From IMG/VR virus record IMGVR_UViG_2529292919_000024: a stretch of 36,266 nucleotides of DNA. The stretch is one strand, 5' to 3'. Both the position numbers and the translations under genes were made by a program. The notes beneath the pieces are model-generated. The model saw nothing but the letters and a program-made list of their open reading frames with translations. It had not been told where the DNA came from and ran no database searches. Shown here piece after piece: positions 1 through 36,266 of this stretch. This DNA comes from a virus (lineage: Duplodnaviria > Heunggongvirae > Uroviricota > Caudoviricetes). Within the stretch, counting starts at the first letter, position 1; each line of letters starts with the position of its first letter.

Positions 1-696
1 TCACTTAGGGTATGGCTGAACCCTGAATAGCTTGGTGTTTAGCCGCTTCCTTGCTCGCTTGTTCAGGAATCTGATGTAGCGATACTGATTAAATTTGTGC
101 ACCACGGCACGCTCTTTATTAGCCCGTAAATACACGCCTCGTTGTCCACCTCGCTTAATCGCGTTCATCGTTATCTCGTGATACCACTCACCATCCAGCT
201 CGTAGAACGTACTTTCATGACTGCCAATAAAATCAAAATTCGACGCCTGATACACAACGCCTGCGCGTCCGCAGCGTTCGTCAGCAAAGGACTGAACCCA
301 CTCCACTGACGGATACAGTAATCTGATAACTTTCAGCGCGTAGCTGATGGCCCGTGATTCAGAGTTGCGGGGCATGTCGTCGTGTAGCCACATGCGGTTC
401 AACTCCATATAGCCCCGGTTATCCGTTTCAAGCACGACACGACGACCTGAGTTGGGGTTAAGGGCATATCCCCACTGGAGAACGCCAACCAGATCGCGTC
501 CGCTGAATACCCCCAGGTGAAGGTAAGAGTTATTCACAAAACGGCGGGAATAGTGCTTTGTCTGAATAATTGTGCGGGCTAGCCAGCAGGATATGGTTTC
601 AACGCGCAGCTCCTTTGAACCATAGCCAACAATCTGGCCTTCATACTCAATAACGCACGGTTTCGTCAGAATGCGTGATTTCTTCTCTTTTCCCAC
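1..696 (-). CDS. mom: Mom DNA-modification protein (adenine N6 acetamido modification, anti-restriction)
   Basis: ORF 1..726 runs to the window edge and its sequence matches Mu Mom as I recall it. The likely start is GTG at 696..694, preceded by GGAG at a 7-nt spacing and giving 231 aa. The in-frame ATG at 726 has no Shine-Dalgarno sequence. The start overlaps the com 3' end, as in Mu. Confidence 0.85.
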
Positions 697-835
697 AATG
701 TTTCTCCGTGGGATGCTCGCAGGCATTCAGCATTATGATGTGACGTTTGCAACGCGGACACCTGATTTCAATGTGAACAAAGGAATCCGCCTTAAATAAC
801 AGTTTGTTGCAGTTTTTACAGCGAATTGATTTCAT
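647..835 (-). CDS. com: Com zinc-finger translational activator of mom
   Basis: 62-aa [16 protein letters not shown]...CPRCKRH with a C4 zinc-ribbon motif, near-identical to Mu Com as recalled. Strong RBS AAAGGAGGTGAG before the ATG; overlaps the mom start. Confidence 0.92.
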
Positions 836-944
836 CTCACCTCCTTTGCATCAATTCGCCACTATCTTAAAAAACATCGTGGGTTAAGTGTGGTTATTAG
901 GGCATAATCGATCTGTATTACCGATCGATTTGATTGATTCGATC
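836..944 (-). promoter_or_regulatory. Pmom late promoter region with upstream Dam GATC cluster
   Basis: The minus-strand sense reads CGATGTTTTTTAAGAT, a T6 run abutting the -10-like TAAGAT (plus 864..874), about 25 nt upstream of the com ATG. Three GATC sites at 910, 923 and 941 overlap the gin stop, matching the Dam/OxyR-sensitive region described for Mu mom. The same T6 plus -10 arrangement recurs upstream of lys. Confidence 0.6.
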
Positions 945-1511
945 GTCGTTTTCTATATGCGTTCGTTTCGCAGGGTGTTTTTTATACAGAGTTGAGAGGG
1001 CCACATCGTAGATCAATGCGACCTGCTTGCGGGGGATTCCTTGTGCTAATAAACGCCCGGCCTGCTCCCACTCTGCTTTGGTTAGTTTAGGTGGTCGCCC
1101 ACCAATACGGCCTTTATTTCTGGCGGCAGCAAGTCCAGCCATCGTTCGCTCGATAATTAGTTCTCGTTCCATTTCAGCCAGAGCCCCCATAACGTGGAAG
1201 AAAAAACGCCCCATTGGAGAAGATGTGTCTATGCTGTCGGTCAGACTGCGAAAATTAATCCCTCGCTCCCGTAGTTCCCCGACGAGAGAAATCAGATGTT
1301 TCATGCTTCGCCCGAGGCGATCCAGTTTCCAGACAACCAGCGTGTCACCTTTTTGAAGGCGCTTTAAAGCGCGTTTTAATCCCGGTCGGTCTGTCTTTGT
1401 CCCGCTTAATTTATCTTCAAATATTTGTTCACATCCTGCACAAACAAGAGCGTTTCGTTGCAGGTCTGTATTCTGGTCATTTGTTGATACCCTTATATAG
1501 CCAATCAGCAC
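918..1511 (-). CDS. gin: Gin serine recombinase (G-segment DNA invertase)
   Basis: 197-aa ORF beginning MLIGYIRVSTNDQNTDLQRNAL, the resolvase/invertase N-terminal catalytic motif, with a C-terminal HTH. It lies immediately next to a gix site. Start is GTG at 1511 with a GGGAG Shine-Dalgarno sequence. Confidence 0.93.
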   Translation of the reverse strand: MLIGYIRVSTNDQNTDLQRNALVCAGCEQIFEDKLSGTKTDRPGLKRALKRLQKGDTLVVWKLDRLGRSMKHLISLVGELRERGINFRSLTDSIDTSSPMGRFFFHVMGALAEMERELIIERTMAGLAAARNKGRIGGRPPKLTKAEWEQAGRLLAQGIPRKQVALIYDVALSTLYKKHPAKRTHIENDDRINQIDR

Positions 1512-1565
1512 TCTGGATCTCCCGTTTAAAAGCGCAAATCATGCCATGCAGGCCGGAAACAGCCA

Positions 1566-1599
1566 TTATCCAAAACCTCGGTTTACAGGAAACGGTAAA
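1566..1599. repeat. gix inversion site / 34-bp inverted repeat (gin-proximal)
   Basis: TTATCCAAAACCTCGGTTTACAGGAAACGGTAAA; its reverse complement recurs at 4510..4543 with one mismatch in the 26-bp core site (C versus G at core position 12); a second mismatch lies just outside the 34 bp. The 26-bp core matches the Gin recombination site as recalled. Confidence 0.9.
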
Positions 1600-2536
1600 T
1601 CAGGCTTCTGGCGCATTACAGAAAAAACAGAACGGCGCAGATATTCCAGGAAAAGATACCTTCACCAAAAATATTGGTGCCTGCCGCGCATATAGCGCAT
1701 GGCTGAATATTGGTGGCGATAGTCAGACCTGGACAACCGCACAATTCATTTCGTGGCTGGAGAGTCAGGGGGCATTTAACCATCCTTACTGGATGTGCAA
1801 AGGCTCATGGGCTTATGCAAACAATAAGGTCATTACAGATACAGGTTGCGGAAATATTTGTCTTGCAGGTGCTGTGGTGGAAGTTATTGGCACTCGCGGC
1901 GCAATGACCATACGCGTTACCACGCCGAGTACGTCCATCGGCGGCGGAATCACTAACGCTCAATTCACTTATATTAATCATGGTGATGCTTACGCTCCTG
2001 GCTGGCGACGAGACTACAACACGAAAAACCAGCAGCCTGCATTTGCTTTAGGGCAAACAGGAAGCAGGGTTGCAAATGATAAAGCTGTTGGCTGGAACTG
2101 GAATAGCGGCGTTTATAATGCAGATATCAGTGGCGCATCGACATTAATCCTCCACTTTAATATGAATGCGGGGAGTTGCCCTGCTGTACAGTTCCGCGTG
2201 AATTACAGAAATGGCGGTATCTTTTATCGTTCAGCGCGTGATGGTTATGGCTTTGAAGCTAACTGGTCAGAGTTTTACACCACAACACGCAAACCCTCTG
2301 CGGGAGATGTTGGTGCATATACGCAGGCAGAATGTAACTCAAGGTTTATTACAGGTATTCGCCTTGGCGGTCTGTCATCTGTTCAGACATGGAATGGTCC
2401 TGGCTGGTCTGACAGGTCAGGTTATGTCGTTACTGGTTCAGTTAACGGAAACCGTGATGAATTAATTGATACAACTCAGGCAAGGCCAATTCAGTATTGC
2501 ATTAATGGAACGTGGTATAACGCAGGGAGTATTTAA
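1568..2536 (+). CDS. Tail fibre alternative variable part Sv' (expressed only after G inversion, fused to Sc)
   Basis: Open frame continuous through the gix site with no start of its own. Its first residues after the gix site (IQNLGLQETVN) parallel S after its gix site ([11 protein letters not shown]), and the C-terminus (...IQYCINGTWYNAGSI) is paralogous to the S C-terminus. Confidence 0.8.
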   Translation: MQNLGLQETVNQASGALQKKQNGADIPGKDTFTKNIGACRAYSAWLNIGGDSQTWTTAQFISWLESQGAFNHPYWMCKGSWAYANNKVITDTGCGNICLAGAVVEVIGTRGAMTIRVTTPSTSIGGGITNAQFTYINHGDAYAPGWRRDYNTKNQQPAFALGQTGSRVANDKAVGWNWNSGVYNADISGASTLILHFNMNAGSCPAVQFRVNYRNGGIFYRSARDGYGFEANWSEFYTTTRKPSAGDVGAYTQAECNSRFITGIRLGGLSSVQTWNGPGWSDRSGYVVTGSVNGNRDELIDTTQARPIQYCINGTWYNAGSI

Positions 2537-2538
2537 TT

Positions 2539-3072
2539 ATGATGCACTTAAAAAACATTACTGCTGGCAATCCTAAAACAAAAGAGCAATACCAGCTAAC
2601 AAAGCAATTTAACATCAAATGGCTTTATTCAGATGATGGAAAAAACTGGTATGAGGAACAAAAGAATTTCCGGCCAGACACATTGAAAATGGCCTATGAC
2701 CATAACGGCGTTATTATTTGTATTGAAAAGGATGTTTCAGCAATTAATCCGGAAGGCGCAAGCGTCGTTGAATTACCTGATATTACAGCAAATCGCCGGG
2801 CTGATATTTCGGGTAAATGGATGTTCAAAGATGGCGCAGTGATAAAGCGAACTTATACCGGGGAAGAGCAGAGGCAACAGGCGGAAAATGAAAAGCAAAG
2901 CCTGTTGCAACTTGTCAGGGATAAAACCCAGCTATGGGACTCACAGCTACGGCTGGGCATCATTTCCGACGAGAATAAACAAAAATTAACCGAGTGGATG
3001 CTCTATGCGCAGAAAGTCGAATCTACAGACACCTCCAGCCTGCCAGTAACGTTTCCAGAACAACCAGAATGA
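2539..3072 (+). CDS. Tail fibre assembly protein U' (alternative)
   Basis: 177-aa paralogue of U with the same N-terminus ([21 protein letters not shown]). The stop/RBS/start junction with Sv' mirrors the S-U junction. Confidence 0.85.
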   Translation: MMHLKNITAGNPKTKEQYQLTKQFNIKWLYSDDGKNWYEEQKNFRPDTLKMAYDHNGVIICIEKDVSAINPEGASVVELPDITANRRADISGKWMFKDGAVIKRTYTGEEQRQQAENEKQSLLQLVRDKTQLWDSQLRLGIISDENKQKLTEWMLYAQKVESTDTSSLPVTFPEQPE

Positions 3073-3075
3073 GAC

Positions 3076-3102
3076 AAGGCCCGCTATCGGGCCTTAATTT
3101 TT
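3076..3102. terminator. Intrinsic terminator hairpin between convergent U' and U
   Basis: AAGGCCCG-CTAT-CGGGCCTT stem-loop followed by a T5 run on the plus strand. It sits between the two convergent 3' ends in the middle of the G segment, so it can serve whichever orientation is expressed. Confidence 0.6.
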
Positions 3103-3628
3103 ATTCAGGCTTTTGTGGCCATTCAGGATTTGCCGTATCCACACGGCTGACCAGAACACTGTAGCGCTCCCATGCTTCCAGTCGGCTACGCTCCTCATCT
3201 GTTGCCATGTTCAGCCTGACAGCGCGTTCCAGTGGCTGAATAACGCTTTCTGCTTCAGAAAGCAACGCGGCCTTTTGTGATTCGGCCTGTTGTTGCAGTT
3301 CCTGTTCTGTATATTCCCTCTTTACTACTTTACCATACAGAAACATCCATTTTCCGTTATTGTCTGCGCGACGATTTGCCGTAATATCAGGAACTTCAAC
3401 TATGCTTAGCCCTTCAGGATTAATAGTTGAAACGTCTTTACTGACAGCAACGATGATGTTGTTCTCATCGTAAGCAATTTTTATGGTGTCTGGCTGAAAA
3501 TTCTTTTGTTCCTCATACCAGTTTTTGCCATCTTCGCAAAAGAGCCATACCACGCCCGCTTTTTCAGTTAGCTGGTATTGTTCTTTTGTTTTAGGGTTGC
3601 CAGCAGTAATATTTTTTAAGTGCATCAT
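3101..3628 (-). CDS. U: Tail fibre assembly protein U
   Basis: Begins at ATGATG directly after the S stop, with GGAG upstream; 175 aa; paralogue of U'. The ORF-track start at 3664 is an in-frame extension overlapping S. Confidence 0.85.
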
Positions 3629-3629
3629 C

Positions 3630-5039
3630 TTAAACACTCCCCACGTTGTACCATATTCCCCCAATCAATTTCTGAATTGGCCTTCTGGCAACAGTGTCGA
3701 CAAGATCATCCGCATTGCCGTTAATTGCGGCTGTTAAAACATAACCTGACGCATCGCCAAAGCCGTAGTCGCGCCATACGTTTTTATATTCAATGCTGCC
3801 AAGACGAATATCCCGAACGACATGATTATGCAGCCATGTGCTTAACCAGTTGTTTTCCCACACTGAACCATAAATATCGCCATTAGACGCAACTTGCGCA
3901 CCACTTCCCAGAGCGAAACCGCCATCCCTTTTAAAGATGAAGTCACCACCACCATCTGAACCGTTATTAATATGAACACCATCACCACCGTTATCTTTCC
4001 ACAAAAACATACGAATACTTCCGTCTTCGTTGGTGAATGTAATGTGGTGGCGGTAATTACTTTTTAATCTAAAACTGCTGCAATTAGATTCAATATCTTT
4101 ATAAAGATGTAATCCTAACCCATCAATATGTCCGATGCGCGAACCATTTGAATAGAAGCTAATAATACCATCTCCATCTTGCCTAAATCCGGTGTCGTTA
4201 TCTCCCAGAACAATGGAGTTTTCACCCAGTGCGTTATCAGTAGCACCAATAGCTAGACCTCCTTCAATTTTGGCCCCGTGGCTGACATATATAGCACCTG
4301 TTCTCAGATTTATAGCGAATGGCCTTAATGGGCCGATATCACCGTTTTCGCCTTGTCCTTCAGCCGTCGGAATGAAATGAAGAAAATCTTCTGAACGACG
4401 GAAAATAAGACCGAAGGCATCATTGAAAATTCGCAGCGCATTCACCGTGCCAATTTTCAGTTCTCCGGTCATTTTATCGCCGGAACGCTGAACGGCGTTA
4501 CCAGCCTTGTTTACCGTTTCCTGTAAACCGACGTTTTGGATAAACAGCGGCTTATTGGGAATATCTGCTCCGTTCCGGTCTTTTGCCAGACGGGCATTGG
4601 CATTATCCATCGCAATTTTCACCGCTTTTGCGGTGGCTGCCAGCGTTTCACTGGGGCTGTCAGTGGCACTGGTTAGCTGAACGAGTCCTTTTTTGTTCAG
4701 GCTGGCATCATAGATATCCAGATTTTCACGTGCTGTACGCTGTGCTGATACCCCGGCAATTTTAATTTCGCTGAGGTTATTTTTTATCAGCAGCGCGTTC
4801 TTGTTCATGATGGCTTTAATGGACAGTGCAAGCTGGTTTAATTTTGTTTTATCCGGTTGAATACCGGCTTCTTCCAGCGTGTTTAATAACTCCGCCTGCA
4901 CAATATTAAACCAGTCCATGCCGGGCCATGTGATAACATTATTCCCGTCACCTTCTGAAAACCAGCGAACGATAGCACTACGCTGGGCGGATACGGGCGG
5001 CATGACGGTTACGCCGCTGTCGTTATCAATATAAAACAT
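3630..5039 (-). CDS. S: Tail fibre protein S (constant Sc plus variable Sv)
   Basis: 469-aa ORF. The gix site lies inside it at 4518..4543, dividing a constant N-terminal part of about 165 aa from the variable part. Glycine-rich, fibre-like composition. Confidence 0.88.
4510..4543. repeat. gix inversion site / 34-bp inverted repeat (inside S)
   Basis: Reverse complement of 1566..1599 with one mismatch in the core and one outside; the central TC crossover dinucleotide is conserved. Confidence 0.9.
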
Positions 5040-5581
5040 TAGTTATCTCCGTCATGGTAAACAAATTTATAAATCTGATGCGCGGGTTTATATTTCTCCA
5101 GTAAACACTCCAGCGCACCCGATTCATAAACACGTAACGGCGTCAGAACATTATCCAGCACCGTTGCGTTGCGATAATTTTTAATACCGTAAATATTGAC
5201 CTGCGTAACCCACTGGCCTTCTGTGGAATCCGTCAGCCTGACGGTAAAACCGTACTGCGCAGCCAGCCATTCATAAAAGCGCCGACTTAGATTGCCGGTC
5301 ATACGCATTTTATTTGCGGCAGCCCGCTGGCGTTCTGACAGGGTGCCGTTTTCGCTGGTACAGTCCGGCAACCCCAGAAATGATTCCCACTCCCCCAGAT
5401 ACCAGCGGGATGTGGAAGGGAAACGCTCCCACAGCATTTGCCGCGCATCATCCGCCGCAGTGGCAATCACGTCACTGATGGCCTGCGCCAGCGCAGATAA
5501 TTTGCTGTCGGGGCTTTTATTCCAGGCAAGCCCTGACGGCAGTAATTGCAGAAAGGCCGTCTGATAGGGTGTTACAGCCAT
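5039..5581 (-). CDS. Tail/baseplate protein (Mu gp48-like)
   Basis: 180-aa ORF immediately upstream of S; its stop overlaps the S start (TAATG). Assigned by synteny. Confidence 0.7.
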   Translation of the reverse strand: MAVTPYQTAFLQLLPSGLAWNKSPDSKLSALAQAISDVIATAADDARQMLWERFPSTSRWYLGEWESFLGLPDCTSENGTLSERQRAAANKMRMTGNLSRRFYEWLAAQYGFTVRLTDSTEGQWVTQVNIYGIKNYRNATVLDNVLTPLRVYESGALECLLEKYKPAHQIYKFVYHDGDN

Positions 5582-6654
5582 TCAATTGTCCCCGGTGTTA
5601 ACAGTTCCGTATTCTCCGAACGCTGGATCTCTGTCGGGAAACGCACTTCAAAATCATCCAGACCGGTAACACCTGCCACCGCACGGATAATACGGGAGGG
5701 GGCAAGTGCGCCGCCCGGCGTCACCTCATTAAAAAACATGGTATTAATGGCGTGGGTAATAGCCTGTTTCAGTTCGGCTGTCTTCGGTGATATATAAATC
5801 CGTGGATTTACCGGCTTTGCCTTTGGCGCAAATACCGTGACATTTACACCATCAGGCTGCCCGACAATCAGGCCGGTGATCGGGTCAGTATGACCGGCGA
5901 TATAATCCGCCACGCGTTCCACGTCTGCCGGTTGTGGAAAAATATTGCTTCGGTTATCCATAACAAACGTCACCCCGACTGTGCCACCGCCTTTCCATGT
6001 CGGAAAACACCAGGCACGGGTAACGCCGCTGACTTCACGCGCCCAGCGAACATAATCAAACTGATTACCGCCGAACGGAGGATACTGGACACGATATTCC
6101 AGCCGTGACAGCAGCTCCGCTGCACTCTCAATATCAGCCCCACCGGAAAACCCTTTTACAGTGATGGCATCGGAAACAACACAGGCAACCGGGGTGATCA
6201 ACGTTAAAAGGGTATTCTCACCGGTATTTCCTGCCTCACCGGCAGCCAGTGCGGTAACGGTAATTTCCGTCGTTCCTGCACGGTCAATCACAATGGCATC
6301 AGCCAGGCTGTAAACCACACCATCAGCACGCTGCCAGCGTGTACCGGCAGGAATGGTGGTCGCTGCCGATGTGGTGACAGTCAGCGGGCCGCTGGCGGCT
6401 GTCGCCTGTTTGCGGCGCACGCCCCAGAACCGGCAGTGCTCCAGCAACTCATCTTCATCTGCTGTCGACGGGATAATCTGCCGTCCAACCCATGAAATAT
6501 GCTCGTGACAACCGGCAGCAAGGCCCGCCTGAGCATAAGCAATGGCACTCAGCGTTTTTTCACGGGCCTGAGGCCAGCTACCCGGCAGGCGCTGTTCAAT
6601 ATTCTGTTCTGTACGGGCAATCAGCGATGATAATGTCGGTGGTGAATAAGCCAT
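5572..6654 (-). CDS. Baseplate J-like wedge protein (Mu gp47-like)
   Basis: 360-aa ORF in the baseplate cluster, assigned by position and size. Confidence 0.75.
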   Translation of the reverse strand: MAYSPPTLSSLIARTEQNIEQRLPGSWPQAREKTLSAIAYAQAGLAAGCHEHISWVGRQIIPSTADEDELLEHCRFWGVRRKQATAASGPLTVTTSAATTIPAGTRWQRADGVVYSLADAIVIDRAGTTEITVTALAAGEAGNTGENTLLTLITPVACVVSDAITVKGFSGGADIESAAELLSRLEYRVQYPPFGGNQFDYVRWAREVSGVTRAWCFPTWKGGGTVGVTFVMDNRSNIFPQPADVERVADYIAGHTDPITGLIVGQPDGVNVTVFAPKAKPVNPRIYISPKTAELKQAITHAINTMFFNEVTPGGALAPSRIIRAVAGVTGLDDFEVRFPTEIQRSENTELLTPGTIEWL

Positions 6655-7092
6655 TTAAACCCCGTTAAATGCTGCTTTAAACTCATAAGGAATAACGGAA
6701 CCATCCGGTAATGTCAGTGCAATGTAGAGGTATAACCAGCCCTGATGTAACTGTTCCGCTCTGACGTTAATCGCACTTACCCGGCCCGCTGTTTTCAGCC
6801 ATTCCAGCGCCTCTTCGGCATACCCTCTGGCGCGTTCCAGCGTATCCGGTGTGGCTTTTTCACGTGATAACAGCCACAACCGCGAACCGATGGGGCGGTC
6901 GCGGTAACTGTCACCCCACCATCCACGGCGATCATCTGAACCATCCGGCAGCGTGTCAGAATCCAGCGCGCGCCGGTCGGTAAACAGGGAGATTGTCACA
7001 TCGGTCGTCAGACTGTCGTCGGTCAGCATATCAATGCCATCCTGTGCAATATCGCCGCGTCCGTTCGTCCAGATAATGGCTAAATCGGTCAT
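6655..7092 (-). CDS. Baseplate protein (Mu gp46-like, GP46/gp25-like)
   Basis: 145-aa ORF with ATGA overlap to the upstream gene; assigned by synteny. Confidence 0.7.
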   Translation of the reverse strand: MTDLAIIWTNGRGDIAQDGIDMLTDDSLTTDVTISLFTDRRALDSDTLPDGSDDRRGWWGDSYRDRPIGSRLWLLSREKATPDTLERARGYAEEALEWLKTAGRVSAINVRAEQLHQGWLYLYIALTLPDGSVIPYEFKAAFNGV

Positions 7093-7682
7093 TGCATCGG
7101 CCCCGTGGTTCCGCCGCTGTCGCCGCGGTGGATATGCTTATCCGTCGATTTGCCATTGATGATGGCATCCGGGGCAGTAATATTGCTGTCGAACTGGCTT
7201 TTACCTTTAACGCCCAGACCTTTCTGGATCTCAACGTCGCCGGTAAACGTGGTTCTGGGTGTATCAACGGTCATACTTTCATCAGCGTAAATCTCAACCG
7301 TTTTACAGGTAATGATGCAGCGCCCGTCCTTTGTCAGCCTGATACGATGTCCCTCGTGGTGGTAAATGCCTGCATCACCCGGTTCAAGATTTGTCGGGCG
7401 GTAGCGGCGGTCTTCCACCACAACGGCAATCCCCTGATCACGTTGTGCACCCACACAGGCAATCAGCGCCTCTGCGCCCGGCAGAGGAACGCTGAAATGC
7501 CCGTAATTTTGCAGGCGCTCCACTTCATCAGATTCCTCATCATCCAGCAGACCGACCTGCAGGTTCTGAACCTTTCGCCCGTCGTTAATCACGTTAACAA
7601 CGGCACGCGCAAGCATCAGACGCACACGACGCATCAGCGGTGTCAGCAGGCGGTTCATGGCGGAATCATTTACTCTTTCCAC
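7089..7682 (-). CDS. Baseplate spike / assembly protein (Mu gp45-like)
   Basis: 197-aa ORF in the baseplate cluster. Confidence 0.7.
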   Translation of the reverse strand: MERVNDSAMNRLLTPLMRRVRLMLARAVVNVINDGRKVQNLQVGLLDDEESDEVERLQNYGHFSVPLPGAEALIACVGAQRDQGIAVVVEDRRYRPTNLEPGDAGIYHHEGHRIRLTKDGRCIITCKTVEIYADESMTVDTPRTTFTGDVEIQKGLGVKGKSQFDSNITAPDAIINGKSTDKHIHRGDSGGTTGPMQ

Positions 7683-8809
7683 GGCGGCGTTTTCTCCGGG
7701 TGTCTGCGATAATAATCTTCAACCAGCGCATCAATACCGCCGTTACTGTCGCCGCCTTTCCTGTTTTTACGGTCGCTTTCAACCGGCACCAGAAAGCCTT
7801 CGCGTGGTGCAAGGCTGACGCGGGTTTTCAGCCCGTCCTGGTCATTCAGTATCAGGGTGACTTTGCTGACCAGTAATTCCGTGGTTTTGATGGCATATTT
7901 CGAGGCATCAATAGTGACCAGCAGGTTCGGCATCCAGAGTTGCCCGTCCTTGCGAGTCCATCCGTCAATTTCAGCCTCAAAGGTGATGGATTTTGCCAGT
8001 CTGCGGCGTTGCTCACGCAGGGCGCGGGCCTGTGCATCCTTCGCCGTAATTTTGCTGTCAGCAATGATGATCATCGGTCTGTAACGGGTCACATCACTGT
8101 CAGTGGCGGTCCCTTTCCGGGAGACGATACTTTTCGCATCAATATCATCACCCTCAGCACCATTTGCGCGGGCATACCCCTTGACGGTGTATTCGCTGAA
8201 CCGGTCGCGGAAGTCTTCCTCAAAATCCAGTGTCAGCAGATTTTCTCCGAGAACCAGCTCATCAGTGGCTGTGCTGGCAGCCCGGCTGAATACCAGCTCT
8301 CCGGCGGCATTGCTGGTCATCAGTACACCGCGTGCGCGGGAGGCACGCACCAGCGCCTCATAAACGGTTTCTGAATGGTCCAGCGTGAAGCCGGGAAAAG
8401 CTGCCGAACTTTCCTTATCGGAAAGCTCCCAGCGAACGGTAACGCCATAAGGGGTGCACAGGTCACGCGCAATCTGCTCCAGTGTGCGGTTTTTCCACTG
8501 TCCGCCACTGTAAACGGCAGCACAGTCAATCAGGTCAGCCGTTTTGTCACGTCCGGCGACAGTGATTTTCATACTGTCAGCGGTCATCTGACGTCGCCGT
8601 GAATCGATATAACCGGTGCAGACAATCTGCCCCCCGATTTCGAGCGTGAACTTCTTCCCCGGTGCCAGCCCGGATAAATCCGTGCCCGGTGGCACGTTTA
8701 CCCCCAGCTCAAAATATCCGGCTACGGATTCAATCGAGCGGGTGACAGAGACTGACGTCCAGCCGGTAAAAAGCCTGCCATCCGTTCGCAGCGTGACGGT
8801 ATTACTCAT
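7670..8809 (-). CDS. Baseplate hub protein (Mu gp44-like)
   Basis: 379-aa ORF overlapping its neighbours at both ends, as expected for translational coupling. Confidence 0.75.
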
Positions 8810-10289
8810 TAATCACCTCAATACTGACACCACCGGGAACAAACAACGGGTTGCTGATACCGTTCCTGCGGGCCAGCCGTTGCCAGTTCCGGCTGTTTCC
8901 TGTGTAACGGTACAGGGCCACCATTGCAGGCATCGTCTCCGGCAGGCGGTGCGTTTCACTGCCCGCCAGTTGCAGCCCGCGTTTTTCCAGGTCGGCAACA
9001 ACCAGCAGACGCAGTTGCGTAAGCTGAACGCTGTCTGTCGAAAAGCCCTGCTCAGATGCCGTCAGAATGACGGTATCCAGTGCAGCCCCCAGCATGGCGG
9101 CTGTTTTTCCGATATCGGACACACTTTCAAATACCGGGGGCGTGGCTGTACCACTGTCTGAAAAGGATACCTGTGAAAAGCCGCCGTCCGGGGTTATGGC
9201 AGTTAACTGTAACTGTCCCTGTGTGACGGTAGCAGATGTGCTGCTGGCCCCGCTGGCTGTGCCGGTTGTGGTGGACGGGGCATCCAGTACAGGTGCACGG
9301 GCGGCATTATCCATCCGGCGACTGAAATCCAGTGCCGCAGTCAGTGCCTGGCTGGCAGCTTCTGCCCGGTATGTCTGCGCCGCTGCCAGCATGACGTAGT
9401 TCAGTGTGGCAATATTTTTTTCTGCAACCGGACTGTTGTACGAGGTTGTGATTGCCCCCTGTCTGCCTGCGGTGGCGGCATGGCGACGTTCGAATCGCTG
9501 CGCCAGACGGTTCCATGTGGAAAATGCTGTCCGGGTATCGCATAACGATGAAACGCCGGACAACGCCCCCATCAGTGAAGATGTCAGCATGGCTGGTTTA
9601 TTTATCAGGCCGGTCACAGAACCTTTCATTGCAGAAAGTGACCCCATCAGGCCGCTGACAGTCTGGGTGATCCCCAGATTATCCACCGCATCACAGATAT
9701 CATCGATGACACCGGTTACGGCATCCATTACGGCTGTTGCCGCCGCTGTGCCATCTTTTACGGTCTGCCAGACAGAGGACAGCGTATCTCCCAGCGAACC
9801 GGTTACAGCAACGGCCTGTGCCGGTACGGCTGCACTGGTGTCTGTCTCTGCGTCCGGGGCAGTATCCTGCAACGACGGATAAACGGTAACGGTGAACGCG
9901 TAATAATTCAGTTCATCCGCTTTAGTACGGCATTCCCATGAGTCCACCATGACGTCCACAGTGCCGAACTCTGGATGCACCAGTTCGCCGCTGCCCGGTG
10001 CATCAAGAGCATCCATCAGCGCACCCGCTTCATCTCTGGCTGTTTCTGCGTTGCTGTTCAGAATGCAGATGCTGAATGTGCGGGAGCGAAGTTTTTTCCC
10101 CAGGTCATTGACACCGCCGGTATCACGTAACGGGTACTCGCGTTTAACCAGACGACGTCCACCAGCCTGTTTTTGCTCCTCAATGACGAGAAACGGCACG
10201 TTACGGAACGTGCCTTTGCCGGTTGTTTTCTTACCACCGCCGATTTTATCCCGGACAGAATTAACGGCATTTAACGCATCTTCAAACAT
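8802..10289 (-). CDS. Tail protein following the tape measure (Mu gp43-like, DNA circularization protein N-like)
   Basis: 495-aa ORF directly downstream of the tape-measure gene. The letter assignment is from memory and uncertain. Confidence 0.65.
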
Positions 10290-10293
10290 GGTT

Positions 10294-12366
10294 TTACCAG
10301 CCTGTAATGTAGTTATCGCCCGCGTAAATATTCAGCCCCATACCGTCCTCGGTGACGCGGGAACTGGTCAGACGTAACCCCTCGCCAAGTTCGACGCGCA
10401 GCGAGGCTTCCGCATTCACTTTTTGTTCCTGCGGTTCCTTATCCGGGGCCGTCCATTTCTGATACAGGTCGGTTACAAAACCGCCCAGATACTCCCCGGC
10501 GACACTGCCCAGCGTGGCACCGGCAACCGTACCCAGCGGTCCGGCAAGGCTGCCAACGGCACCGCCGAGCCATGCACCGGCTGTACTGCCAATTGCGCCT
10601 GCTTTTTCATGGGGTGACGCCTGCTCATCCATCAGGACGGGGGCAAGCTGGAGTGCCCCCATTACCGGGCCACCCAGACGTGACAACGCACGACCGGCAC
10701 CTTTCCCCATCCAGCCCAGCGCCCCGGCACCTTTTGTCATAACCCGACCGATCGCACTGCCTGCAAGTTTGTTTCCGATACCGGAAAACCACCCGCCAAC
10801 AGCACGCCCGGCATCAGCCAGCTTTCCGACCGTTCCCGTAACCAGTTGCCCGGCAGCACTGCCTGCAAGCCTGCTCAGAAGACCGGATTTACCGGGTAAA
10901 GGTAATGGTGCAGGCCGTGCTGTTACCGGTACGCCGGGTGGGGGTAATGCCAGTACAGGGCGTGGTGCAGGTAATGCCAGCGGCTGTGGCCCGGACAGCA
11001 ATAACGGCTGGCGGGGTAACAGCGGGGCCATTCTTCCGCCGCTCCGTCCGCGACGACCGCCGCCACTCCCGTAGCCACCAAATCCACGGGGCCAGTTGAT
11101 GACAAACACACGCTGAATGCCGATACCCTGCAACAGCGTCTCAGACGTCATGGCATCCGGGACCGGCAGACCTGCCTGCCCACGTTTGCGGTTTCGCATC
11201 CAGCGCCACATACGACGCCCGGTTTTAAACGGATAACTGGCAACCTGCCATGAGGGTTTTGCCACAGCCCAGCCTGCTCTCAGGGCTTTATTGGCAAGCC
11301 AGACAGACACCAGAACAGCAGCCAGTTTTTTCAGGCTGACAATATTCTGGTCAACCCATGCCAGCGCATCTTTACCCGGTTTCAGCCAGCGCCATAATTC
11401 CTGTGCCGCGATTTTTACCGTTCTGAACGTGGTCAGAAATTTCTGACCAATGTTTTCTGCCAGTGCGTCAAGTTCCCCGGATTTATCCGCCATGTCGTGC
11501 CAGTTAAGCACCCGGCGCATCTCGTTCTTGATTTCTTCAAAAGGGCCGCTGTTTGCCACCTTTATGCGAAATTCAAGCAGGTTGGCTTCCATCTGGGCGA
11601 ACATCCCGTCCCAGGAGTTCATCGCACTGGCCTGTGCACCTTTTGACTGTTCTGACAGCGTTCTGAATACCGTCAGAATGGATTTCATGCCCAGCTTGCC
11701 CTTTGTACCCAGATCACGGATTTTTTTAACGTCCGTTCCCGTTGCATCCGCCAGCGCCTGATAAACGTTGATACCGTAACCGGTCAGCAGGTTGGCATCC
11801 GCCGCTGTGATTTGCTGGCGGGCAAACATCTGTTTCAGTTGCAGTGAGGCACCCTGTGCAGTGGGTAAATCCCAGCCGTGCATGGCCCCCTGATCCTGCA
11901 ACATGGTGATGAACTGTTTCGTCTGTTCATCCGTCATGCCGAAGCCTTTCGACGAACGGATCTCATCAAGAACACCACTCAGCCCCCACGTGGTGTCCTT
12001 CGCGTTCTGCTTCGCCCAGGCCATCATGGCCTGCGCTCTGGCCTTATCGCCGTGATACAGCGAGTTCATGGCGATGATCTGCTGCTCACGCTGGGCGGCT
12101 GCACCAATAAACAGTTTATTGGCGGTGTAACCCACGCCAGCGATACCCAGCGCCCCGGCTGACAGCATTCGGAATGTACGGGTTGACAGAGCCCCCATTC
12201 TGTCAATGGCACCAGAAACGCGCACAACCTCCATACGCAGGGCACGAAGGGAACTTTGCCCGCTACGGGACAGGGCGTTTATCTGGTTCGAATACTGGCG
12301 GGAACGCCGGGAAAGATTGCCATTAAGATCAATAATGACAGACGCCTTTAAGCGTTTCCCGGTCAT
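10294..12366 (-). CDS. Tail tape measure protein
   Basis: 690-aa ORF with an alpha-helical N-terminal part and a Gly/Ala/Pro-rich low-complexity C-terminal third. Positioned after sheath, tube and chaperone. AGGAAA RBS before the ATG. Confidence 0.85.
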
Positions 12367-12510
12367 AGAGATTTCCTGATTTAACGGTGATATTGAGAGA
12401 GGGTTTTAGCCTGCTGGCAGTGCCGGAAAAAGCGGGACAGCGGGAGAGACAAGGCCCATTCCGGGCCACTTTTCAGAATAACGCCAATCGCTGTCGCCGC
12501 TTTCTCAATA
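12367..12510 (-). other. Gap upstream of tape measure: candidate frameshift extension of the chaperone and/or late promoter
   Basis: 144 nt without a standard ORF. The +1 frame relative to the upstream gene is open from a G5 run near that gene's end right up to the tape-measure RBS. Position-wise a C-dependent late promoter could also sit here. Confidence 0.35.
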
Positions 12511-12945
12511 TCATTCCGGCACCGCAGCCACTCGCCCCCGTTCTTGCGTCAGCGATGCCGCCACAGCCATGTCGTGCATCTCTGTAGCCAGCGACAGACG
12601 CTGGAAGTCATCGACGGACAGCTTGCGCATCAGCGCCAGCGATAACGGGCCTTTGATGCAGCCCACGCTGGCAATCTGTCGGCGCAGCATTTCCAGTCCC
12701 ATCCGGGACGGGGAACTGACCAGCACCGGGCCTTCCTTGCTCATTACCAGCTTTTCAGCAGCCGCCTGTGCATCAATCAGATCGCCTGCGGTCAGTTCAC
12801 GCAGTGTCACGTCATACTGCATTTCAGTCTCGTCACCGGTGCCGAACGGCAGGCCGTCTTTCAGTTTCAGACCACCGGACTGAAGCTCAGCCACAATACT
12901 GTCACGCAGTTCCTGTGCTTCAGGACCTAAATTCATTTCGTCCAT
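12511..12945 (-). CDS. Tail assembly chaperone-position protein (Mu gp41-like)
   Basis: 144-aa acidic ORF between the tube gene and the tape-measure gene. Confidence 0.7.
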   Translation of the reverse strand: MDEMNLGPEAQELRDSIVAELQSGGLKLKDGLPFGTGDETEMQYDVTLRELTAGDLIDAQAAAEKLVMSKEGPVLVSSPSRMGLEMLRRQIASVGCIKGPLSLALMRKLSVDDFQRLSLATEMHDMAVAASLTQERGRVAAVPE

Positions 12946-12954
12946 TGTTTCCCC

Positions 12955-13311
12955 TTATGCAATGCGTTTGCTTTGTTTTGCCATCAGTACCAGCGAAATT
13001 TCGCCGCCGTCGTTTTTCGGTTCATCCGCCTGCCAGGCATTCGCCAGCATCCAGGTTTCACCGGTATCAGCCTGGAATTCGACGGTGATGTTTTCCCAGT
13101 CGATAATTTCATCCAGCCCGATGGGACCGCCCCCCGGAATTTTGCATTCCACTTTTGCGGCACGTGGTTTACCTTTCCAGCCATAAACCCGCGAGCCGGT
13201 CACTTCTTCACGGGTGATGCCGGAAGGCGTGAAGGAGGCACCTTCCATTGATTCAAGCTCCATGCCATTGACACGGATGAACGCCACCCCCTGACGCTGA
13301 TTTCCAGCCAT
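12955..13311 (-). CDS. M: Tail tube protein
   Basis: 118-aa ORF immediately after the sheath gene, the usual contractile-tail order. Confidence 0.8.
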   Translation of the reverse strand: MAGNQRQGVAFIRVNGMELESMEGASFTPSGITREEVTGSRVYGWKGKPRAAKVECKIPGGGPIGLDEIIDWENITVEFQADTGETWMLANAWQADEPKNDGGEISLVLMAKQSKRIA

Positions 13312-13320
13312 AAATGCTCC

Positions 13321-14808
13321 TTACAGAATGAACTGAACTTGTGCCGCGAAAATGCGGAACTGGTTAATCAGATTCGGGCCGCACAGCACATCAAGACGGT
13401 CTTTGTCGTCCTTGTTACGTGCCACATACAGCTCCTCTTTGAACGTGTCGAAATCCTCGACCAGTCCGGCGTTTTCCCATTCTTCAAACAGTGCCAGCAG
13501 CTCCGTTTTGATCACGGATGGCGTCACCACGGCCTGACCGGTGGCAAAGCGGGTGCCATCACTTGCCAGCTTGTAGTTCGGGAATTTCTGCGTGATGCGG
13601 GTTCGCAGCGAATAACGCAGATAACTCAGCGTGGCGATGGTATTCGCGTTCAGATAAGACGGATCGCTGTCACCGTACTTGTTTGTGCGGTACATCGTGA
13701 TCATGCGTTCAATCTGCATTTCACCACCATCATTCACGTTAAACGTGGAGATGCCGTCAAACAGCAGCGCATTACGTTCTGACCAGGTGAAACGATCCCC
13801 CACCGCAGGCGGCATTCTTCCGGGCAACGTCAGCGTCTGGAGTGGACGCGCCGGGTCGATGGAAAGCGCCTGGCTGGCAACGGCACACAGTGTGGCGGCG
13901 TACAGATATGACGGTTCCGGTGCACCGGCAATCCCCATACAGGAAATCAGATGGTCATTACGGCTGACACCAAACGTGGAAATATCCCCATACGTGCCGG
14001 ACAGCACTGTCACGGCAAAGCCATCAGCCTGATTGACCGGTCCCCAGCGTTCCTGCAATTCAGTGCGTAACAGATTCAGGTTCGGTTCATCGGTATAGGG
14101 CATCACAATATATTTGTATTGCAGATCGCCCATTCCCGCGATACTTGCGCTGATATCCGGGTTGCCATTTTTCCCGGAGGCGGCTTTGAATGCCGTGATA
14201 ATCCCGTAAGGGGTGGTTTCACCCGCGTAATAGTTCCAGCGCACGTCCACGGCAGATAATGCACCCGTAAATTTTGCACTCAGAACCACATCTGCATGGG
14301 TGTCATCATCCCCGCTGTCTGCGCGAACTTCTGCCGTCACCGGTAAATCAGGCTGGCCTTTGATTCGGGCAACCAGCAGGTCAGCCAGCGCCGCTCCCGT
14401 TGCACCTGCTGCGACAGATACCGCCAGTCGCTGACCGGCAATGTAAGTCACAAGCGAGCCGTTTTCGCCTGCCGTTCCTGACAGTGAGATTTCACCGACA
14501 GCAGCATTACCGGTGCCGTTTCCCTGCGGGATACACCACAGCTCCGCCACGCGGTTAGCGTTCAGGAATGCATCTGCCATCAGTGCCAGCATGGAACCCT
14601 GACCAAACGCCGCTCTGGCCTGTGAGCCGGAACGGATACGGACAGGCACGTCTGGTGCCGCACTGGCTTTACTTCCGCTTTGTCCGAACATCAGCACGCG
14701 CTGACGGGGGGCCGGTGTTCCGCTGACGGCATTACTGTTATCAAATTCGATATACGTCAGAGGAACGCGAACATCTGACGGGATCGCGTTAAATGAAATA
14801 TCGCTCAT
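13321..14808 (-). CDS. L: Tail sheath protein
   Basis: 495-aa ORF of the size and position of a myovirus sheath gene, with ATGA overlap to the upstream small ORF. Confidence 0.88.
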
Positions 14809-15011
14809 TTCGATTTACTCCGTTTTTTCGGCGCAGCGTCGGTATCATCCGCCGTGTTTTCGGTGCTCCCGACTTCAACCACATCACCGGCTGCAAGGCG
14901 ACGTATCCAGAAACTGTTACGGGGCTTTTCTTCTCCCTCCGGAGCCAGTAATTTCATCGTGAGCGGGTCACGGATGGCTTTTCCCGCTGCGGGTTTAATT
15001 TTCAGCATCAT
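14805..15011 (-). CDS. Small protein (Mu gp38-like)
   Basis: 68-aa ORF, lysine-rich at the C-terminus, tightly packed between the neighbouring genes. Confidence 0.55.
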
Positions 15012-15543
15012 GATCCTTTTCCTGATTCACATTGATATGTGCGGCAAATTCCGGGGTTTCGTCCGGGAATTTCCAGGTCTGCCAGTGACGCTCGTAATCA
15101 TCCAGCGAATCCATGTCCACCACAGACGGCAGCGGGGTAGTGCCACTGAACAGAACGCCGTAAAGCACCACACCGGCATTGATTCGGTTGTCGTCACAAA
15201 GATTTCTGACCTGCGTCAGTCTCATCCCGGTGGTCGGGCCAAACGTCTGACCGTTAACACCGGCAATCAGTCGCTCCACAATCTGATAAATACCGGGCCG
15301 GTTTACCGGTTCCCCGTTCAGCAACTCCGCCACGACAAAAAATGCCCAGCGACTTTCAACTTCCCGACGCGTACGCCCCTCACCACAGCCCATCCATGCC
15401 AGAAATACCGATGGCGGGGCCAGAAAGAGACGGTGCACATCCTCGTTAGTCCATGTGCCGGTAATGGGTTCCACCTGCCGCAGGGTTGCCCCAAACAACT
15501 CACGAACGCGCGCCAGCAGTGCGGCTTCGGTTTCTTCCAGCAT
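14995..15543 (-). CDS. Head-tail joining / tail completion protein (Mu gp37-like)
   Basis: 182-aa ORF with a TGATG junction to the upstream gene. Confidence 0.65.
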   Translation of the reverse strand: MLEETEAALLARVRELFGATLRQVEPITGTWTNEDVHRLFLAPPSVFLAWMGCGEGRTRREVESRWAFFVVAELLNGEPVNRPGIYQIVERLIAGVNGQTFGPTTGMRLTQVRNLCDDNRINAGVVLYGVLFSGTTPLPSVVDMDSLDDYERHWQTWKFPDETPEFAAHINVNQEKDHDAEN

Positions 15544-15968
15544 CAGATAAACCCCTTCTGTTTTCGTGAGAAGACCGGCGCGTCAGACTGCACCTGCACA
15601 AGGTTTTCACCATCCGGCGAGGCTGCCGTCCTGCTTTCCACGCCGGGATCTGTTTTGCCATCGCGCACCTGTTCCAGCCAGCGCACTGTGTCCCTGTAGG
15701 CAGCGGTGATCTGCTCGGTGGGTTGTGATTCATTCAGATAAAACCAGGCCACCACGCAACACTGCCGTTTCAGCAGTGAGGGGACGACGGTAAGCGGCAG
15801 AACAAAGCGCGCGGCGAGATAGCCATCAATAAAGGCCGAAGCATCTGCCAGTGCCTGTTCTGCCACGGCATCATCCGGCTGCCCGTCCGCTGTTTTAGGG
15901 CGGGTGAGAATATCCAGCCGCGTACGTGTATAGCGGGCGCACAGGTCATTTACCGTCGCGTAATTCAT
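15543..15968 (-). CDS. Head completion protein (Mu gp36-like)
   Basis: 141-aa ORF, assigned by synteny. Confidence 0.65.
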   Translation of the reverse strand: MNYATVNDLCARYTRTRLDILTRPKTADGQPDDAVAEQALADASAFIDGYLAARFVLPLTVVPSLLKRQCCVVAWFYLNESQPTEQITAAYRDTVRWLEQVRDGKTDPGVESRTAASPDGENLVQVQSDAPVFSRKQKGFI

Positions 15969-16375
15969 GCATCCGCCTCAGCCAGCGCCGCTTTGATTTG
16001 CGCACTGCTCACCGGTTCCCCCAGCGCCGCACTGACGGCTTTCACTTTGGGTTCTCCCCCTGCGGTAAAGTGCTCCGGATTTGCCTTATCCAGACCGGCA
16101 ACGGTCGCACGGATACGGGTATTCAGATCGCCCACACCCAGAACGTCCAGCCCCCCAGCCTCAGCGAGCGTTTCTGCTGCCGTTGTCGATACAACAGACA
16201 GCACGCTGTCGGCACGGATAATCGCCAGTTGTTCTTCGGTGACTTCCACGGTGTTTTCGCCACGTGTAAAGGCGATTCCGGCGCGGCGGTAGACCGGACG
16301 AAGGCATTTAATAATCGCCGTGCAAGTGATGCGAGAAGTGTCCAGCCATTGTGAATTAAGCGAAGTGCCTGACAT
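15965..16375 (-). CDS. Hypothetical virion protein (Mu gp35-like)
   Basis: 136-aa ORF with an AGGAGG Shine-Dalgarno sequence about 10 nt upstream. Confidence 0.6.
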   Translation of the reverse strand: MSGTSLNSQWLDTSRITCTAIIKCLRPVYRRAGIAFTRGENTVEVTEEQLAIIRADSVLSVVSTTAAETLAEAGGLDVLGVGDLNTRIRATVAGLDKANPEHFTAGGEPKVKAVSAALGEPVSSAQIKAALAEADA

Positions 16376-16409
16376 AACACATGCTCCTCCTTTTCCTTTA
16401 AATCAGGTT

Positions 16410-16433
16410 AAAAGGCGGTCTGAACCGCCTTTT
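16410..16433. terminator. Intrinsic terminator hairpin downstream of the major head gene
   Basis: AAAAGGCGGT-CTGA-ACCGCCTTTT: a GC-rich stem flanked by an A run and a T run, so it works in either direction. It sits 8 nt after the T stop. Confidence 0.65.
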
Positions 16434-16441
16434 AATGACGG

Positions 16442-17359
16442 TTACAGGTAGTCAGCGACAACCAGTTGCAGCTTGCCCTTCATCTCGTTGGAGACGGTGG
16501 TATTGCCATCCGCGAACAGTTCACGGTTAAGCAGTTGCTCTGCGGCTTTTTCCAGCCCGACCGGTACAACGATATGTGTCGGCTTCAGGCCCAGCTTCTT
16601 ACCGCCATCACCTTCAAACGCACGCATCAGTTGCCAGCCCTTCCAGAGGTTATCCAGCGTCAGATCGCCTTTTACCGCGACAGCCATCTGCCAGAAGCCG
16701 TAACCGGCAGCACGGCGGGCGCTGGCACCAAACAGGAACTCGTTATCCATAAAAACGTGGTCGTCATCGATACGGGTACGTGCGACCAGTTCGGGTTTGC
16801 GGCGCTCCTGGAAAATCAGCGGTTTGACTGCGCGGGAACAGTCCAGCAGATAGAATGGCAGACCACTGAAGCTGTCCTGTTCAACGATGTTGGAGGTATT
16901 CGTTGCGTCGCCCGTGCCGTCCACATTCGGATATACCGGATGCTCCTTGTCGAAGAAGTTCTGACCGTCATAGCAGGGCTGGGTAAAGCCATCTTTCAGA
17001 AGTTTAAAAATCAGCTCATCCGGCTGAACTGCCGCAGAACGGCCCATCTCCTGAAAAATCGGCGCATAAATACCCAGATTGTCATCCTCGAAGTCATCAC
17101 GGGAAATACCCACGGTGCCTTCAAACGTTTTATTGGCGATGGAGTAGCCATGCGCTGCCATTTGCTGAATGGTTCGCTTACCCACCCATTCTTTCAGGGT
17201 CGGGAATTTACCCAGCCAGCCATAGGTATTGCTGCGGGTGGAGGAGTTCACCACCATTGCAATTTTGCTGTACTGCGACGGGGCGTCTTCAAGACCGCCC
17301 TGAAAATCCTTACGCCAGGAGGTCATCAGGGCTTTAATGGATGCCGGGGTGACAATCAT
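16442..17359 (-). CDS. T: Major head (capsid) protein
   Basis: 305-aa ORF following the protease/scaffold gene, with a terminator downstream. Confidence 0.88.
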   Translation of the reverse strand: MIVTPASIKALMTSWRKDFQGGLEDAPSQYSKIAMVVNSSTRSNTYGWLGKFPTLKEWVGKRTIQQMAAHGYSIANKTFEGTVGISRDDFEDDNLGIYAPIFQEMGRSAAVQPDELIFKLLKDGFTQPCYDGQNFFDKEHPVYPNVDGTGDATNTSNIVEQDSFSGLPFYLLDCSRAVKPLIFQERRKPELVARTRIDDDHVFMDNEFLFGASARRAAGYGFWQMAVAVKGDLTLDNLWKGWQLMRAFEGDGGKKLGLKPTHIVVPVGLEKAAEQLLNRELFADGNTTVSNEMKGKLQLVVADYL

Positions 17360-18441
17360 TTTTCTTGTTCCTGTTTCATTTTCAGATACTCAGCCTCTGT
17401 AATGCCGAGCGCCTTCACTGCTGCCTGTTCATCAGCAGACAGCACCGCCACCGCCGGTTTTTCCTGCGACGGAATTTTCGCTGTGGTGGTCTGCATGGCA
17501 GATAACGCAGCGATGGGCTGTTTTTTCTCAAGCTGTGCCGACAGTGCCGCCACGCCAATCTGACCGCCAAGCTGTTCCAGGTAAGGGCGTTCGCTTTTGA
17601 AAATGCGGCCTTCCTGTTCCGCCTTGTCCAGAACGGCGCTCAGGCTGGCTGTGGCACTTTGTGCAGTCGCCTGTGCCAGTTCATCACGCAGGGCGTTGTA
17701 GCTTTCCACCGGGACGTATTTCGTCAGGTCAACGGCGGCTTTCTGTGCCTTTTCCAGTTCGGCGGATAACGACGCCACTTTTCCGGCATCTGTTTCGAGT
17801 GCATCAAGCGCACTCAGGGCCGCGCTGGCCTGTTCATCGGTGATGTCTGCATTTTCGGGGACCGTCACCCCAAGACGCGCAAGCAGCTTGCGCAGCGTTT
17901 CATTCATGGGTTTGTTCTCCTGTTGAAGGATGTCGGGAAGGTCTGCCGCCAGTGCGGTCAGCTTTTTCATGCCGGTGGCACCGGGGTCATTGGTCAGCGC
18001 AGCAAGGCGGATTTGCAGCACCGCACCGGTGGCGGTGTCATACGGAAAAACCGCAGAGAGATAACCAAATTCGCCGTCATCGATGCGCTGCTGTGCCGCC
18101 GCCGTCCAGCGTGGGTGGATAAATAATCCTTCACCTTCACGCCACTGCATTTCATCGGCGTTAAACCAGCCAGCCGCGACGAGTTGTTCCGGGGGTAATC
18201 CTTTGTCCTTACGTAGCTGGTTATGCTCGTAATCAATCAGCACGTCCTGGTTGAGCGCGCGAACGCCTTCAACCAGACGCCCGGCAATCTCACCGTCGAT
18301 GAACCACCCCTGACCACCTGTCACATCAAACGGACGACCATCACGGGCACTGAAATGACCGGCAGGCAATAGCTGGCACCAGCCGTCATCGTCAATGGAC
18401 AGCGCATTCAGTGCGGCAATGCCAATCGCGTGTTTTTTCAT
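17356..18441 (-). CDS. I: Head protease / scaffold protein
   Basis: 361-aa ORF with an N-terminal protease-like domain and an Ala/Glu/Gln-rich coiled-coil scaffold C-terminal half. ATGA overlap with T. Confidence 0.85.
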   Translation of the reverse strand: MKKHAIGIAALNALSIDDDGWCQLLPAGHFSARDGRPFDVTGGQGWFIDGEIAGRLVEGVRALNQDVLIDYEHNQLRKDKGLPPEQLVAAGWFNADEMQWREGEGLFIHPRWTAAAQQRIDDGEFGYLSAVFPYDTATGAVLQIRLAALTNDPGATGMKKLTALAADLPDILQQENKPMNETLRKLLARLGVTVPENADITDEQASAALSALDALETDAGKVASLSAELEKAQKAAVDLTKYVPVESYNALRDELAQATAQSATASLSAVLDKAEQEGRIFKSERPYLEQLGGQIGVAALSAQLEKKQPIAALSAMQTTTAKIPSQEKPAVAVLSADEQAAVKALGITEAEYLKMKQEQEK

Positions 18442-18637
18442 GTCCTGCTGCTCATCATGGTTTGTGAGCAGTCAGTTTGCGGGAGGTGCGGGAAAATCTG
18501 GGGTTATGCTATTTGAGTACTGGAGAAAGAAAGCGGAAGGAAGATAAAACGGGATTCATACACCGTTAAATACCGGTTTAAAAATCCCGTGGCGCGTTTT
18601 AAAAAATCTGTGCGGCTGATTTCATGTCTGATTCCGT
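18442..18637 (-). promoter_or_regulatory. Central intergenic region: expected late promoter for I and, by position, a strong gyrase site candidate
   Basis: 196-bp non-coding gap almost exactly at the genome centre, between the G-like and I-like genes. Assigned by positional homology to Mu only. Confidence 0.4.
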
Positions 18638-19108
18638 TTATTGCCTCAGAGCGGCGCTGACGCGTTTTCTGATGGCATCAAAAATTTCCTGTTCCCCGGT
18701 CTTATCCAGCCCCATATAAGGACGCGCAGGAACGCCTGCCGGGCGGGGTGCCATATCGGGTGTACCGCCCCACTGATGAATGGCAGCATAAATTTTTGGC
18801 GAACCAATCAGGGCATAATCCTGTCCATAATCGGTGGTAATACTGCGTGCCAGATCGCCATGCAGGGTAAGGATACTGCCCGGAACAAAACCATGATCCT
18901 GACGCCATGCCAGCCACGAATCGCTCCACGCTTCCCAGCCTTTCCCTGTATCCGGGTCTGCCTGCCGTTCAAATGCCTGTTCCGTGGATGACAGCAGCGC
19001 CGCAGCCATCACTCGGGGAATGGCGCGGTCACGTGTGACGGTTCCCAGTTCATCCAGCGCAAGCTGAATACGTCGCACATCCACGGCAACGTTCATATCA
19101 AGACTCAC
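18638..19108 (-). CDS. G: Virion morphogenesis protein G-like
   Basis: 156-aa ORF with ATGA-type overlap to F. Confidence 0.75.
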   Translation of the reverse strand: MSLDMNVAVDVRRIQLALDELGTVTRDRAIPRVMAAALLSSTEQAFERQADPDTGKGWEAWSDSWLAWRQDHGFVPGSILTLHGDLARSITTDYGQDYALIGSPKIYAAIHQWGGTPDMAPRPAGVPARPYMGLDKTGEQEIFDAIRKRVSAALRQ

Positions 19109-20424
19109 TTATTCACCTCCACATGCCCCTCCAGTACGTCAATCATCCCGTCAGCAATCGCGGCTTCAAGCGACTGTGCAGATACGCGGCTGATACTGAC
19201 CAGCACATCCGCCCGGTCATTCTGCCTGCCGACTGTCTGTGATGTTCTGACCACAATCCGGGCCGTGCCGTCACGGGTTGCCACAACATACAGCAACTGG
19301 TGGTTCTCCCTGTCCCACAATACTGCCTGTGGTTTTGCCATCAGCGACGGCAGATGCTGTAAATCCTCCGGTTTCAGGGCGGCATCAGCAGTGGTCGCCA
19401 GACTTTTCCCGTTCATCACAAGCAGACGGGCTGGCATATTCCCGGTGCGCTGATGTACGGCTTCAGCTACCGATTCCGTCATAAAACCCAGTGCCCGGAT
19501 TTCATGACCGGTCTGACGTGATCCTGCCAGGCGTTTAAGCCAGAGGGAAAAAGCAAGCTGACGCTCCCGGCTGTTATTCAGCGTCTGCACAACCTGCTCA
19601 CACAGTTGCGCGTCGCGAATTTCCACCAGTTTTCGAATCAGTGCCTGATCCGTACCAAACGCCGCCGAACCCGGGTTATATGACCAGCCCACATCCGGCG
19701 TCATTTTTACCCGACCGTTGTCAAACGTGGTTGACGATGTGCGGAAAATCTCTCCGGTGCTTTCATCCGTACCGGCATCCACTTCGCGGGTATTCATGAA
19801 TGACGCACCATAACTGACCTGTAGCCCCAGTTCTTTCATGCGGGCCGCAGACAGCGCCCGGACGCGACAGCGGCAGTTCCAGCCATTGGGCGGGTAATGC
19901 GTCTGCCAGAAAATGTCGTCATACCTGAAAACCATATTGTGCAGCCGCGCATGTTCCGGGCGTGTTCTGCCATCCATAACGGCAACGTACTGCCAGTACG
20001 GGTACAAATCGGCGGTATTCATCATCTGCGCATAACGTCCTGCCCCATACGCCGTACGGGTATTGACGTTATAAATGGTTGCCAGACGACGCGGACTGCC
20101 CAGCTCGATTTCCTTCGCGTTTCCGTCTGCATCCACGATGATTTGTTTTCCCCACCATCCGAGTTTTTGCAGCCGGGGGGCCAGTGTGCGGGTAAATTCC
20201 TCACGGGTGATGCCTTCACTGACAGCCCGCTCCACTTCCTCACGGATTGTGGTCAGTACATCCATCCGGGTGGCTTTGGCAACGGTAAAGGCGCGTGCGT
20301 GCGCGTCTGCCAGTTGTTCGTACCAGTTCCAGGTGATGTTGTAGCCTTTGGCGCGGAAATACGCGACAGCCTCCTTTGGCGGGAGGCGTGCGGCATACGC
20401 CAGATCAATGGTCTGCTGCGGCAT
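19105..20424 (-). CDS. F: Head morphogenesis protein F-like
   Basis: About 439 aa from the ATG at 20424, which has a GGGGG Shine-Dalgarno sequence. The ORF track extends in-frame to 20460. Overlaps the portal gene 3' end. Confidence 0.8.
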   Translation of the reverse strand: MPQQTIDLAYAARLPPKEAVAYFRAKGYNITWNWYEQLADAHARAFTVAKATRMDVLTTIREEVERAVSEGITREEFTRTLAPRLQKLGWWGKQIIVDADGNAKEIELGSPRRLATIYNVNTRTAYGAGRYAQMMNTADLYPYWQYVAVMDGRTRPEHARLHNMVFRYDDIFWQTHYPPNGWNCRCRVRALSAARMKELGLQVSYGASFMNTREVDAGTDESTGEIFRTSSTTFDNGRVKMTPDVGWSYNPGSAAFGTDQALIRKLVEIRDAQLCEQVVQTLNNSRERQLAFSLWLKRLAGSRQTGHEIRALGFMTESVAEAVHQRTGNMPARLLVMNGKSLATTADAALKPEDLQHLPSLMAKPQAVLWDRENHQLLYVVATRDGTARIVVRTSQTVGRQNDRADVLVSISRVSAQSLEAAIADGMIDVLEGHVEVNK

Positions 20425-21943
20425 CCAGACGCCCCCAGATATCGGCAACAAAAATGGCACGGGTCAGCATGTCGATAAGTTCTGCATCATCCATCTGCGG
20501 ATATAATGAAGCAGCTTTGTTCATGGCGGCTTCAGGGCCATCTTTCAGCACAGAAAAAATGACGGGTTTCAGCAGGGGATCAACCGAACGCTGCCAGTCT
20601 TCCGGTGATACGCCCATCCGGTCGATATCATCCTCCTGCGGGATATCATCAGCGGATAATGCGGCCTCTTTCTGCGGACCGTTATCCGGGACAACCGGTT
20701 GTACAGTAAACACGGCTTCGTCACCGACCGGCTGCGGAATATGGAGTTTTTCCTGTATCCAGGAGACCGGAATACGCATTCCCGCCGCCAGTTTCGGAAT
20801 GGCGTCAGACAGTGCCGTAATATCACCCGCTTCACTGGTATCAAACACAATGCCCGGCAGGCGGTTAATATCAATGGTGCTGTCACTGTTCAGTGCCAGC
20901 AGGGGATAAATCAGGTCACGGTTAATACTGCGGGCAAGCTGGCCCACATCCGCGTTACGGATTTCCCGGCGAACCTCATCATGCACTTCACCCAGCGACC
21001 GTGCACCTTTATCGCCGGCCTCTGTGGTCAGGGTGCCGCCCAGAATGGCTTTTGAAATCGCTTTTTCTGCCCAGCCAATCATCGCCATAAAGGGGTCTGA
21101 CTGACCATCTGCGGCGCTCTGAAAATCCAGCGTCATCCCCATCGGAATAATGCCACCGGCACGTCGCCCGATATCCATCACGGCCTGCATCAGCGTGGCT
21201 TTCTCACGGTTTGTGGAGCCGGTCGGATATTTACCGACGCGCATGGGGAGTCCGTAAATTTCCAGAAACTCCGCAAAATCACGCACGGAATAGTTTTTAA
21301 AAATAAAAGGCCAGATAAGCGTGCGCACAAGGCCATTGGTGCCGACGTACCCGGTACGGGATTTGGCCCGGTGCATAAACCAGCCGAACGGTTGCAGCTC
21401 CAGCCCGTGATAAGACGCATCACGCAGGCGTAATTCGTTCAGGTTGTCGGGGTTCGCGCAGAATAGCGCCGGATCGCGATGATGCAGCGCCACCGGCACG
21501 CGCATTTTTCCCAGCCAGCCCCATTCAATCTCCTGCATGGAATAACCCTTGAGAATGGCATCACCGGCATCAAACAGGGCATCTTCAAACCACGCCGCAT
21601 CATGCAGATATTCATTCAGCATGTCGGCGTCTTTTTTCTCCTGTGCGCTGGCATCACGTGCCGGAGCGATGCGCCATTCCAGCGCCTGAATGGCAAGGCG
21701 GCGCTTGCTCAGTTCGGAAAAAAGGTGGGTGTCCTTTTCTTCCATATCAAAGGCCAGGTCAGCCTGTGCTGTCAGATCACCGCGTTCGGCATCACGCAGC
21801 ATCTGCGCGGCCCGGTTCGGCGTCACACCACTGGAAGGATGCTCCTGCGTGCGCTTCATGACCATTGCCAGCTCATCGCTGCGGGTCTGCATTTCATCGT
21901 CAAAATCAAACGGCTGCCCGGAAATATCCAGAATACGGCCCAT
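20405..21943 (-). CDS. H: Portal protein
   Basis: 512-aa ORF directly after the large terminase gene. Confidence 0.88.
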   Translation of the reverse strand: MGRILDISGQPFDFDDEMQTRSDELAMVMKRTQEHPSSGVTPNRAAQMLRDAERGDLTAQADLAFDMEEKDTHLFSELSKRRLAIQALEWRIAPARDASAQEKKDADMLNEYLHDAAWFEDALFDAGDAILKGYSMQEIEWGWLGKMRVPVALHHRDPALFCANPDNLNELRLRDASYHGLELQPFGWFMHRAKSRTGYVGTNGLVRTLIWPFIFKNYSVRDFAEFLEIYGLPMRVGKYPTGSTNREKATLMQAVMDIGRRAGGIIPMGMTLDFQSAADGQSDPFMAMIGWAEKAISKAILGGTLTTEAGDKGARSLGEVHDEVRREIRNADVGQLARSINRDLIYPLLALNSDSTIDINRLPGIVFDTSEAGDITALSDAIPKLAAGMRIPVSWIQEKLHIPQPVGDEAVFTVQPVVPDNGPQKEAALSADDIPQEDDIDRMGVSPEDWQRSVDPLLKPVIFSVLKDGPEAAMNKAASLYPQMDDAELIDMLTRAIFVADIWGRLDAAADH

Positions 21944-23598
21944 TACCAGCCCCCTCGTTCAAACTGGTGATAATCATCAAAATCATCGTTATCAACATCA
22001 TCACCACGGTGGCGTGGTGGCAGCGCCTGTATGCTGTCCTCGTCGATAACAAAACCATTCATATAAGACGCCCTGACAGCCATACAGAGCGCCACGGCAA
22101 AGTCACCATGTCGTCGGCCTTTACCGCTTTCATCTTTTGTGCGCCCCTTATCAATCTGCGGAATACCTTTGTCCACCTTGATATGAAGCAGGTCATCGAG
22201 TGTGGTCTGATGCCGGGCAATCGTGATGTTCTGCGCTTCAAACTCGCCTTTCAGTTTCGGCATCCACTCCTGATACCAGGCGGCGGTCAGACTGATGCAG
22301 TCGATCATCTCCGGGCCATAAATCAGACGGGCGGCTTCTGCCAGATAACCGCCGTTACCGGTGGCATCAAATGCAGCGCCGGTAAAACGGGGCAAACGGG
22401 ACAGAATGAATAAAAGGATTTGTCGCTGCTGGTCATAGGTCACATTACGCAGCTCCACGCGGAAACATTCGCGTTTGCGTAAGTCAGGCGTGATGGCAAG
22501 CGGCACAAACACCGTCAGGTCGCCACGGCGTGCAAAGTCTTCGCCCAGTACGTGTTTATTGAGCGGCGACAGCGCATCGAGCAACGGGAGCAGCTCCTGT
22601 TCACACCAGTCCTGAACGATGCCGTGGCGCATTTGTGGTGTCAGCGATTCAAAATCGTCCGGGGCTTCAAAACGCAGAATCGGGATATCCCGCACTGGCG
22701 TCATGGCGGCTTCAATCAGCACGCGTGACAGATAAGCGCCCCCGGATTTTTTGGGAATGCAGCCGTATTCCTCGTCGGCACTCTCTTTATTCGGCGCATT
22801 CCGGTACAGGCCATCACGCCAGGCTTTTTCCGCTTCCGGCGACCACGGCTGATTCGTGACGTAACAGATACGTCGGTACAACCCGTCAGCGATGGCATCA
22901 TCCAGCGTGATGCGGTGAACGCTGTAATCCTTGCGCCCCTCGCGCGCATCCTGAATGTACTGGTTAAACAGGTTATCGACGCCGTTATGTGTCGATATGA
23001 TCCGCACGCGGGCACCCCACATGGTGAGAGCAAAAGCCGCTTTCAGGAGTTCGTCCAGGGCTTCATGAAATGCCGCCTCATCAATCACCACGTCCCCCTG
23101 CAAACCACGCAGGTTAGACGGACGGCTTGACAGCGCCTGCACCTTAAATCCGCTGTTAGGGAAACGGATCATATAAGTGAGGATTTCTTCTTTTTTGTCG
23201 CTGTCCCAGAAGGTCTGCTCCCATACGTCAGCCTTTGCCAGTTGGTTAAAGGCGCGGGCAAACAGGGCACAGGCGGCAATGTATTCCAGCGCCATTTCCT
23301 GACGGGAACCCACATAAAAAACGTTGCGACCGCCACGGCGACGCGGCTTTGCTGCCGTCATGACATTGCGGCCCGCTTCGGCCCATGTCAGACCGGTACG
23401 ACGGGATTTTTCAGCAATACAAATCTGGCTTTCATCCTCAAACCAGCGGCGCTGATAACCCAGAAAAACCGGTTCATTGCGAGGCTGTGCTTCCCCGATA
23501 TCGGTAACGATATTCACGCCCAGCAGTTCGGCTTCCTCACGCAGGTCGATTTTTCGGGGGGCATGAAGGGCTTTAAGATTGTTTTCTCTGGTGTTCAT
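21943..23598 (-). CDS. E: Terminase large subunit
   Basis: 551 aa from the ATG at 23598 (MNTRENNLKALH...). The ORF-track extension to 23790 overlaps D and is not coding. Confidence 0.88.
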   Translation of the reverse strand: MNTRENNLKALHAPRKIDLREEAELLGVNIVTDIGEAQPRNEPVFLGYQRRWFEDESQICIAEKSRRTGLTWAEAGRNVMTAAKPRRRGGRNVFYVGSRQEMALEYIAACALFARAFNQLAKADVWEQTFWDSDKKEEILTYMIRFPNSGFKVQALSSRPSNLRGLQGDVVIDEAAFHEALDELLKAAFALTMWGARVRIISTHNGVDNLFNQYIQDAREGRKDYSVHRITLDDAIADGLYRRICYVTNQPWSPEAEKAWRDGLYRNAPNKESADEEYGCIPKKSGGAYLSRVLIEAAMTPVRDIPILRFEAPDDFESLTPQMRHGIVQDWCEQELLPLLDALSPLNKHVLGEDFARRGDLTVFVPLAITPDLRKRECFRVELRNVTYDQQRQILLFILSRLPRFTGAAFDATGNGGYLAEAARLIYGPEMIDCISLTAAWYQEWMPKLKGEFEAQNITIARHQTTLDDLLHIKVDKGIPQIDKGRTKDESGKGRRHGDFAVALCMAVRASYMNGFVIDEDSIQALPPRHRGDDVDNDDFDDYHQFERGGW

Positions 23599-23605
23599 AA
23601 CCCTC

Positions 23606-24196
23606 TCATGCCTTACCCAGCAGCACATCACGGATACGCTGCTCCAGCTCTTCGCTGATGCCATCCTGCCCGCGCAGTTCTTCACTGACGGCGTTTGCCG
23701 CTTCTTCTGCGAATGCCTGGCGGATTTCTTTCTCGCGCCGGTGGCTGGACATTGCCGTGGATTCCAGACGCTGTGCCGCCAGCATGGCATTTTTCAGCAG
23801 GTCAATATCCACGTCAGATTCCGGGTTTTCGATTTGCCGCATCATGGCCTTAAAAAGCTGGCTGCGGGCCATTTCCAGAATCAGCTTTGTGGTTTCTCCC
23901 ATTGGCTTGTCACCAAGTTCTGCGGTCAGTGCTGACGTCATTTCACGCATCTGTCGCAGGTTATGGCCTACCTGCTCGACGTTCGTCGCGTAACGGTTCA
24001 GACCGGAACGGGAGAGTTTCATCTCATCCGGCAGGCCAGCGTCTTCAATCAGTGCGTTAATTTCTTCCAGAATGCGGGCCTGTGGGATCGCTTTATCACG
24101 CAGCATTTCATGCAGCGTTTTACGTACGTTTTCCGGCAGTAAATCCACTTTTGAAGCCCGGCCCCGTGTTTTCCTGTCCATCACGCCTCCTGTCAT
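23606..24196 (-). CDS. D: Terminase small subunit-like DNA-binding protein
   Basis: 196-aa charged, helical ORF immediately upstream of the large terminase gene. Confidence 0.75.
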   Translation of the reverse strand: MTGGVMDRKTRGRASKVDLLPENVRKTLHEMLRDKAIPQARILEEINALIEDAGLPDEMKLSRSGLNRYATNVEQVGHNLRQMREMTSALTAELGDKPMGETTKLILEMARSQLFKAMMRQIENPESDVDIDLLKNAMLAAQRLESTAMSSHRREKEIRQAFAEEAANAVSEELRGQDGISEELEQRIRDVLLGKA

Positions 24197-24483
24197 GCAC
24201 GGGGACGAGGACGCTTGACACCGGCAACGCGGGCACGACCTTCCGCCACATCCTGACCTCGGGAGGTCAGCGTTACGACATAAAAGCCGCGCAGGTTTTC
24301 CACGGTGACCAGTTGCTGCTCTGCCAGCCAGTCAATCTGGCCGCGAACCACATCGCGGGAAACGTTGTGTCCGTATGCATCCAGACAGTCCTGAAGGATG
24401 GATTCGTTTGCTTCGTTATTGCAGTCCATCAGGGAACGCAGGATGACCAGACGACGGTCTTCGGTCAGAATATCGTTAATCAT
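24193..24483 (-). CDS. Hypothetical protein (Mu gp26-like)
   Basis: 96-aa ORF with ATGA overlap; assigned by synteny. Confidence 0.55.
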   Translation of the reverse strand: MINDILTEDRRLVILRSLMDCNNEANESILQDCLDAYGHNVSRDVVRGQIDWLAEQQLVTVENLRGFYVVTLTSRGQDVAEGRARVAGVKRPRPRA

Positions 24484-24797
24484 GAATTACTCCGGTTTAC
24501 TGCGTTTTCAAGCAGCAGCTCCAGTTGATGGGAAAATGACTGCACCCGCTGGGACAGCACCCGGATATCGCCGGACAGCTCTGCAATTCGCAGGCGCATT
24601 TCGTGTACATCTTCTGTGCCAGGGATGCTGGCGTAGCGGGTTTCCATTTCGGTCATCCGGTTTTCAAGACGCTCCACACGCTCAGTGCTGGCAAAACTAC
24701 GACGCATTGCCCAGACGGCCCCACCGGCCACAACAGGCAACAGGTAAGGCCATAACGCTAAAACTGAAATCAAATCCATTATTCTGCTCCACGGCAC
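24480..24797 (-). CDS. Lysis-associated membrane protein (holin/releasin-like, Mu gp25-position)
   Basis: 105 aa with one N-terminal transmembrane segment (LISVLALWPYLLPVVAGGAVW) followed by a coiled-coil, located in the lysis cassette. Confidence 0.6.
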   Translation of the reverse strand: MPWSRIMDLISVLALWPYLLPVVAGGAVWAMRRSFASTERVERLENRMTEMETRYASIPGTEDVHEMRLRIAELSGDIRVLSQRVQSFSHQLELLLENAVNRSNS

Positions 24798-24973
24798 CAG
24801 TGGCAGTAGTTCGCCATCGGCTGCTGTCTCAGCACATCAGGCCGCAGCTCACGACCGCAACCGGCACACAATACAGGCGGGTCATACGCCGCCGGGCGGG
24901 GAATATCACGGGTATCCCCCTGCCAGAGTTCAGCGAGCAGCAGCGCCACCGCCCGGTTCTGGTCTTCGTTCAT
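24779..24973 (-). CDS. Small Cys-rich protein (zinc-ribbon-like)
   Basis: 64 aa with CAGC...CHWC motifs; overlaps the o-spanin 3' end. Confidence 0.5.
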   Translation of the reverse strand: MNEDQNRAVALLLAELWQGDTRDIPRPAAYDPPVLCAGCGRELRPDVLRQQPMANYCHWCRGAE

Positions 24974-25271
24974 AAATTTCTTTCCTTCGGGTCTCCTGTT
25001 CCCGGACTGATGCCTTGTCGCGGTTGCACTGCCCGAGCGCCATCAACAGGTCAGTATTCCAGAGAAGGGATGCTCCCCACGTCAGGGGCTGTGGCATGGG
25101 CGGAACGGGCGTTGCTTCCGTCAGTTCTGCATCAGTTTCGGGCAGGATCACCACCGATGGCACGGGTGCGTTTTTCGAGCTCCCGCAACCTGTCAGCAGC
25201 AACGGCAGGCACAGGACGAGTGCTGCAATTGTCACCGGTAATGGCGGTTGTAATTTTTTGTTTTGCATCAT
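24930..25271 (-). CDS. Outer-membrane spanin lipoprotein (o-spanin)
   Basis: Internal ATGATG start at 25271/25268. The signal peptide ends in the lipobox LLTGC and the mature part is proline-rich. Embedded in a +1 frame inside the i-spanin gene and extends beyond it. Confidence 0.7.
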   Translation of the reverse strand: MMQNKKLQPPLPVTIAALVLCLPLLLTGCGSSKNAPVPSVVILPETDAELTEATPVPPMPQPLTWGASLLWNTDLLMALGQCNRDKASVREQETRRKEIYERRPEPGGGAAAR

Positions 25272-25518
25272 GATGTTCTGTCTCGTCTGCCAGCCGCGCG
25301 GCACGATTTGCGGCACGGATAGCGGAAAATACCTGCATCGTCTGTTCCTGACCGTGTAACAACCATTCAGCCGTGTTGCGGGCCTGTTGCTCCGTCTGTA
25401 ATTCACGGCGCAGCGTCTGGTTATCGTGGCGGGTGCTGTCCAGCCTGTGCCACAACACCCCGGACAGAACGGCGGCAAACACGGCTGCCAGCAGTAAACT
25501 TTTACTGGCGAAGGTCAT
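25132..25518 (-). CDS. Inner-membrane spanin (i-spanin)
   Basis: 128 aa with an N-terminal transmembrane segment and a coiled-coil periplasmic domain; overlaps the lys 3' end. Confidence 0.7.
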   Translation of the reverse strand: MTFASKSLLLAAVFAAVLSGVLWHRLDSTRHDNQTLRRELQTEQQARNTAEWLLHGQEQTMQVFSAIRAANRAARLADETEHHDAKQKITTAITGDNCSTRPVPAVAADRLRELEKRTRAIGGDPARN

Positions 25519-25954
25519 CCGCCCCCCTGATATTCCAGATAGCCATTTCCACTTCGCGACGGTTCATCAGTCCTTTCCATTTATGGCCTGCGGCAAACAC
25601 CCAGCGGGCCATCTGGTCACGCGCTCCGGCGTAATCACCGGCATTGAGTTTTTTCAGCAGCGTTGATTTACTGAATGCGGTAACACCGGTGTTGAAAATA
25701 AACGTTGCCAGCGCCGTTTTCTGATATGGCGTCAGCGGCACCCTGACAAGACGATCGATTGCCGCATAAACCGGTTTTAAATCACTGTCGAGAAGAGCCA
25801 TACACTCCGCATGGCTGTAACGGCGCATTTCGATATCCGGCCCGGTATGTCCCACACAGACCGTAAGCACACCGGCAATATCGCGGTAAGGCATATAAGC
25901 GATATTTTCCAGATGGATCAGAGACTGACGGGTCATTTCCTGATAACCACCCAC
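25502..25954 (-). CDS. lys: Endolysin lysozyme domain; N-terminal SAR-like segment and ATG start are out of frame upstream
   Basis: Glu-8aa-Asp-5aa-Thr catalytic triad (HLENIAYMPYRDIAGVLT). The first in-frame start is GTG at 25954. Upstream in the same frame runs ...KLKAALLAATIAGGG with no start codon, while an ATG with a Shine-Dalgarno sequence at 26016 is in another frame. Confidence 0.8.
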   Translation of the reverse strand: MGGYQEMTRQSLIHLENIAYMPYRDIAGVLTVCVGHTGPDIEMRRYSHAECMALLDSDLKPVYAAIDRLVRVPLTPYQKTALATFIFNTGVTAFSKSTLLKKLNAGDYAGARDQMARWVFAAGHKWKGLMNRREVEMAIWNIRGADDLRQ

Positions 25955-26039
25955 ACCGCCACCGGCAATCGTTGCCGCCAGCAGTGCGGCTTTCAGTTTT
26001 TGGGTATCCCCGCCATCATGCTTCCCTGAAAAAATGCTC

Positions 26040-26110
26040 TGATGGCAGTCTAAAAAATCAGATGGCAGGTGCGGGATTATGGTGACAGGAAATAACCAGC
26101 AGGATGCCGG
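26040..26110 (-). promoter_or_regulatory. Plys-like late promoter
   Basis: Minus-strand sense CTGATTTTTTAGACT: a T6 run abutting the -10-like TAGACT, with an ATTAT/CCC-rich upstream element. Same architecture as the Pmom region. Confidence 0.5.
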
Positions 26111-26533
26111 TTATTTCTGGCTTTCAGGTGAGAACAGATCAGGCTGATGACGTCGTGTATGCAGCTTTCTCTGGCGGGCAATAATCTGGTAGATCTGCGG
26201 CTGGGACAGGCGATACTGGCGACGCAGTTCTTCCATGTTACGACCATTGAACTGGCAGTAAAGCAAATCGTCGCGTAACGCGGTCAGGATCGTATCGCCG
26301 CAGGGGATGTAAAACTGCCGCCCGCCCAGAAAACAGGACAGGGCAACGGCCTGTTTACGGGCAAGCTCACGGGGATTGCTGACGTTCTGGCGTTTCAGTT
26401 CGTTTTCCAGAACATCAATCAGATCAACCACCGAACGGGGCCAGCGTGATTCCAGTTCCGGGGCCGGGATGTTATCAATATGTCCGATTAACTGGCGAAT
26501 TGCCGGATCGTGTTCAAATAAATCATGCTGCAT
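26111..26533 (-). CDS. C: Late gene transcription activator C
   Basis: 140 aa, paralogous to Mor in its C-terminal HTH (compare GGRQFYIPCG with GGGQVYIPRG). Last gene of the middle operon, upstream of lys. Confidence 0.9.
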   Translation of the reverse strand: MQHDLFEHDPAIRQLIGHIDNIPAPELESRWPRSVVDLIDVLENELKRQNVSNPRELARKQAVALSCFLGGRQFYIPCGDTILTALRDDLLYCQFNGRNMEELRRQYRLSQPQIYQIIARQRKLHTRRHQPDLFSPESQK

Positions 26534-26545
26534 ATTTTCCCCCGG

Positions 26546-26665
26546 TTAACAGACAGAAAGATACACCACGGCACTGATGGTTATCAGAACCACAAGGGCA
26601 ATCACTTTTATCGCACTAATCAGCGTGGACGGCCCGAAACATTCATCACTGAATTTTCTGTACAT
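26546..26665 (-). CDS. Small hydrophobic peptide (39 aa)
   Basis: MYRKFSDECFGPSTLISAIKVIALVVLITISAVVYLSVC with an AAGGGG Shine-Dalgarno sequence 5 nt upstream; packed 9 nt after the upstream gene and 12 nt before C. Not in the ORF track because it is under 60 aa. Confidence 0.45.
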   Translation of the reverse strand: MYRKFSDECFGPSTLISAIKVIALVVLITISAVVYLSVC

Positions 26666-26674
26666 GGTGCCCCT

Positions 26675-27037
26675 TTACCCGAACAGACGAGCGCGAAAAC
26701 GAAAGGAGAGCCAGAACGTCAGCAATCCGGCCAGCGCCCAGATGACATGCTCAGGACCCGTTTTCAGTTGAGACGTTGCCATCACGGCTAATCCCAGCCC
26801 GGACAGACTCCCCAGCCAGGTCAGAGGCCAGACGAACCGGGCAAAATGTTCAGGCACCCGGCAGCTCATTATCAGCGCATCCAGACAATCAGCGGCAACA
26901 CATAAAGCAACACTGAAAACCGAGGCACAGCAAAACATCAGCGCGCGCCAGCCACAAAACAGACTTATCCACAATAACAGCGCCAGTAATACCACCGATA
27001 AAAAATCAGGCCACTGACGAGCAGAACGCTCAGACAT
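26675..27037 (-). CDS. Small integral membrane protein (3-4 transmembrane helices)
   Basis: 120 aa from the ATG at 27037, which has a GGAGA Shine-Dalgarno sequence; strongly hydrophobic. The ORF-track start at 27088 is an upstream extension. Confidence 0.6.
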   Translation of the reverse strand: MSERSARQWPDFLSVVLLALLLWISLFCGWRALMFCCASVFSVALCVAADCLDALIMSCRVPEHFARFVWPLTWLGSLSGLGLAVMATSQLKTGPEHVIWALAGLLTFWLSFRFRARLFG

Positions 27038-27248
27038 AATGTTTCTCCCTGTAAAGCAGGCAATGATGAAGAATTTCCGGCATATCAACTGACTGCCAGC
27101 CTTTCATGTAATAACTGCCGTGGGTGCCATCATGACCGGTATAGTCGCGGGGCGCAGGCCGTGGCCCACCGGCGACACGGTGCAAAACCTCCTGACGCAG
27201 CCGCTCACGTCTGCCAAGATGAAAGGATGCATTCCAGCCTTTACCCAT
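27030..27248 (-). CDS. Hypothetical protein, first gene of the middle operon
   Basis: 72-aa ORF with a GGGGGAA Shine-Dalgarno sequence 6 nt upstream of the ATG. Confidence 0.5.
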   Translation of the reverse strand: MGKGWNASFHLGRRERLRQEVLHRVAGGPRPAPRDYTGHDGTHGSYYMKGWQSVDMPEILHHCLLYREKHYV

Positions 27249-27294
27249 GATGATTTCCCCCGGTACGGTTATTCATCACAGGATATTGAGGACG

Positions 27295-27318
27295 TAAAAA
27301 AGCCGGATTAACCGGCTT
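27295..27318 (-). terminator. Early-operon intrinsic terminator (t9.2-like), possibly overlapping the middle-promoter activator site
   Basis: On the minus strand, AAGCCGG-TTAAT-CCGGCTT followed by a T run, 7 nt after the mor stop. The dyad could double as a Mor-binding element for the middle promoter. Confidence 0.65.
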
Positions 27319-27324
27319 TACTGT

Positions 27325-27714
27325 TTACAGAAGTGAGGGCTGGTACTGGCGGTATTTCAGCCGTCGCATCCGGCGAATGGCCTTGTAAACCGTATTGAAA
27401 GTGACACCATAACGGGTGGTCAGTTCGCTGACGTTGCGACCGTTAAAATCATTCCAGATACGCAAATCCCGAATCAGCGAGTCCAGAACCTGACCGCGTG
27501 GAATGTAGACCTGACCGCCGCCCAGATGCTTACAGATAGCCACAACAATCTCCAGTGAATGGGCAGGATCAACACCCAGCCGGGACAATTCCCCGCGTAG
27601 TAAATCGTTCAGCTCCGCCAGCAGTGCCGGAAAGCGTGACGTATCCTCTGCGGGATTGTCAAGATGTGCCAGGATGGTGTCATCCTGCAAATCACCAAAT
27701 AAATCTTCCGTCAT
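27325..27714 (-). CDS. mor: Middle operon regulator Mor
   Basis: 129 aa, matching Mu Mor in size and paralogous to C. Last early gene before the terminator. Confidence 0.9.
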   Translation of the reverse strand: MTEDLFGDLQDDTILAHLDNPAEDTSRFPALLAELNDLLRGELSRLGVDPAHSLEIVVAICKHLGGGQVYIPRGQVLDSLIRDLRIWNDFNGRNVSELTTRYGVTFNTVYKAIRRMRRLKYRQYQPSLL

Positions 27715-28262
27715 TGTGCCATCCTCCGCGTCTTTCTGGCATGGGCATAAGCCGCCGTCATGGCATCATAGCCGCGCAGTTCACGACCGGACGGACTGAC
27801 CGGCAATGGAAGCCCGTGACGGGAAAAGGCTTCACGAATACAGCGGATGTGCCACTGCTTGAGTGTTTCGAGGACTGTCAGCAGCGTGTCGCCATGACAC
27901 CACGCCAGTGTGGAAACGCCCTGTCCGCCGTTGCGTTTCGCGGTCAGGCGCTGAACATATTTATCCAGCGCCACATCACCGCCATCGGTAATAAAACCGT
28001 CTTCTGCCATCTGCTGCCAGACTTTGTACACCTTCTCGCGGGGCGTGACATGTTCCTTAAAGCGGCGACGTGGATGTTTATTCAGCTTCTTAAAGCCGCG
28101 TTCTTTCATTGCATCGAGCGTCTGTTCCAGTTGCGTAACCGTCAGCTCGCGGCAACTGGTTTTGCCCGTTTTCTGCATCAGAAAGGCGCGGTAAGTGTCA
28201 TCGTCGAGTTGTAGCTCCCGACGGGCGACATGGATTAATTTAATAAGCGATGTGCGATTCAT
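27711..28262 (-). CDS. gemA: GemA (gene expression modulation protein)
   Basis: 183 aa from the ATG at 28262 (MNRTSLIKLIHVARREL...), with ATGA overlap to mor. The ORF-track extension to 28430 is non-coding. Confidence 0.8.
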   Translation of the reverse strand: MNRTSLIKLIHVARRELQLDDDTYRAFLMQKTGKTSCRELTVTQLEQTLDAMKERGFKKLNKHPRRRFKEHVTPREKVYKVWQQMAEDGFITDGGDVALDKYVQRLTAKRNGGQGVSTLAWCHGDTLLTVLETLKQWHIRCIREAFSRHGLPLPVSPSGRELRGYDAMTAAYAHARKTRRMAQ

Positions 28263-28292
28263 TTGCTCACCTCTCATATTAAGGAATGAGAT

Positions 28293-28709
28293 ATGAAAAT
28301 TGATTATGACGAGATAGCCAGAATATTTGATGTTTTTCTGGAGGCCGACACCGCATTCATTCGACTGGAAGATGTCGGCTGGGATCGTTCTCAGCGGCAC
28401 AGCGACAGCCATCAGAAGCTGGTTTTCCATCTTCTGTTGCTGGTTGAAAATGGTTTTATCAGCAACAGATATCTGGAAACAGGCACCGCAAAAAGCATTG
28501 GTCTCACCCCAACAAGCCTCGGATATTCATATTCAGGCACCAGTGTCAGACTCACACAAGATGGTCATGATTTTGCGAAAGCACTACATCAAAAACCAAT
28601 TCTTGAGCGCATAAAACAGGACCTTGCCGACGCCCCGATGACGCTCGTAACAGACGTCGGCAAACAGTGGTTAACCTCGTTTCTTAAAAAGAAACTCGGG
28701 ATTGAATAG
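28293..28709 (+). CDS. Opposite-strand hypothetical protein, DUF2513-like small winged-helix-type protein (candidate moron/accessory gene)
   Basis: 138-aa ORF with a strong RBS (AAGGAATGAGAT then ATG) and protein-like composition. It is the only plus-strand gene between c and the G segment. It diverges from gemA with 30 bp between the starts and overlaps the upstream early gene's 3' end convergently by 39 nt. Confidence 0.65.
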   Translation: MKIDYDEIARIFDVFLEADTAFIRLEDVGWDRSQRHSDSHQKLVFHLLLLVENGFISNRYLETGTAKSIGLTPTSLGYSYSGTSVRLTQDGHDFAKALHQKPILERIKQDLADAPMTLVTDVGKQWLTSFLKKKLGIE

Positions 28710-28982
28710 TTCCCGGTTCATACGTTGCAGCACATCAAGGGCGGCGACAGCCGCCACTTTATCGTTACCATCAGCAATAGTGCGGAGATTTTCAATAATC
28801 CAGTGAGGACTCAGTGACTCAGCAATAATGCCAAACCGGTACGCCATGACTTCATCAATAGCTTTTTCATGAGACGGCTCATATACAAAATTCACAAAGT
28901 CATGCACTTCTTTTTTCGGCAAACCACCGGCAATCAGCAGGGCGGCAAGCTCTTCTGATTTTGAAAATACACCATTATTCAT
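28671..28982 (-). CDS. Hypothetical early protein (Mu gp15-position)
   Basis: 103 aa from the ATG at 28982, which has an AAGGTGAG Shine-Dalgarno sequence. The ORF-track GTG at 28997 is a short extension. Confidence 0.6.
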   Translation of the reverse strand: MNNGVFSKSEELAALLIAGGLPKKEVHDFVNFVYEPSHEKAIDEVMAYRFGIIAESLSPHWIIENLRTIADGNDKVAAVAALDVLQRMNRELFNPEFLFKKRG

Positions 28983-28983
28983 A

Positions 28984-29166
28984 TCACTCACCTTCACAAT
29001 TCATGCACGCCGTGTCATCGCCCATATCGCAGTGGTTGCATTTCTGCCCGCCACAATGAGGGCACTCTTTCAGATATTCAGGGGATTCATTACCGCAGGT
29101 CGGGCATTCCTGTTTCACCGTGGTAAATTTCCCCAGCCACGAATACGATGTTTCATTGTTTTCCAT
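28984..29166 (-). CDS. Small zinc-ribbon protein
   Basis: 60 aa with CPTC...CPHC...CNHC...CMNC, eight Cys in four CxxC pairs. Confidence 0.6.
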   Translation of the reverse strand: MENNETSYSWLGKFTTVKQECPTCGNESPEYLKECPHCGGQKCNHCDMGDDTACMNCEGE

Positions 29167-29683
29167 TGTTTACCTCCGCCTGTTTTTGCGCCCGGATAAA
29201 TTCGTCAGAAAGGATTTCAGTCATGCGGCCCTGTGCGGGAGTCATCCCTGTCATGACGTAAATCACATCACCAACACGGAACCACCGGAGCGGGCCGAAT
29301 ATTGTTGCGCTGAAATCCAGTCCCAGTGCGGGTAAGAGAGCGTCAGTACGGGCATAAGTGACCGGAATATTCTCCTGCCATATTTTCGCCAGCTCTTTTG
29401 ACTGCTCCCGCAGATGTGCAGGAATGCGCGATGTTCTTGGCCTGCAACTGTTACCTGATGCGGAGCGTTGTACAGTCCACAACTCCGGCGAGAAAGGTCG
29501 CTCATTCCCCGGAAAATTCACGCCATGAAAATGACGCCCACCAATACCTGTGCTGAATACTGACCGGCAACCACAACCCAGAACCTTATCAAGATGGCGG
29601 GCTTCTTCGCGTAGTTTCAGGCAGTCCGCCATAAACTGGTCCCATGCCAGCAGTGCTGCGGGATTTGACGTTTTAAAAAACAT
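29153..29683 (-). CDS. Hypothetical early protein (Mu gp13-position)
   Basis: 176 aa from the ATG at 29683, with AGGAGG upstream and a TGATG junction to the preceding gene. Confidence 0.6.
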   Translation of the reverse strand: MFFKTSNPAALLAWDQFMADCLKLREEARHLDKVLGCGCRSVFSTGIGGRHFHGVNFPGNERPFSPELWTVQRSASGNSCRPRTSRIPAHLREQSKELAKIWQENIPVTYARTDALLPALGLDFSATIFGPLRWFRVGDVIYVMTGMTPAQGRMTEILSDEFIRAQKQAEVNNGKQ

Positions 29684-30222
29684 CACGCCACCTCCTGCAC
29701 CGCTGCGGGAGCCGGAGAACAATCAAGAATGAGATAACGCAGTACATGGTCGGTGATATTCCAGGCGCTTGAACTGCAAATAAACCGCCCCAGCCGGATA
29801 TCGATATAAGCCATCACAAAACGGGGCATTCCCTGTTTGCACATCTCGTCATCCACTTCTGCAACGATGTGAACGGACTCACAGGTCAGCACGCCTGTTG
29901 CAAACTCTTTTGCCAGCGCGGGGATAGTATTACCTTCCACCCAGGGTAATGAGCGACGCCAGTTGCACCACACCGCATCATCAACAGCAGGCTGCTCAGT
30001 TGTGTTTCGTCTTACAGGCGGCGTCGGACGCGGGCGCGGAACGTCATAAAATCCGTTGCATTCGGTGAGCACTCCGGCATCAACCGCATCAACCGCATCA
30101 CGCAGGAAATACACCATTGACGAGGGCAGCATATTCATTTTTTCAGCCAGAACCCCGCAGGTCAGGCGTCCGTAAGCCCGTAATAATGTGCTGACACCAT
30201 TCAGAATTTTTGCATCAACCAT
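29683..30222 (-). CDS. Hypothetical early protein (Mu gp12-position)
   Basis: 179-aa ORF downstream of gam. Confidence 0.6.
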   Translation of the reverse strand: MVDAKILNGVSTLLRAYGRLTCGVLAEKMNMLPSSMVYFLRDAVDAVDAGVLTECNGFYDVPRPRPTPPVRRNTTEQPAVDDAVWCNWRRSLPWVEGNTIPALAKEFATGVLTCESVHIVAEVDDEMCKQGMPRFVMAYIDIRLGRFICSSSAWNITDHVLRYLILDCSPAPAAVQEVA

Positions 30223-30320
30223 GTTTTATTCCTCAGTAATCTGTTTCAGGCGCGAGCAATCCCCTGACGCATCGCGCCATAATTAAAAGAATGTGAATTA
30301 ATTAAATATTAATGGTGGTA

Positions 30321-30845
30321 TTAAATACCGGCTTCCTGTTCAAACGGAATAATGGAAAAATCTTCAATTCCCGATTTAACCGTAATTCCGGCAACACCTG
30401 CGACGGCTTTTGGTTCCAGTAAAATCGCCTCCTTGTTGATTTCCTGCTTCGTGCGAATAAAGCGTTGCAGGCCAAGACGCTCCAGCGTTTCCATCACTGC
30501 ATCCATACCACGAATACTTACTGATGGTGGACGGACCCGCCACGATACATCACCGGTGACAAGATTCGCCGTCTTCACTTTGCCGCCGTTCGTCAGTTCG
30601 TCGCGGTTCGCTTCACACCATCCCTGAACGCCTTTTGAAAGGGTTTCAATATCGGTTTTAATCGGTGCAATCCGGGCCGCAAATTTCTCCGTAATTTCCG
30701 CGATGGCATCATTCATTTCCGTTTCCAGACGTGATGCTTCGCGCTGTAAATCCCCGATGCGTTTAATATCGGTAATCACCGCATCGCGGTTTTGTGGCAC
30801 ATAAGCCGCTGCGGCACTCTTGATACGTTTTGCTGGTTTAGCCAT
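30321..30845 (-). CDS. gam: Gam host-nuclease inhibitor (Ku-like DNA end-binding protein)
   Basis: 174 aa, the size of Mu Gam, with a coiled-coil N-terminus; in the early region at the expected distance from B. Confidence 0.88.
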   Translation of the reverse strand: MAKPAKRIKSAAAAYVPQNRDAVITDIKRIGDLQREASRLETEMNDAIAEITEKFAARIAPIKTDIETLSKGVQGWCEANRDELTNGGKVKTANLVTGDVSWRVRPPSVSIRGMDAVMETLERLGLQRFIRTKQEINKEAILLEPKAVAGVAGITVKSGIEDFSIIPFEQEAGI

Positions 30846-30864
30846 AAATTAAAGCTCCTGTTAA

Positions 30865-31164
30865 TTAATATCCGCTGTATACAATGCTGGATACAGCTCG
30901 ATTGCTTAATTCCATCTTTCGGGCAATGACATGAATATCCAGTCCTTCTTTATAAAGTTCACGACATAAATATTTGTCGTGTTCACTGATTCGGTATACA
31001 CACAATGATATTCCGTGCCTTCTGGCATGTGCCCGGAGGGCGGTTGTGGCGACTTTCAGTTTTTCCGCCATTTCTTCAACGGTCATTTTCCCGACGTTGG
31101 CTTCGATAAATTCCCGGTCTTCGCGTGACCAGCGCTTACGATTACACTTCATGTCAGCCACCAT
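30865..31164 (-). CDS. Small HTH-like DNA-binding protein
   Basis: 99-aa ORF with a TGA-ATG junction to the upstream gene and a helix-turn-helix-like segment (MTVEEMAEKLKVATTALRAHARRHG). Confidence 0.55.
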   Translation of the reverse strand: MVADMKCNRKRWSREDREFIEANVGKMTVEEMAEKLKVATTALRAHARRHGISLCVYRISEHDKYLCRELYKEGLDIHVIARKMELSNRAVSSIVYSGY

Positions 31165-31584
31165 TCAGTACAGCAGAGGCTCGCGCAGTGATGCCGGAAT
31201 ATGCAGCAGCGATAACTGAACCGCTTTCAGGGCAAGCGAGGAATAACAGCAGCGCGCCCAGCCTTTTGCCATTAACCGGTAATCGCGCCAGATACGCTGC
31301 CACATTTCACGGGCTTCAGGGTCTGATGCGCAGATGTATTCCCGGTCCATGACGTACTCCCATAAATCCACGTTGAACGCACCGCCAAATGCAATGGCGC
31401 GGGATATGCTTTCGCCGCAATAACGTGCACAGATGCTGTAATGGTCGAAAGCAATCAGGTAAGTCTTTTCACCACAATCATCAACTTTCCGGGCGCAAAT
31501 AAACTCGCGTAATTCACCACCGTTGTTATTGCGTTCCTGAATTCGGATTAATGCCTGAATTTCATTTCGGGTCTTGACGTTCAT
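31165..31584 (-). CDS. Hypothetical early protein, Cys-containing
   Basis: 139-aa ORF in the early operon. Confidence 0.55.
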   Translation of the reverse strand: MNVKTRNEIQALIRIQERNNNGGELREFICARKVDDCGEKTYLIAFDHYSICARYCGESISRAIAFGGAFNVDLWEYVMDREYICASDPEAREMWQRIWRDYRLMAKGWARCCYSSLALKAVQLSLLHIPASLREPLLY

Positions 31585-31652
31585 TGTCAGCGTTCCTTTG
31601 CGAATTAATGTCTGGCTGTATTCGGGTTATAGCTGAATAATTTCCCCTCAGC

Positions 31653-31874
31653 TTACAGCCCAAGCTCCCTGGCTGATTTCAACAACTCCTCGGTCGCTTT
31701 TTTAATGATTTCAGGAGCCATGCTCTTGATGATGCCTGCCATTACATCATGTGGCCCGGTCTGGTCCTCAGGTGAGGATTCTTCCAGTCGCACATTCATA
31801 TTTACGGCAAAACCTCCATTTTCCTGAAACTCAATATTTCTTGTATTGTTAAATTCAAAGATTACTTTTGCCAT
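31653..31874 (-). CDS. Hypothetical early protein
   Basis: 73-aa acidic ORF. Confidence 0.5.
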   Translation of the reverse strand: MAKVIFEFNNTRNIEFQENGGFAVNMNVRLEESSPEDQTGPHDVMAGIIKSMAPEIIKKATEELLKSARELGL

Positions 31875-31885
31875 TTTGTTTCACC

Positions 31886-32140
31886 TTATTGATTCTGAAT
31901 AACTGCGCTGGCTTTTACCTTCGCGCCTTTTACCTGCTTAAAGAAAACTGCGCTGCACCACGGACAACATGTCAGGGAATCCCGAATTTCCTTTTCGGGT
32001 GAGCATTGCGTCATAATCTGTTCACCGCATCCGGGGCATTTATATGTCGTCAGCGGCACCCCGTGGCACTGACAGTGTTTAACCCATTCAATATATTTTT
32101 CAGCTTTAATACACATCGTTATCTCCAGATAATCTGGCAA
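31886..32140 (-). CDS. Small Cys-rich (zinc-binding) early protein
   Basis: 84 aa with HCQCH...CPGC...CCPWC. Confidence 0.55.
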
Positions 32141-32346
32141 CCATTAAGACGGGCCGTCCATACAGAACGGGCCACCCCGGACTTATGCTCCATAATTCTG
32201 ACCGCGTTTTTTACCAGTTCCACCGGTGGGTAAGTGATTTCAAGAATCGGACGCGCCACGCCGAGATATGATTCATTTACATGACTCCCGCGCGCCTGTA
32301 ACCAATTCTGCGCATCCGTTGCCATTTTTATATTTCGGGCCATCAT
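32119..32346 (-). CDS. kil: Kil-position small protein (host killing / cell-division inhibition in Mu)
   Basis: 75-aa ORF immediately after B, the position and size of Mu kil. The identity rests on synteny only. Confidence 0.5.
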
Positions 32347-32361
32347 AATTTCTTCTCCTTC

Positions 32362-33300
32362 TTAATTACGCAGCAGCGTTGAAATATCAACGTCCAGGTC
32401 TAATTCACGGAAAGCCTGACGCAGATAATCTTCGTTAACACGCTCACCTTTACCGTGAGCCGTCATGGCGGCAAGGCGAAGTGAATGATTCAGAATACGA
32501 AGCGCACCTGGTTTCTGCGCAATCTGCTGTAATAACTCCAGTTCTTTTTCGCCGTTAATCTGCCAGGCATCCGCAATAGCTTTTACATCGGCTTTTTTGG
32601 TTTTATTAATTGCAGTGCGCTTTGCAATACGGGAAAACAGACGGGCAAATTCAACCGTTCTGTTACCCCCCGTCATATTTGAATAAACCCGGTGATTTCC
32701 CATCAGCACAAGGCCAATACGGGTTGATTCCTGTAACAGGCGGAGTTCTTCCAGAACTTCGGCACCAAGATGATCAGCTTCGTCGATGATAACCAGCCCC
32801 TGTGTACCTTCAAGGCGACGTCGCAGGGCGCGGGAGAGCGGCCCTTTACGGCGTGGTGCGTCATTCATTCCCAGCTCAAACGCCAGTTCAGTAAGACATT
32901 CCAGAACGCTGGCACAGGATGGCGTAATGGTGATCATCCAGACATTGTTATTGGTGCGGCGATATTCACGGGCCGCTTCGGTTTTGCCCACACCAGGATT
33001 GCCACATACAACAGCAATACTTTCAGTCAGGCTGGCAAAACGCATACTTGTCCAGATTTGTTTTACCGTCTGCGTTTCCACAAAGCGGGGCGGTTCAGGT
33101 AGTTCTGCAACTGCATGATATTTTTCCAGCCAGCGTTGCAGAATTTGTGAAACACGCTCGTTATCCCCGTTGTACTTATCATTGATAAAACTACTGATAG
33201 TTCCGGTAGAAAGTCCGCTCTCAAGAGCAATTTGTTTAAAGGTGGTTTCTTCATTTTCTACAAGCGTGCGCAGTCCTGCGCGAATATCGGAAATATTCAT
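32362..33300 (-). CDS. B: Transposition target-capture ATPase B
   Basis: 312 aa with an N-terminal HTH and a Walker A motif (GNPGVGKT); directly after A. Confidence 0.93.
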   Translation of the reverse strand: MNISDIRAGLRTLVENEETTFKQIALESGLSTGTISSFINDKYNGDNERVSQILQRWLEKYHAVAELPEPPRFVETQTVKQIWTSMRFASLTESIAVVCGNPGVGKTEAAREYRRTNNNVWMITITPSCASVLECLTELAFELGMNDAPRRKGPLSRALRRRLEGTQGLVIIDEADHLGAEVLEELRLLQESTRIGLVLMGNHRVYSNMTGGNRTVEFARLFSRIAKRTAINKTKKADVKAIADAWQINGEKELELLQQIAQKPGALRILNHSLRLAAMTAHGKGERVNEDYLRQAFRELDLDVDISTLLRN

Positions 33301-33338
33301 CTGAATAACCTCGTAATTAAATTTTGTTTAAACGTTAA

Positions 33339-35327
33339 TTAAATGGCTTTTTTACGTCTGTTCTGTTCCAGAATATCCAGCGAATGATTCAGATATTCAT
33401 CACGCTCAGTTTCGTATTCATCATCACGCTCCTGATTCTTCACCCGTTCCGTATTACCGGAAGGCCGGAAAATACCAACAATTCGTGATTCTGGTGCTGC
33501 TGGTTCGGCTATCTGCGGCAGCAGTTCAGCAACTTCCAGCGCGTCCATTTGTTTCTGCGCCTTAATGGCTGCTTTAGTTGCAGATTTCAGTTGTTTCTGG
33601 CGGCGGCGATATTCACGGCCTGCCGCAGCATCATTAAATGCAACAGGTGCCAGACATTCCGCTTCACAGATAAACCGACCGTCCAGGGTGTAACAATAAA
33701 CCGTGCTGTGTAGCTGCTGCGGATCAAACCTGACCACAACTTTTTTCACGCCGGCATTCATTAATGCCATGTTGTAATAAACGTTTTTCGCGCCTTTAAG
33801 GGAGCCGCCAACTTTAAGCGTAAACTCGCCTTTGCGTGAAACGTTCACCGCCTCGGCAGGCAGTAACAGCATCCGTTTTTGTTCTTCGGTTGGCTTACGC
33901 ACAATCGTTCTGGCGTATTCACGCTCGAAAACATCATCAAACGAGAGTTTGCCCCCGCACATTTCTGTTTCACGGCCTGTTCTGGCATTGAACATCGCCA
34001 CACCTTCGGCAAGGGTTTTCAGAAACAGCTCTGCATCAACAGCGCGGTTGCCATAGTTATCAGGTTTTGCCTGCGGATTTGGCCCCGTATATGCGCCAGC
34101 CAGTGCCGGATGCTTATCAACGTATTCCTCAAGCCCACCAACACCGAAAGCACGTTCAACAGGTTTTGCCTGGCCCCAGCCTTTACCGGCAACAACGCTT
34201 GTCCAGTGCATTTTCGCACCCATCAGTAAAAACAATCCCTTTGGATCGTCTTCTTTCACCTTAAAGCGGTAGCGATTGGGCGCGCCTCCCGTCAGCCATT
34301 TATTCGCAGCACCACGGGTGTTATCAATGGTGATGTGAAAATCCTCCGGGATACCGTAGCGAGTCACAACATCCATGAACGAGAGGCGAATTGAATCAAT
34401 GTTCTCGCTCACATCGCAGCGCCAGCCCAGAATTTTTCGGGTTTTCACATCCTGCCAGAACCATGTTTTCGGGCGGATCACATCACCGTTAAACCAGCGT
34501 ACAAAGACGTTATGCAGATAACCGTCGCCGTTGATCCACTGCAAGGCGTCCAGGTGTTCCACAGTTCGCTGCTGTGCCGGTATCAGATGCATCAGTGCAT
34601 GTTCACCTTCACGACAGGCAACAACCATTGCCTCGTCCAGTTGCTGAATCCGGCGAAAGGCCGTGGCACGGGAGGGAATACTCCAGCCATGCTCGCGGGC
34701 TGCCAGTTCCAGACGCTCATAACATTTGCGGAAGGCGGGTTTTTCCGGTCGCAGATAATCTGCAATCAGAAACTGCCAGGCATCCTCGTCAAATTCACTT
34801 TTGTGAACATTGCGACGGGATGCACCACGTCCATCAACAAGTGCAGCCGCCCAGTCAGGCTTCGCAAACTTCTGTACCTGGTAATACTTGTCCCGCAAAG
34901 TGGATGCGCTGATCTGGTAATGCCCTGCAACGGTCGCAAAAGCCGTTTTCGTTGAAATCCCCTGGTTCAGCATTTCGTCTGCAGCCTGAACCGCAGGCAA
35001 CCATTTTTCAGCAAGTCTGCGCTGGGAATCGCTGGCTTTATCCCATTTGCTCCACAGCACCTCACGATCATAATCATGGGCTTCCAGCGTGGGGCGGGCG
35101 ATTTCAAAACGGCCCAGGCTTGTTTCAATTCTCCCTTGTTGCAACAGAATTTCAGCACGTAATGCGACAGGGAATGATTTGATATTGAATTCAAATGATA
35201 CACCTTTAGTCCCTGCAACCTGCCTGAACTCCCAGCCTTCTCTTTGTGCCTTACGTGTAATGTTAGTGGCTTGCTTTGGTAAACCTGCCAAACCGAGCAA
35301 CTCTTTTGCTGTATACCATTCTTTCAT
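33339..35327 (-). CDS. A: DDE transposase A
   Basis: 662 aa. From about residue 60 it matches MuA as recalled ([15 protein letters not shown]...) and ends ...NRRKKAI. The N-terminal roughly 60 aa differ from Mu, as described for D108. Confidence 0.95.
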
Positions 35328-35334
35328 AGCGCAC

Positions 35335-35556
35335 CTAGTATCGAGACGGCCAAATATCTTGCGGTGTCATTCCCAGTGCATCTGCAATGATTTTCTCCGC
35401 TTTCGGATATCTCTTATCCAAAGCATTTTTTAATGTTGAAGACGAAAGATGATTAGATCTTCCCAATTCAGCTAGTGACATATTGCGTTTTCGTAGCTCT
35501 GCAACGATGTCAGCTCTGTGCCAATCTTGGCGGTTAGTTCTTTTATTCATATGCAT
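35335..35556 (-). CDS. ner: Ner early-region repressor (Cro-like)
   Basis: 73-aa HTH protein, the size of D108 Ner (Mu Ner is 75 aa), directly upstream of A. Confidence 0.88.
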
Positions 35557-35741
35557 TTCATGTAATCCTTTCAGATTCCCCCGTGAGCTACGCTATAAAG
35601 TAGCTCACGGCATATCGTGCAATGTAGTGTGGAATCACTTTCAAATCAATAGTGATTTGAAAGGATTTGCCATGATTTCATATAACAGCATGATTTTTAT
35701 ATGAATTTATTTTGTCTCTATTGAAATCACTAGGATTTTAA
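35557..35741. promoter_or_regulatory. Immunity/operator region between ner and c (divergent Pe and Pc, Ner and repressor operators)
   Basis: A perfect 11-bp inverted repeat CCGTGAGCTAC with an 8-bp AT spacer lies at 35581..35610. A second dyad, CTTTCAAATCA-ATAG-TGATTTGAAAG, lies at 35638..35663. There are also AT-rich -10/-35-like hexamers on both strands. Confidence 0.7.
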
Positions 35742-36266
35742 ATGATGTCTTTTGAAATCAAAGAATGGTTTAATGCGAAAGAGCTGGAAGGGATGCCTGG
35801 TGTACCAAAGTTGGCGACTAACATTACCAGGAAAGCTGTGGCGGAAGATTGGGTAAAACGTCAGCGTCACGGTGGGAAAGGTGTCGCTTATGAGTATCAC
35901 ATCAACAGTCTGCCAGAAGAAACACGCAGGGCCATTAAAGGAGCCTCACTTTCTGATAAACCAGTGCATACATCAATCGCCCATACAGTTGATGAGAGGC
36001 TAATTTATGCAATGAGCTTCTTAACACCAGATGAGCAGGCCGCAGCTGTGGAGATCATTCGTGTGGCAGGGATTAAAGGACTTATGCCTACAATTGTCAG
36101 TAAAGATAAGGCATTAGAGGCATTAGGGATTACTGTGGAGCAACAGAAAACCCTGCAAACTCTTCAGGCATTACCACCGGAAAAAGTGAGAGAGATTTTG
36201 TCTCAGTATGAAGGCAAAGAACATAATTTCCCTGTAAGAGAAAACGATGTAAAGAAAGCTGTATAA
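35742..36266 (+). CDS. c: Lysogeny repressor c (D108-type)
   Basis: 174-aa ORF divergent from ner. Its N-terminal DNA-binding domain is homologous to the transposase N-terminus (compare [18 protein letters not shown] with [18 protein letters not shown]). Ends ...KKAV. Confidence 0.85.
   Translation: MMSFEIKEWFNAKELEGMPGVPKLATNITRKAVAEDWVKRQRHGGKGVAYEYHINSLPEETRRAIKGASLSDKPVHTSIAHTVDERLIYAMSFLTPDEQAAAVEIIRVAGIKGLMPTIVSKDKALEALGITVEQQKTLQTLQALPPEKVREILSQYEGKEHNFPVRENDVKKAV

Follow-up and report, generated by a model that had tools for sequence, protein, structure and literature searches.

A Mu-like prophage with a D108-type immunity region in Escherichia coli php

Few phages have been studied as thoroughly as Mu and D108. 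Lysis by Mu depends on gp22, its sole endolysin, which needs an N-terminal SAR domain for export; Mu has no holin, and lysogens in which 22 is knocked out fail to lyse (PMC9239132). Shigella phage SfMu is a Mu-like phage that carries D108-type c and ner genes (PMC4406740).

The 36,266-nucleotide stretch of DNA analyzed here (the window) belongs to the familiar family of phage Mu, is unexceptional within it, and has a repressor region of the D108 kind. All that sets it apart from the textbook phages is the exchange of a few cassettes and small defects in two genes. Almost certainly, it forms the bulk of a Muvirus prophage that is mosaic between Mu and D108, measures 36,720 bp as a whole element on contig AIEY01000058.1 and entered the 3' end of E. 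coli php (yhfV) by Mu-type transposition.

Gene order, immunity region and exchanged cassettes

An earlier note, made from sequence without database searches, described the window as a near-complete D108-type Mu-like transposable prophage trimmed exactly at mom and c. Alignment and per-gene tblastn both agree with that description. Positions 1-3 read TCA, which is the mom stop codon in reverse complement, the c stop codon TAA occupies 36264-36266, and the window runs as the reverse complement of the Mu map. The whole-length alignment to Mu and D108 that the note had proposed is free of rearrangements, and no essential gene is missing. Apart from gp14, the window has the full set of D108 genes between c and mom, both included. 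Among all 56 D108 proteins, full-length tblastn matches in Mu order are found for all but three, namely gp14, which has no match in the window and whose gene is replaced; gene 56, which lies past mom and outside the window; and S, which is matched in its N-terminal part alone. The order is that of Mu throughout: c, ner, A, B, the semi-essential early genes, mor, C, lys, head, tail, the invertible G segment with gin, com and mom. A, B, gin, the G segment, the Mor/C cascade and the head and tail genes are intact in sequence, and the genes the element would need appear to be all present, with lysis a possible exception. Rfam and tRNA scans of the window found nothing.

The note's assignment of a D108-type left-end immunity region, with a 73-aa Ner, a 174-aa repressor and a heterologous start of the transposase, is confirmed by protein identities. 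The c repressor (35742-36266, plus strand; its stop codon is the window end) has 174 aa, is 98.9% identical to D108 and 28.6% identical to Mu, and differs from D108 by two substitutions (N50Y, V80A). The c-ner intergenic control region (35557-35741), which holds the operators, enhancer and divergent promoters, shows 4 differences from D108 over its 185 positions. The 73-aa product of ner (35335-35556, minus strand) is 100% identical to D108 and 47% identical to Mu. The DDE transposase A (33339-35327, minus strand; 662 aa) is D108-type over about its first 63 aa: residues 1-63 are 39% identical to Mu, the remainder 98.8%, and the DNA match to Mu ends at 35139. Like c and ner, the operators and the DNA-binding domain at the N terminus of A are D108-like and heterologous to Mu. 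A has HTH_Tnp_Mu_1, HTH_Tnp_Mu_2, DDE_2 and Mu-transpos_C domains in Mu architecture, with equivalents of MuA D269, D336 and E392 completing an intact catalytic triad. Its partner B (32362-33300, minus strand; 312 aa), the AAA+ target-capture and transposition ATPase, has a Phage-MuB_C domain. A Mu DNA-binding domain is also among the domains called.

By analogy with established Mu biology, the repressor would bind the c-ner operators and keep the early operon silent. After derepression, transposition by A and B would replicate the genome, the late genes would be turned on by Mor followed by C, and Gin inversion would alternate two fiber sets. Residues 6-58 of c and the A N-terminal domain are 58% identical. 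The two are probably homologous and would co-vary, as both would recognize the same operator and enhancer DNA, which may explain why the D108-type heterology reaches about 63 codons into A.

The early operon continues with gp6 and kil (31895-32346, minus strand) and a D108-type gene 7 (31605-31874, minus strand). The earlier note saw no disrupted gene other than lys, a claim that fails on two counts. In gene 7, GAA has become TAA at codon 74 (stop at 31653-31655), leaving 73 of 89 aa, and the gp14/gp15 region (28263-28972) has been swapped for unrelated DNA. The 73-aa gene 7 product has an identical counterpart in three other assemblies, and the stop allele is common to prophages only 98.4% identical; as a circulating allele it gives no sign of recent decay. 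Gp13, gp12, gp11, gam, gp9 and gp8, all semi-essential early genes, follow at 28984-31584 (minus strand), with an in-frame 9-bp tandem duplication in gp11 at about 30077-30092. In place of Mu/D108 gp14 stands a gene of about 104 aa assigned to phrog_1988 (28671-28985, minus strand). At the Mu gp15 position, antisense to the early operon, lies a 138-aa accessory ORF assigned to phrog_585 (28293-28709, plus strand). The sole Pfam match of this ORF, to DUF2513, is weak and sub-threshold; NCBIfam returns nothing, and a PDB sequence search gives chance-level matches only. A Foldseek search of the PDB with its confident model gives no match at E <= 0.001, and above that threshold the predicted fold weakly resembles winged-helix regulators. 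A PADLOC scan of six early or accessory proteins yields no defense-system match, the one hit being negligible at E = 0.0099. Mor (129 aa) and gemA (183 aa) occupy 27325-28262 (minus strand), and downstream of mor lies the early-operon terminator (27290-27318, minus strand), GCCGGTTAATCCGGC followed by a T-run of 6 T, against 7 T in D108, Mu and the prophages of E. coli MIN10 and 22KM0354. The middle operon of gp18, gp19, gp20 and the late activator C (26111-27248, minus strand) is intact.

The structural genes are conserved. The head and packaging module (16442-24181, minus strand) is full length and 98-100% identical to D108, comprising in order T (major head), I/Z (protease/scaffold), gp31.5, G, gp30 (F), portal gp29, large terminase gp28 and gp27. 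The tail and head-tail joining module (5039-16375, minus strand), also full length and 95-100% identical to D108, comprises gp48, gp47, gp46, gp45, P, N, tape measure gp42, gp41.5 and gp41, then tube gp40, sheath L, gp38, gp37, gp36 and gp35. The region of the central strong gyrase site (18560-18640, minus strand) has 2 mismatches to Mu in the aligned columns covering the stretch, and the Mu gyrase cut at 17879/17880 (NC_000929 annotation) falls at about window 18617-18618.

Inverted repeats at 1566-1621 and 4488-4543 enclose the invertible G segment of about 3 kb (1566-4543); the repeats are 56 nt long, 82% complementary and 2866 nt apart and contain gix-type TTATCCAAAACC.CGGTTTACAGGAAAC. The silent alternative set (1643-3072, plus strand), made up of the S' variable part (1643-2536) and U' (2539-3072), is 97-98% identical to D108. 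The tail fiber S (3630-5039, minus strand; 469 aa) lies in the expressed orientation. U (3101-3628, minus strand; 175 aa) is a tail fiber assembly protein 82% identical to D108 and Mu. The N-terminal 194 aa of S are 93% identical to Mu. The C-terminal part of about 275 aa, the receptor-binding part (DNA 3684-4488), is neither that of Mu nor that of D108 and is 96% identical to a prophage of E. coli MIN10. The G-segment invertase gin (918-1511, minus strand; 197 aa, Resolvase domain) is 99% identical to D108. Next come the mom/com upstream control region (836-917), whose sequence is conserved in Mu and D108; com (647-835, minus strand; 62 aa), which activates translation of mom; and the DNA modification gene mom (1-726, minus strand; 241 aa; Pfam Mom, 2.8e-75), whose stop codon is the window start. 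The Mom protein is of Mu type, identical to Mu at 240 of 241 residues and without the 4 extra C-terminal residues of D108.

Prophage ends and insertion site

According to the earlier note, the ends and insertion site could not be assessed. Both do lie outside the window, but they can be read directly on AIEY01000058.1, a contig of GCA_000249115.2 that is 100% identical to the window over 15,039 and 14,614 bases. GCA_000249115.2 is a draft E. coli assembly; a Logan assembly of SRR094165 likewise matches the window at 100% identity for 4.3 kb. Extension along the contig, which the note had suggested, recovers 5'-TG...CA-3' termini with transposase-binding sites at both ends. The left end is TGTAATGGGTCACTTGAAGTACGAAAA and the right end ...TTTTCGTGCGCCGCTTCA; attL is D108-type (339 bp) and attR Mu-type (115 bp). 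The left terminus reads TGTAATGGGT, against TGTATTGATT in 14 of 14 other Mu-type left ends. Its three unusual substitutions, at positions 5, 8 and 9, might weaken the end.

GTGAA, a 5-bp target duplication at a non-specific chromosomal site, flanks the element on both sides at the 3' end of php. Once reconstructed, the empty site matches php-yhfU of E. coli Nissle 1917 at 100% identity; its region is collinear over 11.5 kb, and 5,073 of 5,426 complete E. coli genomes carry the site without interruption. Together, the TG...CA termini and the GTGAA duplication in php prove a simple transpositional insertion in a chromosome. A D108-type left and a Mu-type right could also arise if the DNA were packaged in virions or were an assembly chimera of two Mu-like phages, a reading that is vanishingly unlikely. 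E. coli genes flank the element on either side within a contig of 223,757 bp, and its 5-bp duplication is precise; the flanks and the duplication suffice to reject that reading, and like mosaics occur in complete chromosomes (22KM0354, 99.5% over 17 kb; MIN10, 97.9% over 27.5 kb).

The frameshift in lys

The frameshift that the earlier note reported in lys (gp22, the SAR endolysin; 25502-26016, minus strand) is present: the window reads ATG GCG GGG ATA CCC AAA AAC TGA, where relatives read ...CCA/CCC AAA AAA CTG. One base is lost from the A-run (about 25997-26001) that codes for Lys6-Lys7, and the product ends after 7 codons as M-A-G-I-P-K-N-stop. In the SAR endolysin, Lys6 and Lys7 make release dependent on the gp25 releasin. 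The remaining lys frame has no ATG, GTG or TTG before the GTG at 25954, where a restart would give 150 aa without the SAR anchor. The adjoining gp26, gp25 (DUF2730 releasin), gp24 and spanin gene gp23 with gp23.1 embedded (24193-25518, minus strand) are intact, with the functions of the gp26-gp23 region as assigned previously (PMC9239132). The exact pattern across the frameshifted run has no match in genome_contigs, viral_contigs or metagenome_contigs, and it was an exact look-up of the shortened gene 7 product that led to the source contig; runs one base shorter or longer occur in seven assemblies. As to the loss of an essential function that would mark a cryptic prophage, the window offers a lys frameshift, read in an assembly and at a homopolymer.

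Between a real mutation and a homopolymer sequencing error, the choice is roughly even. An error of sequencing or assembly, which has about an even chance of being the explanation, would leave the true prophage with a complete SAR endolysin of 171 aa and full proficiency for lysis. Relative to all four close relatives, the window has only two 1-base indels, both contractions of long A/T runs: the lys A-run, and T7 to T6 in the mor terminator. Other assemblies with a wrong-length lys run show extra homopolymer indels within a few kb, and such extra nearby indels are a usual mark of error-prone reads. The run length is intact in less biased samples, namely in 18 of 18 IMG/VR contigs and in 10 of 10 loci with the same gp23 allele, and the source assembly is a draft. 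However, two other 7-base runs in the window are uncontracted, just two such events occur over 36 kb, and genuine slippage mutations also prefer homopolymers. If the frameshift is real, for which the chance is somewhat under even, the endolysin would be 7 residues long or would restart at GTG 25954, unanchored and cytoplasmic, in a holin-less phage. The prophage would then be lysis-defective, decaying or domesticated: it would repress, transpose and perhaps assemble particles with no release. The frameshift does stand in the sequence as given, the dependence of Mu on gp22 and its SAR domain without a holin (PMC9239132) points to a lysis defect, and the truncated gene 7 and unusual left terminus fit early decay. 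The artefact evidence counts against this, as do the intact state of the remaining 50-odd genes at 95-100% identity and the circulation of the gene 7 stop among other prophages.

It is very doubtful that the Lys6-Lys7 A-run is hypermutable, serving as a population lysis off/on switch or as a -1 slippage bypass at A_AAA_AAC-TGA, with the window as one 'off' variant. Slightly less likely still is a rescue of the lys frame at the A-run by -1 slippage of the ribosome or by transcriptional slippage, or a role for the run as a phase-variable lysis switch. A -1 shift at CCC AAA AAC|TGA would bring back the Lys frame, a stop codon comes directly after the run, four other assemblies read CCA AAA AAC TGA (the canonical heptamer A_AAA_AAC in the right frame), and both -1 and +1 run lengths are seen, in different assemblies. 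Yet the heptamer of the window, C_AAA_AAC, is non-canonical, the frame is intact in nearly all relatives, and the variant assemblies appear error-prone. The case illustrates how a single homopolymer call can settle whether a prophage is scored intact or defective.

Comparison with known Mu-like phages and prophages

Judged by sequence, the element is a mosaic of D108-type parts (left end, immunity region, gene 7), Mu-type parts (mom and the 115-bp right end) and parts that match neither (the S variable part and the gp14/gp15 cassette). It offers a natural example of modular exchange within one phage species, involving an immunity module, a host-range cassette, an antisense accessory gene and a right end, and of a precisely resolved transposition into php. 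Its significance is otherwise small, as the family is well studied and prophages of this type lie in many sequenced E. coli: a match to the early region is present in 95 of 5,426 complete genomes, and the index of the protein collection places the gp23 allele in 2,356 blocks.

D108 (NC_013594 / GQ357916) has the same gene order and 97-98% DNA identity over about 96% of the window (98.1% over 4489-28262, 97.4% over 28973-36266 and 93.5% over 5-3683), and shares attL, c (98.9%), ner (100%), the operator region, the A N-terminal domain and gene 7. Unlike D108, the element has a Mu-type mom C-terminus and 115-bp right end, lacks the D108-specific gene 56, carries an unrelated S variable part, a replaced gp14 and the antisense 138-aa ORF, and has a frameshifted lys and a shortened gene 7. 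Identification as phage D108 itself was rejected on the Mu-like Mom of 241 aa (245 aa in D108), the Mu-type attR and the missing gene 56. Mu (NC_000929) has the same layout, 98% DNA identity over 4489-28262, and a shared mom (240/241), attR, gyrase site and Mor/C cascade, but differs in its heterologous immunity genes (c 29%, ner 47%, A residues 1-63 39%), gene 7, gp14/gp15 and S variable part.

Two prophages in complete E. coli chromosomes resemble the window closely. That of 22KM0354 (NZ_CP151071) is 99.5% identical over window 19000-36266 and shares the 138-aa antisense ORF and the D108-type left end, but has an intact lys run, a full-length gene 7 and another insertion site. That of MIN10 (NZ_CP069677) is 97.9% identical over 1-27498 in a single piece and has an S fiber of the same type (96% identical protein), but again an intact lys run and another insertion site. 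SfMu (KP010268), with 95.3% identity over 91% of window 24000-36266, is more diverged and carries other accessory genes in its early region (PMC4406740).

Collinearity and gene content

The element is a natural mosaic of Mu and D108, a prophage with both ends and its target duplication present in a public Escherichia coli draft genome, and it belongs to a well-understood kind. Escherichia phages Mu (NC_000929) and D108 (NC_013594) are both collinear with the window in opposite orientation, as judged from the ORF list and megablast against phage records. By local blastn, DNA identity is 93.5% to D108 and 93.3% to Mu over positions 1/5-3628/3683, and 98.1% and 98.0%, respectively, over 4489-28262. 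Neither phage matches at 3684-4488 or 28263-28972. From 28973 to 36266, D108 matches at 97.4%, whereas the Mu match is patchy, is missing at 31600-31841 and ends at 35139. The per-kilobase identity table of the window depicts a fine-grained mosaic, as is typical for this phage group, and contains no rearrangement relative to the reference phages. The window is indeed trimmed at gene boundaries, starting with the reverse-complemented mom stop and ending at the c stop codon.

Every annotated D108 protein was used as a tblastn query against the window. Full-length, stop-free matches, mostly 95-100% identical, are returned for the early and middle genes (c, ner, A, B, kil, gp6, gp8, gp9, gam, gp11, gp12, gp13, gemA, mor, gp18-20 and C), the late genes (gp23-gp30, G, gp31.5, I/Z, T, gp35-38, L, gp40, gp41, gp41.5, gp42, N, P and gp45-48) and the genes of the right part (U, U', S', gin, com and mom), with Mu order retained. 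This order and the blastn collinearity bear out the end-to-end Mu layout proposed in the earlier note. The exceptions are gp14, gene 56, the tail fibre gene S, lys and gene 7. Gp14 finds no match because it has been replaced in the window, and the D108 position of gene 56 is beyond mom, hence outside the window. The catalytic D-D-E residues of transposase A are present, the G segment is flanked by 56-nt inverted repeats (1566-1621 and 4488-4543), and the central gyrase site region, the c-ner control region and the com/mom control region are near-identical to those of the reference phages. Gp11 is three residues longer than in D108, Mu and the prophage of E. coli 22KM0354 (NZ_CP151071) because a 9-bp stretch is tandemly duplicated in frame at ~30077-30092 (GCATCAACC twice).

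Prophage ends and insertion at php

Extending the window to the termini and the 5-bp target duplication, the check proposed in the earlier note, locates all of them on the source contig. AIEY01000058.1 (assembly GCA_000249115.2; 223,757 bp) is 100% identical to the window over the compared 15,039 and 14,614 bases. The left end (TGTAATGGGTCACTTGAAGTACGAAAAAAACC) begins 339 bp outside c, the right end (...TTTTCGTGCGCCGCTTCA) lies 115 bp past mom, and the duplication GTGAA adjoins both, delimiting a prophage of 36,720 bp (source record positions 31491-68210). Joined with a single GTGAA, the flanks reproduce php-yhfU of E. coli Nissle 1917 at 100% identity, and they are collinear with this genome across 11.5 kb; of 5,426 complete genomes, 5,073 carry the site uninterrupted. 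The insertion swaps the last 7 residues of Php (NPSQFFQ) for 31 residues encoded by attL (php at 4415-5365 of L006, the stretch of source contig around php and attL), and yhfU, yhfT and yhfS, which lie downstream of php, are now separated from it by the 36.7-kb prophage.

At the left terminus (L006 5270-5279), positions 5, 8 and 9 are substituted, giving TGTAATGGGT in place of TGTATTGATT. The latter sequence is found in all 14 other Mu-type left ends, leaving the source prophage the only deviant among the 15 examined. Since the 5-bp duplication is intact, the variant end has been functional at least once.

The flanks of the closest relative prophage, in 22KM0354, are unrelated: fimbrial genes border attL, and attR is followed by a truncated FAD-binding gene that adjoins glcC. 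The five bases adjoining one end do not match those at the other, ACCAG versus GCGGC (17590-17640 of L002 and 3700-3730 of L005, two stretches of that chromosome). Because this genome has three Mu-like places, rearrangement between Mu-like copies is possible.

Interrupted reading frames in lys and gene 7

The lys frameshift reported earlier is present in the window sequence, where one A is missing and translation ends after seven codons. The start of lys reads ...CCC AAA AAC TGA in the window, ATG GCG GGG ATA CCA AAA AAA CTG in Mu, D108 and 22KM0354, and ...CCC AAA AAA CTG in the E. coli chromosome MIN10 (NZ_CP069677); the codons hit are Lys6 and Lys7 of gp22. In Mu, which lacks a holin, gp22 is a SAR endolysin and its knock-out prevents lysis (PMC9239132). 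If the frameshift is real, lysis should be abolished; the question of its reality is of local interest only.

The odds that the frameshift is a sequencing or assembly artefact are about even. Against all four close relatives, the window has only two unique 1-base indels, both contractions of long A/T runs: the lys run and a T7 to T6 change in the terminator after mor. Two further 7-base runs of the window are not contracted, however, and genuine slippage mutations likewise favour homopolymer runs. At the terminator (~27290-27295), the window has six T and D108, Mu, MIN10 and 22KM0354 have seven. Other assemblies whose run is one base shorter (-1) or longer (+1) also encode the exact 150-aa truncated lys product. 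Their contigs carry more homopolymer indels nearby, which suggests error-prone reads and makes sequencing error the likelier cause of those variants. The lys run is intact in 18/18 IMG/VR contigs and 10/10 loci with the shared gp23 allele, samples chosen without regard to truncation. A -1 ribosomal slip at the window run would bring back the reading frame, but C_AAA_AAC falls outside the canonical slippery sites and such recoding is unlikely. Other public assemblies have an A-run of -1 (CC-A6) or +1 (CC-A8), and their -1 forms give the heptamer A_AAA_AAC followed by TGA.

Beyond lys, the earlier note saw no other obviously disrupted gene, having missed an internal stop in gene 7, where codon 74 of 89 carries a GAA>TAA change. 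Three other assemblies encode an identical 73-aa product, one with surrounding DNA just 98.4% identical, so this is a circulating allele rather than a sequencing error. Gene 7 lies in the dispensable early region.

Immunity region, replaced cassettes and relation to Mu and D108

The left-end immunity region was correctly assigned to the D108 type. The 174-aa repressor c is 98.9% identical to that of D108 and 28.6% to that of Mu, the 73-aa Ner is 100% and 47% identical, respectively, and four positions of the 185-bp c-ner intergenic region set it apart from D108. A related repressor is that of phage SfMu, which UV can induce (PMC4406740). Residues 1-63 of transposase A are D108-type (39% to Mu), while the remainder is 98.8% identical to Mu. 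In the established picture, the N-termini of the repressor and transposase bind the same operator/enhancer DNA. Their mutual similarity (58% identity over c residues 6-58) fits this shared binding and explains why the heterology extends into A.

Between gp13 and gemA lie a gene of phrog_1988 and, antisense to the early operon, a 138-aa ORF (28293-28709, + strand; phrog_585) that is divergent from gemA and occupies the position of Mu gp15. Its DUF2513 match is weak and sub-threshold. The 29 homologues are all from Enterobacterales where named, and position and orientation are kept in Mu-like prophages of Salmonella and E. coli that have diverged; at the DNA level, no Mu-like phage record contains the ORF. 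The predicted structure is confident (pLDDT 92.8) with just weak, winged-helix-like matches, and defence-system models give no match to it. The ORF may represent a gene that the lysogen expresses.

The first interpretation stands once it is corrected on three points: the right end is Mu-type, gene 7 is truncated, and cassettes have been replaced. The D108-type label holds for the left part, where attL of the source prophage and gene 7 are also D108-type, but not elsewhere. AttR is Mu-type and lacks gene 56, and the 241-aa Mom is identical to Mu Mom at 240 of 241 residues. Neither phage matches the gp14/gp15 cassette or the variable part of S. Conservation of S is limited to the N-terminal ~194 aa. 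For its receptor-binding part, the C-terminal ~275 aa, neither Mu nor D108 gives a DNA match, whereas the fibre of the prophage in MIN10 is 96% identical.

Follow-up and report, generated by a model that had tools for sequence, protein, structure and literature searches.

The DNA analysed here (the window) is the whole 36,266-nucleotide stretch of the viral record IMGVR_UViG_2529292919_000024, whose positions 1-1511 carry three genes on the minus strand, coding for a serine invertase, a zinc-ribbon protein and a Mom-family protein. Read on that strand, positions 1-1000 correspond to the right end of a Mu-like phage, with the 3' end of gin followed by the mom promoter, com and mom, and the features of the curated Mu record AF083977 (promoter, com RBS, com, mom RBS and mom CDS) map one-to-one onto the window. 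The gene order gin-Pmom-com-mom is the same in Mu (AF083977 / NC_000929, Mu_52 and Mu_53), and D108 and the Muvirus prophages SfMu and SE11 have the same right-end module. In megablast searches, positions 1-1000 were 98.3% identical to phage Mu and SfMu and 96-98% identical to D108 and Yersinia Mu-like phages, and the prophage of E. coli SE11 matched the com-mom region best overall, with 99.7%. An alignment to Mu com and mom had been proposed as a check by a sequence-only reading of this DNA, made without database searches, and its outcome (the 98.3% identity just given, with 230 of the 231 residues of Mom identical) bears that reading out.

The remainder of the window was compared with Mu as well. 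The whole of it is colinear with Mu in the reversed orientation and most of it resembles Mu at the 94-99% level, with little or no Mu similarity at around 3537-4491, 28263-28972, 31600-31841 and 35140-36266. The last of these segments, which holds the genes c and ner and the 5' part of the transposase A gene, gave no megablast match to Mu; its identity is 99.2% with D108 and Mu_3F6 but only 86.7% with SfMu. A D108-type immunity end is thus combined with a Mu-colinear remainder, as in a Mu/D108-mosaic prophage. Judged from its sequence, the window is almost the whole of such a Mu-type prophage and is neither phage itself. One limit of the window coincides with the mom stop codon at position 1, so that the sequence 3' of mom lies outside it, and the other falls inside the repressor gene c or where that gene ends. 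The segment 3537-4491 is the G-segment tail-fibre region, and has a partial 78% match elsewhere in the Mu G segment.

All the promoter elements described for Pmom were found upstream of com, in a region (910-844) onto which the promoter feature of AF083977 maps. The -10 hexamer TAAGAT (869-864, minus strand) is identical to that of Mu, and is abutted by a run of six T (874-869) whose last T is also the first base of the hexamer. The proposed -35 element ACCACA (894-889, minus strand; PMC2582627) is separated from it by a 19-bp spacer, and a strong com Shine-Dalgarno sequence, AGGAGG, read directly and corresponding to the RBS feature of the Mu record, lies at 845-840. Upstream of the -35, and overlapping its first base, there is a dyad TTAT(907-904)-N6-ATAA(897-894) on the minus strand, centred at 900.5 and with both arms as in Mu. 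We take TTAT and ATAA to be the arms of the dyad bound by the activator C. If transcription starts around 857, the centre of the dyad would fall at -43.5, the position published for the C-binding dyad, which overlaps the -35 (PMC2582627). A poor -35 ACCACA, a 19-bp spacer with a stretch of T, dependence on C and control by Dam/OxyR have all been described for Pmom (PMC2582627; PMC3378877), the spacer run being called a "6T stretch" or a "T stretch" (PMC4461284; PMC3378877). A scan of positions 1-1100 with the sigma-70 consensus returned no promoter, as expected because the promoter is activator-dependent and has a 19-bp spacer. The gene for the late activator C is present at 26114..26533 on the minus strand (98.6% identity over 140 amino acids in tblastn with Mu C), in such a way that the -35, the spacer, the T6 run, the -10, the position of the dyad and the C gene, which together define a weak C-dependent promoter, coexist in the same genome. 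The activator-dependent promoter with a T6 run next to the -10 that had been read from the sequence is therefore present, with the refinement that run and hexamer share one base. Compared with Mu, the window has three single-base changes in the spacer regions of the promoter, at 899, 886 and 879, the first being a C-to-T change in the central spacer of the C dyad. D108 has TTATGTCTCAATAA in this dyad spacer, and the 3' end of its mom also differs from that of the window.

The neighbouring gin gene, for the G-segment invertase (197 amino acids, 918..1511 on the minus strand, with the Pfam domains Resolvase and HTH_7), reaches into this regulatory region, its 3' end overlapping two of the three GATC sites located there. 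It encodes four residues (QIDR) more than Mu Gin because the TAA stop codon of Mu is CAA here, as in D108, which gives it the C-terminus length of D108. This extension (918-929) places the second of the GATC sites inside the gin coding sequence.

The three Dam sites, at 910-913, 923-926 and 941-944, lie at around -53 to -87 and constitute the presumed OxyR operator; they are the triplet cluster that had been noticed in the sequence-only reading. GATC is about two-fold under-represented in the window, with 66 sites vs around 133 expected from dinucleotide-preserving shuffles, and 910-944 is its tightest triple. A triple as tight appears with P=0.085 when 66 sites are placed at random, so that by itself it is weakly unusual, and the clustering was discarded as unconvincing as a stand-alone statistic. 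The weight of the cluster comes from its conservation in relatives and from its coincidence with a match to the OxyR consensus. In a scan with ATAGnTnnnAnCTAT-N7-ATAGnTnnnAnCTAT, reportedly the consensus of Toledano et al. 1994, the best score was 13/20, and only two sites in the 36 kb reached it. One of them, 911-947, contains GATC sites of the cluster upstream of the promoter, which is the arrangement of a Dam/OxyR-controlled promoter as far as this consensus goes. The other, at 32093-32129, has no GATC.

The spacing of the sites was compared among relatives. All the enteric clusters that have a promoter-proximal GATC pair upstream of com keep its members 13 bp apart (start to start), and most enteric lineages have a further GATC 18, 19 or 31 bp upstream of that pair. 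The 18+13 bp spacing is kept in diverged enteric relatives despite changed flanks and even a changed gin context. Upstream of com in Pseudomonas phages and in the non-enteric loci L086 and L087 there are no such GATC sites. Mu carries a fourth GATC, inside com (TTTGATCAC), which in the window (775-778) is GTTC, and its loss results in the substitution D20V in Com. The same GTTC/D20V variant was seen in the IMG/VR loci L021 and L035. The primary papers on Dam/OxyR at mom are said to be Bolker & Kahmann 1989 and Hattman & Sun 1997. Control of mom by Dam and OxyR is stated in PMC3378877 and PMC2909390, and the latter describes for E. coli agn43 GATC sites within the OxyR operator whose methylation prevents binding of the repressor. 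As in agn43, the cluster of the window sits on an OxyR-consensus match, one of its two best; unlike agn43, it is placed atop an activator-dependent phage late promoter.

The first gene of the transcript, com (835-647, minus strand), encodes a 62-amino-acid zinc ribbon of the CCCC type, with cysteines at positions 6, 9, 26 and 29 and a match to Pfam PF10122 Zn_ribbon_Com (E=1.3e-7), as expected from the earlier proposal that a zinc-ribbon Com is encoded first. The first 50 nt of mom, including its start at 696, are also com coding sequence. In addition to D20V, this Com differs from that of Mu in K52E, which is silent in mom. A PDB sequence search with Com gave zinc-ribbon matches at chance level only. 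PGAP calls Com a "DNA-binding transcriptional regulator", and it is an RNA-binding translational activator.

The RNA target of Com, the 19-mer GAAUGCCUGCGAGCAUCCC, is found at 728-710 on the minus strand and is the native 19-mer of the published binding assays (PMC6483171). It contains the Com-binding hairpin (726-713), in which AUGC (726-723) pairs with GCAU (716-713) around the loop CUGCGA (722-717). The conservation of this structure was analysed in 18 aligned junctions of distinct sequence, which come from enteric relatives and from the Pseudomonas phage PAN70. The four pairs vary on both sides (AU 9, GC 6 and GU 3; UA 12 and CG 3; GC 17 and AU 1; CG 17 and UA 1), in such a way that 96% of the alignment cells are paired, vs 24-57% when the partners are slid. 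The six covarying sequences come from one or two lineages and therefore represent few independent events. The flanking GA, the first C of the loop and the loop GA are invariant in the 18 sequences, in agreement with the Com literature, where recognition is ascribed to a CC(N)2-3GAG motif in a hexaloop hairpin with protected GA dinucleotides. The determinants of Com recognition (GA, a C-N4-GA hexaloop and a 4-bp stem) are thus recovered from natural variation alone. An Rfam scan of positions 600-1000 returned only a sub-threshold match to IS102 RNA (22.7 bits, below the gathering threshold of 46; E=0.086), which was treated as a chance match; the Com site and the structure next to it are thus without a curated RNA family. 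The literature has likened the Com-mom RNA to HIV Tat-TAR, another small protein acting on a hexaloop hairpin, with the difference that Tat acts on transcription elongation and Com on translation initiation, through the destabilisation of a neighbouring hairpin.

That neighbouring hairpin, the translation inhibition structure (TIS), lies at 712-692 on the minus strand, and the Com-binding hairpin adjoins it on its 5' side. Its arms CCCAC (712-708) and GUGGG (696-692) are those described in the sequence-only reading, with the GUG codon (696-694) inside the second arm and the whole within com. The mom Shine-Dalgarno sequence GGAG (707-704), the RBS feature of the Mu record, was placed by that reading in the loop. 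It does lie between the arms, but the minimum-energy stem has 8 bp (UCCCACGG/UUGUGGGA) and consequently the GG is wobble-paired, so the motif is distributed between loop and inner stem. The 29-nt TIS segment folds with -9.5 kcal/mol (z=-3.07 vs shuffles), and the hairpin persists in contexts of 65 and 71 nt. Possible extensions are an outer U713-A691 pair and inner wobbles of G707 and G706 with U697 and U698; the latter were excluded from the conserved structure as they are not kept outside the Mu group. The flanking 713-691 pair covaries (UA 10, CG 6, UG 1), and the five core pairs are essentially invariant in the 18-sequence alignment. Since these core pairs also code for Pro-Thr in com and for GUG-Gly in mom, their conservation alone is no proof of structure.

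The comparative survey covered around 90 related loci, from Mu, D108, two enteric genomes, the phages PAN70 and JD024, a Magnetospira MAG and 80 IMG/VR contigs. A scan of genome contigs with the Mom protein alone gave 3 loci, and an alignment-based scan of viral contigs was far more productive. All the enteric com-linked mom genes found have their GUG start inside (U/C)CCCAC...GUGGG(A/G), with probabilities of 0.9-1.0 for the start codon being paired. Their loops have between 11 and 20 nt, and in every variant a purine-rich Shine-Dalgarno sequence is in the loop and the stem and the start codon stay in register. A com gene is present in loci L025, L031, L033, L034, L041, L043 and L046, and a partial one, cut by the contig end, in L008. 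Conversely, mom loci without com are L003 (Aeromonas phage pAEv1818), L076, L079, L080, L082 and L088, and in none of these six was a GUG within a hairpin found. The com-less loci that were folded (L076, L079, L082 and L088) have ATG starts and weaker surrounding structure.

The com-less loci have other features nearby. In the Mu-like contigs L076, L079, L080 and L082, mom is around 78% identical and directly follows a 133-amino-acid ORF, with no gin beside it at least in L076. Upstream of these mom genes (around 620-700) there is an imperfect palindrome of about 56 bp with three GATC spaced 31+13 bp, and the candidate starts are ATG. To judge from these sequences, mom seems to be controlled here in another way, independently of com. 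In L003 (500-700), a mom homologue with 68.6% identity lies downstream of the gene for an antitermination protein Q and of a GC-rich hairpin with a run of T after it, suggesting that it may be controlled by antitermination and not by Com.

The mom gene of the window (696..1 on the minus strand, with GTG at 696-694 and TGA at 3-1) encodes a 231-amino-acid protein of the Mom family (Pfam PF25680, E=2.8e-75), whose single difference from Mu Mom is the substitution K225R. The catalytic residues H48, Y49, R101, S114, D139, R141 and Y149 are all present. Mom is known as a GNAT-fold, Gly-tRNA(Gly)-dependent adenine N6 aminoacyltransferase (PMC13219725). A search of NCBIfam with Mom, Com and C reported no family; PGAP nonetheless names the protein.

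The start codon of mom is disputed in the databases, as RefSeq and PGAP use an upstream ATG, and undisputed in the experimental literature. An in-frame ATG at 726-724 begins a 241-amino-acid ORF, the longest one available, and Mom is annotated from this codon in RefSeq NC_000929, in the D108 record GQ357916 (where it has 245 amino acids) and, as WP_001111707.1, in the E. coli prophages annotated by PGAP. The 2026 structural paper on Mom also counts residues from it; R111 and S124 in that numbering become R101 and S114 when counted from the GTG. If Mom were made from this ATG, the GTG and its hairpin would be irrelevant to initiation. Against this, the 20 nt preceding the ATG contain no Shine-Dalgarno sequence, and the codon itself provides the first three bases of the Com hairpin stem (AUGC), which are GUG or GCG in relatives. 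The ATG is absent in relatives of the L006, L050 and L052 types, and in loci of the L006 and L052 types the GTG is the sole in-frame start after the preceding stop. In the same 2026 paper the GTG form, there called delta-10, was well tolerated and fully active and was the one crystallised (PDB 8bv8), and our search matched that structure from residue 11 of the 241-amino-acid ORF. A paper from 2020 gives a mass of 27,050 Da for Mom, which fits the 27,042 computed for the 231-residue form without its methionine and not the 28,146 of the 241-residue form. Finally, the curated Mu record annotates mom from the GTG at window position 696 (RBS GGAG at 707-704, 231 amino acids), and the Com literature places this GUG within the stem of a "translation inhibition structure". 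We are therefore highly confident that the GTG at 696 is the native start of mom, as had been preferred in the sequence-only reading, and consider initiation at the ATG very improbable; the RefSeq and PGAP models of Mom probably begin ten codons too early.

A more radical alternative is that the hairpin and the GATC cluster have no regulatory role and are by-products of overlapping coding (com with mom, and the 3' end of gin) and of chance. The core of the TIS stem is indeed both invariant and doubly coding, the GATC triple by itself gives only the P=0.085 mentioned above, and in its 71-nt context the fold is unremarkable (z=-1.13). However, double coding would have to account for a loop that varies between 11 and 20 nt while the stem and the start codon keep their register, and for compensatory changes at four of the four pairs of the adjacent Com hairpin. 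Neither does chance sit well with a GATC spacing that survives the divergence of the flanks and of gin and is missing in Pseudomonas phages and non-enteric loci, nor with the ATG starts and weak structure of the mom loci that have no com. As decades of genetics also run contrary to it, we give this alternative practically no credence.

The regulatory reading of the locus is thus preferred: the element is almost certainly the canonical com-mom operon of a transposable phage of the Mu/D108 type, with four layers of control. A Mom-family protein, an adjacent and overlapping com, the Com hairpin and a TIS holding the GUG, which characterise the operons of the Mu type, are all found here. The -35, the -10, the T6 run, the arms of the C dyad, the three GATC, the com Shine-Dalgarno sequence, the 19-mer, the TIS and the GUG are identical to those of Mu, and the differences between the window and Mu spare the hexamers, the dyad arms, the GATC of the cluster, the Com target and the TIS. 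The few substitutions of this variant would presumably leave its behaviour unchanged. In claiming a full mom-com control architecture, the sequence-only reading was right about every element it listed; it overlooked the Com-binding hairpin at 726-713.

The way in which the operon would work combines what was established directly, namely the sequence identity of the cis elements, the folds and the comparative conservation and covariation, with the action of C, OxyR/Dam and Com and the chemistry of Mom, which are taken from the literature. Pmom would be intrinsically weak and would fire only with the late activator C on the dyad near -43.5. While the GATC sites are incompletely methylated OxyR would bind and repress the promoter, a repression that Dam methylation would relieve. 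The transcript would be translated first for Com, from the strong AGGAGG, while translation of mom would be blocked, with the GUG and partly the GGAG held in the TIS at 712-692. Com would then bind the hairpin at 726-713, through the loop CUGCGA and the flanking GA, and open the TIS, letting ribosomes start at the GUG at 696. The Mom protein so produced would move glycine from Gly-tRNA(Gly) to the N6 of adenine in double-stranded DNA, and the glycyl adduct would rearrange to 6-NcmdA, with the phage DNA protected from restriction.

This system is already known, its biology having been worked out in phage Mu from the 1980s to 2026, and our finding adds no new system: what it identifies is a prophage of mosaic Mu/D108 make-up whose anti-restriction module is intact. 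Only mildly new are the comparative support for the GUG against RefSeq and PGAP, the covariation of the Com hairpin, the spacing of the GATC sites and a possible toggle at U713. This base is shared by the two hairpins, being the last base of the Com hairpin, where it pairs with A726, and the closing base of the extended TIS, where it pairs with A691. Positions 726, 713 and 691 vary in concert among relatives: A/U/A is replaced by G/C/G, and the intermediates G/U/A and A/U/G also occur. These changes hint that Com, by locking the 726-713 pair, might remove the closing pair of the TIS and fray the helix that holds the start codon, a tentative proposal that we regard as rather unlikely. If true, the toggle would provide a physical mechanism for the "destabilisation" induced by Com, and the E-H-P-T of the Com tail would be a shadow of the RNA target and not a functional peptide. 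This EHPT motif belongs to the disordered tail of Com and is encoded at 716-708, that is, by the 3' arm of the Com hairpin and the 5' arm of the TIS, and constraints on the RNA rather than on the protein may explain why it is conserved among Com proteins.

Follow-up and report, generated by a model that had tools for sequence, protein, structure and literature searches.

The 36,266-nt stretch of caudoviricete virus DNA analyzed here (the window) very probably carries a Gin/gix host-range switch of a transposable phage of the Mu/D108 type, complete and most likely functional, in which the one mismatch between the two recombination sites is a natural variant compatible with inversion. The original prediction of a Gin/gix invertible G segment is borne out by an intact gin gene, an inverted pair of gix sites and two tail-fiber cassettes on opposite strands (Table 1), and we infer that this particular phage does invert the segment.

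Table 1. The G segment and its surroundings, in window coordinates.
Feature	Position	Strand	Basis or remarks
gin, serine DNA invertase, 197 aa, GTG start	918..1511	-	Pfam and identity to Mu/D108 Gin
Putative sis enhancer region, first ~170 nt of gin	1342..1511 (approximate)	-	Homology only
gin-proximal gix	1566..1599 (core 1566-1591)	+	C12 at 1577; crossover TC at 1578-1579
Sv', silent alternative fiber C-terminal part	1568..2536	+	96.6% aa identity to Mu Sv'
U', silent tail-fiber assembly chaperone, 177 aa	2539..3072	+	Caudo_TAP, 1.7e-36; 95.5% aa identity to Mu U'
GC-rich terminator-like hairpin between convergent U' and U	3076..3095		Terminator scan and fold
U-type tail-fiber assembly chaperone, 175 aa, expressed position	3101..3628	-	Caudo_TAP, 1.7e-35
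S-proximal gix	4510..4543 (core 4518-4543)	-	G12 at 4532; crossover GA at 4530-4531 on the + strand
S tail fiber as assembled, 469 aa	3630..5039	-	ORF; Pfam Phage_fiber_2 and gp37_trimer

The two 34-bp inverted repeats lie where they had been placed, and the gin-proximal copy, TTATCCAAAACCTCGGTTTACAGGAAACGGTAAA, agrees at 33 of 34 bases with the reverse complement of the S-proximal one, TTATCCAAAACGTCGGTTTACAGGAAACGGTAAA. The sole difference falls, as had been claimed, at position 12 of the 26-bp gix core, immediately 5' of the central TC crossover dinucleotide, which is the same in both sites: the base at 1577 is a C, and that at 4532 is a C on the + strand and thus a G on the site's own strand (G12). 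The cores are inverted, agree at 25 of 26 positions and share the TC center. Their common motif, AAAACNTCGGTTT, occurs twice in the window against a chance expectation of 0.16, and a search of the window allowing up to 8 mismatches returned no third gix-like or quasi-gix site that could serve alternative rearrangements. In the comparison with known gix sites called for earlier, the gin-proximal core is the same, without differences, as both cores of Mu, whose pair is perfect with C12 in both, and the S-proximal core is the same, G12 included, as the S-proximal cores of D108, SfMu and PhiR68_1 (the native gix core is given in PMC3985619). The mismatch sits in the outer half-site, within the constant part of S, where it changes a CTC codon to GTC, i.e., Leu170 of Mu to Val170 here.

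Directly beside the segment, gin specifies an invertase with a resolvase catalytic domain (Pfam Resolvase, 1.5e-50), the catalytic-serine motif YIRVST and a C-terminal helix-turn-helix (HTH_7, 2.2e-17). It shares 98% identity with Mu Gin, a protein of 193 aa, and 99% with D108 Gin, which has the same 197-aa form; the arm region (residues 120-137) is the same as in Mu. We take the Mu sis enhancer to be placed in the 5' part of gin, and a Fis-dependent sis enhancer is likewise expected within the 5' part of the gene in this phage. Over its first ~220 nt, gin hardly differs from the genes of Mu and D108, and the stretch made up of the gin-proximal gix, the spacer and these ~220 nt shows few differences from Mu, with a mean column identity of 98%. 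The title of a paper by Kahmann et al. (1985), cited in PMC10434027, places the Fis-dependent enhancer of Mu inside the invertase gene.

The fiber gene has its constant N-terminal part, Sc (4544-5039), outside the segment and its variable part inside, and the two alternative C-termini with their chaperones lie on opposite strands, both in frame with Sc. Inverting the segment in silico joins Sv' to Sc in frame, giving an unbroken S' of 488 aa with U' behind it. The open reading frames and the homology to Mu agree with the earlier view that Sv' and U' are silent on the other strand. The hairpin between the convergent chaperone genes folds at -21.9 kcal/mol (z = -4.95), and the D108 annotation has terminators at the equivalent place; a promoter scan inside the segment gave 4 hits where 6.9 were expected, hence no enrichment. 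By gene order the orientation is G(+)-like. The claim that the segment is assembled in the S-U orientation stands inasmuch as the expressed cassette is the S-side one, with a chaperone of U type; it does not extend to the receptor-binding part of S. The strict Mu G(+) state, with orthologs of Mu Sv and Mu U joined to Sc and a K-12 host range, is not what is found, the chaperone being U-type and the Sv of the kind seen in the prophage of Escherichia coli E24377A. S shares 93% identity with Mu S over residues 1-194 and is unlike it thereafter; only the last ~60 residues of Sv align with Mu, at 42%, and the Sv DNA (3630 to ~4488) has no match in the Sv of Mu or D108. On sequence identity, the expressed Sv is instead the allele of the E24377A (NC_009801) and O126:H45 MIN10 (NZ_CP069677) prophages, whose 469-aa fibers are 97% and 96% identical to the whole of S. 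The expressed U is 82% identical in amino acids to the U of Mu and D108 and 57% to U', and its gene is 77% identical in nucleotides to that of Mu and 100% to the one in the E24377A prophage.

These two prophages share the gene order over the whole 7 kb at 96.5-96.8% DNA identity; the S-proximal site has C12 in E24377A and G12 in MIN10, and both have variant gin-proximal sites. The Mu reference (NC_000929), annotated as G(+), has the same architecture and a collinear order: Sc is followed by a cassette whose chaperone is U-type, then by U' and Sv' in the opposite strand, and lastly by gin. D108 (NC_013594 / GQ357916) is like the window in gene order, in the flank inside the S-proximal gix and in its immunity end (98.7%). 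It differs in having a T at position 6 of the gin-proximal site, where the window has the Mu consensus, and in its fiber, which is 66% identical over the first ~310 residues and 25% beyond, its Sv being a different allele. SfMu (NC_027382; PMC4406740) likewise has T6 in the gin-proximal site, and the deposited genome has the Sv'-type cassette on Sc, the state opposite to that of the window. At a greater distance, the C segment of P1/P7 (cin, cix) and the Salmonella Hin/hix system, of the Din invertase family, also place a serine invertase beside an invertible segment with 26-bp sites, a 2-bp crossover and outer half-sites that are naturally non-identical; in P7, cixL and cixR have the same inner half but 4 differences in the outer one. 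The P1/P7 cassettes are related to those of G segments (86-91% DNA identity), whereas the recombinases, the crossover dinucleotides (TT in P7 cix), the constant parts and the flanking genes are different in P1/P7 and Hin/hix.

We propose that Gin dimers would bind the two inverted 26-bp sites and, with Fis on the enhancer inside gin, cut both at the common TC/GA. Exchange of the inner half-sites would invert ~2.95 kb, joining Sc alternately to the present Sv and U or to Sv' and U', and the swap of cassettes would provide a different receptor-binding fiber end together with its chaperone. Lying outside the 2-bp overlap, the C/G difference at position 12 should leave no mispaired joint; as the base would also be outside the exchanged DNA, it would never be passed to, or converted by, the other site. 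The mismatch would thus stay with Sc in both orientations, putting Val in place of Leu170 in both S and S'. The in-silico inversion leaves both gix sites reading unchanged, and because they read the same before and after inversion, the mismatch cannot bias the direction of switching.

G12 proves to be a common standing allele of the Sc-side outer half-site. Among the surveyed, fetched loci it occurs at 18 of 38 S-proximal sites and at 0 of 72 gin-proximal ones, and the MIN10 prophage joins D108, SfMu and PhiR68_1 in carrying it; its persistence is explained by its position outside the exchanged DNA. Natural gix pairs in the fetched loci are mostly imperfect, with 1-3 core mismatches, perfect pairs being a minority. 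The pairs were recovered by a mismatch-tolerant search, since the two sites of a pair differ and an exact 28-mer scan of viral contigs therefore gave only one of them per locus; a degenerate gix pattern scanned in genome contigs had 0 matches. An error of sequencing or assembly, hiding a repeat that is really perfect, might be suspected because the repeats are perfect in the Mu reference and in the prophage of E. coli W. Yet the same base is found at the same site and side in D108, SfMu, PhiR68_1, MIN10, the 12A and FDAARGOS_1059 prophages of E. coli, and numerous contigs of metagenomic and viral origin, and the neighboring Sc end and inner flank of the window (ACGGTAAACAAGGC) are also of the D108 type. 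So recurrent an allele leaves the error that the original prediction had allowed for with a next to negligible probability.

A further question is whether G12 lowers or abolishes inversion to the point that the phage is effectively locked in its present orientation. The SfMu authors described a single-bp change adjoining the crossover bases, which they speculated reduces inversion; their G12 phage had the same host range in induced and infection-grown lysates, which they read as possibly no inversion (PMC4406740). From serine-recombinase chemistry, position 12 would pair with the bottom-strand nucleotide bearing the scissile phosphate, and Gin is specific at core positions 3-2, where its arm residues are said to make contact, accepting 4 of 16 dinucleotides (PMC3616721). 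CG is, however, among the tolerated combinations (CC, CG, GG and TG), albeit in assays of a hyperactive Gin catalytic domain on zinc fingers with symmetric substitutions, not of native Fis-dependent Gin (PMC3616721); the arm residues concerned are unchanged relative to Mu. In the open-access literature we found no per-position mutagenesis of hix or gix with native enzymes, only this zinc-finger-recombinase profile and a general statement on hixC, namely that natural hix sites are asymmetric and the fully symmetric hixC inverts 16-fold slower (PMC2427008).

The relatives also speak against a block. In E. coli 12A and FDAARGOS_1059, the prophage sequences flanking the segment are 100% identical, for 1.7 kb at one end and 5.5 kb at the other. 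Both prophages carry G12 on the Sc side, and their G segments are exact reverse complements save for 2 SNPs. Essentially one G12 prophage thus occurs in both orientations, which argues against G12 blocking inversion: the pair shows that inversion has happened, and says nothing of its speed. Both orientations are also seen for the E. coli W prophage, with its perfect sites. We rejected the surveyed loci L008 and L056 as a further isogenic opposite-orientation pair, their inner segments being only 89-94% identical. G12 sites mostly adjoin Sv-type cassettes (10 places in E. coli genomes), as a locked phage might lead one to expect, but they adjoin Sv'-type cassettes in several independent records (L008, L019, SfMu and two E. 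coli genomes), and the skew is not significant, the Sv'-type cassette being adjacent at 2 of 17 G12 and 6 of 20 C12 S-proximal sites surveyed (Fisher p = 0.25). This ratio was in any case rejected as a proxy for rate, the equilibrium orientation being independent of the rate. G12 is, moreover, as common as C12 in Mu-like elements, which would be unexpected if it disabled a conserved switch. On balance a locked phage is improbable, and the G12 mismatch appears compatible with inversion.

The weaker suggestion of the original prediction, that the mismatch could modulate the frequency of inversion, finds no support here, given how common G12 is among relatives, the near-identical prophages in both orientations and the tolerance of CG. 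At most it would alter the overall rate, and any such effect is probably modest or small. That C12/G12 is a heritable tuner, with inversion in G12 phages slowed or speeded several-fold relative to Mu-type phages whose repeats are perfect, seems doubtful, with some small probability left to it; if true, lineages would differ in their hedging between host ranges. The polymorphism could also be kept for its effect on the protein rather than on recombination, the base lying within an S codon of the constant shaft shared by S and S' and both alleles being at intermediate frequency. The exchange of Leu for Val is, however, conservative, in a segment otherwise 98-99% conserved, and there is no sign of selection, neutral drift or hitch-hiking fitting equally; we consider this very improbable. 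The preferred reading remains a natural mismatch in a working switch.

As a DNA-inversion switch the G segment is textbook material, and the base change is already known: G12 has been public in the D108 and SfMu sequences for years and has been discussed in print for SfMu (PMC4406740), so that the present case has little import beyond annotation. What is added here is that G12 is common and confined to the S-side outer half-site, and that the occurrence of a G12 prophage in both orientations argues against the published speculation of blocked inversion (PMC4406740). For the annotation of this phage, the host range of Mu G(+) should not be assumed for the expressed fiber, since the part of it that binds the receptor belongs to a different allele.

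The two 34-bp repeats that bound the invertible G segment agree at 33 of 34 positions, their sole difference lying at position 12 of the 26-bp gix core. At the gin-proximal site the sequence is TTATCCAAAAC-C-TC-GG... (C12; differing base at 1577), and at the S-proximal site, on its own strand, it is TTATCCAAAAC-G-TC-GG... (G12; differing base at 4532). The TC centre is identical in both, which bears out the original prediction that the mismatch adjoins the crossover dinucleotide. The native gix core has been given as CTGT AAA CC GA GG TTT TGGA, with GA/TC as the crossover dinucleotide (PMC3985619); in that numbering the mismatch is therefore "position 2", directly adjoining the crossover. The core motif occurs twice in the window, against 0.16 occurrences expected, and a search across the window for a further quasi-gix site found none.

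Features of the G-segment region and of the compared prophage loci
Feature	Coordinates	Strand	Remark
mom	1-726	-	
com			listed between mom and gin
gin	918-1511	-	
inverted repeat, gin-proximal	1566-1599		
Sv'	1568-2536	+	
U'	2539-3072	+	
hairpin	3076-3095		
U	3101-3628	-	
S	3630-5039	-	
inverted repeat, S-proximal	4510-4543		inside S
L088 (NZ_CP077479.1) and L089 (NZ_CP066032.1)	locus 2904-13134		same Mu-like prophage, two E. coli strains, different chromosomal sites

The allele behind the mismatch belongs to the outer half-site, is common and has been reported before. The Mu reference has C12 at both gix sites; D108 carries G12 at its S-proximal site exactly as the window does, plus a T at position 6 (T6) of the gin-proximal site, and G12 also occupies the S-proximal site of SfMu, PhiR68_1 and the MIN10 prophage. 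Among sites gathered from viral contigs, metagenome contigs and annotated records, with class assigned by the outer flank, the S-proximal ones divide into 20 C12 and 18 G12, and C12 is present in 72/72 gin-proximal ones. The same allele in D108, SfMu, PhiR68_1, MIN10 and the surveyed sites makes sequencing error a very unlikely source of the mismatch. Natural gix pairs are mostly imperfect, with 1-3 core mismatches, perfect pairs being a minority; the P7 sites cixL and cixR have four differences between their outer halves and none between their inner halves. The G12 finding is already known from the literature: the SfMu paper describes the same base change and, much like the original prediction, speculates that it could reduce inversion (PMC4406740).

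Two further sequences each carry two G12 sites. E. coli 22KM0354 (NZ_CP151071.1) has them at 893323 and 1491575, one with an Sv'-type and the other with an Sv-type cassette, and therefore holds two Mu-like prophages in different states. An invertible-type segment at 3770-6473 of IMGVR_UViG_3300023289_000038 has the outer flank of the S constant region (ATAAGCCGCTGT) on both boundary sites, both G12; this contig stops 24 bp past the second site.

The invertible DNA takes in the last 12 bases of each site (GGTTTACAGGAA) but not the first 12 (TTATCCAAAACx), so that position 12 belongs to the outer half-site. On the S-proximal side it falls in the S constant region, and the codon that contains it is GTC (Val170), against CTC (Leu170) in Mu. 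Recombination at the central dinucleotide would swap the inner halves only, and inversion in silico leaves both 34-bp repeats unchanged and yields an intact 488-aa S' (Sc + Sv'), followed by U'. We infer that the mismatch leaves the overlap correctly paired and cannot be passed to the other site or converted by it, which fits the absence of G12 from every surveyed gin-proximal site. Since both sites are the same in either state, the mismatch should be unable to favour one direction and could alter only the overall inversion rate.

Three lines of evidence say that G12 does not block inversion: an inverted prophage pair, the joining of G12 to both cassette types and the tolerance of CG. E. coli O111:H2 12A and FDAARGOS_1059 (L088 and L089) carry essentially one Mu-like prophage at different chromosomal positions, in both cases with G12 S-proximal and T6 gin-proximal. 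No base differs between the two prophages in the 1,692 bp that flank the segment on the gin side or in the 5,491 bp on the S side, and the G segments are exact reverse complements but for two SNPs (locus 5319 and 5361), with breakpoints within the repeats; the pair is evidence that inversion has occurred and is silent on its rate. G12 is joined to an Sv'-type cassette in two fetched loci (L008 and L019), SfMu and two E. coli genomes, and to an Sv-type cassette in the window, D108, PhiR68_1 and ten places in E. coli genomes. In the substrate profile of the activated Gin catalytic domain, obtained with a hyperactive zinc-finger fusion, positions 3-2 tolerate only CC, CG, GG and TG (PMC3616721), and the variant half-site of the window has CG there. 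Gin residues 120-137 have been implicated in reading these positions (PMC3616721); window Gin equals Mu Gin across them, and thus gives no sign of co-adaptation. Natural hix sites are asymmetric too, and inversion at a fully symmetric site was reportedly 16-fold slower (PMC2427008). One observation points the other way: host range was unchanged in SfMu lysates, which the authors took as possibly meaning no inversion, although they also suggest that particles of the other type may infect hosts outside their test set (PMC4406740). The mismatch is compatible with inversion.

Judged from its sequence, the region appears to be an ordinary, complete Mu/D108-type G-segment switch. Window Gin, with its Resolvase and HTH_7 domains, shares 98% identity with Mu Gin and 99% with D108 Gin, and there are few differences from Mu between the gin-proximal gix and the first ~220 nt of gin. 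Kahmann and colleagues reportedly located the Fis-dependent enhancer of Mu inside the invertase gene in 1985, and on grounds of homology such an enhancer is probably present in the window gin. A strong hairpin lies between the convergent U' and U genes, at the position where D108 has annotated terminators.

The predicted S-U orientation holds as topology, the gene order being that of the G(+) Mu reference. The silent cassette is Mu-like (amino-acid identity 96.6% for Sv', 95.5% for U'). The expressed S is Mu-like only up to about residue 194, and nothing in Mu or D108 matches the DNA of 3629-4488. Over its full length, S shares 97% identity with the E24377A prophage fibre and 96% with the MIN10 fibre. 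The expressed U is 82% identical to Mu U, its DNA being 100% identical to the E24377A gene. These comparisons indicate that the expressed cassette is not Mu's, so the Mu G(+) host range is not to be assumed.

From mom (base 1) to the immunity end, the window runs collinear with Mu in reverse complement, at ~98% identity across most of its length. The immunity end itself, 35140-36266 (c, ner and the start of A), is of the D108 type (98.7%) with no Mu match, so the phage is a Mu/D108 mosaic. In the early (semi-essential) region, 28263-28972 and 31600-31841 are without a match in Mu; the former has a partial match in SfMu and in the Yersinia Mu-like phages vB_YpM_5 and vB_YpM_6, at 95.8% identity over 45% of the query.

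Within the cassettes, the 5' ends of U' and U form a 62-nt inverted repeat (2539-2600 and 3567-3628; 95% identical), beyond which the genes are only about 70% alike. Constraint on the N-termini of the chaperones, or gene conversion there, may account for this similarity, and homologous recombination between the two copies might invert the inner 1 kb. In IMGVR_UViG_2690316161_000025 two copies of the U/U'/gin block (1125-4128 and 9245-12248), 8.1 kb apart, give the same match statistics; they represent either a tandem duplication or an artefact of assembly. Outside Mu-type surroundings, the invertible module alone (window 1566-4543 or a little less) turns up at 92-98% identity on E. coli chromosomes and on plasmids of about 90-130 kb; the cassette pair therefore travels from one phage type to another as a single unit with the recombination sites as its ends. 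In the Mu-type prophage of E. coli W, two assemblies (NC_017664.1 292815-300120 and NC_017635.1, same coordinates) differ across a 7.3-kb stretch only by exact inversion of the G segment (locus 1700-4715, with a perfect gix pair), a clean instance of the switch caught in both states.

Follow-up and report, generated by a model that had tools for sequence, protein, structure and literature searches.

What is encoded in the 144 nt (12367-12510) that lie between the tail assembly chaperone gene gp41 and the ATG of the tape-measure gene, in a 36,266-nt stretch of phage DNA that we analysed whole and call the window? An initial annotation, made from the sequence, had marked this interval with the extent given here and offered two readings for it: the translated end of a frameshifted chaperone, or a C-activated late promoter. 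We find that it is very probably the 3′ part of a recoded gp41 gene, in which a -2 slip gives the 188-aa protein FS-gp41. The window is the genome of a Mu/D108-type phage, whose genes lie on the minus strand. A query of 1.1 kb spanning the gap had 97.5% identity with phages Mu and D108 and as much as 98.4% with Mu-like Yersinia phages, and within the first 25 kb of the window D108 and Mu match along 96-97% of the length.

The gp41 gene stands between the tail tube and tape-measure genes, in the minus-strand order sheath, tube, gp41, tape measure (Table 1), and the identical gene order was found in one related contig with Pfam labels. The window's gp41 is 95% identical to that of Mu. It matched Pfam PF23746 Gp41_Mu with 116 bits (E 1.1e-33), exceeding the cut-off of 27, and phrog_508 'tail assembly chaperone' with E 1e-46. 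Its match to PF10109 Phage_TAC_7 (P2 E, Mu 41) scored 23.2 bits (E 7e-5) where the gathering score is 25, and a PF10109 match is precomputed for some gp41 homologues. The tape-measure protein has the TIGR02675 tape_meas_nterm domain (E 2.3e-13) and is also the tape measure in the Mu annotation; the position corresponding to its AGGA is annotated as the Mu_42 ribosome-binding site in the phage Mu record AF083977.

Table 1. Features around the interval between gp41 and the tape-measure gene (positions in the window).
Feature	Position	Strand	Basis or remark
Tail sheath gene	14808-13321	minus	
Tail tube gene	13311-12955	minus	
gp41, zero-frame tail assembly chaperone, 144 aa + TGA	12511..12945	minus	ORF and translation
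Shift site C GGG GGC GA	12532..12540	minus	zero frame CGG GGG CGA = Arg136-Gly137-Arg138
FS-gp41 second segment (GGC 12536-12534 through TAA 12383-12381)	12381..12536	minus	after -2 slip
gp41 stop TGA	12513-12511	minus	
AGGA ribosome-binding site of tape-measure gene	12374..12377	minus	read from sequence; 3 nt past extension stop
Tape-measure ATG	12366-12364	minus	
Tape-measure gene (gp42/Y, 690 aa)	10294..12366	minus	ORF, domain match, Mu annotation

The frame one base downstream of that of gp41 (the +1 frame) has 55 open codons, the first starting at 12548, directly behind a TGA (12551-12549), and the last followed by the TAA at 12383-12381. This bears out the initial description of about 50 open codons, of a CGGGGGC run near the gp41 stop (12540-12534, with its five Gs at 12539-12535) and of a TAA just ahead of the tape-measure ribosome-binding site; the TAA lies 3 nt ahead of the AGGA (12377-12374) and 14 nt ahead of the ATG. 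The locus holds a second ORF that overlaps the 3′ end of gp41, has no start of its own and ends at the tape-measure gene. Across the genes of this phage, 4.0% of +1-frame codons are stops, and the chance probability of the 43 stop-free codons beyond the gp41 stop is ~0.18. In one sequence alone the open frame is thus unremarkable, and by itself it is weak evidence; what makes it significant is the comparative data and the identity to phage Mu. Two mechanical ORFs also overlap the gap, one of 46 aa (12329-12469, minus strand) and one of 66 aa (12387-12587, plus strand). One of them is in the -1 frame and the other is antisense; since the -1 frame is closed early in relatives, they are most likely not genes.

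The shift site, C GGG GGC GA, differs from the canonical -1 heptamer X XXY YYZ. The motif GGGGGCGA occurs once in the whole 36-kb window, and not one base differs between the window and phage Mu from the slip site (12540-12532) through to the stop of the extension. In this phage's genes CGA and CGG account for 6% and 13% of Arg codons, and GGG for 18% of Gly codons. Most ribosomes on gp41 would end at its TGA and make the 144-aa chaperone. A minority would slip while the P site is occupied by GGG 12537-12535 and the A site by CGA 12534-12532, an Arg codon that is poorly decoded: the peptidyl-tRNA-Gly would move back two bases and re-pair perfectly with GGG 12539-12537, and decoding would restart at GGC 12536-12534 and continue for 51 codons to the TAA. 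The full product, join(12945..12535, 12536..12381) on the minus strand, would be the 188-aa FS-gp41, ...QERG-GEWLRCRNDIEK...QYHR.

This event is on record for phage Mu. Beside the plain gp41 CDS Mu_41, AF083977 has a joined CDS Mu_56 'tail assembly chaperone', whose note reads 'verified -2 translational frameshift in PMID 15469818' (Xu, Hendrix & Duda 2004). We built both possible Mu products, 188 aa from a -2 slip and 187 aa from a +1 slip, and searched for exact matches to each. Swiss-Prot P0DJY4 'Probable tail assembly protein FS-gp41' and GenBank UIW09302.1 both equal the 188-aa product (...QERG-GEWLRC...); the 187-aa product returned no deposited Mu entry. The frameshifted chaperone extension suspected initially thus matches a recoding event of phage Mu that is annotated in the databases and verified according to the note in the Mu record. 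The frame and its start at the G run had been read correctly, but the documented event is a -2 shift, with one extra Gly (188 rather than 187 aa). The Mu -2 shift has been called 'exceptional' among tail assembly genes (PMC4378225).

The finding is therefore already known: going by the Mu record, the -2 frameshift was shown in 2004, and it is in GenBank and Swiss-Prot. A genuine recoding event of a non-canonical kind can be recognised from raw sequence, and for biology nothing new is gained. A full-text literature search with GGGGGCGA returned unrelated primer and sequence matches only. Much of the motif conservation described below is probably already in Xu et al. (2004); our modest additions, which may partly repeat that paper, are that the motif is invariant across the family, that no stimulator was found and that a few variants have four Gs.

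We compared 96 loci with gp41 homologues of 40-99% amino acid identity, from viral contigs and from Kluyvera, Erwinia, Vibrio, Grimontia, Aeromonas, Aliivibrio, Pluralibacter and Bilophila genomes. For codon analysis 26 representatives were used, with mutual identity below 90% and identity to the window down to ~41%. GGGGGCGA was found once, in the same frame (CGG GGG CGA), in 90 of the 96 loci, and C GGG GGC GA is nearly unchanged in the gp41-family chaperones of Enterobacterales, Vibrionales, Aeromonadales and Bilophila prophages. Beyond the gp41 stop the +1 frame is open for 100-142 nt in most of the 96 loci, and the -1 frame shuts sooner than the +1 frame in nearly all. The slip-site codons are invariant among the representatives (CGG in 23/23 with Arg there, GGG in 26/26 and CGA in 26/26), while synonymous choice is free elsewhere, with 3-5 codons per column where Arg or Gly is otherwise conserved and 3-6 over all the other columns with conserved Arg, Gly, Leu, Ala, Ser, Val or Pro. 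Dual coding forces part of the CGA invariance, because the +1 frame needs G-[E/D] there, and selection for a slow A-site codon is thus only a possible factor.

The extension peptides, of 47-53 aa, start with GG[E/D] at the slip site and are homologous across the 26 representatives; their alignment has conserved hydrophobic spacing and an LPLxxL-type motif. Codon-position entropy in the extension is 1.51/1.12/1.69, and pairwise differences by codon position within the enterobacterial clade number 548/267/879, a coding substitution pattern. Conservation of the +1 frame across Mu-like phages, a comparison proposed along with the initial annotation, thus demonstrates coding constraint. The extension stop falls between -23 and +15 nt from the tape-measure ATG in 22/22 representatives that have that gene in the locus. 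Motif and extension are both under selection across the family.

In phage D108 the extension is annotated as a free-standing 48-aa protein, '41.5', with a CTG start (GQ357916 24019-24165; L002:974-1120), and PHROG 12783 gathers such fragments. That the extension is a separate small protein of this kind is nevertheless very improbable. We found no conserved start codon or start position in the +1 frame across the 26 representatives, no ribosome-binding site before the extension and, in the window, no ATG, GTG or TTG in this frame before extension codon 29; the homology of the extension begins exactly at the slip site. The window's extension matches phrog_12783 ('unknown function') with E 5e-30. 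This family is evidently a collection of mis-annotated extension fragments, and it and the D108 '41.5' are an annotation artefact of an unrecognised frameshift. In many Mu-like genomes the extension is labelled as a separate hypothetical ORF, or a 'gap' of 130-144 nt is left; GGGGGCGA in the CGG-GGG-CGA frame gives a simple rule for correct joined-CDS annotation.

We searched for stimulators of the slip. No stimulatory RNA structure was found downstream of the slip site, where minimum free energy z-scores were -0.2, +0.06 and -1.3 against shuffles; the consensus fold of the 26 representatives was empty (energy 0.0) and weak (-7.2) within the enterobacterial clade; and no upstream Shine-Dalgarno-like element was found at the slip site. 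The locus also differs from a canonical -1 frameshift, in that the window's -1 frame shuts 38 nt past the gp41 stop and conserved structure is lacking. A terminator scan returned the hairpin GGCCCGGAATGGGCC with a T-rich tail (12467-12453, minus strand), 72 nt downstream of the slip site and coinciding with conserved Gly-Pro-Glu-Trp-Ala codons. We rejected it as a signal, its stem being broken in L025 and L042 without compensation; it is probably a by-product of coding.

Several loci depart from the run of five Gs. L050-L052 have only four, in AGGGGCGA or TCGGGGCGA (at L050/L051:1866 and L052:1851), with the extension still in the +1 frame, and perfect -2 re-pairing is impossible there. The slip site at L025:1857 is GGGGGGGCGA, with seven Gs, and here too the extension is kept in the +1 frame. 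The lineages of L050-L052 and L025 might use a +1 shift instead of the -2 shift.

A different variant, GAACGGGGCGAG, again with four Gs and not five, was seen at L098:3405-3412 (a Logan ERR1010218 contig) and for proteins P0002, P0003 and P0031; its carriers are otherwise intact Mu-like prophage regions. It fuses gp41 and the extension in frame, into 187 aa, or 199 aa in a Serratia relative. Such an allele may be real, with constitutive fusion, or it may be an assembly error in a homopolymer; a real one would, by analogy with lambda, upset the short:long ratio. In-frame fusions with four Gs were also found in genome copies from Erwinia tracheiphila (L027:1901) and Kluyvera genomosp. 3 (L024/L043:1883 and 1951). 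In the Kluyvera copy a further G run, within the extension, carries a second frameshift, so this prophage gene looks decayed.

The in-frame alleles with four Gs encode exactly the 187-aa protein (...ERG-EWLRC...) that a +1 slip, of tRNA-Gly from GGG to GGC, would make in place of the -2 product. Such a slip would reach the same frame and the same extension, and it would suit L050-L052, whose four Gs leave -2 re-pairing imperfect. For the window we nonetheless consider it improbable. Re-pairing is with three of three bases after a -2 slip, as against two of three after a +1 slip. The two Gs upstream of GGG are conserved, which a +1 slip would not require; neither frame constrains the last base of CGG, but 23/23 have G there, as perfect -2 re-pairing demands and a +1 slip does not. 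Finally, the note in the Mu record gives the -2 shift as verified, and the deposited product has 188 aa with Gly-Gly. Sequence alone cannot tell the two slips apart, and for the -2 slip we rely on the experiment with Mu that this note cites.

We think it possible, though less likely than not, that C GGG GGC GA is a self-sufficient -2 signal that needs no stimulator, and that in L050-L052 a +1 slip has replaced the -2 slip at this site. The target frame would then be fixed while slip direction could evolve.

Productive transcriptional slippage in bacteria typically occurs on runs of ~7-9 A or T, for which five Gs are short. Slippage of RNA polymerase in the G5 run would yield transcripts with four or seven Gs that encode the fusion, with the same protein outcome (RGGEW from seven Gs), and assemblies with four-G and seven-G alleles do exist. 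We give this explanation very little credence, since besides the shortness of the run it leaves the invariance of the flanking C and CGA unexplained, and the note in AF083977 calls the event translational.

For a relative whose gp41 and extension are naturally fused, AlphaFold predicts (mean pLDDT 82.7) an alpha/beta domain at the N-terminus and, after it, two long helices in which the extension is included. The best viral structural match of this model was Mu FS-gp41 (E 1.8e-30); the Foldseek matches that came next, to annotated tail assembly and tape-measure chaperones, were weak (E 0.01-0.03). A Foldseek search of the PDB gave nothing below E 0.1, and a sequence search of solved structures gave 0 matches. 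The extension peptide matched no family in Pfam or NCBIfam, so a link to lambda T or P2 E' is not demonstrable.

Frameshifted chaperone pairs of other phages resemble this one in some respects. The lambda pair gpG/gpGT is made by a -1 slip on the heptanucleotide G GGA AAG, whereas here the slip would be -2 on C GGG GGC GA. Both pairs are encoded directly upstream of the tape-measure gene, as a short product and a rarer frameshift-extended one in overlapping frames, but there is no detectable sequence similarity between them and the Mu tail is contractile. The P2 pair gpE/gpE+E' is likewise a myovirus chaperone pair encoded between the tube and tape-measure genes, and is tied to gp41 by the weak PF10109 match; its shift is reportedly -1, and the Mu extension has no match to the P2 E' family. 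Arterivirus nsp2TF also arises from a programmed -2 slip that reaches the +1 frame, but on eukaryotic ribosomes, at another slippery sequence and with a viral protein as trans-activator, whereas we found no stimulator in the window. With gp41/FS-gp41 of phage Mu (Mu_41/Mu_56) the window shares the gene and its position; slip site, extension and spacer are identical except for one base just before the ATG, and the ~7 amino acid substitutions all fall in the N-terminal gp41 domain, leaving the recoding signal unchanged.

What the two proteins would do may be judged from the lambda G/GT model as summarised in PMC5009743, in which the presumed role of the pair is to hold the tape measure and recruit tube subunits. 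By this analogy the shared N-terminal domain would coat the tape-measure protein and the extension would recruit tail tube subunits, the slip frequency would fix the low long:short ratio needed for correct tail assembly, and neither gp41 nor FS-gp41 would stay in the virion. A cryo-EM study of Mu did not resolve gp41 in the particle (PMC11915804).

The interval had also been read, alternatively or additionally, as a C-activated late promoter, which would serve the tape-measure and downstream tail genes. Both strings quoted in favour of this exist: CTTTTTCCGGCACTGCCAGCAG is in the gap at 12432-12411 (minus strand) and TTTTTTAGACTGCCATCAG in the window's own Plys, and the former has a T-run followed by ACTGCCA.CAG, like the -10/+1 part of Plys. 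Mu late promoters have a -10 hexamer and a 16-bp dyad C-binding element centred at -43.5, with the conserved C-binding core CATAACCCC within it (PMC2582627). An alignment of the four annotated Mu late promoters gave us the core C[A/C]ATAA[C/T]C[A/C]C, whose only sense-strand matches in the window are at ~899 (Pmom), 9199 (PP), 18509 (PI) and 26082 (Plys), with none in 12367-12600, that is, in the gap or just upstream. With the window's four late promoters as its source, a position weight matrix scored the real sites at 49-54 and the best gap position at -16.9 (rank 1076 of 72,400 positions). Opposite the Plys -10 TAGACT the gap segment has GGCACT, and the local alignment of the gap with Plys was not above shuffled controls (P = 0.085). 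A promoter scan found no sigma-70-like site on the sense strand of 11800-13400, and the Mu literature and annotation have exactly four late promoters, all mapped elsewhere than the gap. Lacking both a C-binding core and a -10 hexamer, the late promoter is left unsupported, and we hold it to be extremely improbable. We rejected CTTTTTCCGGCACTGCCAGCAG as a promoter: it is coding sequence of the extension (RFFRHCQQ), conserved as such, and its resemblance to Plys is a 7-mer shared within coding sequence.

Among the window's own late promoters, Pmom (844-910, minus strand) differs from that of Mu in the C-binding element, which is CCCTAATAACC here and CCCCAATAACC in Mu, and in two further substitutions downstream.

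Follow-up and report, generated by a model that had tools for sequence, protein, structure and literature searches.

Is the endolysin gene of a Mu-like phage genome broken, is it read in two frames, or has it been written one nucleotide short? The 36,266-nucleotide stretch of DNA analysed here (the window) represents a Mu-like (Muvirus) genome in reversed orientation, and its two ends coincide exactly with the stop codons of mom and of the repressor gene. In its lys gene, the start codon and the signal-anchor-release (SAR) segment lie in different frames as deposited, and one inserted A joins them. The initial annotation offered three unranked readings of this arrangement: a lysis-inactivating mutation in a defective, domesticated prophage, a homopolymer sequencing error, and an unusual mode of expression. 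The evidence presented below favors the second of these, and we conclude that the apparent frameshift most likely reflects a homopolymer that was called too short in the deposited draft, with A5 written for A6.

The apparently split lys gene in its lysis cassette

On the minus strand, positions 26027..25993 read AGGGAAGC followed by ATG ATG GCG GGG ATA CCC AAA AAC TGA, and the elements of the locus are the following:

26027..26021, minus strand: Shine-Dalgarno-like AGGGAAG
26019..26014, minus strand: ATG ATG start pair of lys
25993..26019, minus strand: mini-ORF MMAGIPKN-stop, i.e. the true lys start and codons 2-7, with a TGA end made by the frameshift
25997..26001, minus strand: A5 run, the site of the 1-nt deficit, corresponding to the Lys6-Lys7 codons in relatives
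25943..25996, minus strand: SAR segment L8..Y25, in the -1 frame and without a start codon of its own
25502..25954, minus strand: 150-aa ORF starting at GTG, a complete GH24 lysozyme domain (PF00959)

All coordinates that had been given for the ATGATG pair with its Shine-Dalgarno sequence and for the mini-ORF that it opens proved correct; the stop codon of the mini-ORF is TGA at 25995..25993, and the start codon used in Mu corresponds to the second ATG (26016..26014). Past the A-run, the -1 frame reads LKAALLAATIAGGGVGGYQ and continues into the intact GH24 lysozyme domain, its codons CTG AAA GCC ... yielding the peptide LKAALLAATIAGGGVGGYQEM... As had been claimed, this frame has no start before the GTG at 25954: ATG, GTG and TTG are absent between the upstream TAG and that codon. 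SAR residues 10-25 have a mean Kyte-Doolittle value of 1.33 and consist to 69% of G/A/T/S, and the description of a Gly/Ala-rich, SAR-like segment cut off from its start by a 1-nt deficit in the A-run agrees with the anatomy of a Mu-type SAR endolysin. The Phage_lysozyme domain (PF00959) was matched full-length in Pfam with E = 7e-38 in the 150-aa ORF as well as in the protein repaired by one A, and the triad E-X8-D-X5-T is complete (E37, D46 and T52 in repaired numbering, the E37 codon being 25909..25907 on the minus strand within the GTG ORF).

To place the locus in its surroundings, we mapped the features of Mu AF083977 (promoter 10403-10469, RBS 10469-10471) onto the window, and the neighbors of lys are these:

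26027..26093, minus strand: region of the C-activated late promoter Plys, ending at the SD-like AGG, by ungapped alignment to AF083977
26111..26533, minus strand: late activator C (Mor family), intact
25132..25518, minus strand: i-spanin (gp23 homologue), overlapping the lys stop
24930..25235, minus strand: o-spanin (gp23.1 / LysC-like), inside the i-spanin gene
24480..24779, minus strand: releasin gp25 homologue (DUF2730, Pfam), intact, with an identical protein on at least 1000 contigs

Thus, the context of a lysis cassette is present, with Plys and C upstream and the spanin pair and the DUF2730 releasin downstream. Judged by its sequence, the locus is gene 22 of Mu, encoding the predicted SAR endolysin gp22 (Lys): with Mu gp22 (AAF01099.1) and D108 Lys it shares the locus, promoter, start context, SAR segment and E-X8-D-X5-T triad as well as the neighbors on both sides. 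In AF083977, gene 22 is annotated as 'SAR endolysin' of 171 aa from the second ATG with the catalytic residues E37, D46 and T52, so that the length of 171 aa given for Mu Lys was right, counted from that ATG. The fusion that one extra A had been said to create is 172 aa long from the first ATG. An alignment to Mu lys, as had been proposed, shows that Mu has CC+A7 at the tract and that the repaired window protein is a single residue apart from Mu gp22 (V15A); its UniRef name, C9DGM9_BPD10, is that of the D108 protein. As deposited, the window differs from Mu gp22 in having the start and K6 in one frame and the SAR segment and catalytic domain in another, and the mini-ORF reads K6 N7 stop where relatives read K6 K7.

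That gp22 is an SAR endolysin has been demonstrated experimentally in Mu (Chamblee et al. 2022, PMC9239132); according to the same work, Mu has no holin, release of gp22 requires gp25, Lys6 and Lys7 confer this dependence on gp25, and gp22 knock-outs abolish lysis. The A-run at the 5' end of lys is long because AAA-AAA encodes these two lysines. P1 Lyz and R21 of phage 21 likewise combine an N-terminal, weakly hydrophobic, Gly/Ala-rich SAR helix with a muralytic domain and are Sec-exported, membrane-tethered and inactive before release (PMC9239132), and the lys product would by analogy be built in the same way; pinholins release P1 Lyz and R21, whereas K6 and K7 make the Mu type dependent on the releasin gp25. 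Hence, in an in-frame gene, the C-activated promoter Plys would drive expression of a 171-aa protein whose Lys6-Lys7 N-terminus and Gly/Ala-rich SAR helix would direct Sec export and inactive tethering in the inner membrane; the releasin gp25 would then free the endolysin for degradation of the cell wall, and the spanins gp23/gp23.1 would finish lysis.

The A-tract in relatives and in a second assembly

We surveyed the alleles of the tract by pattern scans of IMG/VR (19 matches) and metagenomes (7 matches) together with fetched records. CC+A7 (ATA CCA AAA AAA CTG), the allele of Mu, D108, SfMu, Tongde and E. coli N1286, was present in 33 of 35 sequences, and the synonymous CCC+A6 in the remaining two (IMG/VR contigs L017 and L022). 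CCC+A5 was seen in the window alone, making it the sole outlier against 35 homologous sequences. L017 is also the closest relative in the survey (99.57% over 2.6 kb). Because the window is one A short of the CCC+A6 allele, the proposed repair by a single A is the correct one for its sub-lineage; and the finding of in-frame A6 or A7 in relatives is what the initial annotation had named as the mark of an assembly error. The repaired protein occurs verbatim on at least 1000 public contigs (as 'MULTISPECIES: lysozyme [Enterobacteriaceae]') and the truncated 150-aa form on 7-13. Because the repaired protein is Mu gp22 with V15A and is found on at least 1000 contigs, the split gene is no matter of chance. 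A scan of GTDB species representatives gave no match to the tract pattern, and a look-up of the 144-aa form starting at ATG returned contig-edge truncations only, which are uninformative on the tract.

The tract also varies elsewhere. Other assemblies of the A7 lineage have A6 or A8 here, and a CC+A6 frameshift occurs at this site in two modern read sets that are clean in other respects (L038 and L043). Frameshifts of lys are also annotated at other homopolymers in finished genomes: in E. coli RM8082 (L002, ~848), lys is 'frameshifted' by A6->A5 in the LLKKL codons, and in FDAARGOS_1058 (L053, ~974) by G6->G7 near the C-terminus. The common allele itself, CC-A-AAA-AAA-CTG, contains a perfect slippery heptamer in the zero frame, A-AAA-AAA (e.g. 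L007 10480-10560), with a stable hairpin ~6 nt past it and a -1 frame that is open for roughly 70 codons; the presence of heptamer and hairpin in the wild-type allele may be a coincidence of KK codons and GC-rich SAR coding. In short-read assemblies (L046-L051, L039, L042 and L044), many contigs are broken within lys or a short distance upstream of it, and several of them begin exactly at the ATG of window position 25936. These breaks probably stem from graph branching between co-resident Mu-like prophages together with the selection made by looking up the exact protein, and they give rise to false 'truncated lysozyme' proteins in databases.

The window derives from contig AIEY01000058.1 of the draft GCA_000249115.2 (100% identity over 6.45 kb in the look-up of the 150-aa ORF). 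Its exact MuA and exact 690-aa tape-measure protein (TMP) were found, among ~15 billion proteins, only on this source and on one Logan contig, SRR094164_234 (34,743 bp, run SRR094164), in which the MuA gene is nucleotide-identical over 1989/1989 positions. The two genes lie as follows:

AIEY01000058.1: TMP 41899-43971, MuA 64944-66932, gap 20,973
SRR094164_234: TMP 3855-5927, MuA 26902-28890, gap 20,975

In the window itself the gap is likewise 20,973 (33339 - 12366). Over window 12367-33338, SRR094164_234, which was re-assembled independently from raw reads, thus exceeds the source by exactly 2 nt, a difference that ORF positions place within this ~21-kb interval; the interval contains both contractions that are private to the prophage, the one in lys and one in the T-run at the middle promoter Pm described below. 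SRR094164_234 spans lys, yet the 13 contigs that carry the truncated 150-aa ORF do not include it (13 blocks corresponding to 13 contigs, with both contigs of the 20-50 kb class accounted for). By comparison, all five Logan contigs shown to have a frameshift at the tract (L037, L038, L040, L041 and L043) do have a 150-aa call. Lacking the truncated ORF and being 2 nt longer, SRR094164_234 probably does not reproduce the lys lesion. The simplest reading is that the SRR094164 reads have an in-frame A6 at lys and an A7 in the Pm T-run, and we infer that the length discrepancy between the assemblies lies exactly at the lys A-run. We found no second NCBI assembly with the MuA of the window, and SRR094164 is therefore probably the source isolate's own run.

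A census of indels on the source contig

Using the rare exact MuA and tail-fibre proteins, we retrieved the host flanks of the prophage. The host is an E2348/69-like E. coli, and the Mu-like prophage of ~36.7 kb is inserted into the 3' end of php (yhfV), with yhfU as its other neighbor; its ends are canonical for Mu and are flanked by a 5-bp target duplication, GTGAA (L066 8700-8770; L067 15100-15175); in EPEC O127:H6 E2348/69 the flanks are nearly identical and the insertion is absent. All Mu genes other than lys have Mu-like lengths. Because these genes, the ends and the 5-bp duplication are intact, the suggestion of a defective, domesticated prophage is unsupported. In the homologue of gp11 (29683-30222, minus strand), we noted an in-frame 9-bp tandem duplication, CAACCGCAT, at ~30077-30100 in comparison with Mu, SfMu and N1286; the protein that it gives, of 179 aa, is on only three public contigs.

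Where the window aligns collinearly with Mu (24 kb, 98% identity), 1-nt indels occur at two sites only, one in the lys run and one at 27296-27301:

27296..27301, plus strand: second private 1-nt contraction, A6 in the window and A7 in 16/16 relatives

On the Mu strand, this second site is the T-run right after the dyad AAAGCCGG-TTAAT-CCGGCTTT, a dyad that forms the early-terminator and Mor-site region of Pm, the middle promoter. Were this contraction real, it would bring the activator site 1 bp nearer to the -10 element; it is probably an undercall like that in lys. Both differences of the window, at the lys tract and at the A-run where it is the outlier among 17, are the loss of a single A. 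In the host flank, 14,979 bp compared with finished E2348/69 contain 4 SNPs and one indel, A6->A5 in the nirD-nirC spacer (AIEY01000058.1 ~25,929; L067 ~20716), and a search of 5,426 finished E. coli genomes gave no instance of the A5 allele of this spacer. In 51 kb of the source contig we thus count three contractions by one A that are private to it (lys, the Pm T-run and the nirD-nirC spacer), and we found no other small indels there. Because the nearest finished prophage is only 98.6% identical to the window, the ratio of indels to SNPs inside the prophage cannot discriminate between the explanations.

Undercall, mutation or recoding

A homopolymer undercall is in keeping with what has been observed in comparable data. 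The contemporaneous run SRR096911 has several homopolymer frameshifts in one Mu-like prophage (in lys, spanin and MuA), and another group has flagged suspicious, unexplained frameshifts in drafts of the DEC collection, whose accession block adjoins AIEY; going by the order of accessions, in which AIGK is DEC9A and AIGS is DEC10D, AIEY would fall in the DEC1/DEC2 block. The case also matches the homopolymer-frameshift 'pseudogenes' of draft and long-read assemblies, with a 1-base change in an A/T or G run of at least 6 that is private to one assembly in a gene that is otherwise conserved; we see no difference of substance. Against an undercall counts that A-runs are natural hot spots of slippage. 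Looking at the SRR096911_94 prophage (L070; 98.3% identical to the window) in its own right, we note that MuA is split into 580 + 69 aa, that lys has CC+A6 and that an A-run deletion joins the spanin genes in a single 195-aa call, so that either the reads are noisy or the prophage is really in decay.

A recent loss of function, in which the CCC-A6 tract lost one A by replication slippage in the isolate itself, we consider unlikely. Translation from the lys start would then stop after 8 codons, and any products from the GTG at 25954 or the ATG at 25936 would lack the SAR segment and hence be cytoplasmic. The deposited A5 is what this explanation predicts; moreover, the A6 and A8 variants within the A7 lineage mark the tract as a mutational hot spot, the frameshifts in finished genomes at two other homopolymers add to its plausibility, and the phenotype would be that of the gp22 knock-outs, which do not lyse in a phage without a holin (PMC9239132). 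However, it has to accommodate two further private single-A contractions on the same contig, one of them in a host spacer with an allele seen in 0/5,426 genomes, and a prophage that shows no other decay. It is also at odds with the only other data set that has this prophage, which is 2 nt longer and without the truncated ORF. SRR094164 could come from a sister isolate rather than from the same one, although the failure to find a second NCBI assembly with this MuA argues for the same strain. Internal initiation at GTG 25954 or ATG 25936 was also considered as a rescue and rejected: the product has no SAR segment, and Mu has no holin (PMC9239132). With no SAR-bearing enzyme, and with no holin to serve a cytoplasmic lysozyme, a real deletion would therefore leave a lysis-null but otherwise competent prophage. 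We regard it as very improbable that the Lys6-Lys7 tract is a slippage contingency locus that reversibly switches lysis off, with the window as an off-variant and leaky -1 frameshifting that might trickle out enzyme. The clean read sets L038 and L043 with A6 in the A7 lineage, and the occurrence of A8, speak for such a locus; on the other side, frameshifted calls make up ~1% or fewer of carriers, several of them stem from data that are visibly noisy, and the SRR094164 re-assembly contradicts the case of the window itself.

The last alternative accepts the split as real and has ribosomes bypass it by frameshifting to make a little full-length SAR endolysin, through slippage by -1, or through +2 re-pairing of tRNA-Lys, on CCC-AAA-AAC while UGA occupies the A site, with help from a downstream hairpin. 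A stable hairpin (-39.7 kcal/mol, z = -3.4) does begin ~6 nt past the run, and ribosomes might plausibly pause and slip where a stop codon follows an A-run, as in dnaX. As in dnaX-type -1 frameshifting (A-AAA-AAG plus hairpin), an A-rich run is followed ~6 nt on by a stable hairpin; in contrast to that system, the window allele has neither a canonical heptamer nor conservation, and no second functional product is required. Specifically, the zero frame CCC AAA AAC UGA offers C-AAA-AAC, which is no X-XXY-YYZ heptamer, and the hairpin is the GC-rich Gly/Ala coding sequence of the SAR segment that all in-frame relatives also have. The arrangement is confined to one assembly and conserved in none of >60 related sequences, the two-frame configuration being found in 0/35 pattern-matched sequences and in 0/5 further terminase-matched assemblies; frameshifted alleles elsewhere differ from that of the window and occur sporadically. 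Transcriptional slippage is rejected because an A5 run is too short for it to be efficient. Because no relative has the configuration and the heptamer is not canonical, the idea of an unusual expression mode is left unsupported, and we judge such recoding to be extremely improbable.

If the frameshift were real, the prophage would replicate and kill its host and yet release no progeny, and it would be a natural mutant in the two lysine codons that govern releasin dependence (Chamblee et al., PMC9239132). Under the homopolymer undercall that we favor, the case is a worked example of how a 'pseudogene' of a 2012-era draft can be exposed without reads, by censuses of private indels, comparison of the host flanks with a finished genome, and comparison of length with a read-level re-assembly. 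We therefore suggest that lys of the window be annotated as an intact SAR endolysin, an ordinary and well-known gene.

Follow-up and report, generated by a model that had tools for sequence, protein, structure and literature searches.

Analysis of positions 28263-32346 of the window (the whole stretch of phage DNA analysed, 36,266 nucleotides) indicated that this interval is very probably the semi-essential early (SE or SEE) region of a Mu-family transposable prophage with D108-type immunity. The SE region is already named in the literature and described as a set of small early genes for which a function is mostly lacking. Its one feature out of the ordinary is an opposite-strand winged-helix gene standing in place of two Mu genes.

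Identity and organization of the early region

The ORF map revealed ten tightly packed genes on the minus strand and one gene on the plus strand, about 95% of the stretch being coding. The ten minus-strand genes are located between B (32362-33300, minus strand; 312 aa, the transposition ATPase, with Pfam Phage-MuB_C and AAA_22) and gemA (27711-28262, minus strand; 183 aa, Pfam GemA, 108 bits, 96% identical to Mu), on the same strand as A and B, and gemA is followed by mor (27325-27714, minus strand; 129 aa, the middle-operon activator, Pfam Mor, 114 bits, 99% identical to Mu). All 11 ORFs of the interval matched PHROG families, with E values from 2.6e-31 to 1.6e-104 apart from the 6.9e-29 of gp9, well past chance, and Pfam identified MuA, MuB, Gam, GemA, Mor and C in the window. 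The gene order from B to gemA and mor is that of Mu and of vB_YpM_5. In Megablast, the part from 28973 to 32346 aligned with Mu, D108, SfMu and the Yersinia vB_YpM phages at 94-97% identity, while positions 28263-28758 gave no match in the reference Mu-family genomes. The immunity is assigned to the D108 type because c/ner is 99% identical to that of D108. An earlier sequence-only reading had described an early accessory region consisting mostly of small proteins without assigned function, and the PHROG assignments, the identity to Mu and the null profile searches agree with that description.

In Mu these genes constitute the distal early operon, transcribed from Pe in the first minutes of lytic growth as one polycistronic message with coupled translation, after which Mor turns on middle transcription. 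By analogy, the ten minus-strand genes that follow A and B and lead into gemA and mor would form the distal early operon of the prophage, the basis for Pe transcription and translational coupling being Mu biology together with the gene spacing. The successive gaps between the minus-strand genes, from kil to the 103-aa ORF, are 2, 11, 68, 0, 19, 98, -1, -14 and 1 nt. The TGATG and ATGA junctions reported earlier were found at gp11/gp12 and gemA/mor, respectively, and TGAATG occurs at gp8/gp9. A Shine-Dalgarno sequence had been claimed before most ORFs, and a GGAG-like site indeed precedes every gene except gp9, whose start abuts the gp8 stop. The claimed number of about 12 tightly coupled small ORFs is reached when gemA and the plus-strand ORF are counted, but the latter lies outside the coupled string since it is on the opposite strand and convergent with the 103-aa ORF.

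The SE gene content is mosaic among Mu-like phages. Among 65 Mu-like loci, kil was present in 57, gam in 60, gp9 in 53 and gp11 in 44, and these are the conserved members; the remaining SE genes are variable, with gp6, gp13 and gp12 less frequent (20, 23 and 18 loci, respectively). That most of these small proteins lack a function restates a known gap, the sequence and annotation of the Mu SE region having been available for decades, and adds no new system. The present analysis contributes a cleaner parts list (the truly conserved cysteines, a portable gp13 module and a broken gp7), a ranking of the SE genes by conservation and the observation of an opposite-strand gene slot at gemA.

Genes of the minus strand

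The first gene after B is kil (32119-32346; 75 aa), which is preceded by the Shine-Dalgarno sequence GAAGGAGA, matches PHROG 2743 (E 2.8e-43; labelled 'Kil protein for bacterial septation inhibition') and shows 100% amino acid identity to Mu. In Mu, Kil is lethal to the host and stops its division, and a gene with a known killing and septation phenotype is located within the interval. Further downstream, gp8 (31165-31584; 139 aa) matches PHROG 3690 (E 1.3e-95) and is 94% identical to Mu, and gp9 (30865-31164; 99 aa; 99% identical to Mu) is a predicted helix-turn-helix regulator, matching PHROG 323 (E 6.9e-29; labelled 'transcriptional regulator, D5-like') and giving weak helix-turn-helix and sigma-70 region-4-like matches. 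The statement that only Gam and GemA have known roles thus needs correction on both sides: the Kil phenotype is known, gp9 has a predicted regulatory role, and GemA is termed 'of unknown function' by specialists.

The gam gene (30321-30845; 174 aa; Pfam Phage_Mu_Gam, 144 bits) encodes a protein 100% identical to Mu Gam, which binds double-stranded DNA ends, capping them against RecBCD, and inhibits the host nuclease. Between gam and gp11 there is a 98-nt spacer (30223-30320, minus strand), AT-rich and then carrying a GC hairpin, with an RNA fold of -26.2 kcal/mol (z = -2.3); its length is the same in Mu (98 nt). The hairpin was considered as a canonical terminator and rejected since no T-run follows it. 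The next genes are gp11 (29683-30222; 179 aa), to which no function is assigned, and gp12 (29153-29683; 176 aa), whose start overlaps the gp11 stop and which matches PHROG 2314 (E 7e-80) and is 96% identical to Mu; a Salmonella homologue of gp12 carries Pfam Phage_Mu_Gp12. Taken together, gp8, gp9, gp11, gp12 and gp13 show 94-99% amino acid identity to Mu.

The gp7-like gene (31653-31874; 73 aa; PHROG 2230) is truncated by a premature TAA at codon 74, where the 89-aa allele of E. coli 22KM0354 has GAA, and covers positions 1-73 of the 89 positions of the PHROG profile. The 68-nt gap after gp7 results from this premature stop. The allele is 40% identical to that of Yersinia phage vB_YpM_5, while BLAST gave no match to Mu gp7, which is unrelated to the truncated allele at that level. 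gp7, and hence at least one member of the SE region, may be decaying.

Two of the minus-strand proteins are rich in cysteine. The gp6 gene (31886-32116; PHROG 3786, E 1.1e-40) encodes a product 100% identical to Mu gp6, which is annotated as 76 aa from an ATG; the 84 aa given previously are obtained by reading from an upstream TTG. The motifs claimed for this protein were HCQCH, CPGC and CCPWC. Of these, CPGC and CPWC are the conserved knuckles: CPxC (residues 26-29) and CPWC or CPFC (residues 51-54) were kept in 10 of 10 distinct homologues, including a divergent one from Kluyvera. HCQCH is not conserved, close relatives having RVQNN in its place. Comparison of gp6 with zinc-ribbon families gave sub-threshold matches only (TIGR02605, 18 bits vs 31.3; Zn_ribbon_ACC, 15 bits vs 24.5), and a PDB search gave only matches with E of 0.068 or higher; the weakly matching proteins are zinc-ribbon RNA- or DNA-binding proteins. 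The second protein, gp13 (28984-29166; 60 aa), is encoded by a gene overlapping the 3' end of gp12 by 14 nt and carries the four CxxC pairs noted earlier, all eight cysteines being invariant in 19 distinct homologues. In relatives this module occurs either as a protein of 46-60 aa or as the C-terminal domain of proteins of 231-252 aa. The four pairs of gp13 probably form two zinc sites, and the conserved cysteines make both gp6 and gp13 credible zinc binders. A relationship of gp13 to the DnaJ Cys-rich domain was rejected, since the match reached 19.2 bits against the 32.7-bit Pfam cut-off and the CxxC spacing is much tighter, leaving a resemblance only.

Searches of Pfam, NCBIfam, PADLOC and PDB sequences with gp6, gp7, gp8, gp12, gp13 and the 103-aa ORF gave nothing above threshold, and for these proteins and gp11 no search pointed to a molecular target. 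A hydrophobic segment was looked for and found in none of the ORFs. The uncharacterised SE members would be soluble accessory proteins of the cytoplasm, binding macromolecules of the host or of the phage, with gp9 as a helix-turn-helix protein, gp6 as a putative C4 zinc ribbon and gp13 as a portable module whose four CxxC pairs are elsewhere fused to a larger protein.

We asked whether these proteins, gp6 and gp13 above all, are for the most part dedicated inhibitors of restriction, RecBCD or other host immunity, which we regard as unlikely. The proteins are early, small and encoded in a variable accessory region, Gam of the same operon neutralises RecBCD (PMC8705779), and the gp13 zinc module is joined to differing N-terminal domains in relatives, as would be expected for a swapped adaptor. 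However, no homology to characterised proteins was found in Pfam, NCBIfam or PDB, the analysis linked no ORF of the interval to a defence system, and the conservation of kil, gp9 and gp11 across divergent hosts fits housekeeping phage roles equally well. PADLOC, which holds models of defence and not of anti-defence systems, gave only a chance-level match to gp9 (E 0.0099) among the ten proteins other than Gam.

A somewhat better, though still doubtful, alternative is that the uncharacterised ORFs are mainly nucleic-acid-binding regulators of Mu's own replication, immunity and gemA/mor timing, and are not aimed at the host. Classical Mu genetics maps the arm, cim and lig/gem phenotypes to the SE region, and Mu Com offers a precedent as a small zinc-finger translational activator; both speak for such regulators, as do the helix-turn-helix-like character of gp9 and the nature of the weak gp6 matches. 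Against them, every gp6 and gp13 match is below the family threshold. In addition, deletion of the Mu SE region does not abolish growth, yet the region is responsible for host killing. It comprises 14 ORFs in Mu, most of them without function, and is dispensable for plaque formation; when it is deleted, the viability of infected hosts rises from about 20% to 100% (PMC3325207), so that at least some of the region is directed at the host. Because the SE deletion restores viability, a deletion phenotype, whose absence would have spoken against the earlier reading, is on record for Mu.

The opposite-strand gene and its position next to gemA

The plus-strand ORF (28293-28709, plus strand; 138 aa), which occupies the slot of Mu gp14/gp15, is a real gene encoding a DUF2513-type winged-helix protein, a putative DNA binder. 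It is under strong purifying selection (dN/dS 0.05), and AlphaFold2 gave a winged-helix fold with a pLDDT of 91. The match of the protein to Pfam PF10711 (DUF2513) reached 15.9 bits, below the 29.6-bit gathering score; in its family of 27 members, 21 reach E <= 0.01 against DUF2513 (best 8.4e-7) and one relative has a YjcQ match as well, and PGAP names the protein DUF2513. By these profile matches it is classed as a peripheral DUF2513 subfamily, and it has the winged-helix fold in common with the Pfam DUF2513 and YjcQ prophage proteins. No member of the DUF2513 family has a described function, and DUF2513 is unmentioned in the literature searched.

The gene starts 30 nt from the gemA start, in the divergent direction, and a 6-bp palindrome overlaps the Shine-Dalgarno sites of both. 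At its other end it converges on the 103-aa ORF (28671-28982, minus strand; PHROG 1988, E 5.1e-52) with a 39-nt overlap. The 103-aa protein is 88% identical to a vB_YpM_5 protein, is also present in SfMu and gave no match in Mu; its dN/dS relative to the E. coli SE11 allele is 0.23. A sigma-70 consensus promoter was looked for 5' of the plus-strand gene and none was found. Downstream of the gene a terminator-like hairpin (28740-28755) was observed, which may be incidental since it is overlaid on the sequence coding for the conserved AAVAAL motif of the 103-aa protein.

The DUF2513-like gene directly adjoins gemA in most Mu-like loci, and this arrangement, together with the 30-nt divergent region and its palindrome, could suggest a Mu-specific regulator acting at that region to control gemA-mor and the early-to-middle switch. 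Such a role is very unlikely, as close homologues occur in contexts without gemA, the Kluyvera gene is on the other side of gemA, and in Mu the slot holds an unrelated protein.

In 35 of 79 Mu-like contigs, the slot just upstream of gemA was occupied by an opposite-strand gene, either DUF2513-like or of the unrelated gp15-like family. The convergent pair of DUF2513-like gene and 103-aa ORF was also found 3' of gemA in Kluyvera and in tail/baseplate clusters of non-Mu prophages. A homologue with 52% identity immediately follows an S24 repressor of the cI type and adjoins the PADLOC candidate system PDC-M18. An Alcanivorax homologue is located upstream of a NucS-like protein, from which a single unassigned ORF separates it, and that protein matches the PADLOC candidates PDC-S02 and PDC-S11. 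These contexts, the purifying selection and an orientation like that of the repressor gene c are consistent with a 'moron' expressed in the lysogen, its winged-helix protein serving to exclude or repress other phages or to modulate host genes, and the mobile cassette being the gene alone or together with the 103-aa ORF. We consider this function possible but not probable, given the missing promoter, the perhaps incidental hairpin, defence-candidate associations at two loci, the lack of a PADLOC match for the protein itself, and a family that is nearly always stand-alone and without informative fusions.

In the arrangement that we favour, the plus-strand gene is a separate unit that, with the 103-aa gene, replaces Mu gp14/gp15, and most likely represents cargo with its own expression and not a part of the early programme. 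A broader proposal, to which we assign a low probability, is that Mu-like prophages keep an opposite-strand cargo slot by gemA whose occupants are lysogen-expressed and serve superinfection exclusion, defence or immunity control; the DUF2513-like gene and the 103-aa ORF would then be a convergent, 3'-overlapping cassette that is also found in unrelated prophages, next to repressors of the cI type and to candidate defence genes. If true, the slot would be an accessory hotspot of transposable phages that had gone unrecognised, and its lysogen-expressed cargo a defined, testable entry into their prophage accessory functions.

Comparison with Mu-family phages and prophages

Strings of variable small early genes, a few of them shown to act on the host, also occur in other temperate or lytic phages, such as Pseudomonas transposable phages with their block of early small ORFs and lambda with its exo-xis and nin regions, a likeness drawn as an analogy from general features and not from sequence comparison. 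The closest described counterpart is Mu itself (NC_000929, about 4.3-8.8 kb: kil, gp6-gp9, gam, gp11-gp15, gemA), which is alike in position, strand logic and gene order and which shares Kil, gp6 and Gam with the prophage at 100% identity. Mu differs in carrying gp14 on the minus strand and gp15 (88 aa) on the opposite strand where the prophage has the 103-aa ORF and the 138-aa DUF2513-like gene, and the GC hairpin between gp15 and gemA of Mu is absent here. In vB_YpM_5, gp12 and gp13 are 100% identical to those of the prophage. D108, SfMu and vB_YpM_5/6 keep gp14 and gp15 after the 103-aa ORF, the similarity stopping at 28758, and the DUF2513-like gene was present in none of them.

In Salmonella Mu-like prophages the DUF2513-like slot holds a protein of 48% identity. 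The 28200-29000 segment is rare, being covered to at least 80% in 5 of 5,426 complete E. coli genomes. E. coli prophages with the same cassette showed 100% (22KM0354), 99.9% (O126:H45 MIN10) and 95% (SE11) identity over this segment, and all three have the gemA, DUF2513 and 103-aa arrangement found here, while their remaining SE genes vary from one prophage to another.

Gene map and identity of the interval

Analysis of the window indicated that it carries an almost complete Mu-family transposable prophage of 36.3 kb in reverse orientation, with A (33339-35327), B (32362-33300), gemA (27711-28262), mor (27325-27714) and C (26111-26533) all on the minus strand and all above the Pfam thresholds. 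The interval 28263-32346 is the semi-essential early (SE/SEE) region of Mu. The order of the Mu record, kil, gp6-gp9, gam, gp11-gp15, gemA and mor, is common to Mu and the window; the deduced Kil, gp6 and Gam proteins showed 100% identity to those of Mu, followed by gp9 (99%), gp13 (96.7%), gp12 (96%), gp11 (95.5%) and gp8 (94%), while the gp7 allele of the window is unrelated to Mu gp7 at the BLAST level. According to established Mu biology, the genes that lie on the minus strand here form the distal early operon, with Pe as the early promoter; what Kil, Gam and Mor do is likewise established, and the SE region is dispensable.

Ten minus-strand genes fill 28671-32346 with about 95% coding density, and their intergenic gaps are 2, 11, 68, 0, 19, 98, -1, -14 and 1 nt. 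The tight packing described in the sequence-only reading is real and far beyond chance, PHROG family matches being obtained for 11/11 ORFs (E 2.6e-31 to 1.6e-104). The junctions are of the types TGATG, TGAATG and ATGA, and a GGAG-type ribosome-binding site precedes every gene except gp9, much as that reading had noted. Its count of 12 ORFs is right if gemA and one plus-strand ORF are included; the coupled string itself holds for the ten minus-strand genes, but 28293-28709, which had also been counted in it, lies on the plus strand.

The gam-gp11 spacer (30223-30320) is AT-rich, has the same 98-nt length in Mu and ends with a stable hairpin, GGCGCGAUGCGUCAGGGGAUUGCUCGCGCC (fold z = -2.3). No T-run was found 3' of this hairpin, which may serve in the processing or stabilisation of RNA. 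Between 27000 and 33000, Rfam matches were at chance level only.

The feature picked out from the sequence is a correct rediscovery of an already known and named region, and it is not new because the literature on the Mu SE region describes it in much the same way, including the scarcity of functions among its small early genes. With the SE region deleted, host viability on MuBam infection was 100%, against about 20% otherwise (PMC3325207), and Gam protects linear DNA from RecBCD (PMC8705779). Known roles had been limited to Gam and GemA; this does not stand, as GemA is called "of unknown function" (PMC8705779) and Kil, a PHROG 2743 match with a known phenotype, lies inside the interval. Taken as a whole, the observation was confirmed and its interpretation partly supported. 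The suggestion that the SE ORFs may act against host defences is neither supported nor contradicted by the analysis: no SE ORF was linked to any defence system, and literature searches for anti-defence work on Mu early genes returned nothing relevant. No hydrophobic segments were found in any SE-region protein, and the uncharacterised ones would act in the cytoplasm by binding macromolecules of the host or of the phage.

Individual SE proteins and their distribution

Alignment of 10 distinct gp6 homologues revealed that CPxC (26-29) and CPWC (51-54) are the only invariant motifs. The Cys motifs claimed for gp6 are therefore conserved in this part, while HCQCH is replaced by RVQNN in near relatives, and the protein measures 76 aa from its ATG. 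Because only the CPxC and CPWC knuckles are invariant, gp6 is regarded as a C4 zinc-ribbon candidate; every match to the curated zinc-ribbon families was sub-threshold. In E. coli 22KM0354 (comparison locus L003), whose prophage is otherwise identical, the RefSeq annotation is without gp6, and a frame 100% identical by tblastn was left uncalled at 7667-7910.

The four CxxC pairs reported for gp13 (28984-29166) were borne out, all eight cysteines being invariant among 19 distinct homologues. The module of about 45 residues was found either as a protein of 46-60 aa or as the C-terminal domain of proteins of 231-252 aa (PHROG 6418), whose N-terminal part (about 175 aa) is unrelated to gp12; gp13 behaves as a portable module. 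Such fusions replace gp12 and gp13 in some Mu-like prophages (comparison loci L006, 2234-2929; L021; L024).

The gp7-like gene (31653-31874) contains a premature TAA at 31653-31655, where codon 74 is GAA in the otherwise 98.6% identical 89-aa allele of E. coli 22KM0354. The stop shortens the product from 89 to 73 aa, and because of it a 68-nt untranslated gap precedes gp8. The gp9 protein falls in PHROG 323 and is predicted to act as a helix-turn-helix regulator; its matches to HTH and sigma-70 region-4 families were weak. When the ten non-Gam ORFs were scanned against Pfam, NCBIfam and PADLOC, gp6, gp7, gp8, gp12, gp13 and the 103-aa ORF gave sub-threshold matches only, and PDB sequence searches with gp6, gp8, gp9, gp11, gp12, gp13 and the 103-aa ORF returned nothing significant.

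Across 65 IMG/VR Mu-like loci carrying B as well as gemA, SE regions ranged from 0.66 to 6.4 kb (median 3.5 kb). By frequency the genes ranked gam (60/65), kil (57), gp9 (53), gp11 (44), gp7 (36), gp8 (33), the 103-aa ORF (24), gp13 and gp14 (23 each), gp6 (20) and gp12 (18), these being contig counts and not lineage counts because the contigs are redundant. The putative zinc proteins gp6 and gp13 are part of the variable SE fraction.

The opposite-strand slot beside gemA

Only the opposite-strand slot beside gemA and the cassette that occupies it here are worth following up. Mu gp14/gp15 are replaced in the window by a plus-strand ORF of 138 aa (28293-28709); its start lies 30 nt from that of the divergent gemA, and it converges with the minus-strand 103-aa ORF (28671-28982), which it overlaps by 39 nt. 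Comparison with the E. coli SE11 allele showed that 7/7 nucleotide differences fall at plus-frame third codon positions, 6 being synonymous and 1 non-synonymous (dN/dS 0.046). The 138-aa ORF is a real gene under purifying selection, and the alternative of a spurious antisense shadow was ruled out by the codon-position analysis. The protein has 29 homologues (30-99% identity), its profile search retrieved 458 clusters, nearly all of them stand-alone proteins of 130-145 aa, and its AlphaFold2 model (pLDDT 90.7) shows a winged-helix fold. For the 103-aa ORF the homologue search gave only 9 close matches, not enough depth to support a structure prediction.

NCBI PGAP names the 138-aa protein DUF2513. 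Its own score against Pfam DUF2513 is below threshold (15.9 bits, cut-off 29.6), whereas 21 of the 27 family members reach E <= 0.01. None of the papers searched mentions DUF2513, domain fusions in the family were not informative, and a BFVD search with the model retrieved uncharacterised viral proteins only, none at E <= 0.001. Homology of the DUF2513-like protein to Mu gp15, and of the 103-aa ORF to Mu gp14, was considered and rejected.

Mu-like prophages of E. coli and Salmonella that differ in the rest of their SE genes carry a homologue in this slot, facing the same way. Among 79 gemA-anchored viral contigs, the slot immediately upstream of gemA holds a DUF2513-like gene in 12 and, in about 23, a gene from the gp15 family, to which it is unrelated (79-119 aa, common motif YDVAGY..A..L..LLV.K..IT), and the remaining contigs carry no recognisable opposite-strand gene there. 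The gp15 alleles compared differ too little for a dN/dS estimate. In Mu (L001, about 1940-1975) and Salmonella Mu-like prophages (L008, about 5945-5975), the opposite-strand gene is separated from gemA by a GC-rich hairpin (GGCGGTG...CACCGCC). On the early-operon strand, the Salmonella hairpin has TCTTTTTTT after it, immediately ahead of the gemA ribosome-binding site, and so resembles an intrinsic terminator placed before gemA-mor. The window (28263-28292) and the E. coli L007 type lack this segment of about 40 bp.

Other contexts of the gene were also identified. In Kluyvera (L016) the DUF2513/103-aa pair lies on the other side of gemA, between gemA and a Mor/C-like gene, and in non-Mu myovirus-type prophages (IMG/VR contigs L051, L052 and L056) the convergent pair lies between baseplate and tail genes; the winged-helix gene was found also without the 103-aa ORF. 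In a lambdoid-type prophage (L035, 2706794642_000003, 6088-9149), a DUF2513-like gene of 52% identity comes directly after a cI-type (HTH + S24 peptidase) repressor and is adjoined on the opposite strand by two genes that match the PADLOC candidate defence system PDC-M18 (A, E 6e-39; B, E 3e-24). In Alcanivorax, one unassigned ORF separates a homologue from a downstream NucS-like protein, which matches the PADLOC candidates PDC-S02 and PDC-S11. These varied contexts (the same slot, Kluyvera, tail clusters, repressor and candidate defence neighbours) suggest that the winged-helix gene is portable cargo oriented like the repressor gene.

In the window such cargo would be independently expressed. 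A terminator-like hairpin downstream of the gene (28740-28755) is not independent evidence, because it overlaps the conserved AAVAAL coding motif of the 103-aa protein on the opposite strand. In addition, the sequence upstream of the gene yielded no sigma-70 consensus promoter in any of 18 contexts, and its expression and function are accordingly what we infer.

Mosaic composition

Megablast comparison showed that 28973-32346 is 94-97% identical to Mu, D108, SfMu and the Yersinia vB_YpM phages, and 28263-28758 had no match among 50,697 phage records. The 103-aa ORF is common to vB_YpM_5 and SfMu, while Mu is without it. The immunity region (35335-36266) carries c on the plus and ner on the minus strand, and its c/ner segment shares 99% identity with D108, with no megablast match to Mu. 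The prophage is therefore a mosaic that combines immunity of the D108 type with an SE region of the Mu/vB_YpM type and a prophage-only cassette.

Follow-up and report, generated by a model that had tools for sequence, protein, structure and literature searches.

A plus-strand DUF2513-family gene in the early region of a Mu-type prophage and its possible coupling to a convergent phrog_1988 gene

Results and Discussion

The DUF2513 locus in the window

The window analyzed here, i.e., the whole stretch of 36,266 nucleotides, is a Mu/D108-type prophage that matches Mu and D108 at approx. 97% identity along almost all of its length; the prophage is reversed, with the early, middle and late operons all reading on the minus strand. 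Within the early region, a plus-strand gene at 28293-28709 (ATG at 28293, stop codon at 28707-28709) encodes a divergent DUF2513/phrog_585 winged-helix protein of 138 aa (15.7 kDa, pI 6.2). This gene is already annotated by RefSeq/PGAP as "DUF2513 domain-containing protein" (WP_000687312.1). A Shine-Dalgarno sequence, AAGGA (plus strand, 28281-28285), is located 7 nt before the ATG and is kept in the homologous loci L155, L014 and L017. On one side, the gene diverges from the minus-strand gemA gene (27711-28262; 183 aa; PF06252, E 8e-31), with which it shares a gap of 30 bp (28263-28292) that holds both ribosome-binding sites, including the one for gemA (GAGAGGTGAG on the minus strand, 28266-28275). 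On the other side, it converges with a minus-strand gene of the early operon (28671-28982), which encodes an all-helical protein of 103 aa belonging to phrog_1988. The two genes overlap at their 3' ends by 39 nt (28671-28709), and this overlap is antisense codon for codon, such that the plus-strand reading (ending in SFLKKKLGIE and the stop) faces the minus-strand reading (ending in ELFNPEFLFKKRG and the stop). The ORF, ribosome-binding site, 30-bp gap and 39-nt overlap of the preliminary description were all confirmed, and the coordinates are exact. Its statement that every other gene from ner to the G segment reads on the minus strand was borne out in E. coli MIN10, where PGAP annotates no second plus-strand coding sequence between ner and the invertible segment.

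The 30-bp gap also contains a short palindrome (TCTCAT-N8-ATGAGA, 28272-28291; inverted-repeat search) between the divergent start codons, which covers the Shine-Dalgarno sequence of the DUF2513 gene and abuts the gemA ribosome-binding site. The gap is approx. 90% conserved in L155, L014 and L017, while the DUF2513 alleles of these loci are just 47-64% identical to that of the window. The palindrome could be an operator or form an RNA hairpin.

E. coli MIN10 and the window share a stretch of 521 bp over the DUF2513 locus with 100% identity, and a search of 5426 complete E. coli genomes gave a DNA match to the locus in 5. E. coli SE11 and TUM9757 also carry this prophage. The MIN10 prophage is flanked by both halves of an IS4-family transposase pseudogene (L156, 120-890 and 37633-38085), which suggests that its insertion by transposition took place within an IS element.

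Coding status of the plus-strand ORF

In the all-minus part of the window, 36 plus-strand ORFs of at least 100 aa lie antisense to minus-strand genes, and ORF length alone is not significant as evidence for coding in this window. These numbers, together with a promoter scan that detected no promoter for the gene (see below), represent the case for a chance antisense ORF. One of these antisense ORFs, with 219 aa (27555-28214, antisense to gemA and mor), is the old "D-196" putative ORF of a 1991 record of the Mu left end, and is almost certainly spurious. Unlike the antisense ORFs, the DUF2513 ORF fills the space between minus-strand genes rather than being nested in another gene, and it has a ribosome-binding site. 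A total of 29 close homologues of the protein were identified, and a profile search against 1.84 billion representatives found 453 family representatives, nearly all of which are stand-alone proteins of 130-145 aa. Full-length homologues reach down to 26% identity, with conservation of the N-terminus (MKIDYDE), of a RLTxxGHDFA motif and of residues H46, R86, T88, G91, H92, D93 and F94. Codon-level conservation, whose absence the preliminary description had named among the refuting results, was evident: dN/dS ranged from 0.05 to 0.29 among the 14 pairs, from several lineages, that allowed an estimate (Nei-Gojobori method). Values this far under 1 indicate strong purifying selection on the protein. 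Along with the remote full-length homologues and a confident structural model, they leave the chance-ORF reading with a negligible likelihood; we consider it effectively refuted, and have very high confidence that the ORF is a real coding gene of the DUF2513 family.

Protein family and predicted fold

The preliminary description had noted a resemblance to DUF2513. The window protein itself matches Pfam DUF2513 (PF10711) with 15.9 bits (E 0.017, residues 38-110), which is below the gathering threshold of 29.6; for this one sequence the resemblance is genuine but weak. At the level of the family it stands: among 80 full-length homologues obtained with a window-seeded profile, 58 match PF10711 at E 0.01 or better (best, 9e-15), and several close homologues carry a precomputed PF10711 match. 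Moreover, the window protein matches phrog_585 over its full length (E 2.6e-31; residues 1-137 aligned to positions 1-127 of the 128-position profile). Because of the PF10711 matches of these homologues and the full-length phrog_585 match, we assign the window protein, on profile evidence, as a divergent member of the DUF2513 lineage. NCBIfam yielded no match for the window protein, and the longer members of the family were uninformative on domain fusion, with one matching both DUF2513 and YjcQ.

Structure prediction, another check proposed at the outset, gave a confident model (AlphaFold2 with an alignment of 23 sequences; pLDDT 92.6, pTM 0.83), in which a winged helix is followed by three C-terminal helices. 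The best Foldseek matches of this model were FabT and MarR. A profile search of PDB sequences found no solved relative and returned only spurious TUT4 matches. As the preliminary description had stated for the ORF, its function is undescribed, and so is that of the family; in the literature collection searched, no paper mentions DUF2513 or PF10711. DUF2513/phrog_585 is a large uncharacterised family, with approx. 450 clusters at 50% identity. For the phrog_1988 protein, no recognisable fold or family was found.

Comparison with Mu, D108 and SfMu

Mu has a well-known semi-essential early region whose genes are mostly unassigned. Whether Mu or D108 carry the ORF in unannotated form had been left undecided in the preliminary description; alignment found the sequence to be absent from both. 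The segment of the window that lacks DNA similarity to SfMu extends from 28263 to 28730 (blastn) and reaches 28972 in the comparison with Mu. DNA similarity resumes at 28731 (SfMu) and 28973 (Mu), and on the other side gemA shows 97% identity to Mu and SfMu as far as its start codon at 28262. By alignment, Mu, D108 and SfMu are all without the DUF2513 ORF, and the segment found in the window replaces their gp14/gp15 segment.

RefSeq Mu and SfMu show gp14 together with an opposite-strand ORF of 88 aa, gp15 (Mup15, NP_050619 in Mu), which overlaps the 3' end of gp14. The Mu pair occupies the same slot as the window pair, between gp13 and gemA, and has the same layout, i.e., a co-directional gene of approx. 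100 codons whose 3' end is overlapped by an opposite-strand ORF. Despite this likeness, the proteins are unrelated: hhalign probabilities were 0.35% for Mu gp15 and DUF2513 and 0.30% for Mu gp14 and phrog_1988, and Mu gp15 belongs to PHROG 8747 as compared to 585 for the window protein. The idea that Mu gp14 and gp15 represent divergent versions of the window pair was ruled out on these grounds.

The annotation of this interval varies among records. The updated GenBank record of Mu has dropped gp15 for a same-strand ORF and marks the semi-early promoter just upstream of gemA, and the D108 record annotates nothing between gp13 and gemA. Among Mu/SfMu-type phages, gp15 (2534-2800 in Mu, our L001) shows 7 non-synonymous and 2 synonymous changes, and the ORF is largely deleted in L083; judging from these patterns, Mu gp15 is probably not a gene. 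With regard to SfMu, whose gp14 has no DUF2513 neighbor, the gp14 tail FYPEF might be read in antisense as a KLGIE-like remnant (codon complementarity, assessed by hand). If this remnant holds, it suggests that the SfMu lineage once had a DUF2513 gene.

In another Mu-like lineage (L103, 3305-3788), two small co-directional ORFs are located between phrog_1988 and gemA, one of 65 aa whose Cys pairs suggest a zinc ribbon and one of 98 aa that is hydrophobic. Their presence confirms this slot, immediately upstream of gemA, as a hot-spot for cassettes in Mu-like phages.

Association with the convergent phrog_1988 gene

The new observation reported here, which we regard as a modest lead, is that the DUF2513 gene appears to be coupled to the convergent phrog_1988 gene, with which it is exchanged as a unit. 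A total of 62 IMG/VR loci encode a relative of the DUF2513 protein; gene maps of 35 loci showed this relative mostly as a lone plus-strand gene amid minus-strand genes. A phrog_1988 homologue is located immediately downstream, in convergent orientation, in 34 of the 62 loci (iterated HMM search); of the others, at least 11 contain no more than a partial match or are cut off by the end of the contig. The paired loci are often Mu-like with shared ancestry, and these co-occurrence counts are not independent. A scan of genome contigs for further loci returned 9 only, and an additional scan of viral contigs led back to those already known.

The pair is also found in a setting that is not Mu-like, i.e., in the baseplate operon of a myovirus, where it separates the spike gene from the sheath-initiator gene (L037, L038, L042 and L043). 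The nearest named relatives of the partner proteins at these four loci are found in Providencia, and in these Providencia-type pairs the genes are separated by 1-7 nt instead of overlapping.

The comparison of the window with L155 showed an allelic exchange of both genes. Over 24296-28324 and 28974-31887, the window matches the L155 backbone at 98% identity, with no DNA match between these regions (blastn). The segment swapped as a unit (28325-28973) thus comprises the DUF2513 gene from codon 11 to the stop and all of the phrog_1988 gene but its first 3 codons. The L155 alleles show 47% (DUF2513) and 40% (phrog_1988) protein identity to those of the window, and both are nearest to the pair found in L023, L024 and L149, which is located on a different backbone (44-45% identity in gemA). 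Across loci, pairwise identities of DUF2513 correlated with those of phrog_1988 (rho 0.52), as compared to a rho of 0.13 for DUF2513 and gemA. A modest GC dip was observed over the two-gene cassette.

Each gene is also found without the other. In a reciprocal search, phrog_1988 had no DUF2513 neighbor in phages of the SfMu type, in phages with an empty site and in two phages with the baseplate context (L130 and L133), and DUF2513 occurs without phrog_1988 in L020-L022, L040, L045, L047, L058 and L153. The possibility that a 105-aa gene downstream of the L022 relative represents a hidden phrog_1988 was rejected on comparison. Between related phages (L118 vs. L121, L088 vs. L091 and L128 vs. L130), clean indels of 358, 398 and 449 bp remove the DUF2513 gene only. 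In Mu-like deletion derivatives the last 30-60 nt of the DUF2513 gene are kept, as this part is located inside the coding sequence of the partner. In several IMG/VR contigs (L048-L055), what is found of a DUF2513 homologue is limited to its C-terminal 54 residues (63% identity), carried by an ORF of 57 aa; these ORFs look like decayed remnants.

Clean removal of one gene, the occurrence of either gene alone, and the presence of unrelated fillers in the slot (gp14/gp15 in Mu and two small ORFs in L103) would all be expected if the DUF2513 gene were a stand-alone, single-gene moron, with a merely positional link to a phrog_1988 gene whose 3' end is a recombination hot-spot. This reading is, in our assessment, doubtful, as it accounts poorly for the recurrence of the pair in an unrelated baseplate operon, for the exact two-gene swap on an otherwise 98% identical backbone, and for the nearest relatives that both L155 alleles have in common. 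We lean, with some reservation, towards DUF2513 and phrog_1988 as a two-gene functional unit.

Promoters, terminators and other cis elements

The preliminary description had considered the gene to be independently transcribed. A simple consensus scan of the window and three homologues did not support this suggestion, as no sigma-70-like promoter was found upstream on the plus strand. The 30-bp gap is too short for a promoter, and transcription would thus have to start inside gemA, where manual inspection of the 5' coding region revealed poor hexamers only. Downstream, a GC-rich hairpin on the plus strand (GGCGGC-GACA-GCCGCC, 28740-28755) is located 31 nt past the stop of the DUF2513 gene; with its poor T-tract, it is a weak candidate for a terminator. 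This hairpin is located within the codons of AAVAA, the most conserved motif of phrog_1988, and an equivalent hairpin is found at the matching offset in L149 (4441-4458), even though the pair is just 37-48% identical. The AAVAA motif may be constrained at the RNA as well as at the protein level.

Signals on the minus strand were also observed. In L149, which represents Salmonella-type Mu-like prophages, a minus-strand Rho-independent terminator (3952-3971) is located between the DUF2513 start and gemA. Moreover, L149 and L153 (4011-4040) show a minus-strand promoter-like site, with -10 hexamers CATAGT and CATAAT, antisense in DUF2513 codons 4-13; in L149, this site may stand in for the Mu semi-early gemA-mor promoter. 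The DY codons of the window (GATTATGAC) likewise read CATAAT in antisense, and in the window itself the minus-strand promoter-like site is under the scan threshold.

One could hypothesize from these elements that the main role of the interval is in cis, with head-on transcription tuning read-through of the early operon into gemA-mor and the protein being secondary. The interval replaces the stretch that holds the annotated semi-early promoter in Mu, and both the promoter-like sites in L149 and L153 and the L149-type terminator would be consistent with such a role. We nevertheless consider a primarily cis-acting function very unlikely, given the strong purifying selection on the protein, a conserved fold in a family that occurs in many unrelated contexts, and the failure of the promoter-like site to reach the threshold in the window.

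Solo relatives and genomic settings

Relatives without a phrog_1988 partner were found in a variety of settings: directly after, and on the same strand as, a gene with HTH_3 and Peptidase_S24 domains, i.e., a CI-type repressor (L021); beside Arc-like, Bro-N and ORF6N genes (L020); after tail-fibre genes (L040 and L045); near a Tox-REase-5 gene (L047); beside a capsid gene, on the opposite strand (L058); and between the Q antiterminator and holin genes, on the opposite strand, in a Serratia lambdoid prophage (L153). In all, the gene is placed opposite to lytic operons in four unrelated architectures (Mu early region, baseplate operon, lambdoid Q-holin interval and capsid gene). The preliminary description had proposed an accessory gene, and the data agree with this proposal, in that the gene is present or absent between near-identical phages and relatives are found at classic moron sites.

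In marine metagenome contigs (L145-L148), a homologue of 143 aa (40% identity) is conserved in a defence island, where it is directly followed on the same strand by a Cap15-type CBASS effector gene and a gene encoding 337 aa, with DUF3644, SymE and Unstab_antitox genes nearby. The specific suggestion of superinfection exclusion or abortive infection found no direct backing in PADLOC-DB v2, where neither protein of the pair had a match at E 1 or better.

The marine defence island, with SymE and Unstab_antitox genes and the Cap15 effector beside the homologue, is one of the observations that would fit a pair resembling a toxin-antitoxin or abortive-infection system, consisting of an effector and a winged-helix protein that neutralises or controls it, with overlapping transcription adding antisense control. 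Alleles swapped as a matched pair, as expected of cognate pairs, and the overlapping 3' ends point in the same direction. Neither protein, however, matches a toxin or antitoxin family; type II systems are typically co-directional and bicistronic while the window genes are convergent; and the Providencia-type pairs lack the overlap altogether. Moreover, each of the two genes can be lost without the other, which speaks against strong addiction. Taken together, we regard an arrangement of this kind as unlikely.

Interpretation

Our preferred explanation is that the DUF2513 gene is an accessory gene for a winged-helix protein and makes up a functional pair with phrog_1988; taken as a whole, we see this statement as about evenly balanced between right and wrong. 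The cassette sits in the variable gp13-gemA slot, with phrog_1988 reading with the Mu early operon, and is swapped as a unit between backbones, from which the DUF2513 gene can also be lost by clean deletion. The DUF2513 protein would be made mainly in the lysogen, where the lytic operons are silent, and would serve there as a small regulator that binds DNA, probably as a dimer, or as an exclusion factor. On induction, early transcription would run head-on through the DUF2513 gene and yield the phrog_1988 protein, a putative cognate partner, antagonist or co-factor of the DUF2513 protein. Such a cognate partnership would explain why both genes diverge and move jointly.

The more specific proposal of a DNA binder expressed in the lysogen, with its partner supplied from the lytic transcript, is tentative. 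It builds on the orientation of the gene against lytic transcripts, on the relative found behind a CI-type repressor and on the matched allele swaps. The protein is slightly acidic (pI 6.2), and its conserved residues need not be DNA contacts.

A further hypothesis, which we consider rather improbable, is a mobile two-gene module, so far unrecognised, with allele-specific recognition between the partners, in which the winged-helix protein of the lysogen would interfere with related phages that come in or with a host function and the lytic partner would switch it off once the resident prophage is induced. If true, this module would represent a lock and key for self-immunity, which would explain why alleles are swapped in matched sets and why the convergent orientation stays fixed across unrelated operons.

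As for the broader significance of these findings, the DUF2513/phrog_585 family gains a concrete genetic partner, and the window and L155 together provide a natural allele swap. If the pair is an exclusion or regulatory switch, it would be a compact new module for prophage biology; otherwise, the DUF2513 gene would be a routine hypothetical moron.

Comparison with known systems

With regard to fold, the window protein shares its predicted winged helix with PadR-like proteins, MarR, TubR and STIV F93. Identity to these proteins is just 11-21%, and there is no membership at the sequence level; the window protein also differs from them in an insertion in the wing and in having three C-terminal helices where they have one.

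With regard to genomic placement, the DUF2513 gene resembles the morons of temperate phages, such as those between Q and the lysis cassette in lambdoid phages or behind cI: it lies between genes that are direct neighbors in related phages, and its relatives are found between Q and the holin gene, behind a CI-type repressor gene and after tail-fibre genes. The simple consensus scan found neither a promoter of its own nor a convincing terminator for the DUF2513 gene, and the gene differs from morons in moving together with a second, opposite-strand gene.

A parallel in layout is provided by the Pseudomonas transposable phage Fc02, in which olg1 and gene 10 overlap on opposite strands and are both reported to show superinfection exclusion (PMC9936078). 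In that system, a gene transcribed in the lysogen overlaps, on the opposite strand, a gene of the lytic early operon (PMC9936078). The likeness to the DUF2513-phrog_1988 pair is one of layout, and the Fc02 pair is located elsewhere, in the repressor-ner region.

Follow-up and report, generated by a model that had tools for sequence, protein, structure and literature searches.

In Mu-type phages, immunity specificity is set by the c repressor and its operators, of which D108 has two and Mu has three. The D108 control region was reportedly sequenced in 1986, with footprinting of Ner, c, and IHF carried out from 1985 to 1992; its two c operators are said to flank an IHF site, and IHF acts on the D108 early promoter. 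In Tolias & DuBow 1985 and Kukolj et al. 1989, the D108 Ner footprint was reportedly described as two perfect 11-bp inverted repeats lying 8 bp apart, and Benevides et al. 1994 are said to refer to a "61-base-pair operator" of D108 Ner. Full-text searches of the literature found no paper quoting the D108 operator sequence. [quoted passage not shown] A chromosomal homologue of Ner, EnrR, binds as two monomers placed side by side on a short palindrome, the compact CTATAG, and expression of EnrR in E. coli BL21 leads to lysis and the release of a D108-like Mu phage (PMC9023278). A Ner-like protein that shuts off the synthesis of repressor would be compatible with this EnrR-induced lysis.

The window (the whole 36,266-bp stretch of viral DNA analysed here) is, judged by its sequence, a D108-like phage or prophage of the Mu family, and its ner-c spacer is the known lysis/lysogeny control region. 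Along its entire length, the window aligns collinearly with D108 nt 340-36636 in reverse complement, at 93-98% identity (97-98% overall), with window position x corresponding to D108 nt 36606 - x. In the ner-c control region, identity is 99.1% to D108 (GQ357916 / NC_013594), 99.2% to "Mu_3F6", and 86% to Shigella phage SfMu. The only stretches that are not collinear with D108 or not closely similar to it are 3684-4489, which is part of the invertible G segment (the S' variable part), and 28262-28973, which is the gap between gene 14 and gemA. Neither phage end lies in the window. The same ner-c module is present in 45 complete E. coli chromosomes; since a host fimbrial gene begins ~360 bp past c in one of them, these copies are prophages.

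An initial annotation of this DNA had placed an operator region between ner and c at 35557-35741, and these positions prove to be exactly the 185-bp spacer of the two divergent genes. The spacer and its surroundings contain the following features.

33339..35327, minus strand: transposase A, downstream of ner and followed by B at 32362..33300
35335..35556, minus strand: ner, 73 aa (Pfam HTH_35, 1.2e-28), 73/73 residues (100%) identical to D108 Ner
35581..35610, no strand assigned: Ner operator dyad (dyad 1), D108 nt 1025-996, at about +5..+34 of the predicted Pe and ending 25 bp from the ner ATG
35621..35649, minus strand: predicted early promoter Pe, with -35 TTGATT (35649-35644), 17 bp, and -10 TACATT (35626-35621); inferred +1 near 35614
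35630..35760, no strand assigned: array of TGATTT-type repeats at 35653(+), 35648(-), 35673(+), 35691(+), 35729(-), and 35760(-)
35638..35663, no strand assigned: dyad 2, D108 nt 968-943, two inverted TGATTT-type repeats; proposed O2 and transposase (enhancer) site
35683..35713, minus strand: IHF-like site, a consensus-level prediction, with core AATCATGCTGTTA (35695-35683) matching WATCAANNNNTTR at 12/13 positions and preceded by a 94% A+T tract
35742..36266, plus strand: c repressor gene, 174 aa (Pfam HTH_Tnp_Mu_1, 3.2e-51), 172/174 residues (99%) identical to D108 c

Ner is homologous to EnrR (7f9h) and Mu Ner (1neq/1ner). The c gene, whose stop codon ends on the last base of the window, encodes an N-terminus that matches both the N-terminal DNA-binding domain of MuA (1tns) and the DNA-binding domain of the Mu repressor (1g4d). 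The Mu DNA-binding domain PF02316 is common to c and transposase A, and the first 60 residues of transposase A are 55% identical to c residues 6-65; given N-termini this similar, transposase A probably uses the same DNA sites as c. A 27-nt inverted repeat (35301-35327 / 35757-35783, 81% complementary) that spans the spacer is the DNA trace of these homologous A and c N-termini, with IKEWFNAKEL as one of the two peptides.

Two observations concern the integrity of c in relatives of the window. Codon 50 (window 35889), which lies within the repressor DNA-binding domain, reads Asn50 in the D108 reference, Tyr in the window and in the other 10 D108-type sequences compared, and Tyr or Phe in homologues; the laboratory D108 that was sequenced may have a mutant repressor at this codon, e.g. 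a cts allele. The E. coli elppa5 prophage has an extra T beside dyad 2, the annotation of its c covers no more than 429 nt beginning at an internal start, and its repressor may be damaged.

Both dyads reported earlier for the spacer were recovered by a repeat search. The arms of dyad 1, CCGTGAGCTAC (35581-35591) and GTAGCTCACGG (35600-35610), are 11 nt long, 100% complementary, and 8 nt apart, with GCTATAAA as the 8-bp spacer between them. Those of dyad 2, CTTTCAAATCA (35638-35648) and TGATTTGAAAG (35653-35663), are likewise 11 nt long and 100% complementary and lie 4 nt apart around ATAG. When the full 36,266 bp were scanned exhaustively for perfect inverted repeats (arms >=11, spacer <=12), only three turned up, namely dyad 1, dyad 2, and a terminator hairpin at 16408-16435. 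Among 20,000 dinucleotide-preserving shuffles of the 185-bp spacer, 18 gave even one such repeat; together, the whole-window scan and the shuffles rule out a chance origin of the dyads. The half-site GTGAGCTAC has exact matches in the window at the two dyad 1 arms only. The hairpin at 16408-16435, TTAAAAGGCGGT-CTGA-ACCGCCTTTTAA, corresponds to the annotated terminator after the D108 major head gene T.

Dyad 1 had been likened to the Ner operator of D108, and the D108 sequence bears this out: the 30 bp are identical to D108 GQ357916 nt 996-1025, the dyad lies at the homologous position, and identity is 100% throughout 35520-35637, dyad 1 and its surroundings included. The accompanying remark that it differs from the Mu Ner site was also right, as the same place in Mu holds TAGCTAAGT-TTTTAC-ACTTAGTTA. 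Dyad 1 is very probably the D108 Ner operator. We take it to be the operator that was reportedly footprinted, the arms and spacer fitting the description of that footprint.

Comparison with related phages indicates which parts of dyad 1 matter. SfMu, whose Ner is 98.6% identical, has both arms unchanged and a spacer that differs at 3/8 positions, and the core TGAGCTAC-N8-GTAGCTCA occupies this position both in SfMu and in the Vibrio phage martha 12B12. In martha, where Ner is 65% identical, the N8 differs and most of the remaining spacer has diverged, while the distance from ner is the same. PhiR68_1 (Ner 64% identical) carries a symmetric double change, TCAGCTAC-N8-GTAGCTGA, and some relatives have T-to-C at 35584. 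What is conserved in dyad 1 is the pair of outer arms, with 8 bp between them. Recognition in the manner of EnrR, through the CTATAA at the centre, was considered and rejected, the centre being not conserved in SfMu, martha, or PhiR68_1.

Scanning IMG/VR with the pattern TSAGCTAC-N8-GTAGCTSA yielded 55 matches, 14 of which adjoin a Ner homologue; all 14 are symmetric, with 27-28 bp from the Ner start to the 8-bp core, and none of the 24 asymmetric matches adjoins Ner (Fisher p = 8e-5). The other 41/55 matches to this relaxed pattern have no nearby Ner and are mostly chance occurrences, as expected from its information content. The G form of the dyad accompanies Ner of the D108/martha type and the C form Ner of the PhiR68_1 type, five IMG/VR contigs having the PhiR68_1 form. 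In a public genome-contig collection, no match to the exact Ner dyad and no relatives of c were found.

Upstream of dyad 1 in the direction of ner transcription lies the predicted Pe, which scores 12.5 in a sigma-70 PWM scan, the window maximum, and is a consensus-level prediction. When checked against Mu, the PWM scan picks TTTACA/17/TATCTT, presumably in agreement with the mapped Mu Pe start at nt 1028. The built-in promoter scan (9-of-12 threshold) missed Pe and listed one weak plus-strand site. Homologous TTGATT/17/TAxxxT elements are present in SfMu, martha, and Mannheimia phage 3927AP2, and both Pe hexamers are invariant in 16 distinct D108-type sequences. For Pc, reading by hand gave TTCAGA/18/TATAAA, whose -10 falls within the Ner spacer; this was rejected since neither SfMu nor martha keeps it. 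PWM candidates for Pc reached 8.3-8.6 at best, none of them convincing.

The martha early region aligns with that of D108 across the promoter, dyad 2, and the Ner dyad. Relative to the predicted Pe +1, the layout is constant across six phages, with the elements at the positions listed here.

Dyad 1 of the window: +5..+34, centre +18.5
Dyad 2 of the window: -49..-24, centre -36.5, over the -35 hexamer
Ner-type dyad in the six phages: centre +15.5 to +20.5
Dyad over the -35 in the six phages: centre -30.5 to -36.5
IHF-like core: -75 in the window, SfMu, and Mu; -85 in Mannheimia; -86 in martha

A Ner dyad at ~+18, a dyad at the -35, and IHF at -75 or -86 would form a fixed architecture extending from phages of Enterobacteriaceae to those of Vibrio and Pasteurellaceae.

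Dyad 2 covers the -35 hexamer of the predicted Pe, the top-scoring promoter of the window, and belongs to a dense cluster of repeats. TGATTT occurs six times in 35621-35770 (150 bp), compared with 0.85 times in dinucleotide shuffles, 0/5000 of which reach six, and with 0.19 per 150 bp elsewhere in the window; degenerate copies lie at 35637-35630(-) and 35734(+). In martha and Mannheimia phage 3927AP2, AAATCA-CTAT-TGATTT is centred at -36.5 and accompanied by further TGATTT copies. The arm distal to the promoter (AAATCA) is kept in D108, martha, and the Mannheimia phage, and between the window and martha the symmetry of dyad 2 is kept through a C:G to G:C swap. In PhiR68_1, the repeats read TGTATTCA/TGAATACA in place of TGATTTCA, and the dyad changes along with the repeat. 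The PhiR68_1 region concerned (nt 490-700) apparently represents, among E. coli Mu-like phages, a third type of specificity.

The repressors of these phages resemble c to different degrees: over the first ~70 residues, the N-terminal domain is 43% identical to that of c in martha, 55% in the Mannheimia phage, 57% in PhiR68_1, and 29% in Mu, and a 54-residue BLASTP core of the martha repressor is 54% identical to c residues 6-59. Martha and the Mannheimia phage, where AAATCA-CTAT-TGATTT is kept, have domains moderately similar to that of c. The martha protein has a Mu-type N-terminal DNA-binding domain; its record annotates it as LexA family.

The perfect symmetry of dyad 2 was found in only 5/20 of the D108-type sequences examined. 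In D108 it is 9/11, with the left arm TTTTTAAATCA, and SfMu has TTTTGGAATCA. Since the outer parts differ freely from one natural D108-type prophage to another and D108 is at 9/11, the 11-bp symmetry is not required; its 11/11 perfection is, on this comparison, an allele feature, AAATCA-N4-TGATTT being the unit that is conserved. Dyad 2 was also compared by eye with a Fur box; 9/19 positions matched, and that candidate was dropped.

The repeats and the overlap with the predicted -35 suggest that dyad 2 is most likely a c-repressor operator, O2, doubling as a transposase enhancer site; by analogy with Mu, its repeats probably serve the transposase too. The proposed boundaries of the operators, 35630-35680 for O2 and 35716-35760 for O1, are inferred. 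The earlier description of dyad 2 as a candidate "repressor or host-factor site" accordingly fares differently in its two halves: the repressor half is favoured by the repeats and the overlap with the predicted -35, and the host-factor half, as far as IHF is concerned, is not, dyad 2 having no match to the IHF consensus at <=1 mismatch. Similarly, the suggestion that the two dyads together define the immunity of the prophage applies to c and its operators, the Ner operator representing a separate specificity that is not immunity proper.

A better candidate for IHF lies nearby. The core of the IHF-like site is centred at ~-75 from the predicted Pe +1, as is the perfect consensus TATCAACGCGTTA of Mu (at -75), and the cores in martha and the Mannheimia phage are also perfect consensus matches; in PhiR68_1, no IHF-like core was found at <=1 mismatch. 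Two natural polymorphisms in the core fall on NNNN positions. A third perfect dyad, TTCATATAA-N11-TTATATGAA at 35677-35705, brackets the core.

Three other explanations of the dyads deserve consideration. That dyad 2 is a site for a host factor, IHF in particular, and not for the repressor is very improbable. The region is A+T-rich and contains AATCAA, and IHF acts on the Mu early promoter (PMC3820752); however, dyad 2 (35638-35663) has no match to WATCAANNNNTTR at <=1 mismatch, the best such site being 35683-35695 at the Mu-like -75, and dyad 2 is built from a repeat that recurs toward c. It is also very improbable that dyad 2 is conserved only as the Pe -35 and its upstream contacts, its symmetry being incidental and the repressor binding elsewhere in the spacer. 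The polymorphic outer arms would fit this, as would the inclusion of the predicted -35 TTGATT in CACTATTGATTT, the most conserved block across phages. Yet the distal AAATCA arm, without a promoter role at -40 to -49, is conserved as well, the hexamer recurs in O1-like positions beside c, the C:G to G:C swap is symmetric and maintains the dyad, and PhiR68_1 changes repeat and dyad together. Conservation of the -35 region could nonetheless partly reflect RNA polymerase rather than repressor.

The dyads might instead act mainly as RNA hairpins, with dyad 1 at the 5' end of the early transcript influencing ner stability or translation and dyad 2 in the c leader. The predicted leader folds into an 11-bp stem (-23.4 kcal/mol, z = -4.0), the symmetric changes in dyad 1 preserve a hairpin equally well, and both the G/C swap of PhiR68_1 and the 35584 T-to-C change, which gives a G-U pair in ner-sense RNA, keep the pairing. 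What speaks against a hairpin as the main function is that the 8-bp core sequence itself, not just its pairing, is kept in D108, SfMu, and the Vibrio phage amid divergence, that the dyad 1 variant tracks the type of Ner protein, and that the Mu and Mannheimia counterparts are 6-bp dyads only. D108 Ner has reportedly been footprinted on dyad 1, and since dyad 2 is located upstream of the start predicted for Pe, its transcription would depend on Pc. On balance this explanation is very improbable; a hairpin at dyad 1 is physically plausible, and the dyads may have a secondary role in RNA.

The reading that the ner-c spacer is an early switch, with dyad 1 as the Ner operator and dyad 2 as the c-operator O2/enhancer over Pe, is probably correct. 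It draws directly on the sequences, the identity with D108, the repeat statistics, and the conservation and geometry across six phages; from these we infer the promoter start, the extent of the operators, and the binder of dyad 2. In such a switch, Ner, a small Cro-like helix-turn-helix protein, would bind both CCGTGAGCTAC arms symmetrically at a site just downstream of the Pe start (+5 to +34), where Pc is also expected. Bound there, it would interfere with RNA polymerase at Pe and turn down early (ner-A-B) transcription as well as that of the repressor after the onset of lytic growth. Repeats of the TGATTT(G/C)AAA type would be recognised by the winged-helix N-terminal domain common to c and transposase A. 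In the lysogen, c on O2, cooperating with the O1 repeats and an IHF bend at about -75, would shut Pe off; during lytic growth, the same repeats would serve the transposase as a transpositional enhancer, an operator/enhancer duality known from Mu.

The segment around dyad 2 is also unusually polymorphic. Among 16 distinct D108-type sequences, 23/85 positions vary in 35631-35715, compared with 29/847 in the rest of ner-c (OR 10.5, p = 3e-12), and this variability is 2.6 times that of c third codon positions. Within the hotspot, the core TGATTT hexamers (mostly), the Pe hexamers, and the IHF consensus positions are spared; the core hexamers vary at 3/24 positions, compared with 20/61 elsewhere in 35631-35715. 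Four independent changes occurred at position 35653, two to G and two to A. Recombination contributes to the hotspot, as indicated by an SfMu-like patch in one sequence. Diversifying or tuning selection on the dyad 2/IHF-like segment in natural D108-type prophages is a tentative and rather unlikely idea; the pattern may come from relaxed constraint plus recombination, or from selection on binding affinity. If selection were at work, lineages would adjust the affinity of repressor, transposase, or IHF, and thereby induction frequency or cross-immunity, and the 11/11 dyad 2 of the window would be a higher-affinity O2 allele than that of laboratory D108.

In a switch that is already known as a system, only the hotspot across dyad 2 and the IHF-like segment lacks an explanation, and the initial observation is correct but ordinary. 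The window can be described as a Mu-type element of D108 immunity whose switch is intact, with Ner, c, both dyads, and the promoter hexamers in place, a description that helps annotation and the prediction of heteroimmunity with Mu. How the mechanism is understood does not change; small additions come from the comparative geometry, the G/C swap of the Ner half-site, and the hotspot.

Among described systems, the D108 Ner operator is the closest, sharing with the window the same 30-bp sequence, position, and Ner protein and the same two 11-bp arms with an 8-bp spacer; there is no difference in the dyad itself, and the window is a natural relative. EnrR (PDB 7f9h/7f9i), the chromosomal Ner homologue, is the closest solved relative of the window Ner (E = 1.5e-22). 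Its site is the compact CTATAG, whereas in dyad 1 the spacer CTATAA is not conserved and the arms 8 bp apart are. Lambda Cro at OR is likewise a small second repressor with a site between divergent genes, where it lowers both early and repressor promoters, but neither its protein family nor the architecture of its site is related, and the likeness is a functional analogy only.

The comparison with Mu covers both dyads. The Mu Ner site, like dyad 1, is a dyad that follows directly downstream of the start of the early promoter, ~25-35 bp upstream of ner, with its centre at +15.5 compared with +18.5 in the window, and the Mu protein is a homologue (49% identity) with the same regulatory role. The sites differ, with CTAAGT-N6-ACTTAG inside TAGCTAAGT...ACTTAGTTA in Mu and GTGAGCTAC-N8-GTAGCTCAC in the window. 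Dyad 1 departs from the CTAAGT-N6-ACTTAG-type 12-bp repeats of Mu in both sequence and spacing, and the Ner specificities of Mu and the window are therefore distinct. The Mu operator doubles as the transpositional enhancer (PMC3820752). This O2/enhancer (O/E), with the Mu IHF site placed between O1 and O2, resembles the dyad 2 region in having short repeats in both orientations and a winged-helix domain common to repressor and transposase. At -75, Mu has an IHF consensus and the window a predicted IHF-like core, and the dyad over the Pe -35 is AGCTTT-ACAA-AAAGCT at -30.5 in Mu, compared with dyad 2 at -36.5. The repeats themselves are CTTTTYAGTAA-like in Mu and TGATTT(G/C)AAA-like in the window; this different repeat, together with no more than 29% identity between c and Mu c across the ~70 N-terminal residues aligned, fits heteroimmunity with Mu.
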